A stretch of DNA of 64,000 nt, from NCBI GenBank assembly GCA_002011035.2, contig MTLY02000001.1, positions 1-64,000 on the forward strand, given 5' to 3'. The position numbers were made by a program, and so were the translations under genes. Source of the stretch: Candidatus Hecatella orcuttiae. Its GTDB lineage: Archaea > Thermoproteota > Bathyarchaeia > Hecatellales > Hecatellaceae. How positions within the stretch are numbered: position 1 is the stretch's first letter; each line of letters begins with the position of its first letter. This document shows, piece after piece, positions 1 through 64,000 of the stretch. Under the pieces are notes generated by a model. That model was not told where the DNA came from, did not search any database, and was given only the letters and a program-made list of their open reading frames with translations.

Positions 1-1
1 C

Positions 2-1426
2 CCCGCCATCCTCCAACTCAAACTCGGCACAGACCCCAACGGCCACTTCACAGCCTTCGACGCAAAAATAACCATGAGCACAGGAGGCTACGCCATTGAG
101 GGAGGAGCTGTGATAGGAGTCTGCTGCACGATGCTCACCTGCCTTTACAAGTTTCCAGCCTTCCGGGTTACAGGAGACTCTGTTTACACCAACTGCCCCC
201 CAAGCCTTGGCTTCCGGGGCTTTGGCAACCCTCAAGGCCAGTGGGCTTTGGAGCAGCTTGTGGACATGGCTGCGGAGGAACTGGGCCTAGACCCCCTGGA
301 GATACGGAGGAGAAACCAGGTGAGAGTAGGAGACACGGTCCCTTCAAGCAAGAATCCTCTTAAAACCTGCGGCTTGGAGGAGTGTATGGACCGGGGGGCT
401 GAGCTCATCGGCTGGAAGCGGAGAGAGGACCCCGCCTACCGGGGAAAAGGCGCCAAAAGAAAAGGCATAGGCATGGCCGCTGTAACTCAAGTGTCAGGGT
501 TGGGGGGAACCTTCACACCCTATCCGGAAGTTTCGAATGCTGTAATTAAGATGAACGATGACGGCACATTCAATTTGATGATGGCTCTCCACGAGATGGG
601 TGAGGGAATAAAGACCGTTATCCTTCAAATAGCAGCTGAAGAACTAGGAGTGCGAATAGACGACATTAAACTGAGTTCGGAAATAGACACGGACGTATGC
701 CCCTTCGACCACGGCTCTTTCGCAACCAGAACCACTTACGTATGCGGCTCCGCTGCTAAGCTCGCAGCGGCTGACGCGCGCAAGCAAATCTTGAAGAAAG
801 TAGCGGAAAAACTGGACACCAAGGTTGAAAACCTTGAAATGGTTGAAGGGAAAATCTACGTTCGCGGAGACCCTGAAACAGCAATTTCTCTCCGAGAACT
901 CGCGGAGCACATCCGCTTCCATGACATGGAAGACGCTGGGACCATCGTCGGCCGCGGGTCCTTCACAGCTCAAGCCAACTCCCCACCCTTCGGAGCTCAG
1001 TTTGCCGAGGTGGAGGTGGACATGGAAACGGGGGAGGTGCAACTCCTCCGCTTCGCAGCAGTTCACGACGTAGGCACAGCCATCAACCCCCAAGCGGTGG
1101 AGGGTCAGATTGAAGGCGGCGTAGCTCAAGGCATAGGCTACGCCCTCACCGAAGACACCGTGATTGACCCTCGGACAGGGGAAATTCTCACCGCCAGTTT
1201 CCTCGACTACAAAATCCCCTCCTCTCTGGATATGCCTCCCCTCTACGTCGCCCTCGTTGAGCCTTCCGATCCCTATGGACCCTACGGAGCCAAGGGCGCC
1301 GGCGAACCTCCCATCGTCCCCACGGCTCCGGCCATCGCTAACGCCATTGCTAACGCCATAGGTGTTCGCATCAAAAGCTTGCCTATGACCCCTGAGAAGA
1401 TACTGAAGGCGTTGAAAAAACTCTGA
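2..1426 (+). CDS. Xanthine dehydrogenase/CO dehydrogenase family molybdopterin-binding large subunit, 5' truncated by window edge
   Basis: Frame is open from base 2 (PAILQLKLG...). Motifs GFRGFGNPQG, EMGEG, GSFATRT, INPQAVEGQIEGG..QGIGYAL and GAKGAGE (catalytic Glu) are present. Confidence 0.93.
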   Translation, partial: PAILQLKLGTDPNGHFTAFDAKITMSTGGYAIEGGAVIGVCCTMLTCLYKFPAFRVTGDSVYTNCPPSLGFRGFGNPQGQWALEQLVDMAAEELGLDPLEIRRRNQVRVGDTVPSSKNPLKTCGLEECMDRGAELIGWKRREDPAYRGKGAKRKGIGMAAVTQVSGLGGTFTPYPEVSNAVIKMNDDGTFNLMMALHEMGEGIKTVILQIAAEELGVRIDDIKLSSEIDTDVCPFDHGSFATRTTYVCGSAAKLAAADARKQILKKVAEKLDTKVENLEMVEGKIYVRGDPETAISLRELAEHIRFHDMEDAGTIVGRGSFTAQANSPPFGAQFAEVEVDMETGEVQLLRFAAVHDVGTAINPQAVEGQIEGGVAQGIGYALTEDTVIDPRTGEILTASFLDYKIPSSLDMPPLYVALVEPSDPYGPYGAKGAGEPPIVPTAPAIANAIANAIGVRIKSLPMTPEKILKALKKL

Positions 1427-1499
1427 AAAACCAAGATTAAACTACAGCTGTCTCTGGAGTGCTCCCGGACAGCCGGGCTAGAAGTTTACATGCAGCCTC

Positions 1500-2468
1500 C
1501 TATGTTTTTTCGCCTCTCACATACGGAGTTAAGAGCGCGGTGGGTGCGCCTATCTTTTTCGCCAAAGCCGTCGTAGAAATGGAGCTTAAAGCGAGAATGG
1601 TGAGAACGTAGGGCATCATCATGAGCAGGTTGTAGGGGATACCTATTCCTACAGCCTGAAGCCTCAGCTGAAAGGAGTCAATGACTCCGAAAAACAGCGA
1701 GCCGGCGAAGCTCCATACAGGATTCCACATTCCAAAGATCACCAAGGCTATGGCTATCCACCCACGCCCGGCGGTCATGAGTTCCACCCACTGGCGGGTG
1801 TAGGCCAGTGACAGGTAGGCTCCTGCGATGCCGGCCATGATGCCTCCGAAGAACACGCAGAGATACCTCGTCAAATAGACGTTCACGCCTAGAATGTCCG
1901 CGGCTTCAGGGTTTTCACCCACCGCCCTGATTATCAGGCCGATCCGTGTTTTGAAGAGAATCCATGAAGACACAGCGACGATGAAGAAGGCGAGATAAAC
2001 TAAAACGTTTTGGCTGAACAGAATAGGCCCTACTATCGGAAGGTCGCTCAAGCCGCGGATGTAGATGGGATAGAAACCCGCCTCCGCCGCCATGCCGATC
2101 CACTTTTTCCCAATGTAGCTGGTTACCCCTATGCCGAAAATGGATAGAGCAAACCCTGAAATCACTTGGTCTGATCTGGTTGTGATGGACAGGAAGGCAT
2201 GAATAAGACTCATGGCTCCGCCGCATAAGGCTGCCAAAAGGATCCCCATCCAAGGATTTCCTGTGATGTTCACCCCGATGAAGCCGACTAAAGCCCCTAC
2301 GATCATCATTCCCTCTACGCCCAGATTTAGCACCCCTGAGCGTTGAGCGTAGATTTCCCCAACCGTAGCCAAAATGAGAGGAGTACCCAGCCTCAACGCC
2401 GAAGCCACCAGTGCTGTTGAGAAAATTTCTGTCAGAATTTCCTGCACGGCTTCATCCACCTCTTTCAA
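1500..2468 (-). CDS. ABC transporter permease, nucleoside/simple-sugar (BPD_transp_2) family
   Basis: GEIYAQRSGVLNLGVEG, RAVGENPEAA, MTAGRGWIAIALV; multiple TM segments. Confidence 0.93.
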   Translation of the reverse strand: MKEVDEAVQEILTEIFSTALVASALRLGTPLILATVGEIYAQRSGVLNLGVEGMMIVGALVGFIGVNITGNPWMGILLAALCGGAMSLIHAFLSITTRSDQVISGFALSIFGIGVTSYIGKKWIGMAAEAGFYPIYIRGLSDLPIVGPILFSQNVLVYLAFFIVAVSSWILFKTRIGLIIRAVGENPEAADILGVNVYLTRYLCVFFGGIMAGIAGAYLSLAYTRQWVELMTAGRGWIAIALVIFGMWNPVWSFAGSLFFGVIDSFQLRLQAVGIGIPYNLLMMMPYVLTILALSSISTTALAKKIGAPTALLTPYVRGEKT

Positions 2469-3513
2469 AGCTGACCCTATAACGGATTAGAAACTCTCCT
2501 GCAACAATTAGAAGAAGCACCAGCGATTCGATGATGTTCACCAAAGCCACAGGTATGCCGACTGCCCGCTGCATCATGTCAGCTCCCACCAGTAAGCCTC
2601 CGAAGAAAATGGATGAAGCAATTACGCCGATGGGGTGTAATTTCCCCAATAACGCCACCACCACGGCTGTGTATCCGTATCCGGGGGATAAGCCAGGCAT
2701 GATTCTGTAATGAATGGCGGACACCTGAACCATGCCGGCGATACCCGCGAGGCCTCCGCTTATTATCACAGCTGGGATGATGGTTTTGAAGATGCTGATG
2801 CCTGCATAGCGGGCGGCTTTTATGTTGGCGCCAACGACTCGGATTTCATACCCTAACCTAGTTTTCATCAGCATCAAGTAGATGAGAACGGCGGCTATCA
2901 AGGCGAAGAAAATGCCCACATGCAGCCGAGAACCAGCTAGGTTGGGCAGTCTGGCGGCTTCGGTGATGATGGGGGACCACGGAAAGCCTTCGTACATCCA
3001 CGGCCCTACTAACATGTGGGTTACCCACAATATCGCTATGTAGTTCATCATCAGAGTGGTGATTATTTCATTTACTCTCAGCTTTACCTTCAAAACTCCC
3101 GGTATCATCCCCCAAAATCCTCCGCCCAAAAACCCTAGAAGCAACATGAAAGGAAGAAGAAAGGCAGCGTCAAGTTCGGAAAAAGCATAAGCAGCCCATG
3201 TGGCTGCGAAGGCTCCCATGTACAGCTGTCCTTCCGCTCCGATGTTGAAAAAGCTGCATCTAAAAGCCAAAGCGACACCCAAACCAGCCAGCATGAGAGG
3301 CGTTGCCTTGACAACTGTTTCGATTAAACCGAACCTGCTGCCGAAGGCTCCTAAAAATAGTTTCCCATAAGCCATCAGAGGGTTAACTCCGGAGGTGACC
3401 AAGAAAACGGCTCCTAACAGCAAAGCTAACAGGACACTGGACGCTGAAATAAGCAACTTCAAATAAAGGGAGGGAGAAGGCCGTTCAACTAACCTCAGCC
3501 GCAGTCGCTGCAT
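2452..3513 (-). CDS. ABC transporter permease, nucleoside/simple-sugar family
   Basis: FNIGAEGQLYMG, NEIITTLMMNYIA, GYGYTAVVVALLG; hydrophobic. Confidence 0.93.
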   Translation of the reverse strand: MQRLRLRLVERPSPSLYLKLLISASSVLLALLLGAVFLVTSGVNPLMAYGKLFLGAFGSRFGLIETVVKATPLMLAGLGVALAFRCSFFNIGAEGQLYMGAFAATWAAYAFSELDAAFLLPFMLLLGFLGGGFWGMIPGVLKVKLRVNEIITTLMMNYIAILWVTHMLVGPWMYEGFPWSPIITEAARLPNLAGSRLHVGIFFALIAAVLIYLMLMKTRLGYEIRVVGANIKAARYAGISIFKTIIPAVIISGGLAGIAGMVQVSAIHYRIMPGLSPGYGYTAVVVALLGKLHPIGVIASSIFFGGLLVGADMMQRAVGIPVALVNIIESLVLLLIVAGEFLIRYRVSFERGG

Positions 3514-3520
3514 GGAAGAT

Positions 3521-5044
3521 TCACTTTCCCCCAGCCATCATTAAGCCAACCTCTTCTCTCTGCGCAGCCTTAGCCTCCACCGTGCCCACGATTTTCCCTT
3601 GATACATCACCGCTATTCGGTCGCTTAGAGCCATGATTTCGTCAAGGTCTTCTGAGATGAGCAGTATGGCGACACCTCTCCGCCTCTGCTCCAGCAGCAT
3701 CCTTTGAATATATTCTGTGGCGCCCACATCTAGGCCTGAAGTAGGGTGAACGGCCACCAAAACCTCCGGGCTGGCGGAGATTTCCCGCGCCAATAGAAGT
3801 CTCTGCTGATTCCCCCCCGAAAGCAATTTAACTGGGGTGTCTCTGGCTGGGGTCATAATGTTAAAACTTGAAATCAGACGGTCGCAGAAATGCTCCACAG
3901 CCTGACGGTCGATGAATAATCCTCGGTTGAAATCGCTACTTCTGTAATTCTTAAGAATCAGGTTCTCTAAAACACTCATGCTTGTGACAAGTCCTATGTT
4001 CACACGGTCTTCAGGTATGTGAGCTAACCCTAAGTCAATTCTCTCCCTCGGTGAACAGCCGGTGATGTCTTGGCCTTTAAGGAAAACTTTTCCTCCCGAA
4101 GCCTTCCTGAGGCCTGTGATAACCTCCGCTAATTCGCTCTGGCCGTTGCCCGCTACTCCGGCAATCCCAAGGATCTCTCCCTGTCTTACATACAGTGAAA
4201 CTCCGCGAAGAGCTTCCAGCCCTTTGTCGTTGAGTGCGTGAAGATCTTTCACTTCTAAAATAACCTTGCCTTTCCCAAGTTCTTCTCTTTCAGGTCTGAA
4301 AATGACCTCCCGGCCTACCATCATGCGAGCCAGTTCAGCCTTGTTTGTTTCGTCCTTATTGCAGGTGAAGACAACTTTTCCTGCGCGCAGCACCGTGATC
4401 CTGTCTGCAACGGACATAACTTCCTCCAGTTTATGGGTGATGAACACGATGGAGAAACCTTGCTTCACCATCAGCCTAAGGGTCTCGAAAAGTTTCACGG
4501 TTTCCTGAGGTGTAAGCACTGAGGTGGGTTCGTCTAAAATTAACGCCCGAGTTCCCATGCACAAGGCTTTGATGATCTCCACCCGCTGCTGCTCACCTAC
4601 TGAAAGTTGCCAGATCTTTGTCTGAGAATCAACTTTCAACCCGTATTTTTCAGAAAGCTCAGCTATCTTGGATCTGACCTCTTCCACATTCTGAGAAAAT
4701 AAACCTGCAGACTTCAGCCCTATCATCACGTTTTCCACAGCGTCGAAGGAGGGCACCAGCGAGAAATGCTGCTGCACAAACCCTATCCCGTTTCTTATGG
4801 CCTCCTTGGGTGAGTTAGACGTGAAACGTTTCCCGCGAAGCAGTATATACCCCTCATCCGGCTGGTAGAGTCCGTACAGTATCTTCATCAAAGTAGTCTT
4901 CCCAGCGCCGTTTTCCCCCAGCAGCCCGTGGATTTCACCTTCTCTGAGGTCGAAGTCTACGTGGTCATTAGCCACCAAACTACCGAACCTTTTAGTTATA
5001 CCCCGCATTGAAACAACATTCGCCTTTTCCAAAGCTACCGTCAC
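3521..5044 (-). CDS. ABC transporter ATP-binding protein (tandem NBD, nucleoside CUT2 type)
   Basis: Walker A GENGAGKTT, LSVGEQQRVEI, LDEPT, LSGGNQQ, ISEDLDE. Confidence 0.95.
   Translation of the reverse strand: MTVALEKANVVSMRGITKRFGSLVANDHVDFDLREGEIHGLLGENGAGKTTLMKILYGLYQPDEGYILLRGKRFTSNSPKEAIRNGIGFVQQHFSLVPSFDAVENVMIGLKSAGLFSQNVEEVRSKIAELSEKYGLKVDSQTKIWQLSVGEQQRVEIIKALCMGTRALILDEPTSVLTPQETVKLFETLRLMVKQGFSIVFITHKLEEVMSVADRITVLRAGKVVFTCNKDETNKAELARMMVGREVIFRPEREELGKGKVILEVKDLHALNDKGLEALRGVSLYVRQGEILGIAGVAGNGQSELAEVITGLRKASGGKVFLKGQDITGCSPRERIDLGLAHIPEDRVNIGLVTSMSVLENLILKNYRSSDFNRGLFIDRQAVEHFCDRLISSFNIMTPARDTPVKLLSGGNQQRLLLAREISASPEVLVAVHPTSGLDVGATEYIQRMLLEQRRRGVAILLISEDLDEIMALSDRIAVMYQGKIVGTVEAKAAQREEVGLMMAGGK
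4872..4925 (+). repeat. 54-bp exact direct repeat, copy 1 (copy 2 at 16968-17021)
   Basis: CCGTACAGTATCTTCATCAAAGTAGTCTTCCCAGCGCCGTTTTCCCCCAGCAGC is identical in both ABC ATPase genes. Confidence 0.9.
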
Positions 5045-5057
5045 TGATAATTAGGGT

Positions 5058-5078
5058 GAAGAAAAAATAAAGGAGAGG
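5058..5078 (-). terminator. Pyrimidine/U-rich intra-operon terminator candidate after the binding-protein gene
   Basis: The minus strand reads CCTCTCCTTTATTTTTTCTTC just after the stop codon. A similar tract follows the second binding-protein gene. Confidence 0.45.
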
Positions 5079-5085
5079 TTAAAGG

Positions 5086-6159
5086 CTACTCCCAAGTATA
5101 CTCGCTGATGGTGGGAACTACAAACTCGCCTGCAACTATCTGGCTTCGTCTTTCAGCTATCTTTTCCTTCACGTCGTCAGGAACCATAGGCCCGAAGAGA
5201 GTTAGGTCCGTGGCACCTTCTGCTATGCCTCGATAATAGAACTGGTTCAAATCCTCCCTCGTCAAAGTTCCCGCTCTCCAGCCTTCTATGATCTCCCCGA
5301 AGAACGGCGCCCAATTCCATATGATGATCGCCACCACAGCTTCTGGGGCGATGAAGCGGCTGTCGGTGTACATTCCGAAGGCATAAACACCTCGCTCCGC
5401 GGCTGCCTCCAGAACCGCAGCGGAGTCTTGGTAGTGGCTGAGAAAGTCTGCTCCAGCGTCAATAAGAGCGAAGGCTGTCTCTTTCTCTTTCGGCGGGTCA
5501 TACCATGTACCTGTAAAGGCCACTCGAACCTCGATGTCGGGGTTAATCTCTTTGGCTCCCAAGATGTAGGCGTTGATACCGTACACCAGCGTTTCGATGG
5601 GGTAAGCCCCGACGAAGCCTATTACTCCCGTCTTGGTCATCATTCCGGAAAGCATCCCTGCCAAATACTGGCTTTCGTAGTCGCGAGCGTAGTACGTGGC
5701 TACTCCCGGGGCAGTGGGTCCGCCACCAGGGTACAGGAAAGCAACCTCCGGGTGTTCCTCCGCTAGCTTGAAGCAGGCGTCTTGGTAACCCCAACTATGA
5801 GCGAAGATCACCTTATGGCCTAATCTAATCCAATCGCGCAAGTACGGCTCAGCATCAGCCTCGGGGATGTTGTCGGCGTAAGACATTTCCACAGCAGGTA
5901 ATGTCTCAGATACCTCCTTCATCGCCGTGTAAGCAGCATAGTTCCACCCGAAATCCCCTATGGGGGACGGTAGCAGCAAAGCTACCTTAATGGGCTCAAC
6001 TTCAACTGGTGCGGGTGTAGGCGTTGGGGTTGGGGCGGGTCTTGTGGCTTGCCAGGCGGCGTAGCCGCCCACACCAGCCACCACCGCCGCAGCAATGGCG
6101 GCAATGCCGTATTTCATCGCACTTCTACGAGATTTATCTGCCAAAACAGTTACCTCCAC
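5086..6159 (-). CDS. BMP/PnrA-family ABC substrate-binding protein with twin-arginine-like signal/anchor
   Basis: SRRSAMKY + hydrophobic segment + PT linker; GDFGWN, HSWGY, GTWYDPPKEKE motifs of the BMP family. Confidence 0.9.
   Translation of the reverse strand: MEVTVLADKSRRSAMKYGIAAIAAAVVAGVGGYAAWQATRPAPTPTPTPAPVEVEPIKVALLLPSPIGDFGWNYAAYTAMKEVSETLPAVEMSYADNIPEADAEPYLRDWIRLGHKVIFAHSWGYQDACFKLAEEHPEVAFLYPGGGPTAPGVATYYARDYESQYLAGMLSGMMTKTGVIGFVGAYPIETLVYGINAYILGAKEINPDIEVRVAFTGTWYDPPKEKETAFALIDAGADFLSHYQDSAAVLEAAAERGVYAFGMYTDSRFIAPEAVVAIIIWNWAPFFGEIIEGWRAGTLTREDLNQFYYRGIAEGATDLTLFGPMVPDDVKEKIAERRSQIVAGEFVVPTISEYTWE
6008..6085 (-). repeat. 78-bp inverted repeat, copy 1 (75/78 identical to 12354-12431)
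   Basis: Encodes [25 protein letters not shown] in both divergent binding-protein genes; 3 mismatches, all third-position. Confidence 0.9.
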
Positions 6160-6183
6160 TTCCCGTTTTTATCCCCTATTGGA

Positions 6184-6199
6184 AATATAAGCTTTTGGG
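6184..6199 (-). promoter_or_regulatory. BRE-TATA promoter of ABC operon 1
   Basis: The minus strand reads CCCAAAAGCTTATATT about 25 nt upstream of the start; similar to CCAAAAGTCTTATATA upstream of operon 2. Confidence 0.6.
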
Positions 6200-6291
6200 T
6201 TCAGAGTATAAAAAATTGTTTTTCCAAGGAAGGACGCCGAAAGAATTAAAATTACGTCCATATCTAATTGATGATCCTAACTAGCTAGAAG

Positions 6292-6969
6292 GTGAAGGTG
6301 TTGTCAGAAGATCAGGAATCGATTCTCAGGGTAGATTGGGATATCCCGAGGAAGATCTATCCGCCGAAGGTGGTAACTTTGGCCAGCGGTGAGAAACTGG
6401 TAATTCGGGAGATAGAGAGAGGAGAGGTGCCTCCTATTCTTGAGGCCATTAGACCGCTACTGACGGTTGAGAAGGATTACTATGACATTGTAAGTGCCAG
6501 AGTATATGCAGAGCTCTTGGGATGGTACAGATATAGAGTGAAAAACGAGTACTGCCTCATTGGAGTGGTAAATGGTGAATTGGCAGGACTGGTCAACAAT
6601 AGGCTGGTTAATGAAAAGGTTTGCATGAGCCTTCATACCCTTGCTTTGAAAAGAGGTGGACGGATAGGGGCCCATCTGTTTGCAGCCAAACAGGAGCATG
6701 CTATTGAGAACTACAGCGTGGACGAGGTTTGGGTTACCGCGGAAAGTCCTATAGGGTTTAGGCGGTGGATGGTGGAATGGAGCTTGCAGCCTAGGCCTGA
6801 CCTGCAACATGAATTGGGAGGTGTAACGGTTTACGTCTTGACGAAGGAAAACTACTACAAACTGAAGCCGCAGAAAGTCTTTGGAGAAAGACCGGTTCCT
6901 GAAGAATTATATAAGGAGTCGCTTAATCCCAAGATAATAATACCAGACATAATACGCCAACAAGAGTAA
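6292..6969 (+). CDS. Putative GNAT-fold N-acetyltransferase
   Basis: Beta-strand run CLIGVVNGELAGLV followed by an acetyl-CoA motif-A-like KRGGRIGAHL and VWVTAES. Fold call by eye. Confidence 0.6.
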   Translation: MKVLSEDQESILRVDWDIPRKIYPPKVVTLASGEKLVIREIERGEVPPILEAIRPLLTVEKDYYDIVSARVYAELLGWYRYRVKNEYCLIGVVNGELAGLVNNRLVNEKVCMSLHTLALKRGGRIGAHLFAAKQEHAIENYSVDEVWVTAESPIGFRRWMVEWSLQPRPDLQHELGGVTVYVLTKENYYKLKPQKVFGERPVPEELYKESLNPKIIIPDIIRQQE

Positions 6970-6977
6970 GATGAACT

Positions 6978-8165
6978 ATGCTCAGACAAGTTGCAGTCAT
7001 AGGCTGCGGAATGACAAAATTCGGCCGACATGACGGGAAAACCTTATTGGAAATCATGGTCGAAGCATCGCTTCGCGCCATCGATGACGCGAAAATTGGA
7101 GAACGTGATGTTGATGCTGTCTACGTCTCCACCATGCTATCTGGGGAATTATCCAATCAGACTGCTCTTGGCAGCGCCCTTGTCGACCAACTTGGGCTAA
7201 TGCCCGCTGCAGCTCATCGCTTGGAGAACGGTCCAGCGTCCGGGGGTTCAGCGGTTAAAAATGCATGTATGGCGGTGGCTTCTGGATTTTGCGACTTGGT
7301 CTTGGTGACTGGAGGTGAGAAGATGCGGCATATATCCGGCGACAGAATAACAGACCTCATCAGTACGATGGTTCACCCCACTGCCGAATACGTGCATGGC
7401 GTCACTCTCCCCGCTCTTGCCGCCATGTTCACTAGGCTTTATATGCACCGTTATGGGCTGAAGCGTGAACATTTAGCAAAAGTAGCCATAAAAAACCATG
7501 CCAACGCCTTGAAGAATCCCTACGCTCACATCCACCAGCCCATAACCATCGAGGGTATTCTTTATGCCAAAGAGGCTGAAGTCAACAATCCTTTGGTTGC
7601 GGATCCTCTTCGGCTGTTTGACTGCTGCCCGGTTACGGATGGCGCCGCGTCGGTTGTTTTATGTGCGGCTGAAATCGCTAAGGAGTTCTGCGATACACCT
7701 GTCATCGTAGCTGGGCTAGGTCAAGCTACAGACACCTTAGCGGTTCATGAAAGAGAGGACCCAACTCTGTTGAAGGCAGTACAGGTAGCCTCTCAGAAGG
7801 CCTTTAAGATGGCTAAACTAACCCCTGCCGACATGGATTTGGCGGAACTGCATGATGCCTTCACCATCTTGGAGATCGCTGAGAGTGAAGACTCCGGATT
7901 CTTCGCTAAAGGAACCGGGCATAAGGCCTTGGAGGAGGATGTTACCTCTCTAGGCGGCAAATTGCCCATCAACCCCTCCGGCGGTCTGAAAGCTCGAGGG
8001 CATCCTGTAGGCGCCACGGGGGTGGCCCAGATTGTCGAGTTAACATGGCAGTTACGCGGTGAAGCAGGGGGAAGGCAGGTTCAAGGAGCAGAGAAAGCTT
8101 ACTGCTGCAATTTCGGGGGGTTTGGTAACAACGTTATCTCATTCGTATTAACGAGGAGGAATTGA
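6978..8165 (+). CDS. SCP2-type thiolase-family protein lacking the nucleophilic Cys
   Basis: VAVIGCGMTKFG, DCCPVTDGA, ELHDAF, NPSGGLKARGHPVGATG. The nucleophile loop reads ENGPASG rather than ENACASG. Confidence 0.9.
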   Translation: MLRQVAVIGCGMTKFGRHDGKTLLEIMVEASLRAIDDAKIGERDVDAVYVSTMLSGELSNQTALGSALVDQLGLMPAAAHRLENGPASGGSAVKNACMAVASGFCDLVLVTGGEKMRHISGDRITDLISTMVHPTAEYVHGVTLPALAAMFTRLYMHRYGLKREHLAKVAIKNHANALKNPYAHIHQPITIEGILYAKEAEVNNPLVADPLRLFDCCPVTDGAASVVLCAAEIAKEFCDTPVIVAGLGQATDTLAVHEREDPTLLKAVQVASQKAFKMAKLTPADMDLAELHDAFTILEIAESEDSGFFAKGTGHKALEEDVTSLGGKLPINPSGGLKARGHPVGATGVAQIVELTWQLRGEAGGRQVQGAEKAYCCNFGGFGNNVISFVLTRRN

Positions 8166-8518
8166 TTGTGCAAAAAATGACCGGGTTCAAGTGTGAAAAA
8201 TGTGGAAAGATGTTTTATCCAAAACATGCTCGCTGCCCAAGGTGTGGAAGCTTGGAGTTGAAGGAGATAGATCTGGGAAACGAGTGCACGTTGATGACTT
8301 ATACGAAGCTCTTCGCTGTACCGGAAGGTGTGGAGCAAATTCCCCTCTTACTGGGCATAGTGGAATTCAAAAACGGAGTTAGGGCGCTGGGTCAGATAGT
8401 GGCTGAAGAGGTAGAAATAGGCGCCACTTTACAGCCGGTATGGGGTCCCCTAAGAAAGGTCCACGGCAAAACGGTCAGCGGCTTCAAGTTCGAGCCAGTC
8501 AAGCGAAAACTTAGTTGA
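8162..8518 (+). CDS. DUF35 family Zn-ribbon/OB-fold protein (thiolase partner)
   Basis: CEKCG..YP..RCPRCGS zinc ribbon followed by an OB-like domain; overlaps the thiolase stop. The true start may be GTG 8168 or ATG 8177. Confidence 0.9.
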   Translation: MIVQKMTGFKCEKCGKMFYPKHARCPRCGSLELKEIDLGNECTLMTYTKLFAVPEGVEQIPLLLGIVEFKNGVRALGQIVAEEVEIGATLQPVWGPLRKVHGKTVSGFKFEPVKRKLS

Positions 8519-8525
8519 AGAAAAT

Positions 8526-9887
8526 CTATCTTCGCCCCATAAGCTCTTGGGCGAACTTTTCTCCTATAGGCCGGGCTTTTTCCATTATCTTCTTCTCGTT
8601 CAGCACTTCGATTTTCCGGTCCCGCATCAATATTTTTCCGTCGACTATCACCGTCCTCACATGGCCGGCGTGGGCGAAGTAGACAATGTGGGAGAGAATG
8701 TTATCCTTGGTGAGGGGGAAGAACCGCGGATCGGCTAGGTCCAGCAGAACCACGTCAGCCTTCTTTCCTTTCTCCAAGCTGCCTACTTCTTTTTCTAGCC
8801 CCAGAGCTTTAGCCCCGTCCCTCGTCGCCATCCTGAAAATATCCCTAGCAGGCAGTAGGGAGGGGTCCAAATGGTTAACTTTGTGCACGCAGCCTGTGAA
8901 TTTCATCACTTCGAACATATCTAAGGGAACAACCTGAGGGCCGTCTGTGCCTAAGCCTACGGTGATCCCTTCCTTCACCATTTCAGGGACTCTGGCGATT
9001 CCGAAGGCATATTTCATGTTGCTCATGGGATTGTGGGCGACTTTTGTGTCGGTTAGCTTGAAGAGTTTTATCTCTTCGTTGCTGAGCCAAATGCAGTGGA
9101 AGCCTATGGTCTTCGGCCCCAGCAGCCCTATGTCGTACATGAACTCGACGGGTCTCCGCCCGAACTTCTTCTTGATCACCTCCACCTCGTCCAACGCCTC
9201 CGCCATGTGGATGCCTATGCCGACTCCGTATTTGTCAGCGATCTCTAAGCACTTTTTGAAGTAGTCTATTTCACAGGAGTAGGTGGCATGAGGGTGAACC
9301 CGCACGTTAATTCTGCCGTTTTCAACCCTATGCCATCTTCGTATGGTTCTCTCCGTCATTTTCAAATATTCTTCAGGACTGTCCGCGTCTGGAAGTTTTC
9401 GACTGTCTAGGACTTGGGGGCATAAGACTGTCCGTAGGCCTGAGTCTCTGGCAGCCTTAGCCATGGACTCCGGGAAAATATGGCAGTCAAGGTGGGTTGT
9501 TGTACCGTTTTTGATCATCTCTAGAAGCCCTACTGTTTCGGTGATGCGCACGGTTTCTGCGGTGTGGTATTCGTAGCCGAACCAGATCAACTTGGCCAGC
9601 GTGTCGATGATGCCTTTCGCCGGCAGGTCTTCGATTAACCCTCGAACATAGGTCTGCCCCACGTGGGCATGAGTGTCCACCAATCCGGGGATAACTGCCA
9701 TTCTCGCCGCGTCGATGACAACCTCTGGCTTATACTGCTTTTTCTTTAGCTCCCCGCTTCCCCCTAGGTCGACAATTTTGCCATCTTCAATGTAGACATC
9801 GCCATACTCGATGATCCGTCTCTCATTGCAGACGAGAAATCGAGCGTTTCTTATCATGATGGATTTAGCTCTTTTCAAACCGGGCAT
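8526..9887 (-). CDS. Amidohydrolase-superfamily deaminase (MTA/SAH-deaminase-like clade)
   Basis: DTHAH, IHMAE, FHC, GTDG and GSLEKGKKADVV. Confidence 0.9.
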   Translation of the reverse strand: MPGLKRAKSIMIRNARFLVCNERRIIEYGDVYIEDGKIVDLGGSGELKKKQYKPEVVIDAARMAVIPGLVDTHAHVGQTYVRGLIEDLPAKGIIDTLAKLIWFGYEYHTAETVRITETVGLLEMIKNGTTTHLDCHIFPESMAKAARDSGLRTVLCPQVLDSRKLPDADSPEEYLKMTERTIRRWHRVENGRINVRVHPHATYSCEIDYFKKCLEIADKYGVGIGIHMAEALDEVEVIKKKFGRRPVEFMYDIGLLGPKTIGFHCIWLSNEEIKLFKLTDTKVAHNPMSNMKYAFGIARVPEMVKEGITVGLGTDGPQVVPLDMFEVMKFTGCVHKVNHLDPSLLPARDIFRMATRDGAKALGLEKEVGSLEKGKKADVVLLDLADPRFFPLTKDNILSHIVYFAHAGHVRTVIVDGKILMRDRKIEVLNEKKIMEKARPIGEKFAQELMGRR

Positions 9888-10072
9888 GGTCTAACTAATA
9901 AAAATACCCAATAAAAAATTTGCCCTAATTCTAAAAAACAGTGGAAAACGCTGGAAACATCCCGCCAACCCAGCGTAGGCGAGACGCCTCACTCGAAAAA
10001 ACCAGTGCTCATATATGCCACTTTTTCACACTCACTCCTCAGCTGGGATTATAGGCATACTTACTGCTGCGT

Positions 10073-11473
10073 CTATTTCCATGGTTTTTGGAGGCCTAGG
10101 TTTTCGAGTTCTTTCCACACCTTCTCGTAGATGGCCTGCCACTCCGGGGTGGGTTGGAGGGTTTTGAGGTCGGTGCACTGGGGGAAGCTGAGCCCTTTTG
10201 GGGGGCGGCGGAGGCGGTCCTCGTAGCGGGGCAGCAGCGCCTTCACCAGCTCGCAGGCCTCCCCCCGCCTGAGGCCCGCCGAGGCCTTGACCACCTCCGC
10301 GCAGAACCTGTTCTCCAACCCGCTGGCATAATCAGGAAACCTACAACCCGTAGGACGAGTGCCCATCACCATGCATATGCCCGAAGACACTTCGGCGACG
10401 GAGATGCAGGCTGTTTCGTAGAGAAGCATGTCCGTGCAGGGGCCGCTTACCTGGCTGGTGACTCCGAAAGGCAGCGTGTTCGTTTTCATGCTTCTAGCCT
10501 GCACGGTGATGCTATTCGCCCAGATGGCTTCCCTTCCGCAGTTTCCGAAATACCTCACGTCAAGAATGTCGCTCTGGATAACCGTAGGCTGCATGACGGC
10601 GCACTGCAATACGTGAGCGGCTAGGGCTCCTACAGCTGCCCCTTCCGGGGGGCCTTCGTAGCCTCCGATCATCGTCCAATGCCCTGACTCGATGGGGGCG
10701 CCCCAGTTGATGGCGTGGGCAACCTTGTGCAGCAGCGAGTAATCTGTTTTCAAAGGTGAGGGAAGAAGGGCGATGGCTATCGCCCACGAGGGGTCAAAAC
10801 TACCCGGAGCCCCGTAGCCGCCTAGGTACCCATATTCGGTGGGGCTGCTTTCCACGCCCCAAGCAGGCATTCCAGGTCTTCCCGCCCTCCTGGTGGCTTC
10901 TCTCACCAGAAGCCCTTCGTATTTTCCCCAAAGTGTCTCGTAGGGGGTTCCTCCCCTGCAGATTCTGCCGTGGAACGTCAGAAGGCAAGGGGATATCACT
11001 ATGTCCACCACCCGGTATTGCGCAATAGCTTGGCAGACAGGGATGATGAGGTCTTCCGAAAACGTTATCCCTAGGGGAGTCATGGTGGTGATCGGGGGCT
11101 TTTTATCCTCCGGCTTCCTCGGCTCGATGACAACCCTGTCTGAACCCGATCCTAGGGTTAATCTGCTCGGCCTGTTCCTGAGAGCCTCTTTGAGCTCTTC
11201 TTCGGTAAACTTTATTATTCTTTCCGTAGCTAGGCACAGCATTCCCGTGCTGAGGGCAAGCTCGAAGCCGGCTTCCCAGAAATCGTCCACCAACCCGTCG
11301 TCTGTGTTCACAGGATTTTCAGGAGCGCACACACCGGTGAGTCCGTGTTCTTTCAGGATTCTCTTTATTTCTAAGGGTACGATCCTCGCTTCCCAGTCTT
11401 TCACCTTACAAACAGGGCCTGTGTGAGCTTTATCCAAAACCTCCAAAAATTTAGTCTCACTCACCGGGTGCAC
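10073..11473 (-). CDS. mtmB: Monomethylamine methyltransferase MtmB homolog, pyrrolysine-free (Trp at the Pyl position)
   Basis: Typical N-terminus (KAHTGP..DW, TERIIKFTEEE), GTPYET, AGRPGMPAWGVESS aligning with GRPGMGV-Pyl-GPETS, GGYEGPPEG, GPCTDMLLYE. Confidence 0.9.
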   Translation of the reverse strand: MHPVSETKFLEVLDKAHTGPVCKVKDWEARIVPLEIKRILKEHGLTGVCAPENPVNTDDGLVDDFWEAGFELALSTGMLCLATERIIKFTEEELKEALRNRPSRLTLGSGSDRVVIEPRKPEDKKPPITTMTPLGITFSEDLIIPVCQAIAQYRVVDIVISPCLLTFHGRICRGGTPYETLWGKYEGLLVREATRRAGRPGMPAWGVESSPTEYGYLGGYGAPGSFDPSWAIAIALLPSPLKTDYSLLHKVAHAINWGAPIESGHWTMIGGYEGPPEGAAVGALAAHVLQCAVMQPTVIQSDILDVRYFGNCGREAIWANSITVQARSMKTNTLPFGVTSQVSGPCTDMLLYETACISVAEVSSGICMVMGTRPTGCRFPDYASGLENRFCAEVVKASAGLRRGEACELVKALLPRYEDRLRRPPKGLSFPQCTDLKTLQPTPEWQAIYEKVWKELENLGLQKPWK

Positions 11474-12143
11474 CTCTGGCGACGAGTCCGCTTACTTCCC
11501 TGCTGCCTTCCATCAGTATTTTAGCGACTTCAACAGCGTCTTCCGCGTATTTCCCCCAACCGTCCGCAGAGATTCTCTCAGCCCACTGTGGTGTGACAGG
11601 GGCTCCTCCCACCATGATTCTATACCTGCTTCTGACTCCCATGTCTTGAAGCTGGTCTATTACATCCTTCTGGTAGATCATGCTGGGGGTTATCAGAGAA
11701 GACATGGCGATAATGTCGGCTTTAACTTTCTCCGCTTCATCCACAAATCTACCAGACGGAACGTCGGCGCCTAGGTCGACGACCTCAAACCCAGCCACTT
11801 GGAGCATGGTGGCTACGAGATTCTTCCCTATGTCGTGAATATCTCCGAAGACGGTTCCGATGACAACTTTTCCTCTCCGTATCTCCCGCTTCTTTTCTTC
11901 AGGGATTTTAGCTGTTAAAACTGCTAACGCCTCTTTCACAGCGTCGGCTGCAAGGATTACCTCGGGTAGAAATATTTCAAATCTACTAAACTTATCTCCT
12001 ATTTCCTGCATGAGCACTGTTACTTCCGAGATCGCGGCTAGCGGGTCTCCTCCTTGCTCTACGAATTTCTCCGCCATTTCCCTAGCGTCTTTTTCAGAGC
12101 CTATCCGAATGGCTTCTTTCAGCTTCTCAGTTACACTGCTCAA
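11457..12143 (-). CDS. mtmC: Methyltransferase cognate corrinoid protein (MtmC-like)
   Basis: Cap domain EIFLPEVILAA, B12 motif GDIHDIGKNLV, SSL, MVGGAP; overlaps the mtmB start. Confidence 0.92.
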   Translation of the reverse strand: MSSVTEKLKEAIRIGSEKDAREMAEKFVEQGGDPLAAISEVTVLMQEIGDKFSRFEIFLPEVILAADAVKEALAVLTAKIPEEKKREIRRGKVVIGTVFGDIHDIGKNLVATMLQVAGFEVVDLGADVPSGRFVDEAEKVKADIIAMSSLITPSMIYQKDVIDQLQDMGVRSRYRIMVGGAPVTPQWAERISADGWGKYAEDAVEVAKILMEGSREVSGLVARGAPGE

Positions 12144-12231
12144 ACAATGCAGCCTCCTATCCTGCTAACTCGCAATACCAATTAATCACGTGAACTTAAA
12201 AGTTTACTCCTGACTCTCTCAGCTAAATTTA

Positions 12232-12247
12232 CCAAAAGTCTTATATA
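12232..12247 (+). promoter_or_regulatory. BRE-TATA promoter of ABC operon 2
   Basis: CCAAAAGTCTTATATA about 27 nt upstream of the first GTG. Confidence 0.6.
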
Positions 12248-12273
12248 CAGTTCCAAGAAAAACTAGGTACTAG

Positions 12274-13461
12274 GTGTATTCTATGTCTTCGGAAAATGTT
12301 AGTCAGCCTCGTAGAAGTGCGTTGAAATATGGTGTTGCTGCGGTTGTGGCTGTGGTGGTGGCCGGTGTGGGCGGCTACGCCGCCTGGCAGGCCACAAGAC
12401 CCGCCCCAACCCCAACGCCTACACCCGCGCCGACGCCTACGCCCACTCCCACCCCAACACCAGCACCTACGCCAACCCCAACACCAACACCCACGCCAAC
12501 ACCCGCGCCTGCTCCTAAGAAGTTGAGGCTAGGTATTATAACTCCGACTCCCATAGAGGAACCGTGGAACTTGGCTCTGTTCCAAGCTTTAACACGGACG
12601 AAAGACGAATTGAACATAGAGTTTGACATATCAGAGTCTGTTAGTGTCGCTGACGCCTACACGGTGTTAAGCGGCTACGCGGAGGAAGGCTACGACATTC
12701 TACTCGCCCACAGCTGGTATCCCGACGCCATCAAAGACATAGCGGAGCAGTATCCGGATGTCTACATTCTGGGCGCTGGAGGGGGAACAGAGCTTAAAGT
12801 TCTCTATCCGCCTCCGGAGGAAGTCCCTCCGAATGTGGGCCATTATGACACGTGGATGCATGAAACCGGATACTTGGCGGGCATGATCGCTGGCTACATG
12901 ACCAAAACCAATAAACTGGGCATTGTAGCCGGCTACCCGGTAGAAAACGCCAACAGGTACATGAACGGTTTCATCATGGGGGCCAAAGATGTCAACGCTG
13001 AAGTCCGCGTTCTCCTCACATGGATAGAATCATGGTTCGACCCGGCGAAGGCGAAAGAAGCCGCCATCGCCCAGATTGAAGCAGGAGCAGACATCATATA
13101 CAGTGAAAGGCCCGGAGGCGAAGTAGCAGCGGAAGAGAGAGGCCTTTTCTGCATCGGCCAAGATGTTGACAACTGGGAGCTAGCACCCGAGGCCACGTTG
13201 ACAAGTATCATGTGGATCATCGACCCGATATTGAGAGACGTCGTCAATGGTGTGAGAGCAGGGAAATTTGAGAACAGAGAATATGCCTACGGTCTAGCTG
13301 AAGGTGGAACTGATATTGCACCATACCATGGAACAGCCGACGTGGTGCCTGAGTGGGTTAAGGAAAGCGTCGCGGCAATGAAGCAGGACATCATCGAAGG
13401 GCGGGTAGTCATACCCCACATCGAAACAAAGCCGGAGGAATACTGGGGAGAAGCGCTTTAA
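12274..13461 (+). CDS. BMP/PnrA-family ABC substrate-binding protein with twin-arginine-like signal and long PT linker
   Basis: PRRSALKY + hydrophobic anchor, (PT)n, [24 protein letters not shown]. Confidence 0.9.
12354..12431 (+). repeat. 78-bp inverted repeat, copy 2
   Basis: Reverse complement of 6008-6085 with 3 mismatches. Confidence 0.9.
12400..12516 (+). repeat. Degenerate coding hexanucleotide repeat encoding a Pro-Thr/Ala linker
   Basis: [16 protein letters not shown]... about 39 residues with synonymous variation. Confidence 0.9.
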
Positions 13462-13470
13462 ACTCCCCTT

Positions 13471-13486
13471 CTCTTCTTTATTTTTT
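13471..13486 (+). terminator. U-rich intra-operon terminator candidate
   Basis: CTCTTCTTTATTTTTT about 10 nt after the binding-protein stop codon. Confidence 0.45.
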
Positions 13487-13545
13487 GCTCAGTGGAAATC
13501 CCTTGACATATTTTAGTAGCCAGCTTTTATAAGGCAAAACGGGAA

Positions 13546-14622
13546 TTGAGGAGCATGGTCCATCTCCTCAAAATTGAAATAAAAAAGCGGGAAACCCCCT
13601 CAAAAGTCGCGGAGTTCATAACAGTAATCATAGCGGCCGTAGTGGCCCTTCTCATCGGGGCGGTTTTAATCTATTTAGAAGGAGCAGACCCTATCCTCGG
13701 CTATAAAGCTCTTCTCATAGGTTCTTTGGGGAATCGCGCCGTCTTTCTCGAAACCTTAGTGAAGATGGCACCTCTCCTTCTTGCAGGTTTAGGCATGGTA
13801 GTCGCCTACCAGTGTAAATTTTGGAACATAGGTGGAGAAGGCCAGATTTTCGCAGGAGCCTTGGTTACTACTTGGGTTGGGATAACTTTCACAAAGGAAA
13901 ATCCCGGCATTTTACCCTTGGTTATACTGTTGAGTTTTCTAGGCGGCATGGCTTGGGCTTTGATCCCCGCCGTGCTAAAAGTGAAGCTTCAGATAAACGA
14001 GATCATAACCACTCTGCTGATGAACTTCATCATCATCTATTACATAGATTACTTGGTGCTGGGTCCGTGGATGGACCCCATATCGGTGATGCCTCAATCC
14101 GTGAGAATAAACCCTTCAGCTAGGTTGATGGAAATAGTTCCGGGAAGCCGGCTTCACGCAGGCTTCCTCATCGCCATGGTCTGCGCACCGTTGGTATACA
14201 TACTTCTCCAAAAAACAGTTTTAGGATACCGGATAATGGCGGTGGGCAACAACCCTGAAGCAGCGCGCGCCGGAGGCATAGACATCGCCAAAACCATCCT
14301 CATCGCCGCTGCAATAAGCGGAGGCCTCGCCGGCCTCGCGGGTATGGGGGAAGTCAGCGGGCTTCATTACCGTCTCCGAACAGACATAAGTCCAGGCTAC
14401 GGTTACACCGCCATCCTAGTAGCTTTACTGGCTAGGTTGCACCCCTTCCTTGTGGTGGTGACATCCTTCTTCTTCGCTGTTCTGTTTAAAGGAGGAGATG
14501 CCCTAAAGAGGGTGACGGGGGTGCCGACGGCTCTCATCCCCGTAATCCAAAGCATCGTTTTCATCAGCATTCTAGCCAGCGAAGTTATCACGCGGTATGA
14601 GATACGAATAAAGAGGCGGTAA
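13546..14622 (+). CDS. ABC transporter permease, nucleoside family
   Basis: WNIGGEGQ, NEIITTLLMNF, GYGYTAILVALL. Confidence 0.93.
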   Translation: MRSMVHLLKIEIKKRETPSKVAEFITVIIAAVVALLIGAVLIYLEGADPILGYKALLIGSLGNRAVFLETLVKMAPLLLAGLGMVVAYQCKFWNIGGEGQIFAGALVTTWVGITFTKENPGILPLVILLSFLGGMAWALIPAVLKVKLQINEIITTLLMNFIIIYYIDYLVLGPWMDPISVMPQSVRINPSARLMEIVPGSRLHAGFLIAMVCAPLVYILLQKTVLGYRIMAVGNNPEAARAGGIDIAKTILIAAAISGGLAGLAGMGEVSGLHYRLRTDISPGYGYTAILVALLARLHPFLVVVTSFFFAVLFKGGDALKRVTGVPTALIPVIQSIVFISILASEVITRYEIRIKRR

Positions 14623-14624
14623 CA

Positions 14625-15557
14625 CTGGTCTTCGAGGAAGTTGTGGTAGCAGGGCTTCTGGTCGCCACCCTGAGAATGACCACCCCTATTCTGTTTGCGG
14701 CTGTAGGTGAAACTATCACCGAACGCTCCGGTGTGCTAAACCTTGGAATGGAAGGCATAATGTTGATGGGCGCCATCGCAGGCTTCATCGCCACATTCAC
14801 CACCGGGAACCCTTGGATGGGTGTTTTGGCGGCGATGCTCGTAGGCGGCTTAATCGGTTTAATTCACGCAATTTTATCCATAAGTTTGGGAGTAAACCAA
14901 GTGGTTTCAGGTGTTTCCCTAACCATTTTCGGAATGGGTATGTCAACCTACATCTACCGGGCGTACTTCGGAGCGCTTCCGGTTCCCCCATCTATAGAGC
15001 CTTTCAAGGTTCTGACCGTTCCCGTGCTGAGCGGGATACCGTTCATCGGGCCTTTTCTATTCCAAGCTTACCTTCTCACCTACATTTCCCTGTTTCTCGT
15101 GGTGTTTTTCCAATTTTTCCTCTTCAAAACCCGCTGGGGGTTGAGGATCAGGGCTGTGGGAGAAAACCCTGAGGCAAGCGACACAGCCGGAATAAAGGTG
15201 TTGCTTCTACGCTATGTGTGCGTGATTTTAGGGTCGATGCTGGCGGGGATAGGTGGCGCATTTCTGCCGTTGGCTATTGTTAAATTTTTCATGCCCATGA
15301 TGACCGCGGGCCGCGGCTGGATTGCTGTGGCTGTAGTCATATTCGGCAGATGGATTCCCGTCAGGGTTTTGGGAGGCGCCTTACTCTACGGCTTCGTCGA
15401 CGCTCTTCAACTTCGCCTTCAAGCTGTAGGGATAGGGATCCCCTACCAGTTTTTCCTCATGGCCCCCTATCTTGTGGTCGTCTTGGCTTTAACCGTAGTA
15501 GGAAGAAAAATGAAGCCTCCCAAGGGCTTGGCCATACCGTATAAGAGAGGCGAATAA
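14625..15557 (+). CDS. ABC transporter permease, nucleoside family
   Basis: GETITERSGVLNLGMEG, RAVGENPEA, MTAGRGW. The start is either in-frame CTG 14625 (after GAGGCGG) or GTG 14643. Confidence 0.92.
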   Translation: MVFEEVVVAGLLVATLRMTTPILFAAVGETITERSGVLNLGMEGIMLMGAIAGFIATFTTGNPWMGVLAAMLVGGLIGLIHAILSISLGVNQVVSGVSLTIFGMGMSTYIYRAYFGALPVPPSIEPFKVLTVPVLSGIPFIGPFLFQAYLLTYISLFLVVFFQFFLFKTRWGLRIRAVGENPEASDTAGIKVLLLRYVCVILGSMLAGIGGAFLPLAIVKFFMPMMTAGRGWIAVAVVIFGRWIPVRVLGGALLYGFVDALQLRLQAVGIGIPYQFFLMAPYLVVVLALTVVGRKMKPPKGLAIPYKRGE

Positions 15558-15601
15558 GCAGATTTTTCTCCTTCAATTAATAATGGCTTACGGAGTATCC
15601 G

Positions 15602-17230
15602 TTACTCTGCAGATTTAGGTTTCACCCCAGCCATCATCAACCCAAGTTCTTCGATGTTAACTTTCTCCGTGGGGATTATGCCCATGATCTCCCCCTCATA
15701 TATGACTGCGATCCTGTCGCTGAGGGAGAGAATTTCGTCGAGGTCCTCTGAAATGAGCAAAATGGCAGTGCCATTCTTCTTTTGCTGAACAAGCATATTT
15801 CGTATATACTCCGTAGCACCCACGTCAAGACCCCTAGTCGGCTGGGAAGCTATCAGAAGCTTGGGAGTCCCGTCCATCTCACGGGCGAGGATGAGTTTTT
15901 GAATGTTCCCTCCGGAGAGGTACCTCACATATGTTTTTATGCTCGGAGTCATGACATCGTATTTTGAAACCAGCTTCTGCGAATGCTGGTCAATTTCCTT
16001 ATCGTTCAAAAACCCTTTTCGAGAAAAGGGTTCACCATCATGCGTCTTCAAGATGACGTTTTTTGTGATGGGGAAGTCGACTATCACCCCCTTCCCCAAA
16101 CGGTCCTCTGGAATGTAGGCTACCCCTTGTTCGATCACTTCCTTCGTCGACCGGTTGCTTATTTCACGTCCGCAGAGAAGAACCTTTCCAGCCTTAGCTC
16201 TGCGCAGATTGACTAAAACTTCCTCCAACTCACTCTGACCGTTACCGCTGACTCCGGCTAATCCTAAAATCTCCCCGCGGCGTATGTTGAAGGACACTCC
16301 TTTAAGGGCCAACATTCCTCTATCATCTAGAGCTTGGAGATCTTTAACTTCAAGAATCACTTCGTCACTTTTCACCGGAACTCTCTCTATTTGGAAGATC
16401 ACCTCCCGCCCCACCATCATCCTCGCCAACTCCCTCATGCTGGTTTTAGAAGTTTCAACGGTGGCGATAACTTTGCCTTTTCGGAGTACGGTCACCCGGT
16501 TGCTGATGTCCATGACTTCCTTCAGCTTATGGGTTATGAATATGATGGCGTATCCTTCCTCAGCCATCCCGCGAAGCGCCTTGAAGAGTTCCCTTACCTC
16601 CGTGGGAGAAAGAACAGCGGTAGGCTCGTCGAGGATCAATATGTTCACATCCCGGTAGAGGGCTTTCAGGATTTCAACCCTTTGCTGCTCTCCCACCGAC
16701 AGCTCCCATATCTTAGCTTTCAAATCGACTTTGAATTCATGTCGCTTCATGATTTCAGATATTTTATTTTCTGCGCTTTTAAAGTCCAGTAAACCTCTCT
16801 TCTCAGGTTCCAGCCCGAGAACGATGTTTTCAATAACGGTCAATTCAGACACAAGCATAAAGTGCTGGTGGACCATGCCTATCCCAAGGCTGATGGCTTC
16901 TCGAGGTGATCTTATGTCTACTTTTTGACCGTGAACAAATATTTCCCCTGAATCCTTACGGTACAGCCCGTACAGTATCTTCATCAAAGTAGTCTTCCCA
17001 GCGCCGTTTTCCCCCAGCAGCGCATGAATCTCCCCCGCCTTCACGTCAAAATTAATATTGTCATTGGCGAGCACTCCGGGGAACCTTTTAGTGATCCCTC
17101 GCATCTCCACAACAGTTGACCCGATTTCCACTTTTTCGGCGAACGCCGGTTGAGAGGGTAGTTTTTCTTTAGGAGGGGGGTTGGCGGTTAGGCTGATTTT
17201 TCTGAGTCTTGATGCCACATATCTCACCAA
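15602..17230 (-). CDS. ABC transporter ATP-binding protein (tandem NBD), convergent with its permeases
   Basis: GENGAGKTT, LSVGEQQRVEI, LSGGNIQK. The first ~33 aa may be over-called. Confidence 0.93.
   Translation of the reverse strand: MVRYVASRLRKISLTANPPPKEKLPSQPAFAEKVEIGSTVVEMRGITKRFPGVLANDNINFDVKAGEIHALLGENGAGKTTLMKILYGLYRKDSGEIFVHGQKVDIRSPREAISLGIGMVHQHFMLVSELTVIENIVLGLEPEKRGLLDFKSAENKISEIMKRHEFKVDLKAKIWELSVGEQQRVEILKALYRDVNILILDEPTAVLSPTEVRELFKALRGMAEEGYAIIFITHKLKEVMDISNRVTVLRKGKVIATVETSKTSMRELARMMVGREVIFQIERVPVKSDEVILEVKDLQALDDRGMLALKGVSFNIRRGEILGLAGVSGNGQSELEEVLVNLRRAKAGKVLLCGREISNRSTKEVIEQGVAYIPEDRLGKGVIVDFPITKNVILKTHDGEPFSRKGFLNDKEIDQHSQKLVSKYDVMTPSIKTYVRYLSGGNIQKLILAREMDGTPKLLIASQPTRGLDVGATEYIRNMLVQQKKNGTAILLISEDLDEILSLSDRIAVIYEGEIMGIIPTEKVNIEELGLMMAGVKPKSAE
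16968..17021 (+). repeat. 54-bp exact direct repeat, copy 2
   Basis: Identical to 4872-4925. Confidence 0.9.
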
Positions 17231-17365
17231 ATATTTTTTGTGGATGTCTATTTATGATGCTTCAAGTAAATTTAAGGGTTATGTGGATGAGCGTTTTAAA
17301 GTTGCATTCCTCCATAACTGATAAAAGCCTGTGGAAACAAGAATTTTAAATTCTCAAAAGGATAG

Positions 17366-18721
17366 ATGATAGCAAAGGAGAGTGAAAGGTTGAGTTTAGC
17401 GATAGAAGGTGGAACGATAATAACTTTAGATAAAAACCGCCCCATCATCAAAAACGGGCTTCTTGTCGTTCAAGATGGAGAGATCACCTTCGTGGGGGAG
17501 AAGTCTGAATTTAAGGAAAGCCTAGACGTCGAAAGACGGATCGACGCTTCGGGAAAGTTCGTCTTCCCAGGTTTCATCAACGCTCACAACCACATGTTCC
17601 AGGTTTTTATCAGAAGCGTCGCGGTGGACATGGAGCTTCTGGACTGGCTGAAATTGGCCATATGGCCGTTTACCCAGAGCCTCACCGAGAGCGATATATA
17701 TGTGGCGGCGAGGCTTGCCATCATTGAAAACATAAAGTCGGGAATAACCTGCATCGTGGACAATCAATACCCCCGATTCTACGAGCCGGTAGCTAAGGCG
17801 ATGGATGAAACCGGTATCCGCGGAGTTCTCGCCTGCGGATATTACGAACTGAACGTCTTGGATGAGATGAAGACTGAACCCTCGGAAGCGCTTAAAAAAT
17901 GTGAAGAGACCCTCAGGAAATGGGATAAAGCTGGAGGTGGACGTATCAGGGTATGCCCCGCCCCCATGCATCCCTGCTTCGCTTCCGATGAGCTCATCTT
18001 AAAATCCAAGGAACTCGCAGACAAGTATGATACCTATCTCCACATTCACACGGCGGAAAGCGAGAGAGACGTCAGAATGCTCATGGAGAGGACTGGAAAA
18101 CGAGACGTCGAGTATCTCCACGACTTAGGGGTGCTGGACAGCCGGTTTCTAGCCGTCCATTCCGTATGTGTGACGAAACGGGAGATAGACCTTCTCGTGG
18201 CATCCGGTGCCCAGATAGTTCACAACCCCATCAGCAACATGTATGTCTGCGACGGTGTAGCCCCCATTCCTGAATATATTAGAAGAGGCCTCAACGTAGC
18301 CCTAGGGACCGACGGCTCCGCGAGCAATGGGAATCAGGATTTCTTATCATCCATGAAGTTCGCTGCTTTACTCCACAAAGTCTACCACATGGACCCGTCG
18401 ATAATTAAGGCTCAGGATTCCTTGGAGATGGCCACCATCAACGGAGCGAAAGCTCTCTCCATGGGAGACCGGCTGGGCTCCCTTCAAGTGGGTAAGAGGG
18501 CTGATATCACCATAGTGGACATGTTCAAACCTCACACGGTGCATGTGCACGATCCCGTGGGTTCGCTGGTTTACTCTTGCACCCCAGAAAACGTGGACAC
18601 AGTCATCGTGGATGGGAAGATTCTGATGGAGAACAGGCGGATAACCTTCACCGACGAAGAGGAGGAACTGAGAAAAGCCGATGAAGTGGCTCAGGCCGTT
18701 AAAGAAAGAGCTCGAATATAG
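17366..18721 (+). CDS. Amidohydrolase-superfamily deaminase (MTA/SAH, 8-oxoguanine deaminase-like)
   Basis: NAHNHMFQ, IHTAES, VHS, GTDGSASN. Confidence 0.9.
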   Translation: MIAKESERLSLAIEGGTIITLDKNRPIIKNGLLVVQDGEITFVGEKSEFKESLDVERRIDASGKFVFPGFINAHNHMFQVFIRSVAVDMELLDWLKLAIWPFTQSLTESDIYVAARLAIIENIKSGITCIVDNQYPRFYEPVAKAMDETGIRGVLACGYYELNVLDEMKTEPSEALKKCEETLRKWDKAGGGRIRVCPAPMHPCFASDELILKSKELADKYDTYLHIHTAESERDVRMLMERTGKRDVEYLHDLGVLDSRFLAVHSVCVTKREIDLLVASGAQIVHNPISNMYVCDGVAPIPEYIRRGLNVALGTDGSASNGNQDFLSSMKFAALLHKVYHMDPSIIKAQDSLEMATINGAKALSMGDRLGSLQVGKRADITIVDMFKPHTVHVHDPVGSLVYSCTPENVDTVIVDGKILMENRRITFTDEEEELRKADEVAQAVKERARI

Positions 18722-18856
18722 AGTGGAGAAGCCGAAGTTATTCCGTCGAGAGTGACCCATGAACTCCCAATCGAAATGGGGCGCGGATTTTTGAAATGGT
18801 GAAACGGTATTTTTTATTAATCGAGTAAACAGTAAAATGTCGCGAGGTGAGCAGGA

Positions 18857-19945
18857 ACGGATCTTTCCGTAGAATTAGCCGGTGTTAGGTTGCCTTTCCC
18901 CACCGCTCTTTCATCCGGCCCTCTGAGCCGGGACGGCGCCACCATCAGGAAAGCCGCTCAGCAGCATGGTGTGGGGGCTGTTTTCACCAAAACGATCATG
19001 GAAAAATATGAAGATACACCCCGGCCCAGCATGGCTACGGTTAAAGGCGGTTTACTGAATTATGACTGGCAAGCTCCAGGGATAAGCGAATTCTCTGAAA
19101 GAGAGCTTAGAATCGCCAAGGAAGGGGGGAAGCCAGTTATAGCGAATGCTCTGGGTTTGACGGTGGATGCAAGCGTAAAATTGGCTGCCGCCTTAGAAAA
19201 GGCGGGAGCAGACATGTTTGAGCTTCCCGTCCCAGCCGCCCCTCTGAAAGAGCTTACGGAGACGGTGAAGGCTGTCCGGGAGGCCATCAGCATACCTTTC
19301 ATCGTAAAGCTGGGCCCTGACATTCCTGACATACCCAAATACGCTCGAGCCATAGAAAGCGTTGGTGTTGATGCCATATCAGGAATAAACACCTTCGGCC
19401 CCTGTCTCTCCATCGACGTGTACACCGGGAAGCCTCTGCTGGGGGCGAAATCCGGCTACGGCTACCTCTCAGGTTCGGCGATAAAGCCGCTGGCAGTTCG
19501 CTGCGTCGCCGAGATGGCCATGGCTGTCAGGATTCCTGTGCTGGGCGGCGGGGGAATAAGCAATGGCGAGGACTCTATAGAGATGTTCATGGCCGGTGCC
19601 ACCTGCGTTCACCTTCACACGGCAGCTCTGCTACGGGGCTTGGGGGTATTCTCAAAGATCGTCAACGAACTAGAAGAGTTCATGAAGAAAATGGGCTACA
19701 GAAGCTTGGACGACATCAGAGGCATATCGCTAAAGTACCTGCGTAAAGAAGCCACCTATACTCTATTTCCAGCTAAAGTGGAAGCTGAGCTCTGCAACGG
19801 CTGCGGGGCTTGTGAAAGAGTATGCGCTTACGACGCTGTCAAGGTCGTAGAAGGTATAGCCCAAATAGATGAAGAGGCCTGTTTCGGCTGCGGACTCTGT
19901 AAAAGCATATGTCCCACCCGGGCGATCACCTTGCATAAAAGGTGA
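18857..19945 (+). CDS. Dihydroorotate/dihydropyrimidine dehydrogenase (PreA)-like FMN protein with C-terminal 2x[4Fe-4S]; probable ACG start
   Basis: KT motif, VKLGPD, INT, GYLSG.AIKPLA, GGGGI, two CxxCxxCxxxC motifs. The N-terminal DLSVELAG lies upstream of the called TTG. Confidence 0.85.
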   Translation, partial: TDLSVELAGVRLPFPTALSSGPLSRDGATIRKAAQQHGVGAVFTKTIMEKYEDTPRPSMATVKGGLLNYDWQAPGISEFSERELRIAKEGGKPVIANALGLTVDASVKLAAALEKAGADMFELPVPAAPLKELTETVKAVREAISIPFIVKLGPDIPDIPKYARAIESVGVDAISGINTFGPCLSIDVYTGKPLLGAKSGYGYLSGSAIKPLAVRCVAEMAMAVRIPVLGGGGISNGEDSIEMFMAGATCVHLHTAALLRGLGVFSKIVNELEEFMKKMGYRSLDDIRGISLKYLRKEATYTLFPAKVEAELCNGCGACERVCAYDAVKVVEGIAQIDEEACFGCGLCKSICPTRAITLHKR

Positions 19946-19951
19946 GATAAC

Positions 19952-21343
19952 TTGGCTGACTATATCTTCGAAAACGGAACTGTTGTGACCATGGATGGGA
20001 AAGGGAAAATCATAGAAGACGGCGCTGTGGCTGTGGAAGGAAACAGAATTCTAGCTGTCGGAAAAACCTCCGACGTCAAGAGGAGACACAGCGCGGAAGA
20101 ACGGATTGACGCCAGAGGTAAGGTTATCTTGCCTGGTTTTGTAACCTCCCACAATCACATGTACAACTCGTTGACACGCTACATGAAATTGTCCATCTCC
20201 CCGGAAATAGGCTTAGATTTCGGACCTATTCTAACTAGGTGGTGGTGGCCGAAGATCGAAGACACCTGCAGAAAGGACGATGTCTACGCTGGAGTTTTGC
20301 TGGCGAGCACCGAAATGGTTAAAAGAGGAATCACCTGCACCGCTGACCTTCAAGAAGGCCAAAACCTCATCCCCGGGGTTCTGGACTATGCTGCGAAAGC
20401 CGTGGAAAAGGTTGGAATCAGAGCCTGCCTTTCCTTTGAAGCGACGGATAGAGAAAGCGTCAAGAAAGGACGGCTGGGCCTCAAGGAAAACGAAGCCTTC
20501 ATCAAGAAATGGAATTATAAAAAAGATTCACGCATCCGAGGGATGATGGGAGTGCACACATGCTTTTCATGCCATCCTGAGACATTAAGGAAAGCCAGAG
20601 AAATCGCTGACAAACACCGGTGCGGCATTCAAATCCACATCGCTCAAAGTGTATACGAAGTCAAAATGATCCGGGAAAAATATGGAGTGGGGGGTTCTGT
20701 TGAATTTCTAGACAAGCTAGGTTTCCTAGGGCCGGATGTGAATGCCGCCCACGGAATCTACATCTCAAAAAAAGAGCTGGAGATATGGCAAAGAAACGAT
20801 GTGGGATTGTCTTTTAACATAAAAAGCAACGCCTTCTGGGCTAACGGCCTCGCCCCCGTGGTTGATCTGCTCCGAAGAGGCTGCAAGGTTGGTCTCGGCG
20901 TCGACGGTGAGAACATCTACGACATGTTTGAGCTGATGGCTTATTCTGCGGCGATACTTCGCCTTTACCATTTGGATTTATCTCTGATACCTCCCAAGCA
21001 GGCGCTTGAAATGGCCACCATGGGCGGAGCCAGATGTTTAGGGTTGGAAAAGGAAATAGGTTCTCTTGAAGCTGGGAAGAAGGCTGATGTTTTAGTTGCA
21101 GATTTTTCCGGCCACGCTCATTTAACGCCTATTTTTGATAAGCTCGCCGCCTTGGCATTCTATGTCAGAGGCACGGATGTGGACACGGTCATGGTGAACG
21201 GGGAGATTGTGGTTCGGGGGAAGAGGATTTTGACGGTGGATGAAGAAAAGATATCAGAGCTAGCTGCCAAAAGGGCTGCAAAGTACCAAGAGCGCGCCGC
21301 GTCCGCTCCGTTAAACCCTCCGTGGAACTTGCCGAAAAAGTGA
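19952..21343 (+). CDS. Amidohydrolase, SsnA-like
   Basis: SHNHMYNSLTR, WWW patch, IHIAQS (Gln for the usual Glu), AAHG, GVDG. Confidence 0.85.
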   Translation: MADYIFENGTVVTMDGKGKIIEDGAVAVEGNRILAVGKTSDVKRRHSAEERIDARGKVILPGFVTSHNHMYNSLTRYMKLSISPEIGLDFGPILTRWWWPKIEDTCRKDDVYAGVLLASTEMVKRGITCTADLQEGQNLIPGVLDYAAKAVEKVGIRACLSFEATDRESVKKGRLGLKENEAFIKKWNYKKDSRIRGMMGVHTCFSCHPETLRKAREIADKHRCGIQIHIAQSVYEVKMIREKYGVGGSVEFLDKLGFLGPDVNAAHGIYISKKELEIWQRNDVGLSFNIKSNAFWANGLAPVVDLLRRGCKVGLGVDGENIYDMFELMAYSAAILRLYHLDLSLIPPKQALEMATMGGARCLGLEKEIGSLEAGKKADVLVADFSGHAHLTPIFDKLAALAFYVRGTDVDTVMVNGEIVVRGKRILTVDEEKISELAAKRAAKYQERAASAPLNPPWNLPKK

Positions 21344-21385
21344 AAGTCAACGCTTCTTATGCCTATGTAGCTCATCTGGGCAAGA

Positions 21386-22771
21386 TTATTTTTTCAAAAT
21401 ATGGTGCCTTTGACATGGTACGAACCTACCTTTCCCAAGCTTACCCCACACTTCACCGTCCACCATCATAAGCTCTCCTTTAGACACAGTCATCACAGGT
21501 ATTCCTTTCATGCGCCATCCTTCGAAAGGTGTCCAATCGGCTTTATGGTGAAGGCGGTCTGCTGATATTTTAAATTCCTTTTTCCTGTCGATGACCACGA
21601 TGTCCGCGTCGGACCGCGGTTGGATGACGCCCTTCCTAGGGTAAAAGCCAAATATCCTCGCCGGCTTGGTGCAGCAAGCATCAACGAATCTTTCTAAGGA
21701 GATTCTCCCTTTGTTTACACCTTCGCTCATCATGAGCATAAGCCTTGTTTCAACACCAGGCACCCCGCCTTCAACCTCCCATATGTTTTCCCATCCCTTG
21801 TCCTTCTCCCTCTTTAGAGGAGCGTAGTGGTCCGTTGTGATGATGTCTAGGGAGCCGTCTGCCACTGCCCTCCACAGCGAGTCCCTATCTTCTCTGGACT
21901 TCAAGCAAGGGTTCGTCTGAAGATACGGCCCGAACTTCCTGAGGTCTTCTTGAGTGAAAAATAGAAAGTGTGGGCAGGTCTCACCGGTTAAAGGGAAACC
22001 CTCCTGCTTACATCTTCTAAGGAAATCTGCAACGTTGCCCGAGCCGACGTGAAAAATATGCAGAGGCACCCCGGCTTCCTCGGCAAACAGGATCGCTCTC
22101 ATGGCAGCTTCATCCTCACATATTCTAGGCCGTGACTCTGCATGAGCAGTAGCATCGATTCTCCCAGCTTTTTTAAGCTCCTCTTGAAGGTGTCTTCTTA
22201 TCTCTTCGCTCTCCGCATGAACTGAAACTATCCCCTTCGCCTTTCCCACTTTTCTAAACGACTCCAATAGGATTCCGTCGTTCATGACTTGTTCAAGCCC
22301 GTTGCAGTTAGCTAGGACATGTTTGAAGGATGCAACACCTTTCTCGGCCAAGCTGTGAATACAGTCCATGGATTTTTCATCCAATATGTAAACGTGCAGA
22401 GAAAAATCTATTAAGGACTCCCTCTCACCTACCATTTTCACCCTTTCAAAACTTTTTTCCACATCTTCCCCCCAGCCTGCAAAATCAATAACCATCGTGG
22501 TCCCACCTGCTAAGGCGGCCTTTGTGCCGCTTTCAAAATCTTCTCGGTAGCGAAATTTTTCCCCATTATAAATATGGACGTGGGCGTCGATGCCCCCGGG
22601 TATAATTAGGTTTCCTTTCACGTCAATAACCCTGTCTGCTCCAGGGAGATGTGCATCCTTTGCCACTGCTACGATTTTTCCGTCATCCACAACCAAACCC
22701 GCGTCCAGTAGTCCGTAGGATGTGAAAATTTTCCCGTTTTTCAAGACTAGATCGACTTTACTCACTTTCAT
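21386..22771 (-). CDS. Cyclic amidohydrolase (dihydropyrimidinase/hydantoinase/allantoinase family)
   Basis: PGGIDAHVH, AALAGGTT, SFK (carbamylated Lys), VHAE, IFH, ETCPH, TDHYAP, PGVETR. Confidence 0.92.
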   Translation of the reverse strand: MKVSKVDLVLKNGKIFTSYGLLDAGLVVDDGKIVAVAKDAHLPGADRVIDVKGNLIIPGGIDAHVHIYNGEKFRYREDFESGTKAALAGGTTMVIDFAGWGEDVEKSFERVKMVGERESLIDFSLHVYILDEKSMDCIHSLAEKGVASFKHVLANCNGLEQVMNDGILLESFRKVGKAKGIVSVHAESEEIRRHLQEELKKAGRIDATAHAESRPRICEDEAAMRAILFAEEAGVPLHIFHVGSGNVADFLRRCKQEGFPLTGETCPHFLFFTQEDLRKFGPYLQTNPCLKSREDRDSLWRAVADGSLDIITTDHYAPLKREKDKGWENIWEVEGGVPGVETRLMLMMSEGVNKGRISLERFVDACCTKPARIFGFYPRKGVIQPRSDADIVVIDRKKEFKISADRLHHKADWTPFEGWRMKGIPVMTVSKGELMMVDGEVWGKLGKGRFVPCQRHHILKK

Positions 22772-22839
22772 GTGAACACCGGACTCGTTAACTTTAGATA
22801 AGATGTAAAGAAATAAACATTACCGAGATAGAGGGGTAA

Positions 22840-23850
22840 ATGGTGAAATTCAAGCATAGGAAGCCGATGGACCCTCTAGAAAAACTGTTAACACCTACGA
22901 TCTACGGCAACACGCCAACCTTCTTGGCTGTCCCTCGCGCGAGGGACAAGCGAGACCTTAAAGGAGCTGACGTGGCAATTATAGGCGGCGGCTATCAGAG
23001 TTTCGGGGAAAACCCTTGGAGGACAGATTTAGGTTTAACTTTTTACAGCCAAGGAGAAAGAACTTTTGAAATCCTCGACCCCATGCTGCTGAGAAAAGCT
23101 TCGGTGAAATACAGCGGATTTCTGCCAGAACTGAACATCGACGTGTTTGAGCATATAAGGCTTGTCGACTACGGAGATGTAACCGGCATCTCTCCGATAA
23201 TAACCCGGGAAGACTGGGTTAGAGCTGTTCAGCGAACTGTTGAAAAAATAAGCGAAGTGTTGGAGGCGGGCTGCATACCTATCACCATTGAGAGCAGCAT
23301 GTACGCTGTTGCGAAGGCCATGGCTGAACGGTCTAAGGGAAGCATAGGCATCATAACTTTGGATGCGCATGGAGATAACGCCTGTCCACCCCCGTACGTT
23401 GGCTGGGTTGATCCCGTTTCCACATTGGAAAAGGTAGACATGGAAAAATTCGTTCTGATCGGCATGCGGGGACCGCGAAACTTCAAAGAACAATTGGACT
23501 GGTATCAGAAACGAGGAAGCCATGTCTACACCTACAAGGACATCAAAGAAAGGGGCATTAACGCCGTCATCCAGGAGGCTGTCAAGATAGCCTACAAAGG
23601 AACTGAGAACGTCTTGCTGAACATAGATTTCGACGTATTAGACCTGAGTGTTGCCCCGGGATTAGATGAACCCTTGGGAATTATGATGGAGGACCTCTTA
23701 ACTGTCACTCTCCGAATCGGTGAAAAAGGCTTCGCAGCCTTCAATATAGAGTGGATACCGAAGCCCACAGCGGCCTTATACCACATAGTAACTTGGACTA
23801 CCTTATACTTGCTAGCCGGTTTAGCTATGGGCAGAAGAAAACTAAGATGA
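22840..23850 (+). CDS. Arginase/agmatinase (ureohydrolase) family protein, divergent
   Basis: LVDYGD, LDAHGD, IGMRG, DFDVLD..APG; the GGDH motif is replaced by IESS. Confidence 0.8.
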   Translation: MVKFKHRKPMDPLEKLLTPTIYGNTPTFLAVPRARDKRDLKGADVAIIGGGYQSFGENPWRTDLGLTFYSQGERTFEILDPMLLRKASVKYSGFLPELNIDVFEHIRLVDYGDVTGISPIITREDWVRAVQRTVEKISEVLEAGCIPITIESSMYAVAKAMAERSKGSIGIITLDAHGDNACPPPYVGWVDPVSTLEKVDMEKFVLIGMRGPRNFKEQLDWYQKRGSHVYTYKDIKERGINAVIQEAVKIAYKGTENVLLNIDFDVLDLSVAPGLDEPLGIMMEDLLTVTLRIGEKGFAAFNIEWIPKPTAALYHIVTWTTLYLLAGLAMGRRKLR

Positions 23851-23909
23851 AAGGTCGCTACGGGTGCATTTAAATAAAACAGCATGCGTGAAGATGTAGA
23901 TGGTTCTAG

Positions 23910-24410
23910 GTGAAATTGGTGGTCAAAAAAATTCTCTACGCAGACCCTTTGGAATGCTGCGGATGTAGAAACTGCGAAATAGCCTGCTCCGTGGCAAAGG
24001 AAGGCATTATGAACCCACATAAATCTAGAATAAGGGTTGTCCGAGAAGGGCCTGTAATCGACATGCCGATAGCCTGCCGCCAGTGCGCAGACCCTCCCTG
24101 TGCCAAACCCTGTCCCACCAATGCCTTGGTGAAAGAGAACGACTTAGTTGTACTTTATGAAGAAAACTGCATAGGTTGTGGTTTATGCGTGGAAGAATGC
24201 CCTTTCGGAGCCATTTTCATCCACCCAGATAAAGGAACAGCCATCAAATGCGACCAATGTGGCGAATGCCTCGATTTCTGCCCCACCGGAGCGTTAAAGC
24301 TCGTATCCACCGAAGCGGTGGCGCATGAAAAACGCATAGACCTTGCGCAAACTCGAGTTAAGGTGATTGAGGAATGGCTTTTAAATTCAAAGGATATGGC
24401 GGAAAAATAA
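23910..24410 (+). CDS. Multi-[4Fe-4S] ferredoxin-like subunit of the AOR operon
   Basis: CCGCRNCEIAC, CRQC..PPC..PCP, CIGCGLCVEECP, KCDQC. Confidence 0.92.
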   Translation: MKLVVKKILYADPLECCGCRNCEIACSVAKEGIMNPHKSRIRVVREGPVIDMPIACRQCADPPCAKPCPTNALVKENDLVVLYEENCIGCGLCVEECPFGAIFIHPDKGTAIKCDQCGECLDFCPTGALKLVSTEAVAHEKRIDLAQTRVKVIEEWLLNSKDMAEK

Positions 24411-26296
24411 TCCGAGTGGATCTGGGCCGGGAAAAAACCGTTTCCCAACCGCTATCCAGCGACATGGCAAAGAAGTTTCTAGGCGGAAACGGCTTCGTCA
24501 CAAAAATCTTATGGGATGAAGTTAAACCCGGATTAGACCCATTTGACCCAGAAAACCGGCTCATCTTCGCCATCGGCCCTCTTTCTGGTACAGGATGGCC
24601 TCAAGCCGGTAGGTTTGAAGTGGGAGCGAAGTCTCCTCTCACAGGCATTTATGGTGATGCCAGTTGCTGCGGCCATTGGGCGTCAGAGTTGAAGTTCGCA
24701 GGCTACGATGCCATAGTCTTCCAAGGGAGAGCCAGTAAACCTGTTTACCTTTGGGTGGATGATGACAAAGTTGAACTCAAAGACGCAAAAGATGTTTGGG
24801 GAAAAACAACCTCTGAAACCGAGAAAATACTGAGAGAGCAGCATGGCAAGGATGTTCAAGTTGCCAGCTGCGGCCCTGCTGGAGAAAATCTGGTGAGATT
24901 CGCCGGAATACTGCACCAGCGAAGGGCCGCTGCGCGAAGCGGGATAGGCGCCGTGATGGGATCTAAAAAACTGAAGGCCGTAGCCGTTCACGGTTCAAAA
25001 GATGTGGCGCTGGCTGATCCTGAGGGATTCTACAAGTTTTCAAGGGAAATCATTGAGCTGTATAAACGGGATAAATTCATCGAGTCTAGGGCTAAATATG
25101 GAACTCCGATTTTGGTAGAGCTGATGAACGAAATCGCCCGATGGCCTGTGAAAAATTTTCAAACAGGATATACTCCCCATGCTAAGGAAATAGGCGGCGA
25201 ACGGATTAGGGAAGAGTATAGGATTAAGGACAGAGCCTCCTTCGGATGCTGGGCTAGATGTGAAAAACCTTTGATGGTAAAGCAGGGACCCTACAGGAGG
25301 ATCTATGCAAAACAGCCTGAGTATGAAAGTTTATCAGCGTTAGGAGCTAGAAACTGGATTCACAATCTTGACGTCATCATCTACGCCAACGAGCTCTGCG
25401 ACGAATACGGCATGGACACCATATCTACTGGAGGAACAATTTCCTGGGCTATAGAGTGTTATGAGAAAGGAATCATCACCAAAGAAGACACAGGCGGCTT
25501 AATTCTATCTTGGGGCAACACTGAAACCCTCATCGAGCTTATCAACAAAATCGCAAAAAGGGAAGGATTTGGAAACCTCTTGGCTGAAGGAAGCTTAAGA
25601 GCCTCTAAAAAAATCGGAAAAGGCTCCGAGAAGTATGTGATGCACGTTAAAGGGATGGAGATTGCTGCTCAAGACGGCAGAGCACAAAAGTCTATGGGAT
25701 TAGCTCACGCCACCTCCAGTAGAGGCGCAGACCACCTGAAGGCTTTCCCCCTCCTCGACGAGGTTGTAATGAATGAATATATCGTAGCCCGCTATGGCCG
25801 AGAGTATCTTCCCGAAATGGCCAATAGGCTTGATATCAAACATAAACCCTTTGAGGTTAAAGACGGGGAGGAACTATGCGCCCTATGCGACAGTCTACTG
25901 CTGTGTAAAAGCGCAGGAACCAGTCTACCTCTCTTCACAGGGGCAGTTTATTATCCGGAAATGGCCAAAGCCGTTAAACTGGCGACAGGCATGAACATTG
26001 ATGCATCAGGGATGCGGACGATAGGAGAAAGAATCGTCAACCTACAAAGGGCCTTCAACATCAGAGAGGGAATCTCGCGGAAAGACGATACACTGCCTTC
26101 AAGGTTCACCGAGGAACCAGCTCCCGAAGGGCCGCCGAAGGGGCATGTCGTCGAGTTGGAGCAACTGCTAGACGAATATTATAAGCTCCGGGGTTGGGAT
26201 AAAGAAACAGGGCTCATCCCCCGAAAGAAACTAGAAGCATTAGACCTAAAAGATGTAGCCGACAGCTTAGAGGCCATGGGAAAACTTCCAAGATAA
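24374..26296 (+). CDS. Aldehyde:ferredoxin oxidoreductase family (tungsten) protein
   Basis: KSPLTG, GPAGENLVRFA, AARSGIGAVMGSKKLKA, PEYE, GMDTIS, RGADH, YYKLRGWD. Confidence 0.95.
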   Translation: MAFKFKGYGGKIIRVDLGREKTVSQPLSSDMAKKFLGGNGFVTKILWDEVKPGLDPFDPENRLIFAIGPLSGTGWPQAGRFEVGAKSPLTGIYGDASCCGHWASELKFAGYDAIVFQGRASKPVYLWVDDDKVELKDAKDVWGKTTSETEKILREQHGKDVQVASCGPAGENLVRFAGILHQRRAAARSGIGAVMGSKKLKAVAVHGSKDVALADPEGFYKFSREIIELYKRDKFIESRAKYGTPILVELMNEIARWPVKNFQTGYTPHAKEIGGERIREEYRIKDRASFGCWARCEKPLMVKQGPYRRIYAKQPEYESLSALGARNWIHNLDVIIYANELCDEYGMDTISTGGTISWAIECYEKGIITKEDTGGLILSWGNTETLIELINKIAKREGFGNLLAEGSLRASKKIGKGSEKYVMHVKGMEIAAQDGRAQKSMGLAHATSSRGADHLKAFPLLDEVVMNEYIVARYGREYLPEMANRLDIKHKPFEVKDGEELCALCDSLLLCKSAGTSLPLFTGAVYYPEMAKAVKLATGMNIDASGMRTIGERIVNLQRAFNIREGISRKDDTLPSRFTEEPAPEGPPKGHVVELEQLLDEYYKLRGWDKETGLIPRKKLEALDLKDVADSLEAMGKLPR

Positions 26297-26327
26297 AGTC
26301 TTTTATTTTTTCCATTCTCAGCTTAAT

Positions 26328-26633
26328 ATGGGGAACTCTGTATCTATGAAAGTCAACGTAGTCTATCTTACAACATTCAGAGAAATCGTCGGTAGGCGAA
26401 GCGAAACTGTGGAATTGCCGGATGGTTCAACGCTCATGGATTTACTTGAAACTTTAGCTGAAAGAAGCCAAAAATTCCGGAAGGAACTGTTCAACCCAGA
26501 GGGGGGAGAGATTAGAAGCTACAACAAGGTGGCGTTAAACGGCATCTACGCAGAGTATCTGAACGAAAAATTCGCTACAAAGCTTAGAGAAGGAGACAAA
26601 ATACTCATCGCTCAGGGAGTTTCCGGAGGTTAA
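26328..26633 (+). CDS. MoaD/ThiS/SAMP ubiquitin-like sulfur carrier
   Basis: Beta-grasp pattern, LNG, C-terminal VSGG; follows AOR. Confidence 0.9.
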   Translation: MGNSVSMKVNVVYLTTFREIVGRRSETVELPDGSTLMDLLETLAERSQKFRKELFNPEGGEIRSYNKVALNGIYAEYLNEKFATKLREGDKILIAQGVSGG

Positions 26634-26684
26634 AACGAACAATCCCACACCTTTAACGGGGAATAGGCTCGTTTTCCCGCCTAG

Positions 26685-26706
26685 ACTCTCCAAAAAACTG
26701 GAGAGT
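26685..26706 (+). terminator. Hairpin downstream of the AOR operon
   Basis: ACTCTCCA-AAAAAC-TGGAGAGT, an 8-bp stem. Confidence 0.35.
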
Positions 26707-26823
26707 TTAACATATCCAAACTCCCTTCGATTAATTTTAAGTTTGGCTGGACTTGGAGAAAAAGTACGCTGAGCAAATGGGAAACCATATTAATGTGAGC
26801 CGGTCATTACTTTGGAATGAAAA

Positions 26824-27297
26824 ATGAGGCCTTCTAAGGAAGAATATTATCTGGCCATAGCTTCCCAGGTGGCTACGAGAAGCACATGCCTCCGGAGACA
26901 CTACGGAGCCATCATCGTGAGAGACGACCAGATAGTCAGCACAGGCTACAATGGGGCGCCCCGTGGGCTACCTAACTGCATCGACCTAGGCTACTGCATT
27001 CGAAAGGTGCGTAACATCCCCCCAGGGGAGAGATATGAGTTCTGTCGAGGTGTCCACGCTGAACAAAACGCCATCATCAACGCCGCCCGGGCGGGAGTCA
27101 GCGTCCTCAAGGGAACCATCTACATTGCAGGGCGAGATGCGGACACTGGAAGAGCGCTGACGGAAAACTATCTGGTACCATGCCGTCTCTGCGCGAGGAT
27201 GATCATCAACGCTGGCCTCCAAGCAGCGATAACACCCTACAGGGTCTTTTCGGTAGACCACTTGGCGGAGATAGGCGAATTGGAGAAGGTTGATTAA
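26824..27297 (+). CDS. dCMP/cytidine deaminase family protein (ComEB-like)
   Basis: RSTCLRR, TGYNGAP, VHAEQNAI, PCRLC. Confidence 0.92.
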   Translation: MRPSKEEYYLAIASQVATRSTCLRRHYGAIIVRDDQIVSTGYNGAPRGLPNCIDLGYCIRKVRNIPPGERYEFCRGVHAEQNAIINAARAGVSVLKGTIYIAGRDADTGRALTENYLVPCRLCARMIINAGLQAAITPYRVFSVDHLAEIGELEKVD

Positions 27298-27316
27298 AAC
27301 ATCCGCAGCCTAGAAG

Positions 27317-28228
27317 GTGTCAGGTTTGGATCCCTTTGGAAGAAAAATTTCCATCATCGGTGGAACGGGTAGAATGGGCAGGTGGTTTGCCAAATTTTTC
27401 AAAGACAAAGGCTTCCAAGTTTTGATAGCCGGTCGAAGCCTTTCAAAAGCAAGGCGGGTGGCTGCTCAACTGGGTGTGGAGTTCGCCGAAAAGGGGAAAC
27501 CTGCCGTGGAAGACGCCGATATGGTGATGGTGGCCACAACGCTGAATTCCACAGCGGCTGTTCTCTTGGAGAACGCTCCTTTGATGAAGAGGGGAGCCGT
27601 CCTCATGGATGTTGCTTCCCTGAAAAGCGATGTCATCCCAGCTTTGCAGAAAGCCGAAGCCTACGGAGTTCACTGCCTAAGCCTCCACCCCATGTTCGGT
27701 CCAGCCGCTCAAACCATGGCTGGAAAAAACATGCTAGTCATTCCGGTGAGTAGTTTGAAAGGAGAATTGAGGAGGCTTCTGAGGATTTTCAGCGAAGCAG
27801 GAGCTCGCGTAGTAATTCTCCCCAACGCTCAAGTCCATGACAGGATGATGGCCCTCACTCTCGCTCTACCCCATTTTGTCAACATAGTATTCGGGCGGAC
27901 ACTCTCCGCGGCGGGTGAAAAAATAGGAGAGCTTCAAAAATTCGCGGGAACAACTTTTTCCATGCAGACTCTTCTGGCTGGAAGCGTCCTTCAAGAAGAC
28001 CCTCAAACCTATGGGTCCATTCAAATCGACAATAAAGCTTTTCTTAAAATCCTATCATTACACATTGAAAAGGTCAACGAATTGAAGCGGATCATTCAGG
28101 GAAAAGACAAAGCTAGTTTCATAAAATTTTTTGATGCAGCAAGGGATTACTTGGCTGAAAGCGCTGAGTTCAAGGCCTCGCCTAAAAAAGTTTACAGTGC
28201 TCTTGAATTTTTGAAGTCATCAGGGTAA
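27317..28228 (+). CDS. tyrA: Prephenate dehydrogenase
   Basis: GGTGRMG, DVASLK, HPMFGP, HDRMMA..LALPH. Confidence 0.9.
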   Translation: MSGLDPFGRKISIIGGTGRMGRWFAKFFKDKGFQVLIAGRSLSKARRVAAQLGVEFAEKGKPAVEDADMVMVATTLNSTAAVLLENAPLMKRGAVLMDVASLKSDVIPALQKAEAYGVHCLSLHPMFGPAAQTMAGKNMLVIPVSSLKGELRRLLRIFSEAGARVVILPNAQVHDRMMALTLALPHFVNIVFGRTLSAAGEKIGELQKFAGTTFSMQTLLAGSVLQEDPQTYGSIQIDNKAFLKILSLHIEKVNELKRIIQGKDKASFIKFFDAARDYLAESAEFKASPKKVYSALEFLKSSG

Positions 28229-28233
28229 AAATT

Positions 28234-29115
28234 TTACGACGCCCGCCTGTAGGAGCCTAAGACCTTAAGAAATTCACATAGGCTTCGCAGGTCTCCTATG
28301 GCTTCTGCGCACTTTTCATCTTTTCTATGCCCTTCAAATTCCATGAAGAAAACATACTCCCAAGGTTTTTCCTTAGAAGGTCTGGACTCGATCTTTGTCA
28401 GGTTAATGCTTCGGGAGGCAAAAGGCTCCAACGCTTTATGAAGGGCGCCGGGGACGTCTTTGGTGGAAAAGATGAGAGAGGTCTTATCCTTTCCTGTAGG
28501 CTTAGAATCACTTTGGGAGAGGACAATAAAACGGGTTAAATTTTGAGGCCAATCGCAGAGGTTTTTTTCCAGAATTTTCATACCGTAGATCTTCGCAGCC
28601 AACTCTGTTCCTATCGCTGCGGCATTTTTCATTCTTTTGAGTTTTCTGACAGCTGAAGCCGTGCTTTCCACCTCTTTTCTCTTTGCTTTGGGGAAATTCT
28701 CGTCCAGATAGGTTCTGCACTGGGACAGAGCTTGAGGGTGAGATAGAATGACTTTGATTTTCGACTTATCCGTTCCCCTATTCACTATGAGGCTGTGTTT
28801 TATCTCCTCCAGGATTTCGCCACATATTTTCAAATTAGACTTGTAAAGGAGGTCCAGAGTTAAGTTAACGGAACCTTCAACAGAATTTTCTACCGGCACA
28901 ACCCCGTAGGTAGCCTTACCCTCAGCTACGGCTTCAAAAACTTCTTGAAGAGACTCCAATTCAAGGAACTTCGCTTTCCTTTTGGAGAAGAATTTTATCG
29001 CCGCCTGCTGGGTGAAAGTACCTTTAGGTCCTAGGAAGGCTACAGTAGGATGTTTTTCCTTTGTTTTCAAAGTCGACAACGTCCCCATGGATCCGGGTTT
29101 ACTTTTATTTTTCAT
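28234..29115 (-). CDS. pheA: Prephenate dehydratase with ACT domain
   Basis: AFLGPKGTF, VPVENSVEG, SHPQAL.QC, NLTRF, NLTKIESRP. Confidence 0.95.
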   Translation of the reverse strand: MKNKSKPGSMGTLSTLKTKEKHPTVAFLGPKGTFTQQAAIKFFSKRKAKFLELESLQEVFEAVAEGKATYGVVPVENSVEGSVNLTLDLLYKSNLKICGEILEEIKHSLIVNRGTDKSKIKVILSHPQALSQCRTYLDENFPKAKRKEVESTASAVRKLKRMKNAAAIGTELAAKIYGMKILEKNLCDWPQNLTRFIVLSQSDSKPTGKDKTSLIFSTKDVPGALHKALEPFASRSINLTKIESRPSKEKPWEYVFFMEFEGHRKDEKCAEAIGDLRSLCEFLKVLGSYRRAS

Positions 29116-30343
29116 CTTCGCTGACTTCCGATTCTTTAGTGGCAGACTTTAGTTTGGCCAGAAGCTGGCTGGAAACCTTTGTAGGAAGCCCCCAGATTTC
29201 GATGAAGCCTTCAGAAGCAGACTGGTCGAAGGTTGACTTCACGTCGTAAGTGGCTAACCTGAGGTCGTAGAGGGAGAAGGGAGAGCTTCTGGCCACCGTC
29301 TTCACGCTTCCTTTGAAAAGTTTAAGCTTAACTGATCCACTTACTCGCTGCTGGCTGGTTTTGATGAAGGCGTCTAAGTCCTTTTTGAGAGGGTCTTCCC
29401 AAAGGCCGCTGTAAACCAGCCAACTCCATTGCGAGTCTACATACTGCTTGAACATCAACTCATGGCGGGTTAAAACCAGCTTTTCCAAGTCTCTATGAGC
29501 TTCCAGCAAACATGCTGCAGCAGGGCACTCGTAGACTTCTCTTGACTTCAACCCCACGACTCTGTCTTCCACGTGGTCTATTCTTCCTATCCCGTGAGCC
29601 CCCGCGATTCGATTCAGGTTTTCGATCAGGGTCACCCCGTCAAGTTCTTCGCCGTTTAATGCGATTGGGACTCCTTCTTCAAATTTCACTGTCAAGTAAG
29701 CGGGTTTATCAGGAGCTTTCTCCGGGGATGTTGTCCAGCTAAAGGCATCTTCAGGGGGTTCAGTGTCTAAATGTTCCAGCGGACCTGACTCTATGGAGCG
29801 CCCCCACAGATTTTGGTCTATGCTGTATGAGGCTTCTTTCAAGATTACAGGTATTCCATGCTTCTGCGCGTACTCGATTTCCTTATCCCGCGTTAACCCC
29901 CATTTTCGAACCGGAGCCAACACAGTGAGTTCAGGGGCTAGGGCGCGGATGCTGACCTCAAACCTAACCTGATCGTTTCCCTTTCCAGTGCAGCCGTGAG
30001 CTACTGCTGAGGCTTTTTCCTTTCTAGCTACTTCCACCAGTTTAGCAGCTATCAAAGGTCTTGCTAGCGCGGTGCTGAGAGGGTATTTCTCTTGGTAAAG
30101 CGCATTGGCTTGGATGGCTGGGAAGACATAGTCTTCCACAAACTCCTTTGTGGCGTCTATGTTGTAATGCCTCGAGACTCCTAGCTTCAGGGCTTTATCC
30201 TCAACGGCTTTAAGGTCTTCCTGCTGGCCTACATTTACAGTTACGGTCACTATCTCTGCGTTGTATTTCTCCGCAAGCCACTTTATCATGACTGTGGTGT
30301 CAAGGCCGCCGGAGTAGGCTAGGACTATTTTCTCCAAGGACAT
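29105..30343 (-). CDS. argG: Argininosuccinate synthase
   Basis: LAYSGGLDT, HGCTGKGNDQVRF, SIDQNLWGRS, KSREVYE. The start is placed at ATG 30343 after GGTGAG. Confidence 0.97.
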   Translation of the reverse strand: MSLEKIVLAYSGGLDTTVMIKWLAEKYNAEIVTVTVNVGQQEDLKAVEDKALKLGVSRHYNIDATKEFVEDYVFPAIQANALYQEKYPLSTALARPLIAAKLVEVARKEKASAVAHGCTGKGNDQVRFEVSIRALAPELTVLAPVRKWGLTRDKEIEYAQKHGIPVILKEASYSIDQNLWGRSIESGPLEHLDTEPPEDAFSWTTSPEKAPDKPAYLTVKFEEGVPIALNGEELDGVTLIENLNRIAGAHGIGRIDHVEDRVVGLKSREVYECPAAACLLEAHRDLEKLVLTRHELMFKQYVDSQWSWLVYSGLWEDPLKKDLDAFIKTSQQRVSGSVKLKLFKGSVKTVARSSPFSLYDLRLATYDVKSTFDQSASEGFIEIWGLPTKVSSQLLAKLKSATKESEVSEDEK

Positions 30344-30387
30344 CCTCACCAAAAAAATCATGTTAAAAGGCTTAAAGCTTTTTAGCT

Positions 30388-30900
30388 TCAGAGGACATAG
30401 GTACCCTTCTTCTTAAGATACTCAACCAGTCCGCCGCTTTGAAGAATATCCAAAAGAACGGAGGGTAGAGGTCTGAAGTTGTAGGATCTCTCAGCCTCCC
30501 TGTTCTTTATCACGCCAGCCTCCAAGTCTATCTCTAGGATATCTCCCTCCCTAGTTTCTTTGGATGCCTCCTTTGACTCAAGTACAGGTAAACCCACATT
30601 GATGGCGTTTCTAAAAAATATTCTGGCGAAAGACTCCGCCACCACAGCGCCTATGCCCAGTTCCTTCAACACCCGTGGAGCATGCTCCCGGGAGGAGCCG
30701 CATCCGAAATTTTTCCCAGCTACAATGACATCCCCCGGCTTGGCTTTTTTTGAGAAGTTCGGGTCTAAGCCTTCCATAGCATGTTCCGCCAGCTCTTTCA
30801 TGTTGAGGGTTTTAAATTTGTATTTACCTGGGATGATGACATCAGTGTTTACGTCGTCGCCGAACTTCCAAACTCGACCTTTAATGGGCTTGAAAACCAT
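30388..30900 (-). CDS. 3-isopropylmalate dehydratase/homoaconitase small subunit (LeuD/HacB)
   Basis: [40 protein letters not shown]. Confidence 0.93.
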
Positions 30901-30903
30901 AGG

Positions 30904-32160
30904 TCAACCTCTCCAACCTTGAGGGTCAGTTATTTTCCCCGTTAAAGCGGACACAGCGGCTGTCTTAGGCGAGACGAGGTAAATGTCTGCCTCCGCGCAC
31001 CCCATCCTCCCTACAAAATTTCTGTTGGAAGTGCTTAGGACGACTTCCCCGGGAGCAGGGATCCCTTGATGAGCTCCTACACAAGGCCCGCATCCGGGAT
31101 TACACAGCGTGCATCCTGCCTCGAGAAAAGTTTTGATGAATCCTGCCTCCAAAGCTTCTAGGTACACGTTGACGGAAGCAGGGACGACGATCATCCTAAC
31201 ATGAGGGCTGATTCTTTTCCCAGCTAAGATTTCAGCGGCCTCCTTCAAGTCTTCTACGCGACCATCGGTGCATGAACCTAGGAAAACTTGGTGAATGTCA
31301 AGGCCTTCCACTTCTTTGACAGGCTTCACATTATCCACTGTGGGCGGGCATGCTATTTGAGGTTCAATCTTTGATACGTCGTATTCACGTGTCTCCACGA
31401 ACTCTGCGTCAGGGTCGTTCTTCAAAGCTTTAGAGAAGTTCCTTCTCTTCTCGAGGATATATTTCTCAGTCGTTTCATCAGGTTCTACCAAACCGTTTTT
31501 AGCTCCCATTTCCACAACCATATTGCAAAGAGTAAGCCGCCCGTCCACGCTCATATGCTTCACAGCCTCTCCAGAAAATTCCACAGCCTTGTAGGTAGCT
31601 CCGTCTGCTCCTATCTGACCGATGAGGTAGAGGATAACGTCTTTAGGAGTAACATGAGGAGGCATTTCGCCATCTAGGTTTATCTTTAAGGTTTCAGGAA
31701 CTTTAAACCAGAGTTTTCCCGTCTTGAAAACTGCCGCTACCTCTGTGGAGCCTATGCCCGTGGAAAAGGCTCCCAAGGCTCCGTAGGTGCATGTGTGAGA
31801 GTCTGCGCCTACTACAACCATGCCAGGTTCCACGTGTTTCTCCACCATCAGCTGATGGCATACTCCCACACCCACATCGTAGAAGTTTTCAATTTTCTGC
31901 TCCGCGGAAAACTGCCTCATCAGCTTGTGAAGACTGGAGGTCCCTTCTGTGGCGCTGGGAGCTACGTGATCTATGACGAGGATGACTTTTTTCGCGTTCC
32001 ATAGGAGTTCGCCGCCCATTTCCCTGAACATTTTAATGGCTAAGGGAGCGGTCCCGTCATGAGCCATGGCCAAGTCTACCTCAGCCACCACCAGCTCGCC
32101 TTGCTCTACGTTCTTCCCCGATGCCCTCGAAAGAATCTTCTCCGTTATGGTCTTTCCCAT
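30904..32160 (-). CDS. 3-isopropylmalate dehydratase/homoaconitase large subunit (LeuC/HacA)
   Basis: HDGT, DH, GVCHQ, ADSHTCT, GSCT, CGPC, STSNRNF.GRMG. Confidence 0.95.
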   Translation of the reverse strand: MGKTITEKILSRASGKNVEQGELVVAEVDLAMAHDGTAPLAIKMFREMGGELLWNAKKVILVIDHVAPSATEGTSSLHKLMRQFSAEQKIENFYDVGVGVCHQLMVEKHVEPGMVVVGADSHTCTYGALGAFSTGIGSTEVAAVFKTGKLWFKVPETLKINLDGEMPPHVTPKDVILYLIGQIGADGATYKAVEFSGEAVKHMSVDGRLTLCNMVVEMGAKNGLVEPDETTEKYILEKRRNFSKALKNDPDAEFVETREYDVSKIEPQIACPPTVDNVKPVKEVEGLDIHQVFLGSCTDGRVEDLKEAAEILAGKRISPHVRMIVVPASVNVYLEALEAGFIKTFLEAGCTLCNPGCGPCVGAHQGIPAPGEVVLSTSNRNFVGRMGCAEADIYLVSPKTAAVSALTGKITDPQGWRG

Positions 32161-32296
32161 AAGTGTCTTGAACTCCTCTTATGGTGTTGGAATTAAAGGA
32201 AAAATGCTGAGAAAAGATATATACCTTACTAGAAAGCCCTTTTAGATAGGCTTTAAAGCCCACGGACAAATTAAACAAGCTGGGAAAATCTCCAAT

Positions 32297-32998
32297 TTGA
32301 CCCTCGCAAAATTGAACAAAGAATTTTTACTGGAGATTTTGAAGTACACAAAGGAAAGCGATGTCCTACTTGAGGACGTGTTATTATCCAACACTTTTCT
32401 ACCTTCCCACACAGCCAGAGACCAGTTGAACCAACTCGCTGTTCAGAGGCTTATTTCCAGAGAGGGAAACCGCCTAAAAATTTCGCCAATCCAGAAAGTA
32501 GATCTGGCGGTTCAAGCCTTAAGGCTGGGTTTAACCCTCGGCTCTGTCTGCCGATATCTGACTTGGCAAGAGTTTGAAAAGGTAACAGCCTACGCTTTGG
32601 AGAAAAACAACTACCATGTTTTAGCCCACTTGAGGGTGAAAATGAACGGAGAATGGAGTGAAATAGATCTTCTCGCCGTTCAAAATTGGCTTGCGTTAAT
32701 GATAGACTGTAAACATTGGAAAACCCACCTAAACAGGTCGAAGGTTCAGAGAATAGTGGACATGCAACTGAAGAGACTGGAGGCTCTGTCATCTCCTAAG
32801 AACTTGAAGAAAATCGAGGTTGAATTAAAAATGAAGCTTCCACCTTGTTTGAAGGCAGTTCCGGTGGTTGTAACTCTGCTGGAGGTTAACTACCTTGTCT
32901 ACAGAGGAGTTCCCATTGTTCCTATATCCAAGTTCGGCGGCTTCCTCAATGAGGTGCTGGGCTGCTGGGAGCTTTTTTCATTCAAATCCCTGACCTGA
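32297..32998 (+). CDS. PD-(D/E)xK nuclease-domain protein (NERD/Mrr-like) with N-terminal wHTH-like region
   Basis: WQEFE...EIDLLA....IDCKHW. Confidence 0.7.
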   Translation: MTLAKLNKEFLLEILKYTKESDVLLEDVLLSNTFLPSHTARDQLNQLAVQRLISREGNRLKISPIQKVDLAVQALRLGLTLGSVCRYLTWQEFEKVTAYALEKNNYHVLAHLRVKMNGEWSEIDLLAVQNWLALMIDCKHWKTHLNRSKVQRIVDMQLKRLEALSSPKNLKKIEVELKMKLPPCLKAVPVVVTLLEVNYLVYRGVPIVPISKFGGFLNEVLGCWELFSFKSLT

Positions 32999-33076
32999 AG
33001 CACCCTCGCTTATGCGGCTTCGTAAGTTTAATATGGAAAAGGATGTTTACTGGTTCAGATGGCCGTGGGTTGAAGC

Positions 33077-33619
33077 TTGGCTGACCTAAGTTTCATCATC
33101 TCTTCAGCCATCATCATGGTGCCGGCCTATCTAGCCAACGGCATGCCTGTCCTTTTTGGGGGTGGGAGGCCCATCGACGGAGGAAAGAATTTCTTCGACG
33201 GTCGGAGGCTTCTAGGAGACGGTAAAACGGTGAGAGGAGCTGTTGCAGGGGTGATGTTTGGGGTGGTAGGCTGCCTTTTGACAGCGAGTTTCCTGAATTT
33301 GGTAACCACTCAGTCTTTCCCTCTGCCTCTTTACGCTCTTTTAGGGTTGGTCGTAGGCTCAGGTACAGTTTCAGGAGACCTTATAGGGGCTTTTATCAAA
33401 AGGAGAGCCAATCTTCCCCGAGGAGCCCCAGCGCCCGTGCTAGACCAGCTGGGATTCATTTTAGTGGCTCTGCTTTTCATCTACCTCTTTAACCTAGCTG
33501 TTCCCTTACTAACTCTGACCGTAGAGGTCTTTTTCGCCGTTTTGGTGGTAACGCCCTTTATTCACATAACTGCTAACGTGATCCTTTTTCTTTTAGGGAA
33601 AAAAAAAGAACCTTGGTAG
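33077..33619 (+). CDS. carS: CDP-archaeol synthase
   Basis: PAYLANG.PV, PIDGG..F.DGRRLLGDGKT.RG, GDL..AFIKRR, APVLDQL, KKEPW. Confidence 0.95.
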   Translation: MADLSFIISSAIIMVPAYLANGMPVLFGGGRPIDGGKNFFDGRRLLGDGKTVRGAVAGVMFGVVGCLLTASFLNLVTTQSFPLPLYALLGLVVGSGTVSGDLIGAFIKRRANLPRGAPAPVLDQLGFILVALLFIYLFNLAVPLLTLTVEVFFAVLVVTPFIHITANVILFLLGKKKEPW

Positions 33620-33903
33620 TTTTCTGGTTTTTTAGAAAACTTTATTTGAAAGCCATCAACCTAGAAACTTTTGGGGCTTTGAAAGAGAAATTCTTTAAAT
33701 TTTTAAGGTTTGGGTCTAAATTTTTTAAACTGAAATGTATAATAATGAAGCTTCCTGAAAATATTCCTAATTTCGGCTTTATATTTTAAATTAATCGTGT
33801 CTAAAGGATTTATTCTGAGGAAAAACTTTAATAAGAAAAATTAAAAACATCTAAAAACGTAAAAACCTTGCATGTTAAGGAAAGGGAGGCAAATCATAGA
33901 AAG

Positions 33904-34542
33904 TTGGCGTATCCGATACATGGACTGTTTCTGCCTAAAAAATTCTTTCTGACCAGCGGATGCGCAACCAGTTCTACGTCTCCTCTAAACGCCTTTGACG
34001 CCGCCCTCATCAAGGCGGGAATAGGACAATGCAACCTTGTGAGCGTGTCTTCCATACTTCCCCCAGACGCGGAGAAAATGGAGAGCTTTGAAATCACACC
34101 TGGCACCATCACGTTTTGCGTTTTAGCTCGAATGGACGGAGATCCCGGGGAGACCATCGGCGCAGGTATAGGATGGGCCTGGGGCATCACAGCAGATGAA
34201 AGAAAATATGGAATCGTCGCTGAGGCTCACGGGTATAAAGATCGGGAAGCCATCGATAGGGAGTTAAAATGGAAACTTCAGGAGATGGCTAAACTCAGGC
34301 AGATGCGCTTAATTCATGTTGAAACAAAACCTGAATGTTTAGAGGTCCCTAAGGGGAAATATGGCAGTGCAACCGTCGCCCTTGTCTACGTACCATGGGA
34401 GTTGGAAGAAACTCAGCGAACCATTGCTAGGGAATCCTATATGGTCCCTGAGGAATTGTTAAAGATGGAAGCAGTTACAGCGAAGGTAAACAATAATTCG
34501 GGGTCTCTTAAACTTCAAAACAATTCCCGCCTTAAGACATAA
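33904..34542 (+). CDS. pdaD: Pyruvoyl-dependent arginine decarboxylase with C-terminal extension
   Basis: LPKKFFLTSG, LNAFDAAL..AGI..CNLVSVSSILPP (Ser-Ser cleavage site). The start is uncertain (33868 or 33904). Confidence 0.9.
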   Translation: MAYPIHGLFLPKKFFLTSGCATSSTSPLNAFDAALIKAGIGQCNLVSVSSILPPDAEKMESFEITPGTITFCVLARMDGDPGETIGAGIGWAWGITADERKYGIVAEAHGYKDREAIDRELKWKLQEMAKLRQMRLIHVETKPECLEVPKGKYGSATVALVYVPWELEETQRTIARESYMVPEELLKMEAVTAKVNNNSGSLKLQNNSRLKT

Positions 34543-34583
34543 GAAAAACTTTAATCACTGAAGACTATATTTCCTAAACTGCC

Positions 34584-36323
34584 GTGGTTCAATTTAAAGA
34601 ACTCTGCGAATTATGTGAGCGTTTAAGTCAAGTCTCCAGTAGAATTTCCAAGATAAACCTAGTAGTAGAATTTCTCAAAAGGGCAGACTTGGAGGAGATT
34701 TCTGCAGCCATTTCCCTTATCATGGGGAACCTCCCCAAAGCTTACGGGCAGCCTTTGAACCTCAGCCATTTGACTCTTTACCGCACTGTATTGAGGATGA
34801 CCAAGGTGGAGGAGGAGAAATTTTTCGGCGAATTTAGCCAAACAGGGGATGTAGGAGAAACTGTTAAGAGAATTCTCGAAAAATATCCATCTAAAACGCA
34901 AAAACTCCTCAAAGATGAGCCCATAACTTGCCGAGAAGTTGCTGAAGCCCTTCAGCAGATAGCGGAATTTACAGGAGCGGGCGCTCGGGTTAAGAAAGAA
35001 AGGCTGCTGGAAAGCCTCTTAGGCAGGGTAAGCCCGTTGGAAGCGAAATATTTGGTGAAGAATCTGCTGGGGGAAATGAGGCATGGATTCGGCGAAGGCC
35101 TCATGGAGGAAGCTTTAGCCAGAGCCTTCAATATCGGAGTTGAAAAGATCCGCATAGCCCACATGTCTATAGGGGACTTGGGGCGGCTGGGGAGACTGTT
35201 GAAATCCAAAGGACAGGCTGGTTTAGAGGCGGCGGTCATAGTTCCCTTTCATCCTGTAAAGCCTATGTTGGCCGAACATGCTGAAAGCTTAGAAGAAGTG
35301 CTTAGGCAGCACGGGGGAAAAACATGTTTAGAAGACAAGTTAGATGGGGTTAGAGTGCAGATTCATAAGGTAAACTCTGAAGTTCGCATTTACAGTCGAA
35401 GATTGACGGAGGTTACAGATTCTTTCCCAGAGGTCTCCAAGACGATAAAGGAGAAGGTGCAGGCAAAAGAAGCCATAATAGACGGGGAAATAGTAGCCGT
35501 GGATCATAGAGGCCGCTTTCAACCATTTCAAGAAATTATGAAAAGATACGGGCGAATTAAAGAGACCTATGACTTCGCTAAGCATGTCCCTGTCGCCCTC
35601 TTCTTATTCGATATTCTCCACCTAAACGGGATGCCTCTTATCGATAAACCCCTGATGGAAAGAAAAGCCATATTGGAGAAGATTGTTCCTTCGCGGATGC
35701 TTGTCCGCAGCCTAACCGCTGTAAGCCTCGACGAAGCTAGGAGATTTTTTGAAGAAGCCATAGGTAGAAGATGCGAAGGCGTTGTAGCCAAGCGTCCAGA
35801 TTCTACTTATACCCCGGGCATCCGCGGGAAAAAATGGCTGAAAATAAAGCGGCCTCCCTACACTTTAGATCTTGTAATTGTGGCGGCGGAGTACGGCTAT
35901 GGATATAGGCATAAGTGGCTTAGTGATTATTACCTGGCAGCAAGCGTTCAAGATGGTGAAAAGAAAGACTCACCCACAACCTTTCCAGAATACGTGGAAG
36001 CCTTCCATGGCGGCAAGTTTGAAATAGTTGGGAAAACTTTCAAGGGTTTGACTAACGAAGAAATCAAAACTCTCACCCAAAGGCTTCAAAACATAGCCCT
36101 CAAAACTGAAGGAAGGGCGGTCATAGTTAAGCCTGAAATAGTGGCGGAGATAGCCTTTTCGGAGATTCAGCGGAGTCCCCAGTACAGCAGCGGCTACGCC
36201 CTCAGATTCGCCAGAATCATCCGTATCAGAGACGATAAAACCGTAAGCGAGATCAGCAACCTGAAAGATGTTGAGCGAGTTTTCCTCACTCAGCATAGGG
36301 TCCAAGATTTTGGACGGGTATAG
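34584..36323 (+). CDS. lig: ATP-dependent DNA ligase
   Basis: PMLA, EDKLDGVRVQ (motif I), DGE, FDIL, EGVVAK, WLKIK, LRFAR..RIRDDK. Confidence 0.97.
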   Translation: MVQFKELCELCERLSQVSSRISKINLVVEFLKRADLEEISAAISLIMGNLPKAYGQPLNLSHLTLYRTVLRMTKVEEEKFFGEFSQTGDVGETVKRILEKYPSKTQKLLKDEPITCREVAEALQQIAEFTGAGARVKKERLLESLLGRVSPLEAKYLVKNLLGEMRHGFGEGLMEEALARAFNIGVEKIRIAHMSIGDLGRLGRLLKSKGQAGLEAAVIVPFHPVKPMLAEHAESLEEVLRQHGGKTCLEDKLDGVRVQIHKVNSEVRIYSRRLTEVTDSFPEVSKTIKEKVQAKEAIIDGEIVAVDHRGRFQPFQEIMKRYGRIKETYDFAKHVPVALFLFDILHLNGMPLIDKPLMERKAILEKIVPSRMLVRSLTAVSLDEARRFFEEAIGRRCEGVVAKRPDSTYTPGIRGKKWLKIKRPPYTLDLVIVAAEYGYGYRHKWLSDYYLAASVQDGEKKDSPTTFPEYVEAFHGGKFEIVGKTFKGLTNEEIKTLTQRLQNIALKTEGRAVIVKPEIVAEIAFSEIQRSPQYSSGYALRFARIIRIRDDKTVSEISNLKDVERVFLTQHRVQDFGRV

Positions 36324-36335
36324 TGCTCTCCAAAA
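36308..36335 (+). other. Putative left recombination site (attL-like)
   Basis: TTTTGGACGGG-TATAGT-GCTCTCCAAAA; the spacer contains the ligase TAG stop. Confidence 0.6.
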
Positions 36336-36443
36336 AATCGAAAACTGTGAAGTAGGAAGTTTTCCATAAATTTTCCGGATCTTTTCTTGTTGGAGGTTAG
36401 GGGGTAAAATGGAAAAGTTTTTGGAAATGAAAGGGCTCTTAAA

Positions 36444-36481
36444 ATTTTTCCGTATATATGCAGAGTGCAATACGGAAAAAT
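36444..36481. promoter_or_regulatory. Perfect 12-bp inverted repeat abutting the integrase BRE/TATA (operator or arm site)
   Basis: ATTTTTCCGTAT-N14-ATACGGAAAAAT followed by CCTTATATAA. Confidence 0.6.
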
Positions 36482-36494
36482 CCTTATATAACAA

Positions 36495-37550
36495 ATGAAA
36501 TCACCCATAATTATTCCGGTGGAAAACATGCAAGACCTCCTAGCCTACGAGTCTGTTCGATCTTGGATGAGCAATTTCCCAGACAGACCTAACACCAAAA
36601 AAGTCTATCTATTTAGGCTGTCTAAGTTCTGTCAGTGGATAGGGAAAGACCCTGACACCTTAATTCGAGAGGCTGAAAAAAATCTTTCCGCTGCACATAA
36701 TCAGCTGAAAGAATTCTACAATAAGCTGCTGGGAGAAGGTAAAAGTCTAAAGACAGCGAGCACATCTTATCAATGCTTAAGGTCTTTCTATCGCTGGAAT
36801 GACGTGATCCTGCCTCGGGCACCGCGAAGTTTCAAAGGCCGGGTAGAATTCGCCTCCCGACGAGTTCTAAGCCAGCAGGAAATCAGCATTATGGTAGGTG
36901 CATGCTCCACCATAAGAGACAAAGCTCTGATAACCTTCCTAGCTCAATCTGGCCAGCGAAGCGGGGTTTTAACGGCTTTAAAATATAAACATGTAAGAAG
37001 AGGACTTGAAAATAATGAGAACCCGCTGCTGGTGGAAGTTCCAGCTGTGCTTAGAAATGACAAAGGAATTAACATCAACAAGCTGGGTGAAGCCTACAGG
37101 TTTGCGGTAGGGAGAGACTCGATCATGTTTTTGAAGATGATGATAGAAGAACGTCGAAGGGACGGTGAACCTATCGACGGGGAAAGCTGGCTTTTTAGGA
37201 GCTACTCTAAAGGCGGTGAAAACGGAAAGTCGACGCCTACAAAAATTTCTAAAAGTGAAAGGGGTCCCCCTTTAACATCTGTTTCCATCAGAGAAATAGT
37301 TCACGAGGTCGCCCTAAGAGCTGGAATTCAAGGGAAGGCCTCGGATAAACGCTACGAGATATATCCTCATGTCTTCAGGAGATACTGGAACATGAGAATG
37401 CAGGAAGCAGGCCTCAGCGAAGATTTAAGGGAGTATATGATCGGGCATAGAGTCCCCTACGAGGGCGCCTACAGTAGATGGTATCCCGACGCCATAAGGC
37501 GGGAATGGAAAGCTAAAAATGTCGAAAAATATCTCAGCCTTCTCTTATAA
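36495..37550 (+). CDS. Tyrosine recombinase/integrase with N-terminal core-binding domain
   Basis: RDKALI.FL.QSGQR (Arg), PHVFRR (HxxR), MIGH, YEGAY (Tyr). The start could be ATG 36528, given the TATA position. Confidence 0.93.
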   Translation: MKSPIIIPVENMQDLLAYESVRSWMSNFPDRPNTKKVYLFRLSKFCQWIGKDPDTLIREAEKNLSAAHNQLKEFYNKLLGEGKSLKTASTSYQCLRSFYRWNDVILPRAPRSFKGRVEFASRRVLSQQEISIMVGACSTIRDKALITFLAQSGQRSGVLTALKYKHVRRGLENNENPLLVEVPAVLRNDKGININKLGEAYRFAVGRDSIMFLKMMIEERRRDGEPIDGESWLFRSYSKGGENGKSTPTKISKSERGPPLTSVSIREIVHEVALRAGIQGKASDKRYEIYPHVFRRYWNMRMQEAGLSEDLREYMIGHRVPYEGAYSRWYPDAIRREWKAKNVEKYLSLLL

Positions 37551-37565
37551 ACGCCTCTCCAGTTA

Positions 37566-37805
37566 TTAGGGCGAAGAGGAGATGTCCCTAAATTTATTAT
37601 ACTTTAGTAGGGTTTTTTTGGATGCTCGCTGAATTATCAGTTTCCTATTTTTAATTTTAACACTAACCCATACTAGGTCTTCTTTGAAGGGGAAACTTGA
37701 GTCGTCAACCAACTTTGTTGGCAGATAGATTCTCGGCGAAGAATAGCTTCGTCCATTTTTCAGCAGTTTTTTTGCTACGGTAAATTTTGCCAGACACTCT
37801 TTCAA
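37566..37805 (-). CDS. Small basic protein, possibly AbrB/MazE-like swapped-hairpin DNA-binding
   Basis: 79 aa; the pattern PRIYLPTKLV..FPFK..V.V.I....LII resembles the AbrB fold. Confidence 0.6.
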   Translation of the reverse strand: MKECLAKFTVAKKLLKNGRSYSSPRIYLPTKLVDDSSFPFKEDLVWVSVKIKNRKLIIQRASKKTLLKYNKFRDISSSP

Positions 37806-37856
37806 GGCTTATCACGTTTTACTTCGTAAATACTGTTTCAATATCATTAGAAAAGT

Positions 37857-38288
37857 TTATAAAATTTTCCTTCGCAAAAATCTCAGAAAATCTAGCTTAC
37901 TTAAAACTCCTTTCTGCTGAAAGTTTTCAGGTGGAACGGATTTTTTGAGCGGCCTTACTGAGTCAATGACGGAATTATGTATAAATCGTAATATTTCTTC
38001 TTCAAGCTGATTAAAATTTGGAATAAAAACGTAAATGTTGGAAGGAATATATACCATAAAAGGTAATCTGAGTGTATTAGAGTAAAGGCCCTCGGAGGTT
38101 TTTGTGTATATCTTCAAGCTGATTTCCTCCCGATCACGCGGTGACTGGTCTGGGTTATACTCTATTTCAAACGTCCATTCTTGGGGAAGCCTGCGTTGCA
38201 AATATTTCTTCAGAAGAGTGACTAGAGTTTCCCCGTATTTTAAGGCAAACTCCTTCCTTTCTCGTAGGGGTATGGGAAACTTGGGCAC
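37857..38288 (-). CDS. Hypothetical protein
   Basis: 143-aa ORF, co-oriented with the AbrB-like gene; no recognisable motif. Confidence 0.55.
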   Translation of the reverse strand: MPKFPIPLRERKEFALKYGETLVTLLKKYLQRRLPQEWTFEIEYNPDQSPRDREEISLKIYTKTSEGLYSNTLRLPFMVYIPSNIYVFIPNFNQLEEEILRFIHNSVIDSVRPLKKSVPPENFQQKGVLSKLDFLRFLRRKIL

Positions 38289-38509
38289 CTTTCGCCATCT
38301 CCACCTTGAACTAGGCTCACCAGTGGTAAAGTCTACGGAAGCACATAAGTTTATTTAAGCTTGAATAAGCGACTTGGAACTGCTAAGTTGCAACTTATAT
38401 TAAATAGTGTTGAAAGTTGAAGGAACAGAACCTGAGTAACGTAGGTTTGTGCCCCTTTGCAGAAGTTTTCCGTAATCTTGTTTTTTGCGCGTCTCCGCCG
38501 TTTTCGATT

Positions 38510-38537
38510 TTTTGGACGGTTATTAAACCCTCCAAAA
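38510..38537 (+). other. Putative right recombination site (attR-like)
   Basis: TTTTGGACGGT-TATTAA-ACCCTCCAAAA; overlaps the perfect 22-bp palindrome ACCCTCCAAAATTTTGGAGGGT (38527-38548). Confidence 0.6.
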
Positions 38538-38583
38538 TTTTGGAGGGTAGAAGCGTGATGCGTCCCAGCTTTGCAGATTGACC

Positions 38584-39057
38584 TCATGATTCCAGTTCTT
38601 TCAAAATAGCATCAACAACCCGAAGACCGGCTTCCCGAACTTTCGCCGTTATCCGCTTCGTGAAGACGGAGAAATCTTTTATTTCTATGGCGTAGACCAC
38701 TATTTCTTTCGGCATTCTATTGGGAGCATAGTTTTCACCAAGTCTTAAAGCGGTGGCGAAATTCAAGTCATGGGAGGAAGAAAGGTGACGGGTGCTGTCA
38801 AACTCCGAGGGGGAAAGCCTAAATATTCGGCCTACCTCAGTCTTTCCAGTTGCTATGGCGTCTACAACTATCACTTTATCGTAGTCCAGCATTTCCTCTA
38901 TGAGCCTTAATCCTCCCGCACTGGCCTCCTTGACATCGATGTCTGTGCGGCGGCGCAACCGTTTTTTTAAATCTCGAGCAACCTGTATGCCTATCCCATC
39001 GTCTCCTAAGATTTCATTGCCTACGCCCAGTATCAAAGTTTTCAACTTGATCTTCAA
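38584..39057 (-). CDS. Hydrogenase maturation protease
   Basis: LGVGNEILGDDGIG, IVVDA, SSH. Confidence 0.93.
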   Translation of the reverse strand: MKIKLKTLILGVGNEILGDDGIGIQVARDLKKRLRRRTDIDVKEASAGGLRLIEEMLDYDKVIVVDAIATGKTEVGRIFRLSPSEFDSTRHLSSSHDLNFATALRLGENYAPNRMPKEIVVYAIEIKDFSVFTKRITAKVREAGLRVVDAILKELES

Positions 39058-39151
39058 CAGATCAGTAAGCGATGGGCAGATAAAGATTACGAAGTAAACT
39101 TCCAGCGCCTAAATATAAAATAGAGGAATAGTTAAACTTCAAAATAAAAAA

Positions 39152-40612
39152 TTAGAAGCGCGTCAACCTCTTCTTGAGCTTTCCGCGACTATCGTAAATG
39201 TCAACTTCAAGAGGCATCTGACCGGGCAGCGTGTGGGTGGCGCAAGCGAAACAGGGATCGTAGGCTCGGAAAGCCATTTCCACCATGTTTAGTATTCCCG
39301 GCGACACTTCACCGTTCTTGATTAACCCCTCTGCCGCTTTTTTAATGGACATGCATATAGCGGCATGGTTATTGGTAGTACCCACTATAAGGTTAACTTT
39401 CTGCACGATCCCCCTTTCATCAGTCTGATAATGGTGGTAAAGAGTGCCACGGGGAGCTTCAACAACGCCTACTCCCTCGCTAGGGGTCTCAGTTATTGGT
39501 CTTCTAACGTTCGGATCTGTTATTTCAGAATCTTGGCTGAGTTCCAAGAGTCTTTCCGCAGCGTAAAGCAATTCCACCAAACGGGCCCAGTGAAAGGCTA
39601 GGGTAGCATGCACGGGCTTTCCGCCTAAGGTTTCGTATAGTTTTTCATACTGCTCCTGAGCAAGAGGCGTCGCCATTCCGTCCGCGGCGTTAAGCCGTGC
39701 GAGAGTGTTGGCGCGGTAGACTCCGCTGTTTTTACCGTCTACAAAACCCTTCCATCCCACTTTTTTTAGGTACGGGAATTTCAGGTAAGACCAAGGTTCC
39801 ACTCGTTCTTCAAGATGATTTAAATAGTCGGAGGCTGGGAATTTCACGAACTCATTGCCGTCCGGGTCTACAACCCTGATTTTTCCGTCGTAAAAGTTCA
39901 CTCGGTTTTTGTCGTCCACCAGACCCATGTAGTAGGTTTTGTGCGTGTAAGTGTCTCCGGTGATGAGGTCCACGTAGGTCTTGTTTTTGAGGACTATGTC
40001 TTCAAAAAGTTTCAAGGAGAACTGCGCAAATTTGACTTCCTCTTTTGCCATTTCCTCTATTCTAGCTCTTTCCGTTTCTTTCAAGGGCTTACTTATTCCG
40101 CCGGGAACACCGAAAGTTGGATGAACTTTCCTCCCGCCGATCATGGACACGATCTCCAAGGCGTCCATTCGCTGTTTTATCACGTACTTTCCGGCTTCCA
40201 CACCTACTTTACGTATCACGCCGAAGATGTTTCGCTCCTCCGGAGGCGCCTCGGGGCCGACGACGAAGTCGGGGCCGCCTAGAATGTAAAAATGAGTGGT
40301 ATGATCGTATACGTAGAAAGCACTGTAGAGGAGTTCCCTGAGTTTTTTAGCCGCGGAACTAGGCTCCACGTTGAAAACAGCATCTAATGTTTTGGTGGAG
40401 GCCATATGGTGGGCTTCAGGACAGACACCGCAAATGCGCGCGGTTATGTCCGGCATTTCCTCTACAAATCGGCCTTCGCAGAATTTTTCGAAACCCCTTA
40501 GCTCGGGGACTTGGAAGTAGGCATTGGCCACATTGCCTCTGTCGTCTAGAAAGATACTTATTTTCCCATGACCTTCAAGCCGGGTTATAGGGTCTATGGT
40601 TACTGTTTTCAT
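39152..40612 (-). CDS. mvhA: [NiFe]-hydrogenase large subunit, group 3c
   Basis: [33 protein letters not shown] plus a cleavable extension. Confidence 0.95.
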
Positions 40613-41565
40613 TTTCTTACCCTCCCAAGAATGGATTTGGTTAGAGTAAACTTGTAGAACTTACCTAGGGGGTCTATTACTTTGCCTAGGGCTTCCTTTA
40701 TCTCCTCTTCATCTGTGGAATCCAAGTTTGAGGCTAAGGCCGAAAGCATCTTGGCGCCTTGGTCTTCAATGTTAGGCGAAGGCCCATAGCATCCCCAACA
40801 AGGCATGTTAGCCTTGGGGCACAATGCCCCACAGCCCCCTCTCGTGGCAGGCCCCATGCAGATGACACCTTGCTCTAGAAGGCACTGCTCTTGGTCGGGG
40901 ACGATTTCGTAAGGTCGGTAGATGGTCTTGAATTTGTTCCCCAATCTTTTCCTTTCACATTCATGGCAAAGCGCCCTGTCTGAGGCTCCCACAACTGAGC
41001 CTTTCGGCGGCAGTTTCCCGCTGACGATGGCTTGGATGGCATTCCAAACTTGCTCTCCAACAGGCGGGCATCCGGGAACATAATAGTCCACATCGACAAC
41101 TTCGTCGAGGGTGGAAACATTTTCCCTCAACTCAGGTAACTCCAACTCCCCTTCAGGAATTGAGTATTTCGGCTGAGGCTCCACCTTTTCCGGATTGATT
41201 GTGCTTGGAGTTTCATGGTAGGCTCTGGTGAAGATGTCTTTGACGGTGGTGGCGTTTCCTAAGCCGGGGATACACCCATCTACGGCGCAGGAGCCGAAAG
41301 CTATCATCACCTTAGACTTAGCCCTCAGAAGCTTAGCTACATGCTCATCTTCGCGATTACGAATGGCCCCGTTGAAAAAGCAAACGTCTATGCTTTTGTC
41401 TTCCATTTTCTCCACATCGGAAAATTTGAAGTCCACAGCCGCAGGCCAGAAGACTATGTCAGCAACAGCCATGACATCCAATACTTTTTCCCCTATTTCG
41501 AGAACTGATATTTCGCAGCCTCCGCAGGAAGCAGCCCAGTAGAAGCCCAGTTTCAACTTTCCCAT
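40609..41565 (-). CDS. mvhG: [NiFe]-hydrogenase small subunit
   Basis: SCGGC, GSCA, PGCPP, CHEC, CLL..G.ICMGPAT.GGCGA.CP....CWGC. Confidence 0.95.
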   Translation of the reverse strand: MGKLKLGFYWAASCGGCEISVLEIGEKVLDVMAVADIVFWPAAVDFKFSDVEKMEDKSIDVCFFNGAIRNREDEHVAKLLRAKSKVMIAFGSCAVDGCIPGLGNATTVKDIFTRAYHETPSTINPEKVEPQPKYSIPEGELELPELRENVSTLDEVVDVDYYVPGCPPVGEQVWNAIQAIVSGKLPPKGSVVGASDRALCHECERKRLGNKFKTIYRPYEIVPDQEQCLLEQGVICMGPATRGGCGALCPKANMPCWGCYGPSPNIEDQGAKMLSALASNLDSTDEEEIKEALGKVIDPLGKFYKFTLTKSILGRVRK

Positions 41566-41567
41566 TT

Positions 41568-41999
41568 TTACCGTCCCTCCTTCTTGCCAGTGTTCCAGTT
41601 TAACGGCCCTAGTTGTCTGATTTTCTCTGTCATCTCATGAACTGTTTTGGCGAATTTTTCTCCCTCGGAGGCTGAGATCCATTCTAGCCTCACTCTCTCT
41701 TTCTCTATGCCGAACTGCTCCAGAAGCCTTGAAAGGAGAGTGTACCTTTTTAACATCATATAGTTCCCTTCCATGTAGTGGCAGTCTCCCGGGTGGCATC
41801 CTGCAATGAGAACTCCGTCAGCCCCTTGGGCTAGAGATTTAATTACGAATGTTGGGTCTATTCTGCCTGTGCAGTTAACTCGGATCGTGTACACGTTAGG
41901 TGGGTATTCCATCCTGCTTGTACCAGCCAAGTCGGCTCCCGCGTAGGCACACCACCGACACAGGAAACCGATTATTTTAGGTTCAAACTTCTCTCCCAA
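41568..41999 (-). CDS. mvhD: Hydrogenase [2Fe-2S] subunit D
   Basis: GFLCRWCAYAGADLAG, CTGR, GCHPGDCHY..GN, WISASEG. Confidence 0.96.
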   Translation of the reverse strand: MGEKFEPKIIGFLCRWCAYAGADLAGTSRMEYPPNVYTIRVNCTGRIDPTFVIKSLAQGADGVLIAGCHPGDCHYMEGNYMMLKRYTLLSRLLEQFGIEKERVRLEWISASEGEKFAKTVHEMTEKIRQLGPLNWNTGKKEGR

Positions 42000-42014
42000 T
42001 CAAAACACCCCTTT

Positions 42015-45000
42015 TTAAGTGGCCAAAATTCCCTCCACTTCCGCGTAAATCTGTTTATCTGTGAAACCTTGCTGTTTAATGGCGCTTGAAGGACATGCGG
42101 CAACGCAGACCCCGCAAGCTTTACAGAGGGTTTCTTGCACCACCGCCACTTCTTTTTCCTCGTCAAATTCTATTGCATTAAAGGGACAGGCTCGAATGCA
42201 AACCCGGCAGGCGGAGCAAAGGTTCTCATCAACTACCGCTATATCTGGCTCAACTTCCACTTTACCACGGTCGATAAGCGAGAGCGCCTCAGCTGCAGCT
42301 GCTCCTCCTTGAGCCACCGAGTCAGGTATGTCTTTAGGCCCTTGGCAGGCTCCTGCTATGTAGATGCCGTCGTTGGCCGTGGAGACTGGGGCTAACTTCG
42401 GATGTCTTTCTAGGAAGAAGCCGTCTCTGCTTCGGCTGAGAAGGAATGTTTTAGCGATCTTGTCGCTGTCTTTCCTCGGCTCCAAGGCTACGCTGAGAAT
42501 GACCATGTCCACCGGAATCCGCCGCACTACTCCGAGGAGGGTGTCCTCGCATACTACGATGAGTTTTCCCTCTTCTTCTGGGGTTTCAGCGAAATCTGTA
42601 ACCTCAGCGCCCTTACCTCTTATGAAAATCACTTCCTCGTTCATCACTCTCTTATAGAATTCTTCATACCCTTTGCCGAAGGCTCTGATGTCGATGTAGA
42701 GTTCGTAAACTTTAGCATCGGGTAGTTTCTCCCTAACTAGGTGAGCGAATTTCATGGACTGCATACAACATATCCGGGAACAATATTCGTGGTAGTTTTC
42801 ATCCCGGCTTCCGACGCAGTGGAGGATGGCTATGCTTTTAGGTGCCTCTCCGTTTTTGAGGGTTATCTTACCGCCAGTAGGCCCTGAAGCATTGCACATC
42901 CTCTCAAATTCGAGTGAGGTTACAACATTATCATAGACTCTATAACCGTACTGCCGAGCGATAGAGGGATCGAAAACGTCGAATCCTGTGGCTACAATGA
43001 CGGCTCCAACATCTATCTCCATCACTTCATCTTTCATCTCATGGTTAATTGCCTCCAGATCGCAGGCTTTAACGCATTCCAAGCATTCGGAACATATTCC
43101 GCAATCCATGCAGCGGTCAGCTTCACTTTTAGCTCGCTCGATGTCATAGCCTCGGACTACTTCGCTGAAATCTTTTATCCGCGCGCTAGGCTCTGCAACT
43201 TGAGGCTCAATCCGCTCCTGAACAGGGAAACGTTCTCTGAATTCCGCGATCTGCTCTTCGCTAGGTTCACGGGGAGCCTTCACTTCTTCCGGGGTGGGAG
43301 CTAAAGGCTCTCCTTTCAGGTATCTGTCAATGGACTGGGCGGCCTTTCTACCAGCAGCCATGGCATCGATGACGGTGGCAGGACCAGTTACCACGTCTCC
43401 TCCTGCGAATACACCTTCCAGATTGGTGGCTAGAGTGGCCTCGTCGACCTTCAGCGTCCCCGCGGGGGAAAGCTCTAAGCCTATCTCTTTGACGAATTCT
43501 AGGTCGGGTGTTTGGCCTATAGCAGCGATGAGGTTGTCTACTTCGATGGTGAATTCTGAACCTTCAATGGGAATAGGCCGCCGGCGCCCGCTGGCGTCAG
43601 GAGGGCCTAACTCCATCCGGATACATTCCACTTTTGATATTCGGCCTTTCTCCGCAATGATTCTTTTCGGAGCCACGAGGAACGTTAATTTAACGCCTTC
43701 CATTTCAGCAGCGTGAACTTCCTCCTTGCTGGCAGGCATCTCTTCGCGGGAACGCCTATAGAGAATAGTTGTAGAACTCCCCAGCCTAACTGCCACTCTA
43801 GCAGCGTCGATAGCAGTGTTTCCTCCGCCGACGACCACCACCCTGCGTCCCAGCTGAACTTTTTCACCCATGTTCACTCTGCGGAGAAAATCTAGGCCGG
43901 GGATAACGCCTTCCGAGTCTTCCCCAGGAATTCTGAGGCTCACACTCCGCTGAGCCCCTGCAGCCAAGAAGATGGCCTGGTATTTTTTCTTCAATTCCTT
44001 AAATCGAATCTGTTTTCCTACTTTAACGTTTGTCTTAATTTGCACTCCAAGCTTTTCAATGTAGCCAATGTCCTTGCTGAGGATGTCTCTGGGAAGACGG
44101 TAGGCGGGTATCCCCATCCGCAGCATTCCACCCGGTTCGCTAGCAGCTTCGAATATGGTGACATCATATCCCATGAGGGCTAGGTCATGAGCTGTGGTAA
44201 GACCTGCTGGACCTGAGCCTATGATGGCGACTTTCTTACCGTTTTTAGTTATGGACGGTATCTCTATTTCTTCAACATCAACCTGGTCAGCTGCAAATCT
44301 TTTGAGGGCGGCTATAGACAGAGGCTCGTCGACATATCTGCGGTTGCAGACGTTTTCACAGGGATGATAGCACACCCGGCCGCAGACGGCAGGGAGGGGA
44401 TTAGTTTTCCTGATGAGCTGGTAAGCTTCTTTGAATTTACCTTCAGCGATGAGGGCTAGATACCCCTGAACATCTTGATGGATGGGACAAGCTAACTTAC
44501 AGGGTGGAGTCTCCTTTTTGGAGATGAGGAAAGTATGAGGAACTGCCTGGGGAAACGGCATGTAAATGGCCTTGCGAAGGCCGAGGCCTAAGTCGAATTC
44601 GCTGGGTACTTCAACTGGGCAGACGTTGAGACATTCTCCACAAGCAGTGCATTTTTCAGGGTCTACGTATCTGGCTTTCTTTCTGATTTTGACCTTAAAG
44701 TTGCCTGCGAAACCTGAAAAGCCTTCAATCTCACTGTAAGCCAGTAGCTCAATGTTGGGGTTACTTCCAACCAAAGACATCTTGGGAGTGAGTATGCATG
44801 CAGCACAGTCTAGAGTTGGGAAAGTTTTATCAAACTGCGCCATGTGGCCGCCTATGGTGGGCTCTTTTTCTACTAGGTAGACTTTTTTACCGGAATCAGC
44901 AACTCTAAGAGCCGCCTCGATCCCGGCTATGCCTCCGCCCACAACCAATGTGTTCGGGTTCACACTGAAAGTTTTGATCTCCAAGGGCTCATGATGGGAA

Positions 45001-45389
45001 ACTCTTCTCACGGCAGCTGCTACCAGTCTTTTAGCTTTCTCCGTTGCAGCTTTACTATCCTCCGTAACCCATGAATCCTGCTCCCTGATGTTTGCCATCT
45101 GGAACAGGTACGGGTTCAAGCCTGTTTCATTCAAAACGCGCCTGAAAGTCTGCTCGTGCATCAGCGGTGAACATGAGGAAACAACGATGCGGTTTAAACC
45201 GCATTCCCTGATGTCTTTTTTGATCAAGTCTTGGCCTGGATCAGAGCACATGTATTTGTATTCTCTTGCCACCACAACTCCTTTTAGTTTAGAAGCAAAC
45301 TCTGTTACTTCTTGAACGTTCACTGTCCCTGCAATGTTCGTCCCACAATGGCATATGTAGACTCCAATTCGCTCTTCCACCAAATTCAC
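42015..45389 (-). CDS. hdrA: Heterodisulfide reductase subunit A with inserted GltD-like NAD(P)/FAD module (HdrL-type)
   Basis: GVYICHCGTNIA, NIREQDSW, GGGIAG, DKTFPTLDC, HCVGSRD..YCSRICC, GACQGPKDI. The insert has PPC..ACP, GRVC.HPCE..C, GSGPAG and GGGNTA.D..YRR. Confidence 0.95.
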   Translation of the reverse strand: MNLVEERIGVYICHCGTNIAGTVNVQEVTEFASKLKGVVVAREYKYMCSDPGQDLIKKDIRECGLNRIVVSSCSPLMHEQTFRRVLNETGLNPYLFQMANIREQDSWVTEDSKAATEKAKRLVAAAVRRVSHHEPLEIKTFSVNPNTLVVGGGIAGIEAALRVADSGKKVYLVEKEPTIGGHMAQFDKTFPTLDCAACILTPKMSLVGSNPNIELLAYSEIEGFSGFAGNFKVKIRKKARYVDPEKCTACGECLNVCPVEVPSEFDLGLGLRKAIYMPFPQAVPHTFLISKKETPPCKLACPIHQDVQGYLALIAEGKFKEAYQLIRKTNPLPAVCGRVCYHPCENVCNRRYVDEPLSIAALKRFAADQVDVEEIEIPSITKNGKKVAIIGSGPAGLTTAHDLALMGYDVTIFEAASEPGGMLRMGIPAYRLPRDILSKDIGYIEKLGVQIKTNVKVGKQIRFKELKKKYQAIFLAAGAQRSVSLRIPGEDSEGVIPGLDFLRRVNMGEKVQLGRRVVVVGGGNTAIDAARVAVRLGSSTTILYRRSREEMPASKEEVHAAEMEGVKLTFLVAPKRIIAEKGRISKVECIRMELGPPDASGRRRPIPIEGSEFTIEVDNLIAAIGQTPDLEFVKEIGLELSPAGTLKVDEATLATNLEGVFAGGDVVTGPATVIDAMAAGRKAAQSIDRYLKGEPLAPTPEEVKAPREPSEEQIAEFRERFPVQERIEPQVAEPSARIKDFSEVVRGYDIERAKSEADRCMDCGICSECLECVKACDLEAINHEMKDEVMEIDVGAVIVATGFDVFDPSIARQYGYRVYDNVVTSLEFERMCNASGPTGGKITLKNGEAPKSIAILHCVGSRDENYHEYCSRICCMQSMKFAHLVREKLPDAKVYELYIDIRAFGKGYEEFYKRVMNEEVIFIRGKGAEVTDFAETPEEEGKLIVVCEDTLLGVVRRIPVDMVILSVALEPRKDSDKIAKTFLLSRSRDGFFLERHPKLAPVSTANDGIYIAGACQGPKDIPDSVAQGGAAAAEALSLIDRGKVEVEPDIAVVDENLCSACRVCIRACPFNAIEFDEEKEVAVVQETLCKACGVCVAACPSSAIKQQGFTDKQIYAEVEGILAT

Positions 45390-46279
45390 CTCTCCCTTTT
45401 AATCACACTCACTTTGTAAGGCTCGATGATTTTATCCACCGCCACCAACTCCTGTCCCAAGGCTACTTCACTCTCTATGGGACGACCGAAAGCTAACCCC
45501 AAAAGCTGGGTGAAATATAGTGTAGGCATAGAATAATGGGTTCCGAAAATCGAATTGACCCTATCTTGGGAAGCTTCCAAGTTCATCTGACACAACGGAC
45601 AAGCAGTAGCAATACAGTCCGCCCCTGATCTGGATGCAGCTTTTAACAGTCTTTCGATCAGCTTTAAGGCAGCCTCCTCATTGGTAACCCTCTGCATGCC
45701 GCCGCAACACTTCGCTTTTAAAGGAAACTTGACTGGTTCAGCGCCGATCCATCTGAGAAGCTGTTCCATGGTTTGAGGGTTTTCTTTGTCGTCAAAGGCT
45801 CCGAAAGGGCGAACAGTTTGGCAACCGTAGTAGGGCGCCACTTTCAAACCTTTGAGCGGGGCTGTAACCTTCGATTTCACTGCTTCTTCTCCTACATCGT
45901 TAACTATGATGTCAAGCAGATGACGTACTTTTAATGAGCCATAGTATTTGAGGTTGATTTCCCCTAAAGCCGCGTTCACATTTTCTCTCAGCTCTTTGTT
46001 TTCACATATATACCGATTGGTTTTATCTAGAACAACGTAGCATGCTGGACAGATTGTCGCTATATCCCGATTATACTTTTCAGCTAGAGCTAAGTTCCGG
46101 GCGGCAAGAATGTGAGCCCGCAGTTCGTAGATCGACATGTAGGCAGTAGCTCCGCAGCAGTTCCAATCATTCAATTCTAGAAGGTTCACTCCCAAAACTT
46201 TTGAAGCAGATAATGCAGAAATTTCATAGCTTTTATTCAGCCCTTTAACCGAACATCCCGGAAAATACGTATAATCCAA
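45386..46279 (-). CDS. hdrB: Heterodisulfide reductase subunit B
   Basis: YFPGC, WNCCG, CPAC, YYGC, CCGG, CPLCQMNL. Confidence 0.95.
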   Translation of the reverse strand: MDYTYFPGCSVKGLNKSYEISALSASKVLGVNLLELNDWNCCGATAYMSIYELRAHILAARNLALAEKYNRDIATICPACYVVLDKTNRYICENKELRENVNAALGEINLKYYGSLKVRHLLDIIVNDVGEEAVKSKVTAPLKGLKVAPYYGCQTVRPFGAFDDKENPQTMEQLLRWIGAEPVKFPLKAKCCGGMQRVTNEEAALKLIERLLKAASRSGADCIATACPLCQMNLEASQDRVNSIFGTHYSMPTLYFTQLLGLAFGRPIESEVALGQELVAVDKIIEPYKVSVIKRER

Positions 46280-46891
46280 TTACTTTTCTCCCCCTTTTGA
46301 ACGTTCAACTAGATTTGGCTCCATTTTTTTACTCACTAACCATCTGTCTATTTTATGGAGGTCTTCTACACCTTTGATCGTTTCCACGCCCAGCGGCAGA
46401 CGTCCACGTCTGAAGAGCTTTAGACCTAACATTGCTTGTGACAGAAGTTTTCCAGGTTTAGTTTTAGAGGTTTTCATGCCGTAGGTGGCCATTAGTTTCA
46501 TTTCAGGGATGCGGCCATACTTGTTAACCAGTTCGACGAAAGTTTTAGCTAGAATCGCCGCGCCTTGATGTTCTCCTAGTCCATATTCGATAGCTAGCCT
46601 TTTCAACTCATACATGAAGTCGGTGATTTTAATGCCCGCTGGACATCGGACGGTGCAAAGGTAGCATGAAGTACAAAGCCACATAGTGTTGCTTTTCAAA
46701 ACTCTATCTACCATTTCCGCTCTCAAAGATGCTATGATCTCTCGAGGGGTATAGTCCATAGCCCAGCTTGTCGGACAGGATGCTCCACAACTGCCACATT
46801 GAAGACATTTTTTAATGGTACTGCCTTCAGGGGTTGCGTACAAAGAATCTAGGAAACTTTTTGACTGGATGGAAGAAACGACCTCGGACAG
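46280..46891 (-). CDS. hdrC: Heterodisulfide reductase subunit C; probable CTG start
   Basis: CLQCGSCGASCP, WLCTSCYLCTVRCP. An in-frame CTG at 46891 lies 6 nt after AGGTGA. Confidence 0.93.
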   Translation of the reverse strand: MSEVVSSIQSKSFLDSLYATPEGSTIKKCLQCGSCGASCPTSWAMDYTPREIIASLRAEMVDRVLKSNTMWLCTSCYLCTVRCPAGIKITDFMYELKRLAIEYGLGEHQGAAILAKTFVELVNKYGRIPEMKLMATYGMKTSKTKPGKLLSQAMLGLKLFRRGRLPLGVETIKGVEDLHKIDRWLVSKKMEPNLVERSKGGEK

Positions 46892-46919
46892 TACATTTCA
46901 CCTTGGCTATAGTATTTTC

Positions 46920-47010
46920 GATGGTATATATAAAAATTTTCTATATATAAACAATAAAAATAAATTTTTTACAAATAATAAAAAATAAAAAAGTATATAT
47001 AAATTTTAAC
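46920..47010. promoter_or_regulatory. AT-rich divergent promoter region hdrC/hypE with three TATATATAA motifs
   Basis: TATATATAA occurs at about 46925, 46942 and 46994. Confidence 0.55.
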
Positions 47011-47096
47011 CCCTCATCAACCCCCTCAAAAAGGTTAATTAACCAAGAAAAGGCTGAAAGCACGTAAATGTCTTCCTCAACCAAGAGGTTACACCT

Positions 47097-48143
47097 ATGG
47101 ACTATGTAACCCTAGCCCATGGAGCCGGTGGAACCGTCATGCAAAGTTTGATCAAAAAGTACTTTTTAGACTTTTTAGGAGGTAGCAAAGCCGAAGTTCC
47201 TCTGGAGGCCTTGGATGACGCAGCTGTGGTGGATGATGTCGTTCTTAAGTCCGACTCTCATACGGTTAAGCCTCTCTTTTTCCCAGGGGGGGATATCGGA
47301 CGGTTGGCTGTGGCGGGGACGGTTAACGATATAGCGGTTATGGGCGCGGAGCCCAAGGCCTTAGCCGCTGGCTTCATCATAGAGGAAGGGTTTCCCATAG
47401 CGAATTTAGATAAGGTTTTAAGGGGAATGAGAGACGCTTGCCGGGAAGCTGGAGTCTACGTGGTAACCGGTGACACCAAAGTTGTTGAAAAAGACGCTTT
47501 AGACCAGCTTGTGATAAACACCTCGGGAATAGGCAAAAGAAGTGAAGCTTTGGATGAAAACTTAGCTGTTGTAAAGAAATATCGGCCTATAGATTCCCGT
47601 TGGCTTTTAGATTCAAATCTCCGAAAAGGAGATAAGATAATAGTCTCAGGGACCGTAGGCGACCATGGACTAGCCCTGCTAGCTTTCAGGGAAGGCTACA
47701 ACTTCGGAGGAAACATCGTCTCCGATGTAGCTCCACTGAACAAACTAGTTCAGAAACTCCTAAAAGTGGGGGGTATAGTGAGTATGAAAGACCCGACTAG
47801 AGGCGGCTTGGCCAACACCCTCAACGAATGGAGCGAAAAATCGATGGTCGGAATCACCGTTAAAGAAAGTCGAATACCCATCTCCGAGGGTGTGAAAGCT
47901 GCCTGCGAAATGCTGGGCATAGACCCTCTGGAAGTGGGAAACGAAGGTAAATTGGTCATCGCAGTGGTTCCTCAGAAAGCCGAGGAAGTTCTCGCTGCTT
48001 TGAGGGATACAAAAGAAGGAAGGGAAGCCCAAATTGTCGGAGAGGCCACCGACAAATTCGGTGAAGTGGTTCTAGAGACAAGCGTAGGTGGACGAAGACT
48101 GCTCCCTCCGCCCGCAGGAGATCCCATCCCTAGGATCTGCTAG
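47097..48143 (+). CDS. hypE: Hydrogenase maturation protein HypE
   Basis: LAHGAGG, PLFFPGGDIG, GTVND, GDTKVV, DPTRGG, C-terminal PRIC. Confidence 0.97.
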   Translation: MDYVTLAHGAGGTVMQSLIKKYFLDFLGGSKAEVPLEALDDAAVVDDVVLKSDSHTVKPLFFPGGDIGRLAVAGTVNDIAVMGAEPKALAAGFIIEEGFPIANLDKVLRGMRDACREAGVYVVTGDTKVVEKDALDQLVINTSGIGKRSEALDENLAVVKKYRPIDSRWLLDSNLRKGDKIIVSGTVGDHGLALLAFREGYNFGGNIVSDVAPLNKLVQKLLKVGGIVSMKDPTRGGLANTLNEWSEKSMVGITVKESRIPISEGVKAACEMLGIDPLEVGNEGKLVIAVVPQKAEEVLAALRDTKEGREAQIVGEATDKFGEVVLETSVGGRRLLPPPAGDPIPRIC

Positions 48144-48162
48144 GGAGGGCGCCGCCTAACTT

Positions 48163-49245
48163 TTACCTCGGTCCTCCACCGTATTTATATTCGATCTGGC
48201 ATGCACCTTCTATCGACACCATGCAAGGCCCTAGAGGGTGCGATGGTGTACAAGCTCGAGCGAAAAGCTGGCAGTCTTGAGGGTTCACCAATCCTCTGAG
48301 AATTTCGTTGCACCGGCATCCTTTCGGCTCAGGGAAATCCATGTTTTCCAGTTCTTTAAGTTGGTCTTCAAACCTCTTTCTGGCGTCATAATTCTGAAAC
48401 TTGTTTTTCAGCTTCATTCCTGAAGCCTTGACAACGGGGAAACCTCTCCAAGCTAGATCGACAGGCTCAAAAACTTTCTCCAACACTGCTAAAGCTTTAA
48501 CATTTCCCTCCGGCTTCACCGATCTTCTATATTCATTTTCAACCTTGGCTTCGCCTTTCTTAATTTGCTGCGCTAACATGTAAATGCCCATGAGAACATC
48601 TAAGGGTTCGAATCCCGCGATTACTTGGGGTATGTGGTATTTTTCCGAGAGCATCTGGTAAGGTCTTAGGCCGATGATGGTGCTTACGTGGCCGGGTTCT
48701 AAAAGTCCCTGGATAGCTAGGTCGCCCATCTCAAGCAGAGCGTGGAGGACCGGGGGAACGTAGCGGTGGCAGTTGAGGACTGTGAAGTTTTCCGGAGGAT
48801 CCCTAAGCAGAGTGACTGCTGTACTGGGAGCGGTGGTTTCGAAGCCTACTGCCAGAAAAATCACGTTTTTCCCGGTTTTCTTGGCCAAATTGACAGCGTC
48901 TTCGATGCTGTAGACTATTCTCACATCGCAGCCTTCAGCTCTGAGGTCTAAAAGCGAGCTTGCTCTCCCTGGAACTCGGACGGCGTCCCCGAAGGTTGCC
49001 AGCACATTCCCTTTTTTAGCCATGGTTATAGCCTCCTCGTATTCTCTAGTTGTAGTCACGCATACAGGGCATCCAGGGCCTTGTCTTACTTCGATTCCAC
49101 TTTGCTTGAAGAGGCTGTCTAGACCGAAGCGAACAATGGTATCTTGATGAGTTCCGCAGACGTGCATGATTCTAATTTTAAGATCTATCCCTTTCAGTTT
49201 TTCAACGATCTTTTTAGCGACTTCGCTGTCCCTGTATCTGAACAA
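48163..49245 (-). CDS. hypD: Hydrogenase maturation protein HypD
   Basis: HVCGTH, GPGCPVC, GFETT, GPCMVS.EGAC. Confidence 0.97.
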   Translation of the reverse strand: MFRYRDSEVAKKIVEKLKGIDLKIRIMHVCGTHQDTIVRFGLDSLFKQSGIEVRQGPGCPVCVTTTREYEEAITMAKKGNVLATFGDAVRVPGRASSLLDLRAEGCDVRIVYSIEDAVNLAKKTGKNVIFLAVGFETTAPSTAVTLLRDPPENFTVLNCHRYVPPVLHALLEMGDLAIQGLLEPGHVSTIIGLRPYQMLSEKYHIPQVIAGFEPLDVLMGIYMLAQQIKKGEAKVENEYRRSVKPEGNVKALAVLEKVFEPVDLAWRGFPVVKASGMKLKNKFQNYDARKRFEDQLKELENMDFPEPKGCRCNEILRGLVNPQDCQLFARACTPSHPLGPCMVSIEGACQIEYKYGGGPR

Positions 49246-49249
49246 GCTT

Positions 49250-49621
49250 TTACACCTCCATTTTCACAGATTTTATAATGCACTCTTTCCCTTCTACTAC
49301 TTGAATGTCATTTCCGCATTTCGGACACCGGAAAACCGGCAGCCTGAAATGGTAGGCTGGATTCTCCTCGTATGAGATAGGCCCTCGGTAGCCGCAGAGT
49401 TCACATTTCACCACTCCTTCCTTTTCTTGAACGTGGAGAGTCGAGCCTTCTAAGGGCGTCCCCTTCACCAAGGCTTGATAGCAGAACTTAACCTGTTCCA
49501 CGCTTAGGAAAGTAAGTTTCCCTATGGTAAGGCGGACTGCAAGAATTTTCTTTGCCCTCCGCTTGGATGCTTCGTCGAGAATTTTCTCCACGATCTGGGC
49601 GGTAAAAGAATATTCATGCAT
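49250..49621 (-). CDS. hypA: Hydrogenase nickel chaperone HypA
   Basis: MHE start, two CxxC motifs, GKE. Confidence 0.96.
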   Translation of the reverse strand: MHEYSFTAQIVEKILDEASKRRAKKILAVRLTIGKLTFLSVEQVKFCYQALVKGTPLEGSTLHVQEKEGVVKCELCGYRGPISYEENPAYHFRLPVFRCPKCGNDIQVVEGKECIIKSVKMEV

Positions 49622-49643
49622 TTACAAGGACACCGGACTACGC

Positions 49644-50312
49644 TCAGAGTTCTAATGCTTCTAGAACGCTGTCTATTCCCTCACCACTTTTGCAGCTTAC
49701 TCTAGCTATTCGAGCTCTCGGATTAACTTTACTTATGTCCTCCTCCAGTTTATCCACATTTACATCCACGATTTCAGCTAGGTCGATCTTGTTGATGGCT
49801 ACCACATCGCTGCCGAGAAAAGACAGAGGATGTTTTACCACAATATAGGGGCCTTCGGTAACACTTACAACAGTGAGCCTCTTCTCCGACCCTAAGGGGA
49901 ACTCCACAGGGCAGATGATGTTTCCCACGTTCTCGATGAAAATGAGGCTTAGTTTTTCAAGGTCAAATTTTTTCAAGGCTTTTTGAACTAAATTCGCATC
50001 GAGATGACATTCTCTGCCTGTGTTTATCTGAACTACAGGAACTCTGTGCACTTTCAAGCGATCCGAGTCTATGGTTGTAGTTAGGTCCCCGTTGAGAACA
50101 GCGATACTGTATTTTTTCCCCAATTTTTGGATGAACCTGTCGATGAGAGAAGTTTTCCCCGAGCCCACGGAACCCATGATGTCTATAGCCTTTACACCAT
50201 GTTTTCTCAGCAGTTCCCTGTTTTCTTCCGCAAGCCGCCTGTTGGCTTGAAGAAGGTCTTCTTCAAGCTCGATGTCGTAGGTTTCGCCTTCAGCAGTTAC
50301 AACTTCTCGCAT
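49644..50312 (-). CDS. hypB: Hydrogenase nickel-incorporation GTPase HypB
   Basis: GSVGSGKT, ECHLDA, ENVGNIICP, NKID. Confidence 0.96.
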   Translation of the reverse strand: MREVVTAEGETYDIELEEDLLQANRRLAEENRELLRKHGVKAIDIMGSVGSGKTSLIDRFIQKLGKKYSIAVLNGDLTTTIDSDRLKVHRVPVVQINTGRECHLDANLVQKALKKFDLEKLSLIFIENVGNIICPVEFPLGSEKRLTVVSVTEGPYIVVKHPLSFLGSDVVAINKIDLAEIVDVNVDKLEEDISKVNPRARIARVSCKSGEGIDSVLEALEL

Positions 50313-50337
50313 CCGGCCTCCACCTCGAAAGAAAAAA

Positions 50338-50580
50338 TCAATATTTTCCTGATGGCGAAGTTTCAGCTGTGCTGAGCAGTTCCTCCCACAGCTTCAGGGT
50401 TTTTTCAGCTTCCTCCTTGTCTAGCACTTGGATGGCAAAACCGGCATGCACTATTACATATTCGCCTTCAGCCACATCAACTAGGGATATGTTTACGTCC
50501 CTTGTTACTCCGTCGCCGAAATCAACCTTGGCGATGTCGCCTTTTATCTCCTTTACTTTCGCTGGAACTGCTAGACACAA
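50338..50580 (-). CDS. hypC: Hydrogenase chaperone HypC
   Basis: MCLAVPA, YVIVHAGFAI. Confidence 0.96.
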   Translation of the reverse strand: MCLAVPAKVKEIKGDIAKVDFGDGVTRDVNISLVDVAEGEYVIVHAGFAIQVLDKEEAEKTLKLWEELLSTAETSPSGKY

Positions 50581-50642
50581 TTTCTTTTATGCCACCATTG
50601 CATACTCAATTAGTGTTATCTTATATTAACAATTCTCCTTTT

Positions 50643-52925
50643 TCAGTTCAGCCAACTGGCTACCACCGACTGTCCGAATGATATCCCCCCGTCTCCGGGG
50701 GGAATTTGAATGTGGGTGAAAAAGTTGAATCCTTCTCCCTCCACAATGTTTCTGATGACCCTGCTGATGTGCTCGTTGTAGGCTACACCTCCAGAGAAGC
50801 CAACAGCTTGAACTCCTAGCCTATCGCATTCTTTCACAGCTAATTCAGCTAGCCCCCTAGCTAGGTAGGACTCTGCAGAGTAAGCTAGGTCCGCGGGTGA
50901 ATGTTCATCTCGTCGAATGAACACTTCCTTAAGGAGATATGACGTGTCGAGAACTCCTCCGGAAATCTTAGGCGTTAAGCACAGGATGTCTCTACCTTTT
51001 ATGGCGGCAGATTCAAGCTTCACGGCAGGTTCTCCTTCATAGGTCCGTTCATAGCATAAGCCCAGCAACGCTGAGACGGCATCTAAAACTCTTCCACAGC
51101 TTGTGGTCTTGGGGGCGTGCCCGCTTTCCAACTGCCTTAAGACTACGCCTAACTCCATTTCCCCACGGGGGAAACATCTAACATTTGAATATAGCCATTC
51201 TTCGACATCCACCAACCCGTGAAGAATGCCAGCTACCATCCTCAACGGGTAACGGGTGGCAGCGTCTCCACCGACCATAGGCTGCTCTTGAAGATGGGCA
51301 AGCCGTCTGAAGCCGTCTCGGTCGCAGTATAGAATTTCTCCACCCCATGCGGATCCGTCGGAGCCGTAGCCGAAGCCGTCGCAGCAGATGCCGATCATAT
51401 GGGTGAGGTTATGCTCGGCCATGAGAGCTGCTATGTGGGCGTGGTGGTGTTGAACCTGCACCACGGGACATCCGAGCTTCTCCGCCAGCTCGTAGGCGAA
51501 TTTGGTTGTGCTAAATTTAGGGTGCAGATCGCAGGCGATTACCTCAACTTTGAGGTTTGTCAGCTTTAGCAGATGGTCTGTGGCACTTTTAAGATAGTTA
51601 AGGGTTTCAAGATTTTCCACGTCTCCAATATATTGCGAGATAAAAGCCCGCTTTCCGGAAAGCACGCAAGAAGCCACATTTTCTTCAGCCCCCAAACCTA
51701 AAGCGCAACGTTTCACTTCGGATCCCAAGTGAATCGGTGCGGGGGCGTAGCCTCTGGATCGACGGATGAGGGTGGGGGTTCCTCTATTCACGCGAAGGAC
51801 TGAGTCATCGCATCTTTGGGCTATGTCTCTATCATGCATGAGAAAGAAGTCGACAACAGGCCTCAGCCTCCTCACGGCTTCCTGATTTTCCACAATAATG
51901 GGCTCGCTGGGAGGGTTAGCGCTGGTCATCACTAGAGCTGGTTCATTTATGCTATCAAAGAGCATGTAGTGGAGGCCTGTGTAAGGCAGCATGACGCCTA
52001 CGTTGTGAAGACCCGGGGAGATCAGGTCTGAAAGATAAAAATTTTCACTCTTCTTCAGCAGAACTATGGGCTTTATGTACGATGTCAGAAGAGCAGCTTC
52101 CTCCTTTCCCACCTCCGCAAAGGATTTCACCGCCTCAAGGTCTCGGGCCATCACGGCGAAAGGCTTCTGCGCCCGGTGCTTGGCCTTCCTCAGCCTGATT
52201 ATCGGCTCAGGCTTCATCGTCGATGTAGCCACATGGAAGCCGCCGTTTCCTTTAACAGCCACTATGTAGCCTTCTTCAAGCAGCCGGCCTGCTTCTCTGA
52301 TAGGATCCTGATGGTCGAGGATCTGTCCGTCTTTTGAGGTTAAAAAAACTCTGGGGCCGCACCGAGGACAGGCCACAGTTTGGGCGTGAAACCGCCGATT
52401 TAAGGGGTCCGTGTACTCTCGACTGCAATCTTCGCACATGGGGAAGCGGTTCATCACTGTGTTGGGTCTGTCGTAGGGTAGTTTCTCTATTATAGTATAC
52501 CGAGGGCCGCAGTCGGTGCAGGTGATGAAGAAATAGCCGTATCGCCTGTCCTTTAGGTCACGAAGCTCACGAAGACAGTTGTCGCAGATGGAAATGTCCG
52601 GTGGGATTATGGACCCTGAAAGGTCGCTCTTTTCACTGCTCTTAAGGATGATGAACCTTGAAAATTCTCCCTTATCCTCTGCATAGTTCACGCTTAACTC
52701 GTAGATCCGGGCCAAAGGCGGCTTCTTCCTCTCAAGGTCATCAATGAACCTTTTGACATTTTCCTCCGACCCTTCAACAACTATCTCCACACCTGCATCT
52801 CCACGGTTTCGAACAGTACCTTTCAGCTGGTTCTCTGCCGCAATACGGTAAATGAAGGGACGGAAGCCTACGCCTTGAACAATCCCCGTGACTAAGATTT
52901 CAGCGCGCAGAGGCCCGCACACCAA
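50643..52925 (-). CDS. hypF: Carbamoyltransferase HypF
   Basis: GIVQGVGFRPF, zinc fingers, RRFHAQ, DLHP, QHHHAH, PPGDGG. Confidence 0.97.
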   Translation of the reverse strand: MVCGPLRAEILVTGIVQGVGFRPFIYRIAAENQLKGTVRNRGDAGVEIVVEGSEENVKRFIDDLERKKPPLARIYELSVNYAEDKGEFSRFIILKSSEKSDLSGSIIPPDISICDNCLRELRDLKDRRYGYFFITCTDCGPRYTIIEKLPYDRPNTVMNRFPMCEDCSREYTDPLNRRFHAQTVACPRCGPRVFLTSKDGQILDHQDPIREAGRLLEEGYIVAVKGNGGFHVATSTMKPEPIIRLRKAKHRAQKPFAVMARDLEAVKSFAEVGKEEAALLTSYIKPIVLLKKSENFYLSDLISPGLHNVGVMLPYTGLHYMLFDSINEPALVMTSANPPSEPIIVENQEAVRRLRPVVDFFLMHDRDIAQRCDDSVLRVNRGTPTLIRRSRGYAPAPIHLGSEVKRCALGLGAEENVASCVLSGKRAFISQYIGDVENLETLNYLKSATDHLLKLTNLKVEVIACDLHPKFSTTKFAYELAEKLGCPVVQVQHHHAHIAALMAEHNLTHMIGICCDGFGYGSDGSAWGGEILYCDRDGFRRLAHLQEQPMVGGDAATRYPLRMVAGILHGLVDVEEWLYSNVRCFPRGEMELGVVLRQLESGHAPKTTSCGRVLDAVSALLGLCYERTYEGEPAVKLESAAIKGRDILCLTPKISGGVLDTSYLLKEVFIRRDEHSPADLAYSAESYLARGLAELAVKECDRLGVQAVGFSGGVAYNEHISRVIRNIVEGEGFNFFTHIQIPPGDGGISFGQSVVASWLN

Positions 52926-52971
52926 GTCCGCTTGAATTGCATTTTAAGGAAAGATCGCGGTACATTTATTC

Positions 52972-55140
52972 CTATTGCGGGCTACGTGAGCTTATTTTGT
53001 AAACTTTGCAGAGAGTGCCTCTAACCCGAACAGACCCGCATATTTTTTCCCTTGGCGGAGCATCAGATGTTATGACATTGATGTTTGATTCGAAACAGCC
53101 ATGCTGTGGGGATGGCTTCTCCGGGAACCACCATCCATGTCTTGCGTGGGCGACCATGGGATGAATGCCGGCTGTAAGTTTAGCTTTAAACTTAACTCTC
53201 TCACCCTTAACCTGCGGGGTCTCAACCCAAACCCAGTCGCCGTCTTTAATGCCCATCTTAGTTGCCGTTTCCGGATGAATTTCAATCTCAGGGTCGGGTG
53301 CCAGCCTACGCAAGCTTGGAATCTGGCGGCCCTCAGAATGGAAATAGTTAATATGCCTTGAACCTGTAATCAAAATGAGGGGATATTCTTCTAAAAATTC
53401 CGGTGAGCCTACAGGGCTCTCCGGTGGTTCCACGTAAGTTAGCAGCGGGTCGTATCTGTATTTTTCCAGAATTGTTGAATAAAGCTCCACCTTTCCTGTG
53501 GGTGTTTTAAAACCCTCACTTTCATATTTTTTATATTTCAGAGGCGTCATGATGTGTCCTTTTTTCTTAAACGATTCAAACGTTATTCCTAGTCCTTTAA
53601 CTCTCCAGTCATTGAATTCCCCAACACTGTTCCAAGGAAGAAACCTTCTGTTCGCCCAAGGGATTCTTTTAACCAGTTCTATAACTATTTTCATATCATG
53701 CCAACACTCAGAAGGCGGCTCTATTACTTTCTGTCTAGCGGCAATGTAATTTACGTATGAAAGATTACAGCCGTCGTCTCTTTCAAGCCACATGGCAGCT
53801 GGGAGGACATAGTCGGCTAATTCGGCAGTAGGGGTCATGAAAAAGTCAACGACAACCAAAAGTTCAAGCTTTTTCAATGTTTCCCAGACTTTCTTACTGT
53901 TCTGAATGTTAATAACAGGATTTCCTCCCCCACAGAACAACGCCTTTACAGGATAGGGTTTACTGGTTAAAATAGCATCGATCAGAAGCAGAGAATTAAC
54001 AAAGGGAAGCAACGCTTCTTCTCCTGATGTAAGAGGATAAACGTTGCTCCCTATGCGCCTCTTCTCCAAGGATGGATCTGGCCGAAGCGCCCTTGCCTCT
54101 TTTCCCACTCCCAGTAGCAGCTCATCACCTACATATCCTTCCAAGTTTACAGAAAAAAGGTTTCCTCCTTTTACGTCAAGATTTCCCGTAAGTGCTATGA
54201 GTACAGCTAAAGCCCGATTCGTCTGAGTGGAATTGAGGTTATGCTCCACCGCTACACGGTGGTGGAGAACCGCCGGCTTTGTCGTCGCATAAATTCTGGC
54301 AGCTTCCTTTATCTTTTCAGCTGAAATCCAAGTTATGTCGGCTACTCTTTCAGGAGGATACTGCTTTAAGTGTTCTTTTAGCGCATCAAATCCGTGGCAC
54401 CATTTTTCAACAAACTCCTTATCGTATAGTTCCTCCTCTAGGATCACATATATCATCCCCAAAGCTAAGGCAACATCTGTTCCAGGTCTGACCTGTAACC
54501 ACAAGTCTGCTTGAGAAGCGAGAACTGTCTTCCGTGGATCGATGACGATGAGCTTAACATTTCTTTTCTGCTTAGCCTCAATGATCTCCATTCCTCGCGG
54601 TGGATGGGAAACCACCGGGTTTCCACCCCAAACCACAATGCAGTTTGCGTTTTCGTAATCAGGTCCCACCTCCATCATAACAGACTTGCCGAAAGTGCAG
54701 TTTTCCGCTATTAAGGAAGGAGCAAAGCATATGTGCAAATCAACACTTCCAACATTCGGACTGTTCAGCGCGTAAACAAGTAGACAGGTAGAATAAAGAG
54801 TAGGTCGAGGGCCAGTGCCGTGAATTGAAGCAATTGACTCGGAGCCGTATTTTTCTTTAATTTCCGTAAGCTTTTCAGCAATCTCATTTAAGGCTTGATC
54901 CCATGATATCCTCCGCCATTTCCCTCCACCTCGTTCTCCAACCCTCTTCAGTGGATGCTTTAAACGGTCAAGATGTTCCACAAATTCTGAATATTTTTCA
55001 CCTTTAACGCAGATAAACCCGCGGTTCAATGGAAAAGCCGGGTCGCCTTCGATCTTCACTACTCTTTCATTCTCAACGTGAACGAGAACTCCGCATTCGC
55101 AATGACAAGCTTGGCATATAGTCTTGACTGTTCTTTTCAA
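52972..55140 (-). CDS. Stand-alone Mo/W-bis-PGD oxidoreductase, acetylene-hydratase-like clade of the DMSO reductase family
   Basis: CQACHCEC...ICVKG [4Fe-4S], RISWDQAL, probable metal-ligand Cys in LHICFAP, ADYVLPAA, FHS, HGWWFPE. Confidence 0.88.
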   Translation of the reverse strand: MKRTVKTICQACHCECGVLVHVENERVVKIEGDPAFPLNRGFICVKGEKYSEFVEHLDRLKHPLKRVGERGGGKWRRISWDQALNEIAEKLTEIKEKYGSESIASIHGTGPRPTLYSTCLLVYALNSPNVGSVDLHICFAPSLIAENCTFGKSVMMEVGPDYENANCIVVWGGNPVVSHPPRGMEIIEAKQKRNVKLIVIDPRKTVLASQADLWLQVRPGTDVALALGMIYVILEEELYDKEFVEKWCHGFDALKEHLKQYPPERVADITWISAEKIKEAARIYATTKPAVLHHRVAVEHNLNSTQTNRALAVLIALTGNLDVKGGNLFSVNLEGYVGDELLLGVGKEARALRPDPSLEKRRIGSNVYPLTSGEEALLPFVNSLLLIDAILTSKPYPVKALFCGGGNPVINIQNSKKVWETLKKLELLVVVDFFMTPTAELADYVLPAAMWLERDDGCNLSYVNYIAARQKVIEPPSECWHDMKIVIELVKRIPWANRRFLPWNSVGEFNDWRVKGLGITFESFKKKGHIMTPLKYKKYESEGFKTPTGKVELYSTILEKYRYDPLLTYVEPPESPVGSPEFLEEYPLILITGSRHINYFHSEGRQIPSLRRLAPDPEIEIHPETATKMGIKDGDWVWVETPQVKGERVKFKAKLTAGIHPMVAHARHGWWFPEKPSPQHGCFESNINVITSDAPPREKICGSVRVRGTLCKVYKISSRSPQ

Positions 55141-55200
55141 ACTTACCCCTGCCTAGAAATTGAATATCTCCCCGACAAACTATTTATCGTTTCAGGAGCA

Positions 55201-55278
55201 TGGCGGGCCCGGGGGGATTTGAACCCCCGACCTACAACTTAGGAGGCTGCCGCGCTGTCCTGACTGCGCCACGGGCCC
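55201..55278 (-). tRNA. tRNA-Arg(CCU), CCA encoded
   Basis: Cloverleaf: GGGCCCG/CGGGCCC acceptor stem, GCAGC-CTCCTAA-GTTGT anticodon arm, GGGGG-TTCAAAT-CCCCC T arm. Confidence 0.95.
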
Positions 55279-55371
55279 AACTTTAGGTGAAAATAAAAGA
55301 TTTTAAACCTTTTCACGGAAGGGCGGTTAAACTAATTAAGACTGGGAGTCTCCCCTTATAGGGGAAGCTAT

Positions 55372-55508
55372 GCGGGGGTTCCCGAGCCGGGTCAAAGGGG
55401 CAGGGCCGCTCACCGCGGGGCCTAACTTAAGATCCCTCACCTCGGGTTAGCCTATGAGAAATCCTGTGGCGAAGGCTTTCGTGGGTTCAAATCCCACCCC
55501 CCGCACCA
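55372..55508 (+). tRNA. tRNA-Leu(UAA) with two introns (30/31: 55405-55424; 37/38: 55432-55460)
   Basis: GCGGGGG/CCCCCGC-ACCA, long variable arm. Removing both introns gives CAGGA-CTTAAGA-TCCTG. BHB-like motifs are present at both junctions. Confidence 0.88.
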
Positions 55509-55600
55509 GATAAGTTCGATTCCCAAGCCCGTTTTATTGGGCGGACAAGCTAGGTAGAGATACCAGCAAAATCGGATTTTAGAGAAGAGGCGAAAGGGAA

Positions 55601-55732
55601 TTGGGAAGGAGGAGAAAAACTCAGCTTCCCAAGGAATGTCGTCCTGACCAGCCTGTACATCCATGCGGCTCCACCGAGTTTTGTCCAGAAGACCCTGAAA
55701 AATGCATTTTCTTCAGAGGAGGGCTGAGATAA
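55601..55732 (+). CDS. Possible 43-aa Cys-rich microprotein
   Basis: TTG start after a purine-rich GAGG; MGRRRKTQLPKECRPDQPVHPCGSTEFCPEDPEKCIFFRGGLR (4 Cys). Below the ORF-track cutoff. Confidence 0.3.
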   Translation: MGRRRKTQLPKECRPDQPVHPCGSTEFCPEDPEKCIFFRGGLR

Positions 55733-55819
55733 CCCTTTTCCAAAACAGCTTGAAAAGTGGCTTCGGAAACCTGGGTTCACGGAGTCTCTTTGCGGATCTT
55801 TCTCAGGTTTGCATGTAAT

Positions 55820-56380
55820 TTATTTTTTTATTATTCTTCTTAGTTTCTTAAAAAACCTAGGCAACGAGCGGTGTTTTCTCGCCTTCTTTAATTCAAGTAT
55901 ATCCCCACGCCAAACGCTGTCTTCTTCAAGCTTGTGGAAGACCAAATACTTCACCGCTCCGTCTCCAGTGTCATATACTTCAATTCCCTCGGCATCATAA
56001 CCGACAACTACAAGGGCGTGCGCTTCAACTCGCTCAGGGTCGTAGAGGGTGATGATTGGAGGGATGTCTCTGTCTACGAGTCCTTTGACTTTCTTCTTCC
56101 AAATCTGAAAATTGCCATAACTTTCATCCCAGCGTTTAATGTCAATTCCATCTTTTTTGAAGACTTCTCTCAGACAAGCAACTACTTCCCGAAAGTCGGA
56201 TCCTTGAAACATCCCTCTCCGTCCCTCCGCTAACCGCCGTACTATGCCATCTTGGTCCCAGTTTTTTGAGAGGTTGGTGAAGCGGAGAACGACCTCCATG
56301 GACGCGGGGATACATTGATTTTGCCCTGTTTGGACTACTTTGCAAGTGGAGATTGTTTGAAAATCTTTTATCCTTCTCAA
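55820..56380 (-). CDS. C39-like (papain-fold) cysteine peptidase, stand-alone
   Basis: Q.....C.PAS (oxyanion Gln + Cys), HALVVVGYD, VYD. Confidence 0.8.
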   Translation of the reverse strand: MRRIKDFQTISTCKVVQTGQNQCIPASMEVVLRFTNLSKNWDQDGIVRRLAEGRRGMFQGSDFREVVACLREVFKKDGIDIKRWDESYGNFQIWKKKVKGLVDRDIPPIITLYDPERVEAHALVVVGYDAEGIEVYDTGDGAVKYLVFHKLEEDSVWRGDILELKKARKHRSLPRFFKKLRRIIKK

Positions 56381-56728
56381 AGATGCAGCCTTCTCGTTTC
56401 AAGTATTTTTCATGACAAGCGTGGCTATATGCCTTGTTCTATCCGACTGTAGATGATAGTGGTTTGCACCTTAACATAGTTTCTTTAGACTGCTTTACAT
56501 ACCGCGGCAATGGACATGCAACCGCAGTCGACTTTAAGGCAGAAATGCCCCCGCCCAATACCTGCAAGGTATGTCATGCGAAAATGTAGATCAAGCGGCT
56601 TTAAACCGGTCTAATCTAATTTAGGACGGCCCCTTTTGGAGGGTGATTGTTTGGCAGTTGAATATTGTTATTTTAGGGAGAGATTTTCGACATGTTTAAA
56701 TGTGTATGTTTAACCGAGTATTCCAGAA

Positions 56729-58399
56729 ATGGGCAGGCTGAGAGGACCATTTGTAAGGTTTCTGCTTTTGATGCTCATTTTTTCTACGTTAGCAAGCGCA
56801 CAGTTTACCCTTCGGACGGTTTCTTCCACCCCGCCGCACTTAGAGGTGGATAAGTCTGTAAATCCTTCAAAAATATGGATCAAAAGTCTAGGCTTCACCC
56901 CAGAAAAGGCTAGAATAACCCTAACCCTCAGAGGGGTCGGTGACCCTGCGGTTCAAAGTTTCCCCATCGACGTGGTGCTGATCGTGGACAGGTCTGCGAG
57001 TATGGCTGAAGGAGAAAAGTTGGAAGGCGCTAGGTACGCTGTGAGTAGTTTTCTGAAGCTTCTAAACCCGGAGATAGACCGTTCAAGTCTAGTGTCTTTT
57101 TCTTCTTCAGCAAGAATAGATAGAAAGTTGACATTTAACCACATGCAAGTTCAGGAAGCCATCATGGGCCTGAGTCCAGAAGGCGCAACTGCCCTAGGCG
57201 ACGCTATTCACCTAGCCAACTTGGAACTGTCTTCCCATGGAAGACCGCAAGCCGTTTTGGTGGAGATCCTACTGTCAGATGGGGCTGCAAACATAGGCTC
57301 GGACCCTGTGAGGCGGGCTGAGGAGGCGGCGGATATGGGCATCGTCATCTACAGCATAGGATTAGGAGTGCCCACGGAAGAAAGTCTATCCTTGCTGGAA
57401 CATGTGGCTAAGTTGACTGGTGGTAAATATTATTCTGCACCGGATCCCGCCAACCTTGAAGGCATCTACCGCGAGGTGGCGCAGCAATTAAGCAGCTTGG
57501 CTGGGAAGAACATAGTTGTAAAAGAGGTTCTGCCAGATTACCTCAACCTAGAAGGCGATTACACCCTAGAGCCTGTCGAGGTTATCCTTAACCCCGATGG
57601 GACTACAACCATCTTCTGGGATGCAGGTTTCCTTCCCATAGGTGATACGTGGACTGTGTCTTTCAACGTAAGCTCATCCCAAGGCGGCTTTCTCCCCGCG
57701 GATGTTTATGGAGAAACAAAGGTTGCCTATACAGATTATAAGGGAGAGTTCGCGAGCGTCATCTTCCCGGAAGTAAAGATATTGGTGAGAACAGTCAATC
57801 ATCCACCAGTGGCAGATGCTGGAGCCGACATGTTTGTTGAACAAACCACGTATCAGGGTGCGATGGTGACCCTCAACGGGTCCAGTTCCTTCGACCCAGA
57901 CGGGGACTCGCTAACCTACATTTGGACATGGGACGGTAACATTGTTTCAGGTGAAAGCCCAACTGTGCTGTTACCGTTAGGGGAGACGGTGGTGATGCTA
58001 ACCGTAGATGATGGAGTTTTTTCGGATACCGATACGGTGAAGGTCACTGTCCACGAAACCACACAGTTCACTGCCCCCTTAGTTTACGAACAACCTTCAA
58101 CCTCTATTAGGGAGGAGGTGAGAGGGATTGACGTAGAAAGCCTGTTTAGAGTAACGTTCGTACCTTTTTACGCTCTCTTTTTCAGGGAGATTATCCTCCT
58201 ATCCGTGTTGTTGCTTCTGGTGGTCTTGCTGGTTATGATGACAAGAAGTCAGAGAATCTACGACCGATATGGTGAGGAGTATATGAAGCTTCTTAAGCAG
58301 TTCATGGTGCATAGGATTCTGGTAAAAATTCTGTACTTGTTGTTGGTCATCCTTGCCATAACCCTGTTTATACTCCCCATTCTCTTGGCTATCTTCTGA
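56729..58399 (+). CDS. Membrane-anchored surface protein with VWA and PKD/Ig-like domains
   Basis: Signal peptide; MIDAS DRSAS, GAT, LLSDG; NHPPVADAG...LNGSSSFDPDGD.LTY.W; C-terminal TM helices. Confidence 0.88.
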   Translation: MGRLRGPFVRFLLLMLIFSTLASAQFTLRTVSSTPPHLEVDKSVNPSKIWIKSLGFTPEKARITLTLRGVGDPAVQSFPIDVVLIVDRSASMAEGEKLEGARYAVSSFLKLLNPEIDRSSLVSFSSSARIDRKLTFNHMQVQEAIMGLSPEGATALGDAIHLANLELSSHGRPQAVLVEILLSDGAANIGSDPVRRAEEAADMGIVIYSIGLGVPTEESLSLLEHVAKLTGGKYYSAPDPANLEGIYREVAQQLSSLAGKNIVVKEVLPDYLNLEGDYTLEPVEVILNPDGTTTIFWDAGFLPIGDTWTVSFNVSSSQGGFLPADVYGETKVAYTDYKGEFASVIFPEVKILVRTVNHPPVADAGADMFVEQTTYQGAMVTLNGSSSFDPDGDSLTYIWTWDGNIVSGESPTVLLPLGETVVMLTVDDGVFSDTDTVKVTVHETTQFTAPLVYEQPSTSIREEVRGIDVESLFRVTFVPFYALFFREIILLSVLLLLVVLLVMMTRSQRIYDRYGEEYMKLLKQFMVHRILVKILYLLLVILAITLFILPILLAIF

Positions 58400-58588
58400 T
58401 TCTGAAGAGAAAAATAACTTAAAAGAGACAACCTGTTTTCGAAATAGAAGTGGAGGCTCTTAACATAGAAAGCTGAGCGAAAGACCGTATAAATAAAATA
58501 TATATCGGAAGCTTTTCATGAAAAGCTGATTTGTTGAGGATACTCTCATAGGCGGCGGAGGTTCAGACCGTCCAGAGGAGAGAAGGCG

Positions 58589-58726
58589 TTACCATTCTTC
58601 TTCCTCAGCCCACTCTTCCTCTTCGCCCCATTCCTCCTCTTCCCCGGCCAGCTCTTCTTCTTCTCCAGGGTCTATTTCTCCACCGTTCCAATTTTCATCT
58701 TCCACGTTTAAGGCGGCAGGCATCAT
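58589..58726 (-). CDS. 45-aa highly acidic microprotein with (G/A)EEEEW repeats
   Basis: MMPAALNVEDENWNGGEIDPGEEEELAGEEEEWGEEEEWAEEEEW; GAGGT SD upstream and an AATAAAATTTAAGTA BRE/TATA-like motif about 50 nt upstream. Confidence 0.65.
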   Translation of the reverse strand: MMPAALNVEDENWNGGEIDPGEEEELAGEEEEWGEEEEWAEEEEW

Positions 58727-58968
58727 TCTTCTACCTCAGCGCATCCTTGGTTTTCTTGAACAGGGTAGTTATACTTAAATTTTATTCCCCTTCTCCGGGA
58801 ACAGCTTCCGGAGGTTCTTATTTTTCCATTCAAGTTTAAATACCACTCCCTAAATTTAGCGGATTTTAAACCTTAGAAACGAAGTTTTTATTAGCAAAGT
58901 AAAATAATGAAAATAAAAAATAAAAGCCGCTTCTAAGGCGCTGACATTCAGCAGGATGTGGAAATCAA

Positions 58969-59799
58969 TTGAATGATATAGTTTCAGCAAAAGAGTTGGC
59001 TCCCAATATCAAGCAGTTTGAAATCTTGGCCCCTCCCGTGGCTACTAAGGTTAGGCCGGGCCATTTCGTGGTTTTGCAGACGGAGGAGGAAGGAGAGCGG
59101 ATACCTTTAACCGTTGTTGACTCCAACCCTGAGAAAGGCACTGTTACCCTCGTGTTTTTGGAAATCGGAGCCTCCACCAAGAAGTTGGGAAAACTGAAGC
59201 AGGGGAACCGCATCCTCCACTTCGTCGGACCCTTGGGGAACCCCTCTGAAATAGAGAAATTCGGGCAAGTTGTCTGCGTAGGGGGAGGAATAGGCGCAGC
59301 GGCCATCTACCCCATCGTCAAGGCTTTAAAGGCTGCGGGCAATCGAGTGATATCCATCATCGGGGCGAGAAACAAGGACCTATTAATATATGAAGAAGAG
59401 CTGCGAAAGGTAAGCGACGAGCTTTATGTAACCACAGACGACGGCTCGAAAGGCCGCCACGGTTTCGTCAGCGACGTTCTGAAGGAGCTACTGGAAAAGG
59501 GCATTCCCATCGACAGGGTCATAGCCGTGGGTCCAGCTGTTATGATGAAGGTGATAAGCAACCTAACCAAGCCCTTCAGAGTTAAAACCATCGTAAGCTT
59601 AAACCCCATCATGGTGGACGCCACGGGCATGTGCGGCTGCTGCAGGGTTTACGTGAGCGGTGAAACCAAATTCGCCTGCGTCGACGGACCTGAATTTGAT
59701 GGGCATCAAGTTGACTTTGACAATCTCCTAGCCCGGCTTCGAACCTACGTGGAGGAGGAAAAGCTTTCTCACCAGATGTTGGAAAAGGGAGAGGGGTGA
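58969..59799 (+). CDS. nfnA: NfnA/SudB small subunit (FAD/NAD, [2Fe-2S]) of the bifurcating transhydrogenase
   Basis: GERIPLT, GPLG, GGGIG, TDDGS.G, MVDATGMCGCCRV...ACVDGPEF. Confidence 0.92.
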   Translation: MNDIVSAKELAPNIKQFEILAPPVATKVRPGHFVVLQTEEEGERIPLTVVDSNPEKGTVTLVFLEIGASTKKLGKLKQGNRILHFVGPLGNPSEIEKFGQVVCVGGGIGAAAIYPIVKALKAAGNRVISIIGARNKDLLIYEEELRKVSDELYVTTDDGSKGRHGFVSDVLKELLEKGIPIDRVIAVGPAVMMKVISNLTKPFRVKTIVSLNPIMVDATGMCGCCRVYVSGETKFACVDGPEFDGHQVDFDNLLARLRTYVEEEKLSHQMLEKGEG

Positions 59800-61208
59800 A
59801 GAAAGTGGCGAAGCCAGATAAGCTCATTCCCAAACAAGCCATGCCCAAGTTGTCCATGGAGGAGCGGAGGAAAACACTCAAAGAAGTGGCTCTAGGCTTT
59901 TCCGAAGACCTAGCCTTGGTTGAGGCCTCTCGATGCCTTCAATGCGCCAAACCTAAATGTGTTGAGGGTTGCCCTGTGAACATCGACATCCCCGCCTTCA
60001 TCAAACTCATTCAAGAGCGAAAGTTTGAGGAAGCCATCGAAAAAATAAAGGAACGAAACGCCCTCCCCGCCATGTGCGGCAGGGTTTGCCCTCAGGAAAA
60101 CCTATGCCAAAAAAGCTGTGTGCTGGGGATAAAAGGTGAACCTGTAGCCATAGGCGCCTTGGAGAGGTTTGCAGCTGACTACGAGTTGAAAAAGGAACCC
60201 ATAACCCCCACCGGAAGCAAATGCAACCCTACAGGCGTAAAGGTGGCTGTGGTGGGCTCCGGGCCTTTCGGATTGACAGCGGCCGCCGACTTGGCTAAGC
60301 AAGGCTTCGATGTTACCATCTTCGAAGCTTTACATGAGCCGGGCGGTGTTCTCATCTACGGGATCCCGGAGTTTCGGCTTCCTAAGCGTGTGGTGAAGGC
60401 GGAGGTGGAGTATGTTAAATCGCTGGGAGTTAAAATTCAAACCGACGTCATCATCGGTAAGACCTATACCTTAGACGAACTTTTCCAGATGGGCTACAAG
60501 GCGGTGTTCATCGGAACCGGAGCTGGGGCTCCGATTTTCTTAGGCATACCTGGAGAAAATCTCAGCGGCATATACTCAGCCAACGAGTTTCTGACAAGGG
60601 TTAACCTCATGAAAGCCTACCTCTTCCCCAAGTACGCTACCCCGGTGAAAGTCGGGAGAAAAGTGGCGGTCATAGGCGGTGGAAACGTAGCCTTCGACTC
60701 CGCTAGGACAGCGTTGAGGCTGGGAGCTGAGAAGGTTGCTCTTGTCTACAGGCGGACGGAAGCGGAAATGCCCGCTAGGAGAGAGGAAGTTGAAAACGCT
60801 AAGGAAGAGGGTGTCGAATTCATGTGCTTGGTGAACCCCGTCCGATTCATCGGCGACGAAGCCGGGTGGGTTAAGGAGATGGAATGCCTCAGGATGGAGC
60901 TTGGAGAACCCGACGAGTCAGGGAGAAGGCGGCCCATACCCATCAAGGGCTCCGAGTTTCGAATTCCTGTGGACACGGTGATCGTGGCCATAGGCACTAG
61001 GGTGAATCCTCTCATCCAAAAGACAGCTCCTCTTCTCAAAACAGATAAACATGGACACTTGGTCGTTGACGACTACGGTAGGACCTCCATGAAGTTCGTG
61101 TATGCTGGAGGAGACATAACCTCAGGGACAGCGACGGTCATCGAGGCCATGAAAGCCGGGAAAAGAACGGTTCAAGCCTTCTGCGAAGATCTTCAAAAAT
61201 CTGAATAA
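59796..61208 (+). CDS. nfnB: NfnB/SudA (GltD-like) large subunit
   Basis: EASRCLQC..P.C..GCP, GRVCPQE..C, GSGP.G, GGGNVA.D, YRR, GGD; overlaps nfnA. Confidence 0.92.
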   Translation: MKKVAKPDKLIPKQAMPKLSMEERRKTLKEVALGFSEDLALVEASRCLQCAKPKCVEGCPVNIDIPAFIKLIQERKFEEAIEKIKERNALPAMCGRVCPQENLCQKSCVLGIKGEPVAIGALERFAADYELKKEPITPTGSKCNPTGVKVAVVGSGPFGLTAAADLAKQGFDVTIFEALHEPGGVLIYGIPEFRLPKRVVKAEVEYVKSLGVKIQTDVIIGKTYTLDELFQMGYKAVFIGTGAGAPIFLGIPGENLSGIYSANEFLTRVNLMKAYLFPKYATPVKVGRKVAVIGGGNVAFDSARTALRLGAEKVALVYRRTEAEMPARREEVENAKEEGVEFMCLVNPVRFIGDEAGWVKEMECLRMELGEPDESGRRRPIPIKGSEFRIPVDTVIVAIGTRVNPLIQKTAPLLKTDKHGHLVVDDYGRTSMKFVYAGGDITSGTATVIEAMKAGKRTVQAFCEDLQKSE

Positions 61209-61254
61209 AAACAGCGAAACAGTCTCTTCCATCGTCTATATCCGCCGGCAACCG

Positions 61255-62289
61255 TTAGATTTCCTGTCCTAAAATCTTCGCTGCTATGGCTTCAGCCATT
61301 TCGCTGGTAGTGGCGTTGCCTCCCAGATCGTAGGTTCGCGTCTTACCCTCCGTGAGGACGGCGAGGACGGCTTTTTCCACCCTCTCAGCGGCTTCCCCCT
61401 CTCCAAGATGATCCAGCATCATTTTGGCAGCTAGGATGGTGGCAAGAGGGTTAACCTTGTTCTTTCCCGCGTATTTTGGGGCTGAGCCGTGGACAGGCTC
61501 GAACATTCCGTAGGTGTCCCCCACATTGGCTCCGGCGGCGAAGCCCAAGCCCCCTACCAGCTGAGCTGCTTCGTCGGAGAGGATGTCTCCAAACATGTTG
61601 GTAGTGACCACCACGTCGAATGTTTCCGGCCTTTTGATGAGCTGCATGGCCATGGCGTCGATACGTTGCTCCTCCACCGCTACTTCCGGATACTCCTTAG
61701 CCACGTCTAGTACAGCTTGTTTGAAAATTCCGTCGGTGAGCTTTAGGATGTTTCCTTTATGGACGTAGGTTACCAGTTTCTTTCTTTTGGAGGCTAGGTT
61801 GAAAGCGCAGCGGGCTATTCTTTCACAGGCTTTTCTTGTTATAAGCCTTAAAGCTACAGCGACTCCGGGGACTATTTCGACTTCTTTGGCGAAGTAAAAG
61901 CCTTCAGTGTTCTCCCTTAGGATGATCAAGTCGATGTCGGGTTTAAGGGCGGCCACTCCCGGCAAGGTTTTACACGGCCGAATGTTGGCGTAGAGGTCGT
62001 AAAGTTTCCTGATGGTCACGGCTACACTCACCGGGGAACCGGGTTCTTCAGGGGTGGTCATGGGGCCTTTGAGGCAGACGCTGGTTTCTTTCAACATTTC
62101 CAAAGTTTCCGCGGGGAGGTTGGTTCCGTATTTAGCGATACAATGGTATCCCGCTTCCCCGCGGAGGTATTCGAGCCTTAACCCCTTCACCGCGTCTTGC
62201 ACCGCATCCAGAACGGTGAGGGCGGCCTCTACAACTTCAGGGCCTATGCCGTCGCCGGGAAGCACCGCTATTTTATAGACATTGGTCAT
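61255..62289 (-). CDS. Isocitrate/isopropylmalate dehydrogenase family protein (LeuB/AksF-like)
   Basis: LPGDGIGPEV, RENTEG.Y, HKGN, NMFGDILSD, FEPVHGSAP. Confidence 0.93.
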   Translation of the reverse strand: MTNVYKIAVLPGDGIGPEVVEAALTVLDAVQDAVKGLRLEYLRGEAGYHCIAKYGTNLPAETLEMLKETSVCLKGPMTTPEEPGSPVSVAVTIRKLYDLYANIRPCKTLPGVAALKPDIDLIILRENTEGFYFAKEVEIVPGVAVALRLITRKACERIARCAFNLASKRKKLVTYVHKGNILKLTDGIFKQAVLDVAKEYPEVAVEEQRIDAMAMQLIKRPETFDVVVTTNMFGDILSDEAAQLVGGLGFAAGANVGDTYGMFEPVHGSAPKYAGKNKVNPLATILAAKMMLDHLGEGEAAERVEKAVLAVLTEGKTRTYDLGGNATTSEMAEAIAAKILGQEI

Positions 62290-62405
62290 GGTGGATCCCC
62301 AAGTCGGAAAGACCGTTCAAAGCCTGTTCTATGATGGGTGGTGTTCCTTAAAAAGTTGGCTTACCAAGAAGCTAAACTTTAAGGCATGGGCTGCCAAAGT
62401 AGAAG

Positions 62406-62924
62406 ATGAACTCAATGTCTTTAAAAATACGCTTCCTCGCCGACGGAATGCTGGGAAAGCTAACCCGATGGCTGAGGATGCTGGGCTACGACGTAGAATA
62501 CATCCGAGACTCCCCAGACGAGAAACTAGTGGAGAGGGCTGAGAAAGAGAGAAGAGTTCTGCTGACCAGCGACCTCCACCTTTACAGGAGAGCCCTAAGA
62601 CGAGGTATCCGAGCTCATCTAGTGGAGGGAAGAAAAGAGGCTGAAAAAATAGCCGGAATGGCTGGAAGGTTCAAACTGAAGTTGAAAATCAACCCCGAGA
62701 GCTCCCTGTGTCCCCGCTGCAATTCACCTCTTAGAGAGGCGGAAGCCTCCGTCTTGAGAAGCCTAATACCTGCCTCCGTCTTGAGGAAGCACCAGAAGTT
62801 CTGGGTCTGCACCAACTCTGAATGTGGGAAGGTTTACTGGAAAGGAAGCCACTGGAATGAAATAGATAAAATACTGGAAGAAGCTAGATCGTATCTGAGG
62901 AAGAATCTGAGGGTTAAACCTTGA
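62406..62924 (+). CDS. Mut7-C (PIN-like RNase + Zn ribbon) domain protein
   Basis: FLADGMLGKL.RWLRMLGYD, LLTSD, CPRCN, C...CGKVYW.GSHW. Confidence 0.9.
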   Translation: MNSMSLKIRFLADGMLGKLTRWLRMLGYDVEYIRDSPDEKLVERAEKERRVLLTSDLHLYRRALRRGIRAHLVEGRKEAEKIAGMAGRFKLKLKINPESSLCPRCNSPLREAEASVLRSLIPASVLRKHQKFWVCTNSECGKVYWKGSHWNEIDKILEEARSYLRKNLRVKP

Positions 62925-63550
62925 CCTTCCAGCTTACAGACGAAGAAGGAAGCTTCCTAGTTCACCTTGCAAGGGAAGCCATAATCCTCCATCTCCGCTC
63001 AGGAGAAAAGATGAAGCCTCCCCTAGGCACACCGCCAGCCCTGAAAACCAGATGCGGCGTGTTTGTAACTCTCAACAAAGTTAAAGGCGGGGAAAAAGAG
63101 TTGAGAGGTTGCATAGGCTACCCTGAACCCACAGCACCCTTGGTAGAGGCAACCATCGACTCAGCCCTCAACGCAGCGTTTTCAGACCCCCGATTCCCAC
63201 CTCTCAGAGAAAAAGAGCTGGCGGAAGTCGTGGTGGAGGTAAGCGTCCTAACGCCTCTCCAGCCCGTTCGAGTAAAAGACCCACGCGAACACCTAAACCA
63301 CATTAAGGTGGGCGTAGACGGATTGGTGGTGGAGAGAGGTTGGAACAGAGGCTTGCTTCTCCCTCAGGTTCCCGTGGAGTGGGGCTGGGATGTGGAAGAG
63401 TTCCTGGCCCACGGCTGCCTAAAGGCTGGGCTTCCCCCGGATGCGTGGCTTCTATCCGGAACGAAAATCTACAAGTTTCAAGCCATCATCTTTGAAGAGG
63501 AGGAGCCGGGGGGAAAGGTTAGAAGGCGAACTCAGCCTAGCGATGGGTGA
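62921..63550 (+). CDS. AMMECR1-family protein (AmmeMemoRadiSam protein A)
   Basis: GVFVTL, LRGCIG, DPRFPP, EVSVLT, GLLLPQV.VE..W, KAG. Confidence 0.94.
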   Translation: MTFQLTDEEGSFLVHLAREAIILHLRSGEKMKPPLGTPPALKTRCGVFVTLNKVKGGEKELRGCIGYPEPTAPLVEATIDSALNAAFSDPRFPPLREKELAEVVVEVSVLTPLQPVRVKDPREHLNHIKVGVDGLVVERGWNRGLLLPQVPVEWGWDVEEFLAHGCLKAGLPPDAWLLSGTKIYKFQAIIFEEEEPGGKVRRRTQPSDG

Positions 63551-63567
63551 AGGAAGTTCTCCGGAGA

Positions 63568-64000
63568 CTATCTGCGGGCGGCTTCGATGAGCCTGACGGC
63601 TTCCCTGACACCGTTGAACTTGCTTGCGTATTTTCTCAGCTTCATGATGTTCTTTTTATAGTAACTGTAATTGTTCACTATTTTTTCCACAGCAGCCTTC
63701 AATTTAGTTGAGGTAACTTTCCCCTTGATGCGGATGGAGCAGCCCATCTCCTGCATTTTCTTCGCATTCGCATCCTGCTCTACCTGGGTAGGTATGCATA
63801 TGCTGGGTTTTCCGTACTTTATCACCTCAAAACATGTGTCATGGCCTCCGCTGAACAAGACCAGAAGCGCCCTCTCCATCCACTTCCCTCTTTCTTCCAC
63901 CCAGCCTTTCACCAAGCAGTTTCCGACTTTCCTTTCAAAACTGCTTCCCGGCTCCCCTAGGCTTACCCTACTTTCGCAACTCATTCCGGAGAGAATGGGT
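63568..64000 (-). CDS. GT-B glycosyltransferase, MurG/GT28-like C-terminal part (5' truncated by window edge)
   Basis: SGGHDT.FE....KP.I.IP...EQ..NA nucleotide-sugar binding motif. Confidence 0.8.
   Translation of the reverse strand, partial: PILSGMSCESRVSLGEPGSSFERKVGNCLVKGWVEERGKWMERALLVLFSGGHDTCFEVIKYGKPSICIPTQVEQDANAKKMQEMGCSIRIKGKVTSTKLKAAVEKIVNNYSYYKKNIMKLRKYASKFNGVREAVRLIEAARR

Follow-up and report, generated by a model that had tools for sequence, protein, structure and literature searches.

In MtmB, pyrrolysine (Pyl) activates methylamine. Non-Pyl members of the MttB family have expanded to many paralogues, and the substrates of the MtgB type are quaternary amines that enter via betaine-type carriers, not BMP systems. 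The anaerobic purine/urate clusters of enterobacteria and clostridia are of the xdhD-ygfM-ssnA-hyuA-ygeW-ygeX-ygeY-yqeA-ygfK type and, to our knowledge, include no corrinoid methyltransferase. O2-dependent nucleobase N-demethylases comprise the AlkB/FTO-type Fe/2OG dioxygenases and the Rieske caffeine demethylases NdmA-E; Atz enzymes take N-alkyl groups off hydrolytically as alkylamines, corrinoid not being involved. MtqB of Methanococcoides methylutens Q3c, a methyltransferase for tetramethylammonium and choline, is the sole non-Pyl MtmB whose function has been demonstrated, and its substrate is proposed to mimic the Pyl adduct and to sit at its site (PMC13044021). The same paper cites the precedent of MttB, a Pyl family in which Pyl-less members act on pre-activated N-methyl substrates (PMC13044021), and for the purine binder AtzT guanine binding is stated in PMC6834077. 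A pathway combining the parts present in the locus analysed here had been unknown to the sequence-only reading of this DNA, and no description of one was found in the literature searched.

Gene content of the island

The window is the whole analysed stretch of 64,000 nucleotides of Candidatus Hecatella orcuttiae; its first part is a catabolic island with the following genes:

2-1426, plus strand: XDH-family molybdopterin (Mo) subunit, C-terminal two thirds (MoCoBD_2, Pfam, 3.8e-81)
1500-6159, minus strand: BMP ABC importer a (Bmp, ABC_tran, BPD_transp_2, Pfam), with binding protein (5086-6159), double ATPase (3521-5044) and permeases (2452-3513, 1500-2468)
6292-6969, plus strand: hypothetical protein, 225 aa
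6978-8518, plus strand: thiolase (PRK06064, 456 bits, over cut-off) and zf-ChsH2/DUF35-type protein
8526-9887, minus strand: COG0402 (TRZ/ATZ-type) amidohydrolase 1 (Amidohydro_1, 1.9e-63)
10073-11473, minus strand: non-Pyl MtmB homologue, 466 aa (PF05369, 264 bits, positions 4-450 of 450)
11457-12143, minus strand: corrinoid protein, MtmC/MtbC/MtgC-like (B12-binding, B12-binding_2, Pfam)
12274-17230, mixed strands: BMP ABC importer b (Pfam), with binding protein (12274-13461, plus), permeases (13546-15557, plus) and double ATPase (15602-17230, minus)
17366-18721, plus strand: COG0402 amidohydrolase 2 (Amidohydro_1, 4e-66)
18890-19945, plus strand: DHOD/PreA-like flavoprotein with C-terminal 2x[4Fe-4S] domain (DHO_dh, Fer4)
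19952-21343, plus strand: SsnA-like COG0402 amidohydrolase 3 (SsnA PRK07203, 300 bits, cut-off 444 bits)
21386-22771, minus strand: dihydropyrimidinase/hydantoinase-type cyclic amidohydrolase (TIGR02033, 376 bits, cut-off 393 bits)
22840-23850, plus strand: arginase-family ureohydrolase (PF00491, 2.4e-25)
23910-24410, plus strand: polyferredoxin
24374-26296, plus strand: AOR-family oxidoreductase (AFOR_N, AFOR_C, 1e-130)
26328-26633, plus strand: MoaD
26824-27297, plus strand: dCMP/cytidine-type zinc deaminase, final island gene (PF00383, 1.3e-17)

All genes named in the sequence-only reading were recovered in place by ORF calls, Pfam and NCBIfam, including the same orientation of mtmC-mtmB and amidohydrolase 1, which is downstream of mtmB, and the divergence of mtmC-mtmB from BMP operon b; the zinc deaminase stretches the island slightly past its earlier right edge (26633), with housekeeping genes from 27317 on. 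Of the tungsten AOR that had been proposed, the family was confirmed, the metal (W or Mo) not being readable from sequence. The hypothetical protein (no match found in Pfam), the thiolase and the zf-ChsH2/DUF35 protein (6292-8518) are probably outside the pathway: neither the thiolase nor the 225-aa protein was seen in the related loci examined, and the recurrence figures below leave out zf-ChsH2, which served as a query protein. The ureohydrolase gave weak matches to the formimidoylglutamase and agmatinase models of NCBIfam, and no paralogue of it was found elsewhere in the genome.

On its left side the island is incomplete, the 5' end of the XDH gene being cut off by the contig start; because of this truncation, its top NCBIfam model, XdhA, scored 442 bits against a cut-off of 780 bits. 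Contigs C1 and C2 each open within an XDH paralogue, at approximately residue 297, and the far ends of C1 and C3 stop approximately 30 residues into an XDH gene; the assembly gaps therefore fall inside XDH repeats. Contigs X3, X4 and X5, which come from three further public runs by other studies, match the window at 100%. X3 covers 6056-10109, linking amidohydrolase 1 with the 3' end of mtmB, and 10334-12360, reaching from mtmB-mtmC into the beginning of BMP b; since all three bridge both the amidohydrolase 1/mtmB and the mtmCB/BMP b junctions, these are not unique to this assembly.

The binding protein of importer a matched 3S99 (1.5e-60) and AtzT (6PI5, 1.6e-59) and, as judged from these alignments, most resembles purine-base (adenine/guanine-type) binders; the top solved relatives of binding protein b, all distant, were 7X0R "Lbp" (6e-34) and AtzT (1e-28). 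For both binding proteins and the permeases, the top NCBIfam models were "putative B6 ABC transporter", far under the cut-offs. The nearest solved relative of amidohydrolase 1 was MTA/SAH deaminase 4F0R (7e-61), and those of amidohydrolase 2 were atrazine chlorohydrolase 4V1X (1.4e-72) and MTA/SAH deaminase (1e-65). The island amidohydrolases retain their catalytic motifs (HxH, HxxE, H and D in amidohydrolase 1) and are closest in type to purine or adenosine-type deaminases.

Two elements of the sequence-only reading lost ground here. Reductive ring degradation leans on the PreA-like flavoprotein, which is not an equivalog since its PreA score (159 bits) is well under the cut-off of 335 bits. 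Nucleosides are not favoured as substrates: no nucleoside phosphorylase or hydrolase was found in the islands examined and no IU-nucleoside hydrolase in the whole genome, both PNP-family genes of the genome lie outside the islands, and BMP a is nearest to purine-base binders; free bases look likelier.

The MtmB homologue, its clade and its neighbours

The mtmB gene (10073-11473) has no in-frame stop. In the alignment with 1L2Q/1NTH (E = 2.5e-56, residues 12-461) the X (Pyl) of the solved chain falls on a tryptophan: Trp205 (codon 10859-10861) occupies the pyrrolysine position of MtmB, and the genome's own Pyl-type MtmB, to which the window protein is 31% identical, has TAG at the aligned column. 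The product is presumed to be a substrate:corrinoid methyltransferase. The corrinoid gene (11457-12143) overlaps mtmB by 17 nt, and its protein carries DIHDIG at residue 101 and scored 202.6 bits with TIGR02370 (cut-off 215.3 bits). The homologue belongs to a clade of 99 tree rows (support 100). Among 137 clade sequences, the Pyl-aligned column held 18 residue types and ranked second in variability among 454 columns, within a conserved GRPGMP..G..SPTEYG motif; judged from this alignment, such variability is what one would expect of a pocket residue that determines specificity.

The sequence-only reading depended on a linkage of MtmB, amidohydrolase and BMP genes being kept in relatives, and it was found to be conserved. 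Clade MtmBs adjoin BMP importers, COG0402 amidohydrolases, XDH or AOR in MAGs of Hadarchaeota (two) and Desulfurococcales (one): each of the Hadarchaeota loci L001-L005 has BMP and/or amidohydrolase-1-like genes next to MtmB copies (in L002 and L005, copies of amidohydrolase 1, 62-68% identical, adjoin MtmB), and the Desulfurococcales locus L006 combines a BMP ABC system with MtmC and two MtmB. Of the 78 metagenome loci, 61 have MtmC, 23 BMP, 18 amidohydrolase, 13 AOR and 9 XDH; they were collapsed at an identity of at least 90% to 57 groups, 29 of them at least 8 kb long. Among these 29, 14 have BMP, 11 amidohydrolase, 7 XDH, 4 AOR and 2 hydantoinase, and 20 have at least one of BMP, amidohydrolase, XDH and AOR. 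A BMP operon lies immediately beside MtmC-MtmB at 16 loci, and a co-oriented amidohydrolase directly 3' of MtmB at 7. BMP-b-like binding proteins (those with BMP b as best hit among the window's proteins) flank MtmC-MtmB at L001, L003, L004, L006, L050, L052-L055, L067, L068 and L076; L050 and L092 are near-syntenic with the island, with both BMP systems around mtmCB, AOR, hydantoinase and amidohydrolases, and a hydantoinase homologue is also present at L110. In 9 distant bacterial loci neither BMP nor a full-length amidohydrolase was found, only one amidohydrolase-like fragment of 85 aa (L013), and with this exception the bacterial outgroup rows of the tree are without linked genes, which are scattered across the clade itself.

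MtmB and BMP genes co-expand: in the Hadarchaeota MAG G201, 19 BMP binding proteins accompany 39 MtmB-family matches (of which 24 exceed 600 bits), and in G202, of the same phylum, 14 accompany 28. Counted by hand, 10 of the 19 BMP genes in G201 and 8 of the 14 in G202 have an MtmB match no more than 10 kb away on their contig. A search of 200 other genomes of the host's class did not recover the clade. The host genome contains 12 MtmB-family genes, 13 corrinoid proteins, 6 BMP systems, 10 COG0402 amidohydrolases and 8 XDH genes; the window mtmCB thus represents one of twelve MtmB-family genes, and the island one of several similar modules, not a unique pathway. A second island (C1:506-534 kb) holds a BMP ABC system, three amidohydrolases, three MtmB, MtmC, MT2, AOR-Fd, hydantoinase, PreA and PreT, two carbamoyltransferases and carbamate kinase. 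Of the six AOR genes, four have an MtmB or MtmC neighbour no more than 13 kb away, and for three of these the distance is within 1 kb. Three of five independent MtmB-clade loci are within 10 kb of one of the 6 BMP binding-protein genes, with a chance of 0.002 for five random points that is merely indicative because the loci are few and some paralogous; recurrence across genomes is the stronger argument. A converted 3' segment was seen between paralogues.

Candidate substrates and alternative readings

The chances appear about evenly balanced that the island demethylates imported N-methylated purine-/pyrimidine-like bases onto a corrinoid and then deaminates and degrades the ring. A BMP-type ABC importer would take up the compound. 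The pocket filled in true MtmB by the pyrrolysine-methylamine adduct would, in the non-Pyl homologue, receive this compound, and the homologue would pass the N-methyl group on to Co(I) of the corrinoid protein encoded beside it. URO-D-type or MtrH methyltransferases, whose genes are in other parts of the genome, would unload the methyl-corrinoid into the H4MPT/Wood-Ljungdahl route, with RamA maintaining the corrinoid in the reduced state; the demethylated base would pass to the co-transcribed COG0402 deaminase and then to the XDH, SsnA-like, hydantoinase, PreA-like and ureohydrolase enzymes. The genes required for feeding the methyl group into C1 metabolism, as the sequence-only reading had proposed, are present (two MtrH, CdhC, RamA and URO-D-type MT2 genes), MCR was not found in the genome (97% completeness), and the host is a non-methanogenic archaeon. 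We infer which class of substrate is used, that demethylation precedes deamination, which acceptor takes the methyl group and what the AOR does, as well as the methyl donor, whose assignment is drawn wholly from gene neighbourhood. Overall, the sequence-only reading is partly supported, in linkage, C1 genes and novelty more than in nucleosides, reductive degradation and the methyl donor. The recurrence in many microbes points to an undescribed anaerobic methyl removal from purine-like compounds.

Several observations count against methylated bases. Chemically, an N-methyl group on a neutral exocyclic amine is not readily donated unless activated. BMP b is the type most often beside mtmCB, yet it is distant from every solved binder, and the PreA-, SsnA- and hydantoinase-like proteins are all under the NCBIfam equivalog cut-offs. 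None of the linked genes was found in 9 of the 29 long dereplicated loci, 18 rows of a 21-row subclade are without them (TRAP transporters being adjacent in 3-4 loci), and the neighbours of clade member C2:213508 of the same genome are unrelated. Sister MtmB paralogues are 72% identical, whereas their binding proteins are non-sister (36-37% identical); importer and methyltransferase were therefore not duplicated there as a unit. An MtaB homologue lies directly 3' of MtmB in 10 of 12 MtaB-holding loci and AOR-Fd is also recurrent, neither being accounted for by a nucleobase pathway.

Some of these points suit an alternative with the same architecture that we regard as unlikely: the diversified BMP importers may serve N-methylated or quaternary compounds of another kind, for instance methylated pyridines (resembling vitamin B6, nicotinamide or trigonelline), pterins, amino sugars or further osmolyte-like molecules, which MtmB paralogues would demethylate, while the nearby purine enzymes serve a partly separate substrate pool. 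The "Lbp" match of BMP b is not a known purine binder, the sub-threshold B6 transporter models fit, canonical bases alone would not call for as many as 19 and 14 BMP proteins in two small MAGs, and AOR-Fd and MtaB neighbours suit aldehyde-yielding or O-methylated substrates better; moreover, the sole characterised non-Pyl MtmB works on quaternary amines (PMC13044021). Against it stand the operonic COG0402 deaminases after MtmB in 7 loci, XDH in 7 and hydantoinase in 2 of the 29 long groups, the position of BMP a near adenine/guanine binders, and the purine or adenosine-type deaminases and triazine hydrolases that are the amidohydrolases' nearest solved relatives.

It is improbable that hydrolysis comes first, with a COG0402 amidohydrolase splitting off an exocyclic N-methylamino group, on the model of AtzB and AtzC (alkylamine release from triazines), and freeing methylamine for the MtmB homologue or the Pyl-type MtmB. 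Such a route would agree with three observations: the amidohydrolases resemble atrazine chlorohydrolase, triazine hydrolase and hydroxydechloroatrazine ethylaminohydrolase; methylamine is the substrate to which MtmB points by family name and fold; and the genome has a complete Pyl system with a Pyl-type MtmB. However, the linked MtmB lacks Pyl, the high variability of the Pyl-aligned residue fits one small common substrate poorly, a single product would give a genome no use for 7 to 24 paralogues, and the Pyl-type MtmB sits elsewhere, with the pyl genes at C1:354 kb.

That mtmCB is a self-contained methylotrophy unit (e.g. for a small quaternary amine, as MtqB), which merely tends to settle in transporter-rich catabolic islands beside independent purine genes, has little probability: the unrelated genes in the island (e.g. 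thiolase), clade members without linked genes, methylotrophy genes (MtaB, RamA, URO-D, MtrH) as common neighbours, and the mobile or recombining look of the islands (absence from the 200 class genomes searched; converted 3' segment) speak for it, but the partners are found together again in two or more archaeal phyla and on numerous metagenome contigs, frequently as one operon or divergent pair, MtmB and BMP genes expand together, and the distant-homologue control was negative.

Comparison with described systems

On the reading as demethylation of N-methylated bases, the closest counterpart is MtqB/MtqC, which is like the window pair a non-Pyl MtmB homologue beside its own corrinoid protein (PMC13044021). 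The same paper (PMC13044021) places MtqB near Pyl-type MtmBs, whereas the window MtmB lies in a separate 99-row clade of a tree without the MtqB sequence. The methanogen host of MtqB feeds methyl-CoM, in contrast to the MCR-lacking genome studied here, and MtqB is not reported alongside BMP importers, deaminases or XDH, all three of which are present in the island. With Pyl-dependent MtmB/MtmC (1L2Q, 1NTH) the window MtmB has family and, by sequence, fold in common, as well as an adjacent DxHxxG corrinoid protein and RamA in the genome; the UAG codon of the former is missing, Trp205 standing in for Pyl at a position that is hypervariable in the clade. The non-Pyl MttB members, e.g. MtgB (glycine betaine:corrinoid methyltransferase), follow the same evolutionary logic as the window clade in an unrelated TIM-barrel family (PF06253 versus PF05369).

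Like the anaerobic purine/urate cluster, the window and C1:506-534 kb jointly hold an XDH-family enzyme, an SsnA-like amidohydrolase, hydantoinase, carbamoyltransferases, carbamate kinase, PALP enzymes and PreT/YgfK-like Fe-S flavoproteins; unlike in that cluster, the NCBIfam equivalog matches are all under the cut-offs, and the host is archaeal. AtzT and the Atz/Trz enzymes of s-triazine catabolism similarly combine a purine-type BMP binder with COG0402 hydrolases acting on N-substituted amino-heterocycles (PMC6834077). The net reaction proposed for the island, N-methyl removal from purines or pyrimidines, is the same as that of AlkB/FTO and NdmA-E; whereas these need O2 and release formaldehyde, the island would act anaerobically and keep the methyl group on a corrinoid.

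Gene content and surroundings of the island

The ORF listing and the profile searches bore out the gene-by-gene description of the island in the sequence-only reading, including the arrangement of mtmC-mtmB, which is co-oriented with a deaminase gene and divergent from an ABC importer: mtmC, mtmB and amidohydrolase 1 follow each other in this order on the minus strand.

Genes of the island, from left to right (window coordinates)
1-1426, from the contig start: XDH-family molybdopterin subunit, 5'-truncated
1500-6159, minus strand, next after the XDH subunit: BMP-type ABC importer a (binding protein 5086-6159)
Between importer a and amidohydrolase 1: hypothetical gene, thiolase, DUF35-like gene
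8526-9887, minus strand: amidohydrolase 1
10073-11473, minus strand: mtmB
11457-12143, minus strand: mtmC
12274-17230: BMP importer b, divergent from the preceding run (binding protein 12274-13461, plus strand)
3' side of importer b: amidohydrolase 2
After amidohydrolase 2: DHOD/PreA-like Fe-S flavoprotein
After the flavoprotein: SsnA-like amidohydrolase
After the SsnA-like amidohydrolase: dihydropyrimidinase/hydantoinase
After the hydantoinase: arginase-family ureohydrolase
After the ureohydrolase: polyferredoxin and AOR-family enzyme (23910-26296), MoaD
About 27.3 kb: dCMP-type deaminase, last gene of the island; housekeeping genes beyond

According to Pfam, both BMP operons encode a Bmp-family binding protein (PF02608), two BPD_transp_2 permeases and a double ABC ATPase. 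The junctions amidohydrolase 1-mtmB and mtmB-mtmC-importer b were bridged at 100% identity by contigs of three other public runs; the left edge of the island is an assembly gap within an XDH paralogue. The starts of contigs C1 and C2 of the window's genome both lie at about residue 297 of XDH genes that are 78% identical to each other, and the ends of C1 and C3, which are 89% identical over 99 nt, both fall inside an XDH gene, some 30 residues from its beginning. Since these contig ends fall in related XDH genes, the island may continue into a second island at the far C1 end or into the C3 end.

A phage-integrase-family recombinase gene (36495-37550) is located about 9 kb past the island. It is followed by a minus-strand cluster (38584-46843) of an Mvh-type [NiFe] hydrogenase (large, small and delta subunits, maturation protease), a 1124-residue HdrA-like fusion with a PreT/GltD-like domain and HdrB- and HdrC-like genes, and then by Hyp maturation genes and a formate-dehydrogenase-like molybdopterin enzyme (47097-55140). 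At 58969-61208, a second PreT-like protein (Fer4_20 with Pyr_redox_2) is paired with a DHOD-B electron-transfer-like subunit; this pair could represent the partner type missing for the PreA-like protein of the island, or a glutamate-synthase-/sulfide-dehydrogenase-like enzyme.

The methyltransferase and its host genome

The window MtmB matched PF05369 with 264 bits (profile positions 4-450 of 450) and the solved Methanosarcina barkeri MtmB (1L2Q) with E = 2.5e-56 over residues 12-461, sequence matches that are decisive for its predicted family and fold. The reading frame of mtmB is uninterrupted and free of in-frame UAG: Trp-205 (motif GRPGMPAWG) aligned with the pyrrolysine (Pyl) of 1L2Q and with the TAG of the Pyl-type MtmB from the same genome. 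The mtmC gene overlaps mtmB by 17 nt and encodes a corrinoid protein with B12-binding domains, in which the His-on DxHxxG motif is present as DIHDIG at residue 101. Among 137 clade sequences the Pyl-aligned column contained 18 residue types (His 37, Trp 13, Thr 11, and others) and ranked second of 454 columns in variability, though it is situated within the conserved stretch GRPGMP..G..SPTEYG; judged from the alignment, this is the pattern expected of a pocket residue that sets substrate specificity.

In its last ~90 residues the window MtmB differs at a single position (E/Q) from a paralogue on contig C2 (C2:213508-213970), at an overall identity of 64%; at the DNA level, window ~10073-10540 is 87% identical to C2:213508-213970 over 474 nt. 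Contigs of the public runs break and branch at this segment (loose ends at 10080, 10139 and 10415). The near-identical 3' segment together with contig branching exactly there suggests a recent gene conversion between the paralogues.

The host genome (1.75 Mb, three contigs, 97% complete) carries the archaeal markers fibrillarin, Nop5, S8e, L15e, S3Ae and eIF2-gamma. It encodes a Pyl system (PylS-like synthetase, radical-SAM PylB-like protein, ATP-grasp PylC-like protein, PylD), TAG-containing MtmB, MttB and MtbB genes and one non-Pyl MttB. A genetic code that reads every TAG as Pyl was ruled out: TAG terminates 367 of the 1376 ORFs of at least 150 residues, and the ORF calls therefore hold. 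At C1:328-364 kb (loci L039 and L040) the complete Pyl system of this MCR-less genome stands beside an MtmB with TAG exactly at the Pyl column (C1:354085-355476), a TAG-split MttB, an MtbB, an ammonium transporter and three corrinoid proteins.

No match to MCR_alpha was obtained in the 97% complete genome, while control genomes were matched; one RamA, two MtrH and one CdhC gene were present, and URO-D-type matches comprised five among the called ORFs (two Pfam URO-D genes adjoin MtmC copies, one of these being among the five). Because MCR was not found while RamA, MtrH, CdhC and URO-D-type genes are present, the organism is predicted to be a non-methanogenic methylotroph with a Wood-Ljungdahl route. 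No MtaB was detected by blastp among its called ORFs. The genome contains 12 MtmB-family genes and, as counted by in-house ORF calling and blastp, 13 corrinoid proteins, six BMP systems, ten COG0402 amidohydrolases, eight XDH-family large subunits, six AORs and three hydantoinases. Seven of the MtmB genes constitute one clade (mutual identity 48-72%).

Alongside a BMP ABC system, the second island (C1:506-534 kb) has three MtmB genes, MtmC and a URO-D MT2; its other members are AOR-Fd, three amidohydrolases, a hydantoinase, PreA- and PreT-like proteins, a carbamate kinase, two carbamoyltransferases and two PALP enzymes, a make-up that echoes the window's island. Within it, an MtmB paralogue is flanked on both sides by amidohydrolases 72% identical to each other (C1:511343-515713), an arrangement suggestive of a recent tandem duplication centered on the methyltransferase. 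Further MtmB paralogues, distant from that of the window (29-34% identity), are located at C3:396-415 kb (L046) and C3:594-613 kb (L047) next to PotD-like SBP_bac_8 ABC importers, a class-III aminotransferase, MtmC and an adjacent polyferredoxin-AOR pair; these loci appear to form a demethylation module of their own, for an amine that would leave its carbon skeleton as an aldehyde.

Conservation and distribution of the linkage

The linkage of MtmB with amidohydrolase and BMP genes, on whose conservation in relatives the sequence-only reading had staked its proposal, recurred in the same genome, in named genomes and in metagenomes, and is thus conserved. In the host genome, four of the seven clade MtmB genes have a BMP binding-protein gene no more than 10 kb away, corresponding to three of five independent loci (random P = 0.002). 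All five loci of two Hadarchaeota MAGs (MtmB 50-56% identical) contained BMP and/or amidohydrolase-1-like genes (62-68% identical), and a Desulfurococcales locus combined a BMP ABC system with MtmC and two MtmB. Neither BMP (0/9) nor a full amidohydrolase (0/9) was present in nine bacterial loci whose homologues are distant (25-33% identical).

In the metagenome survey, 306 stretches were matched, of which 249 encode a relative and 78 loci were kept; dereplication at 90% identity or more resulted in 57 groups, 29 of them of at least 8 kb. These counts come from contigs many of which are short and from related loci that are not independent, with the small distant-homologue set as sole control.

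Gene families near MtmB in the metagenome survey (family labels by blastp, E <= 1e-8, against the window's proteins, not by HMMs): loci; dereplicated groups of at least 8 kb
MtmC: 61/78; 26/29
BMP: 23/78; 14/29
Amidohydrolase: 18/78; 11/29
AOR: 13/78; 4/29
XDH: 9/78; 7/29
Any of BMP, amidohydrolase, AOR, XDH or hydantoinase: 40/78; 20/29

A co-oriented amidohydrolase directly 3' of MtmB was present in seven metagenome loci and a BMP operon immediately beside MtmC-MtmB in 16. Two loci (L050 and L092, MtmB 58-59% identical) were near-syntenic with the window: mtmCB is bordered by both BMP systems, and AOR, hydantoinase and amidohydrolases come next. In a FastTree analysis of 119 MtmB rows, the window protein was placed within a 99-row clade (support 100), over the whole of which the linked genes are scattered; the bacterial outgroups are without them, except for an amidohydrolase fragment in locus L013. 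In a subclade of 21 rows, 18 have no linked gene, and TRAP transporters are adjacent in some of its loci.

The clade comprises at least 120 clusters at 90% identity, each at least 48% identical to the window MtmB; the whole MtmB family comprises 1,365 clusters at 50% identity (E <= 0.001). With the profile of the window's clade (A1), the Hadarchaeota MAG G201 (1.8 Mb) yielded 39 MtmB-family matches, 24 of them above 600 bits, and G202 (1.4 Mb) yielded 28. Bmp-family binding proteins numbered 19 and 14, respectively, versus six in the window's genome; by hand count of two tables, 10/19 and 8/14 of these genes share a contig with an MtmB match no more than 10 kb away. Each MAG also has a TAG-containing MtmB-like match. 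Co-duplication of importer and methyltransferase is unsupported by a sister MtmB pair (72% identical), whose binding proteins are only 36-37% identical.

No MtmB match of any kind was found in 13 genomes of the same family, and none above 410 bits in 200 sampled genomes of the class (versus 694-771 bits for the seven own copies); the distribution of the clade is thus patchy, and inheritance within the own lineage is ruled against by these absences.

Candidate substrates, alternatives and known systems

The binding protein of importer a matched the Brucella BMP protein 3S99 and AtzT at ~1e-60 and, by sequence, appears about as close to both as such proteins get; AtzT is reported to have retained guanine and to bind hydroxyatrazine (PMC6834077). 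That of importer b is more remote (best matches 'Lbp' 7X0R, 6e-34, and AtzT, 1e-28). Amidohydrolases 1 and 2 have the Amidohydro_1 fold with the HxH/HxxE/H/D metal and catalytic motifs kept, and their nearest solved relatives are MTA/SAH deaminase, atrazine chlorohydrolase, 8-oxoguanine deaminase and guanine deaminase; none of the COG0402 amidohydrolases of the island reached an NCBIfam equivalog cut-off. The SsnA-like amidohydrolase (300 bits versus a 444-bit cut-off), the hydantoinase (376 versus 393 bits, TIGR02033), the PreA-like protein (159 versus 335 bits) and the XdhA match (442 versus 780 bits, on a truncated gene) resemble enzymes of anaerobic purine/pyrimidine breakdown, all below the curated cut-offs. 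No PreT-like gene was present in the island (window 1-27.3 kb); in the second island one adjoins the PreA-like gene.

It is probable that the MtmB clade acts on BMP-imported compounds and is functionally tied to the COG0402 hydrolases. With middling confidence we further propose that the Pyl-less MtmB demethylates an imported N-methylated purine- or pyrimidine-like base onto the corrinoid, whereupon the ring would be deaminated and degraded. The base would occupy the site of the Pyl-methylamine adduct in MtmB, a mimicry that the authors of MtqB have put forward for quaternary amines (PMC13044021); the methyl group would pass to Co(I)-MtmC and be handed on by a URO-D-type or MtrH methyltransferase to the H4MPT/Wood-Ljungdahl pathway. 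The demethylated base would be deaminated by the operonic COG0402 enzyme and broken down by the set of XDH, SsnA-like enzyme, hydantoinase and ureohydrolase. The earlier interpretation is borne out in part, for the linkage and the C1 outlet, whereas its choice of nucleosides or purines shifts towards purine-/pyrimidine-like bases: free bases are favored because no gene for a nucleoside phosphorylase or hydrolase was present in any island examined. Two PNP-family genes and one DeoC-family gene of the genome are located outside the islands, and an IU-nucleoside hydrolase was not found in the genome.

Among the alternatives, action of the clade on another class of N-methyl compound is unlikely. 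That hydrolysis comes first and releases methylamine seems improbable. Equally improbable is a mere neighborhood of mtmCB and purine genes without functional coupling.

More tentatively, the orphan Pyl-less MtmB clade may constitute an O2-independent N-demethylase toolkit for the methylated nucleobases of DNA and RNA from dead cells (e.g. N6-methyladenine, N4-methylcytosine, 7-methylguanine, 1-methyladenine). A heterocycle with a methylamino or methyl-iminium group would replace the pyrrolysine-methylamine adduct, the residue replacing pyrrolysine would tune each paralogue, and each would be paired with its own BMP importer; in non-methanogenic subsurface archaea, Hadarchaeota for example, the methyls would enter the Wood-Ljungdahl pathway, and the bases would then be deaminated and fermented.

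The 21-row subclade without linkage and the sister MtmBs with non-sister binding proteins are unaccounted for by base demethylation. Two recurrent neighbors likewise stand outside the proposed mechanism. Four of the six AOR genes of the genome lie with a polyferredoxin within 13 kb of MtmB/MtmC (window 23910-26296; C1:517787-520177; C3:410521-412793; C3:607932-610268); three of these pairs, in three islands, are within 1 kb, and such pairs recur in metagenome loci. The AOR could oxidize an aldehyde product or supply low-potential electrons. Secondly, an MtaB (methanol:corrinoid methyltransferase) homologue directly follows MtmB in 10 of 12 MtaB-holding loci (the ten being the metagenome loci L052-L055, L060, L062, L063, L067, L068, L076), often with RamA upstream and a BMP ABC operon downstream; because both homologues stand behind a single corrinoid gene, two MT1-type enzymes share one corrinoid protein in these loci.

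To our knowledge, all known enzymes that remove N-methyl groups from nucleobases require oxygen. If true, a corrinoid route would explain the use by anaerobes of methylated bases, which ordinary deaminases may not accept, add a methyl source for anaerobic C1 metabolism in the subsurface and marine sediments, and show how pyrrolysine loss opens the pocket to new substrates; the modular set of importer, corrinoid protein and methyltransferase would offer a practical rule to de-orphan paralogues singly. The conserved context provides a concrete candidate substrate class for a clade with at least 24 copies in a 1.8-Mb genome; to this the window contributes an archaeal carrier in which Pyl-type MtmBs coexist with Pyl-less ones, the joint expansion of MtmB and BMP genes in Hadarchaeota and the hypervariable Pyl-aligned position.

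In agreement with the sequence-only reading, no described pathway combining these parts was found in the literature searched, covered mostly as titles and abstracts, and no linkage of MtmB with purine genes or xanthine dehydrogenase in the titles and abstracts listed. The nearest characterized system is MtqB/MtqC, described as the first non-Pyl MtmB, and the sole one among roughly a thousand Pyl-less homologues, to have a demonstrated function (PMC13044021). It is methanogenic, acts on quaternary amines and is not reported with BMP, deaminase or XDH partners; its clade is marked by a conserved Met and Cys near the ligand (PMC13044021). MtqB works in a methanogen, where the methyl group is passed to CoM for MCR, whereas the present genome has no MCR_alpha match. 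The monomethylamine MtmB contains UAG-encoded Pyl in its active site; the window MtmB lacks the UAG, yet is adjoined by a DxHxxG corrinoid protein. Overall, the module would operate like the MT1-corrinoid-MT2 systems and resembles the non-Pyl MttB expansions; as far as the literature searches reach, its novelty lies in the class of substrate presumed for it and in its constant association with BMP importers and nucleobase-type hydrolases.

Follow-up and report, generated by a model that had tools for sequence, protein, structure and literature searches.

The 64,000-nucleotide window analysed here, from the Hecatellales (Bathyarchaeia) MAG Candidatus Hecatella orcuttiae, contains a 2.2-kb block in which a tyrosine recombinase gene (int) and two small genes, ORF79 and ORF143, are enclosed by two palindromic sites of 42-45 bp (table 1). 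The occurrence of these two sites, first flagged in an earlier note, is confirmed. The best reading of the block is that it belongs to the "cryptic integrated element" kind, and we favor the view that it is a minimal integrated recombinase cassette, old and largely immobilised, lodged at a conserved docking site, a view that is plausible though somewhat short of probable. The earlier interpretation, that of an IS-sized mobile element inserted at a DNA ligase stop codon, is as a whole partly supported: there is indeed a discrete unit with two directly oriented recombination-type sites and hybrid arms, and replication and transfer genes are absent from it.

Two double palindromes around a recombinase gene

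The left core, TTTTGGACGGG-TATAGT-GCTCTCCAAAA, lies at 36308-36335 and the right core, TTTTGGACGGT-TATTAA-ACCCTCCAAAA, at 38510-38537, as first reported. The Xer/dif-like 11-6-11 description originally given to them holds for the cores, but each site is better described as two 14-bp palindromes of the TCCAA-W4-TTGGA type, set 27-28 bp apart (28 bp start to start) with an AT-rich centre between them. The 17-bp inner arms are, as had been claimed, perfect complements of each other, and the ligase TAG stop (36321-36323) falls within the left spacer, the final lig codons overlapping the left site as well. At both sites the inner arms are of a TCGAA variant and the outer arms of the TTGGA type, which is a hybrid attL/attR-like signature. 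The left and right spacers differ at 3 of 6 positions. A degenerate 28-mer pattern for the core has only two matches in the 1,747,726-bp genome, both of them here, and the reversed pattern, used as control, has 0; a chance origin of the two sites is excluded. The genome contains three double sites in all, two of which flank int 2.2 kb apart. GC content is 41.6% within the block versus 45-49% in its flanks.

Table 1. Features of the block and its flanks (window positions)
Feature	Position	Strand	Evidence or description
ATP-dependent DNA ligase (lig)	34584..36323	+	Pfam DNA_ligase_A_N/M/C, E 5e-59
Left site (attL-like)	36301..36345	.	outer palindrome TCCAAGATTTTGGA, centre CGGGTATAGTGCTC, inner palindrome TCCAAAAAATCGAA(AAC)
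Conserved int upstream region	36356..36491	.	repeats and motif enrichment
int, 340-aa tyrosine recombinase	36528..37550	+	PF00589, phrog_1 integrase
ORF79, small conserved protein	37566..37805	-	homologues, family alignment
ORF143	37857..38288	-	Hecatellales-only homologues
AGTTTTCCGTAA, subterminal motif copy near right end	38464..38475	+	repeat search, motif count
Right site (attR-like)	38503..38547	.	inner palindrome TTCGATTTTTTGGA, centre CGGTTATTAAACCC, outer palindrome TCCAAAATTTTGGA(GGG)
Hydrogenase maturation protease (HycI family)	38584..39057	-	PF01750, E 1.5e-14

A repeat search recovered the sites as a 28-nt direct pair (79% identity, spacing 2202 bp) and as a 52-nt inverted pair (36301-36352 / 38493-38544, 75%); it also returned a perfect 11+11 palindrome at 38527-38548. 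The inverted pair, with its perfect 17-bp arm core, could belong to an invertible switch in which Int flips the 2.2-kb segment. Segments of the Hin/Gin or Fim type likewise have a recombinase gene in or beside a kilobase segment, palindromic sites and inverted arms. The 28-nt cores, however, match better in direct than in inverted orientation (centre positions 8/14 versus 4/14, hand count), the borders have no promoter or gene-fusion logic, and no orientation polymorphism was seen: int has the same orientation relative to the neighboring PvlArgDC and lig genes in 9/9 genomes, and recII-MPRR has a constant orientation in all the compared loci of another family (f26) where it is present. Both flanking genes face the block with their 3' ends, so that an inversion would have no obvious regulatory effect; such a switch is extremely improbable.

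Translation of int probably begins at 36528, giving 340 aa; an alternative upstream ATG at 36495 would give a 351-aa protein. The integrase is intact, as the earlier note had it: it scores 38 bits against PF00589 (cut-off 27.1) and has all six catalytic residues (R144, K185, H281, R284, H307 and Y315, 340-aa numbering), whose columns are invariant or nearly so across a 20-sequence alignment. Its top NCBIfam match is XerA, at 61.9 bits far under the cut-off of 220, so that a canonical XerA/dif identity is not supported, and XerS is absent from its NCBIfam matches. Outside the order, a 42%-identical relative adjoins a tRNA 3' fragment and appears frameshifted; two viral contigs carry relatives of 33-35% identity. 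Upstream of int are AGTTTTCCATAA at 36358-36369, an inverted pair ATTTTTCCGTAT / ATACGGAAAAAT at 36444-36455 / 36470-36481 and, immediately 5' of the start, a TATA-like CTTATATAAC. Three other genomes (G002, G006 and G007) have an inverted repeat of different sequence in the same position (alignment, by eye). A second motif, TTTTCCGTA, is enriched, with 3 of its 23 genome copies lying within this 2.35 kb.

ORF79 is defined by an invariant motif, Y-x-SPRIY-x-P-x-K...D-S-x-FPF, in its family alignment. Its initial designation as AbrB-like was not confirmed: there are no family matches in Pfam, NCBIfam or PHROG, a search of the PDB with the family profile found no AbrB/MazE chain, and the one lead, a language-model score of 0.86, points to a cluster where MazE is carried by 16% of the members. 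Homologues of ORF79 (57-64% identity) come after int in three genomes of genus g5. Those of ORF143, which form only four clusters among 5.8 billion proteins, come after int in g6 and g7, the G006 copy having an in-frame stop. The predicted fold of ORF143 is a helix, a four-stranded sheet and a helix (model pLDDT 68), and the model has no match among PDB folds (best E 0.14). On the left, lig is the genome's second ligase paralogue (the other is at C2:238663), and its orthologues, 50-57% identical, adjoin int in six other genomes; on the right, the HycI-family gene has its 3' end toward the right site.

Long residency in the Hecatellales

Site and int occur at one shared locus, in single copy, in 9 of the 14 genomes of the order and in five genera (g1, g3, g5, g6 and g7), after PvlArgDC and lig and with the same synteny. 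Among genomes at least 90% complete, 7 of 8 have one int orthologue with a site directly upstream. A homologous double palindrome occupies the place of the left site in eight other Hecatellales genomes, and contigs from four runs of four further studies span the integrated junctions. Identity between genera is 62-65% for Int, 51-55% for lig and 52-76% for PvlArgDC, and by this comparison Int is as conserved as its housekeeping neighbors. Across the order, inheritance of site and int has been mainly vertical and at one locus, and both are in single copy and under purifying selection. Neither an empty site nor presence/absence polymorphism was found in the 14 genomes; G001 and G003, which lack int, also lack the site and this ligase.

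An element that still excises and reinserts in present-day populations might be suspected from the intact int, the perfect 17-bp terminal inverted arms, the direct cores and the lower GC content. There is also one horizontal event. The int tree follows host genera except that the int of G009 (g6) nests within the g5 clade (99/97); in the lig tree the G009 gene pairs with that of G005 (100/98), and the DNA identity between these two genomes is 58-71% across int and 77-86% downstream, so that a single int replacement between genera is detectable. Furthermore, virus-like contigs binned with G005 have CTCCAAAAAATTGGAG adjoining a half site. Nonetheless, the constant single-copy locus, the neighbor-like conservation of Int and the lack of any empty site mean that the block is not an IS-like jumper of the kind proposed, and this result is close to what the earlier note itself had named as refuting its claim. 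The heterologous spacers and the lack of any match to the block among 80 host CRISPR spacers also count against current activity, which is very unlikely.

The orthologues of int have a site directly upstream, but directly after the int module no counterpart of the right site was found in other genera. In most Hecatellales genomes the int-proximal site alone is seen; g6 also has a second one, a double site that adjoins tRNA-Gln 4.6 kb downstream. Nor can ORF79, once listed as cargo, be considered such in the usual sense, since its homologue is a single-copy gene in 89/301 genomes of the class, including G001, a Hecatellales genome with neither int nor site.

The double palindrome across the Bathyarchaeia

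By a strict pattern the double palindrome is present in 33/301 Bathyarchaeia genomes, usually once per genome, and a control pattern is present in 0/301; it is a chromosomal site that several families have conserved, as a rule in one copy. In the 13 genomes of family f26 that were examined, the site has beside it a PF00589 gene, of which there are four types. A second, degenerate double site lies 1.6-2.8 kb away in 5 of 7 f26 loci, each covered for up to 20 kb, and the blocks so framed carry unrelated small tyrosine recombinases; here the first site consists of two canonical palindromes and the second of two variant ones. In G017 (family f5), two double sites surround a serine recombinase (PF00239, E 1e-27) and a MazE/PIN pair. 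The two-site architecture around 1.5-2.8 kb with a recombinase recurs in two other families, and the presence of different small recombinase genes beside the site suggests a docking slot, in which cassettes have lodged and occasionally been replaced.

Could the site instead serve chromosome maintenance, as a dif-like element of a resident multimer-resolution module of the XerS/difSL or plasmid res/resolvase kind, its extra copies being relics? Resolution systems exist with tyrosine or with serine enzymes. Such a role would fit the usual single site per genome, the 11-6-11-like dyad geometry (24/44 inner positions symmetric, hand count), the synteny and purifying selection throughout the order, and the location of the site between convergent genes in G280 and G288. 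It would also fit the lack of a canonical XerA, as 0/41 related genomes exceed the NF040815 cut-off and G002 and G004 have the int orthologue as their sole match to that model. As in the published account of XerS (PMC2958812), the recombinase gene directly adjoins the site. Against this, 16 of the 41 genomes have no tyrosine recombinase match at all and the class is therefore not generally dependent on one; the strict site is confined to the 33 genomes; the window genome has its three double sites, two of them around int; G280 and G288 have a site with no recombinase gene nearby; the low XerA score and the missing XerS match speak against it; and neither gene strands nor GC skew point to a terminus here. 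A resolution module is thus unlikely.

The palindromes might also be operators for a dimeric DNA-binding protein (ORF79-like, wHTH or a host factor) rather than crossover sites, the two copies serving to repress int and the ORF143-ORF79 operon, possibly through a DNA loop. Perfect 14-bp palindromes are typical for dimeric binding proteins, and several positions are suggestive: the window sites lie 150-215 bp upstream of the inward-directed transcription units of int and ORF143, the third site of this genome lies ~410 bp upstream of cas2-csa1-cas1-cas4, both G017 sites are 25-60 bp upstream of antitoxin genes, and in g1, g5, g6 and g7 a single palindrome is kept upstream of a gene of 154-169 aa that lies near orc1. 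Moreover, three further families have an ORF79 homologue close to the site; the distance to the double palindrome is 0.1-2.3 kb in those other-family loci that showed both. But in G280 and G288 the lone site lies beside conserved ORF79-like/p147 genes, between convergent p147 and wHTH-like genes and in no promoter position (in G288 it is 5 bp and 2 bp from the two stop codons). The double palindrome is kept in g3, g6 and g7 without ORF79 anywhere (0/5 genomes), G001 has ORF79 and no site, one to three sites per genome are few for a regulon, and the centres keep the dyad symmetry and AT-rich middle of crossover cores. We regard operators as distinctly unlikely.

A proposed resident cassette and its relatives

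If the block is a resident cassette, the 6-7-bp centre would be bordered on both sides by binding sites for Int monomers, namely the inverted arms that contain TTGGA; Int would cut at the ends of the centre, and strand exchange would proceed by way of a Holliday junction. Recombination of left with right site would release a circle of ~2.2 kb with both TCGAA-type arms at its junction, and a single TTGGA-type site would stay behind at the 3' end of lig. Integration would be the reverse reaction, and the hybrid arms would have arisen because it leaves TTGGA-type arms outside and TCGAA-type arms inside. Several observations argue against this reading. The order has no empty site or presence/absence polymorphism, most of its genomes lack a right-hand site after the int module, and one of the genes within the block, ORF79, is single-copy and class-wide in distribution. 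The canonical/variant site pairs of f26 do not have the hybrid make-up expected after integration, and the same palindromes are found around tyrosine as well as serine recombinases, two groups whose usual sites differ greatly. If the element is selfish and immobilised, long purifying selection on int is difficult to account for, and the spacer heterology should hinder exchange between left and right sites, arguing against its efficiency.

Integration hot spots such as tRNA and tmRNA genes, or dif with its IMEX elements (CTX phage, the gonococcal island), offer a parallel: one conserved chromosomal sequence is reused, its occupants are replaced over time, and duplicated, slightly different site copies flank the inserted DNA. 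IMEX elements use host Xer enzymes and carry no recombinase; in contrast, each block here carries its own, and the occupants measure only 1.5-2.8 kb. As the archaeal XerA/dif and streptococcal XerS/difSL systems are described (PMC2958812, PMC8371274), they share with the present one an inverted core of the 11-6-11 type, a single recombinase that has a SAM-like domain at its N terminus and lacks an arm-binding domain, and a chromosomal, vertically inherited site, usually one per genome; unlike them, the present system has extra outer half-sites and, in the window genome, two or three sites, and is not found in all genomes of its class.

The block also closely resembles the cryptic integrated elements of Thaumarchaeota, for example the 2.6-kb NitUzo-E2; elements of that set have been reported to integrate at protein-gene 3' ends as well (Krupovic et al. 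2019, PMC6563490). As portrayed there, these too are kilobase-sized integrated units of a TACK archaeon, with direct att repeats, an integrase, a few small proteins and no recognisable replication or transfer genes. The Hecatellales unit differs from that portrayal in keeping to one fixed locus through an entire order, in having as att no short direct repeat but a double palindrome of 42-45 bp, in sharing its site type with cassettes of unrelated tyrosine recombinases or of a serine recombinase, and in including a class-wide single-copy gene. The block resembles a tiny integrated element and yet is an old, fixed resident, and the same type of site frames other small blocks with a recombinase across the class.

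Paired sites and the genes between them

The block that separates the DNA ligase gene (lig) from the protease gene hycI is bounded by two closely similar sites, and when the sequence was re-read every motif quoted for them in the earlier note was present where it had been placed. The Xer/dif geometry proposed there, with two inverted 11-nt arms about a 6-nt spacer, holds at both sites, and the ligase ORF does end within the left spacer. Comparison with relatives allows a fuller description, in which each site is a double palindrome: two 14-bp TCCAA-W4-TTGGA palindromes, 27-28 bp from start to start, surround a centre of 13-14 bp that passes from G-rich through AT-rich to C-rich. In the window, the inner palindromes are TCGAA variants, perfectly complementary to each other over 17 bp, and the outer ones are TTGGA-type; in the relative G006, the 11-6-11 unit is itself a perfect palindrome. 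A degenerate 28-mer pattern spanning both cores matches just two places in the entire 1,747,726-bp host genome, the left and the right site, and its reversed control matches none, so the pairing in the window is not a product of chance.

Coordinates of the features discussed (window positions unless a contig, C, or locus, L, is named)
Feature	Position	Remark
Block (int, ORF79, ORF143)	36301-38548
Left site	36301-36345
Right site	38503-38547
Direct pair, 28 nt	36308-36335 / 38510-38537	79% identity, spacing 2202 bp (repeat search)
Inverted pair, 52 nt	36301-36352 / 38493-38544	75% (repeat search)
Perfect palindrome	38527-38548	repeat search
Ligase stop codon	36321-36323	TAG, in left spacer
Inverted repeat before int	36444-36481	directly upstream of TATA-like box
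int start	36528	from gene callers; 340 aa
ORF79	37566-37805
Hydrogenase genes, right flank	38584-45389
Third double palindrome, host genome	C3:696115-696162 (L064:5116-5163)	TCCAAAAAATTGGA twice, 34 bp apart
Single palindrome, host genome	C2 ~354,050-354,080	13 bp, outside the window
Single palindrome, relatives	G004:C12:4205; G005:C5:17133; G006:C8:19297
Origin at orc1, host genome	about C2:351.5-352.0 kb	TTCCAGTGGAAA-type boxes
Scaffold gap in G005	L049 2960-3059	100 N
ORF143 homologue in G006	L053, about 2733-3083	in-frame stop codon
p147, examples	L165:1050-1484; L189:4809-5237

The integrase gene lies 150-180 bp from the left site, direct core repeats of the attL/attR type with hybrid arms stand at both ends of the block, and motifs repeated subterminally occur within it. 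By these direct cores, hybrid arms, repeated subterminal motifs and the position of int near one end, the block is built like a small integrated element. For so small an element there is a thaumarchaeal precedent of 2.6 kb (Krupovic et al. 2019; PMC6563490). The inverted repeat upstream of int keeps its position in G002, G006 and G007 with a genus-specific sequence, a pattern that suggests a co-evolving operator. To the right of the block, beyond the protease gene, lie genes resembling those for the large and small subunits of hydrogenase and one that is MvhD-like, names given from the sequence and checked against Pfam for the protease, a hydrogenase maturation protease, alone.

The assignment of Int to the tyrosine recombinases was borne out by Pfam (PF00589, residues 124-319, 38 bits where the cut-off is 27.1), with weak SAM-like matches at the N-terminus. 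In an alignment of 20 homologues, R144, K185, R284, H307 and Y315 are invariant and H281 nearly so; we take these columns to fill the catalytic R-K-H-x-x-R-H/W-Y roles of the family. The top NCBIfam match is the archaeal XerA model NF040815, whose best stretch covers residues 32-167 only, and its 61.9 bits lie far under the full-length cut-off of 220 for an equivalog. A sequence comparison of Int with the PDB matched no chain.

Neither of the accompanying ORFs belongs to a family in Pfam, NCBIfam or PHROG. The description of ORF79 as AbrB-like could not be verified: it has no Pfam match, PF04014 included, at E values up to 1, no AbrB/MazE chain is among the PDB matches of a 20-sequence ORF79 profile at E up to 10, and the sole lead in that direction is a language-model score that was high. 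The structure model of ORF79 has a pLDDT of 47. The best PDB match of the family profile (alignment A4, the window sequence and 19 homologues) is to the type IB topoisomerase of poxvirus (36 residues of chains 2h7f and 1a41, E 0.07-0.11), with KLTDDSS common to both; the matched stretch includes the catalytic lysine hairpin, and the match is weak and may be of chance origin. Of 301 genomes of the class, 89 have an ORF79 homologue, as a single-copy gene. ORF143 is far more restricted, with just four clusters in a collection of 5.8 billion proteins, all of the Hecatellales lineage, the closest relative (78%) being encoded on a contig of 2.2 kb; a fold search of the PDB with its model (pLDDT 68) gave no match (best E 0.14). 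The homologue in G006 is interrupted by an in-frame stop codon, the mark of a pseudogene or else of a faulty assembly.

A conserved locus of the Hecatellales

The earlier note had taken the block for an IS-sized mobile element. In the lineage of the host, which its source names place in Candidatus Hecatellales of the Bathyarchaeia, an int orthologue of 62-65% identity is found once per genome in nine of the 14 genomes of the order (the host counted), and in seven of the eight that are at least 90% complete. All nine have the same neighbourhood, in which a CDP-archaeol-synthase-like gene is followed by a PvlArgDC-like gene, ligase, double palindrome and int; the neighbour upstream of the ligase is, judged by its sequence, probably a pyruvoyl-dependent arginine decarboxylase-like gene (PvlArgDC). 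The ligase is missing from this neighbourhood in genus g3, where site and int come after PvlArgDC. Between genera, int is as well conserved as its neighbours (62-65% identity, against 51-55% for lig and 52-76% for the decarboxylase-like protein). A search for an empty site, or for presence and absence among relatives, found neither in the Hecatellales: in seven of seven order genomes with this ligase, int adjoins it. Other families of the Bathyarchaeia have PvlArgDC-lig without site and without int, and G001 and G003, of the same order, have neither int nor site nor this ligase. The integrated form is further attested by contigs of four further public runs that bridge both junctions. This single copy at a common locus, conserved to the level of its neighbours and with integrated junctions, argues for an old, vertically inherited resident that is not IS-like. 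In the Logan contigs of runs X4-X7, no joint skipping or circularising the block was seen, a result uninformative on excision since rare variants drop from contigs; that the element is still active we regard as quite improbable. Neither do we give much credence to an inversion switch, which is rated as highly improbable because the orientation is identical in nine of nine genomes.

Two gaps in the assemblies fall at the left site. In G005, a scaffold gap lies exactly at the expected ligase end and int-proximal site, and in run X5, of the window organism, contigs stop at 36296 and resume at 36315.

What accompanies int varies. Homologues of ORF79 (57-64% identity) come after it in genus g5 and homologues of ORF143 (56-63%) in g6 and g7; both partner genes are present in the window and neither in g3. 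The expectation that int homologues would be flanked by similar sites held upstream, where the double palindrome precedes int, but a second site directly after the module occurs only in the window. In g6 a second double palindrome stands 4.6 kb downstream and adjoins tRNA-Gln(CTG), the same tRNA near which G002 has a single palindrome.

Maximum-likelihood analysis places the nine Int sequences of the order in one group (86/86); that of G009, a member of g6, nests in the g5 clade (99/97), and its ligase groups with that of its congener G005 (100/98). The DNA identity of G005 and G009 is 58-71% in int and 77-86% downstream. By these comparisons, int has undergone some horizontal movement. G009 (locus L052) and G008 (L051), which belong to different genera and have the g5-type int allele in common, also both have a LAGLIDADG-like ORF of 130-131 aa between site and int (23.3 bits in G009 and 20.0 in G008, against a cut-off of 23.1), and a homing endonuclease could have driven the int replacement in G009.

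Double palindromes elsewhere

The strict form of the double palindrome was found in 33 of 301 sampled Bathyarchaeia genomes, mostly as one match per genome (families f1, 7/13; f26, 22/44; f16, 2/15; f23, 1/2; f5, 1/1), and its reversed control in none of the 301; the host genome, whose sites fail the strict pattern, is left out of the 33. ORF79 is present in 28 of the 33, genomes that are related, such that the count is not an independent statistic. In all ten f26 loci first examined, the site comes after a conserved set of genes: one with an HD domain, an ORF79 homologue (49-59% identity with the window's) and p147, a gene of 140-150 aa. The gene on the opposite side encodes a small tyrosine recombinase, and three types that look unrelated occur there, recI, recII and recIII (PF00589, E 6e-15, 2e-8 and 3e-6), one of which is accompanied by a GIY-YIG gene; no duplicated site was seen by eye around the recIII/GIY-YIG insertion. 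In G082, this slot is taken by a fourth type, an integrase of 359 aa. Five of seven f26 loci (up to 20 kb) have another double palindrome, degenerate in sequence, at a distance of 1.6-2.8 kb, just after a conserved gene of 127-139 aa and in the conserved form TTCAATTTATTGGA-N13-TCCAGTTTWTTGGA; in locus L181, by hand count, the centres of the two sites match at 8 of 13 positions directly and 2 of 13 inverted. The f5 genome G017 has two double palindromes at a distance of 1.5 kb, and the genes between them are a serine recombinase (PF00239, E 1e-27) and a MazE/PIN pair. A stretch of about 2 kb with a recombinase, framed by two double palindromes, is a recurring architecture across families, and the site can also stand alone: in G280 and G288, where no recombinase gene is nearby, it is wedged at the point where a p147 gene and a wHTH-like gene converge, with a stop codon on either side. 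This position between convergent genes, together with the genera that keep the site without ORF79, weakens the proposal that the palindromes are an operator, which we consider improbable.

No Pfam family matches the p147 protein, which accompanies ORF79 in other families; its C-terminal part has a proline-rich linker and then a conserved R/K-Y-T at the extreme end, and the gene ends a few bases ahead of the double palindrome. For MPRR, which occurs with recII at f26 loci, homology to the g80 wHTH-like protein was not supported (BLASTP E 2.3).

The third double palindrome of the host genome belongs to a CRISPR-cas locus of type I, where a Cas6-like gene stands on one side of it and cas2-csa1-cas1-cas4 on the other, with cas2 about 410 bp downstream; an array of 61 repeats comes after cas4. 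None of 80 CRISPR spacers of the host matches the block, the relatives' loci or virus-like contigs beyond chance matches of 12-17 nt. A single palindrome of the same type is kept in four genera at roughly 2 kb from orc1 and the canonical origin boxes, where its neighbours are a gene of 154-169 aa, with no family assigned, and an HD-domain gene on the other side; the idea that the palindrome is an origin-recognition box was rejected, as the origin at orc1 has boxes of another type. Three related contigs of 2.6-3.6 kb binned with G005 (C96, C114 and C121; L067, L068 and L069) carry CTCCAAAAAATTGGAG and a half site in an intergenic region. Their gene products are a glycosyltransferase of phage type (phrog_4356, E 8e-45) and a P-loop ATPase, and the three may be pieces of a virus or plasmid with the same palindrome. 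The double palindrome occurs in a single IMG/VR contig (115 kb), as a run of AACTCCAAAAAATT repeats, and relatives of Int among viral contigs number only two (33-35% identity). A metagenome scan for the 28-mer core, in which empty sites and circle junctions were sought, gave 67 stretches; none has window-like DNA or protein similarity to int, lig or ORF143, and all are therefore attributed to chance. No description of the double-palindromic site was found in the accessible parts of the literature on Bathyarchaeia integrases, mobile genetic elements and tyrosine recombinases with inverted repeats.

Readings of the locus and their significance

The architecture shared across families, together with the solitary sites, fits a conserved docking site occupied by small recombinase cassettes. 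Our preferred reading of the block, held with a little less than even confidence, is that an old integrated cassette, largely immobilised by now, occupies such a conserved site; its catalysis, binding and excision are all things that we infer. Against a simple mobile element stand the synteny throughout the order with no empty site there, an int under selection, a host-like ORF79 within the block and f26 sites that are non-hybrid; that tyrosine and serine enzymes lie between the same palindromes is, on that account, a puzzle. A module for dif/res-like resolution would suit the fact that canonical XerA exceeds its cut-off in none of 41 related genomes, but 16 of the 41 have no tyrosine recombinase match of any kind, and we consider this explanation unlikely. 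A chromosome is expected to have one dif, but the host genome has the pair of sites at a spacing of 2.2 kb and, on contig C3, a third double palindrome; in several other genomes the strict site is single. No clear signal of a replication terminus came from cumulative GC skew or gene strands in the host genome, which is in three contigs.

In a further reading, the conserved double-palindromic locus of several families, often beside the ORF79-like/p147 pair, would serve as a universal "recombinase slot", a proposal that is doubtful at present. In such a slot, genes for unrelated tyrosine and serine recombinases would be lodged and swapped with the site constant, and homing endonucleases would sometimes accompany them. 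If the site were the lineage's missing dif-like resolution site, or another cis-element of essential function that a shared small protein recognises, the locus would be a system for resolution or docking whose catalytic subunits are interchangeable, and of this we know no precedent.

For the Bathyarchaeia, an abundant and uncultured class, mobile DNA and the systems that maintain the chromosome have hardly been charted. With its 42-bp site and a small number of recombinases, the locus provides concrete material for in vitro tests. Were the cassette reading true, the block would represent the smallest class of archaeal integrated elements, with a docking site usable as a marker; were the resolution reading true, it would account for chromosome dimer resolution in a class without XerA. 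On either reading, these compact archaeal recombinase/site pairs are candidate tools for genome engineering.
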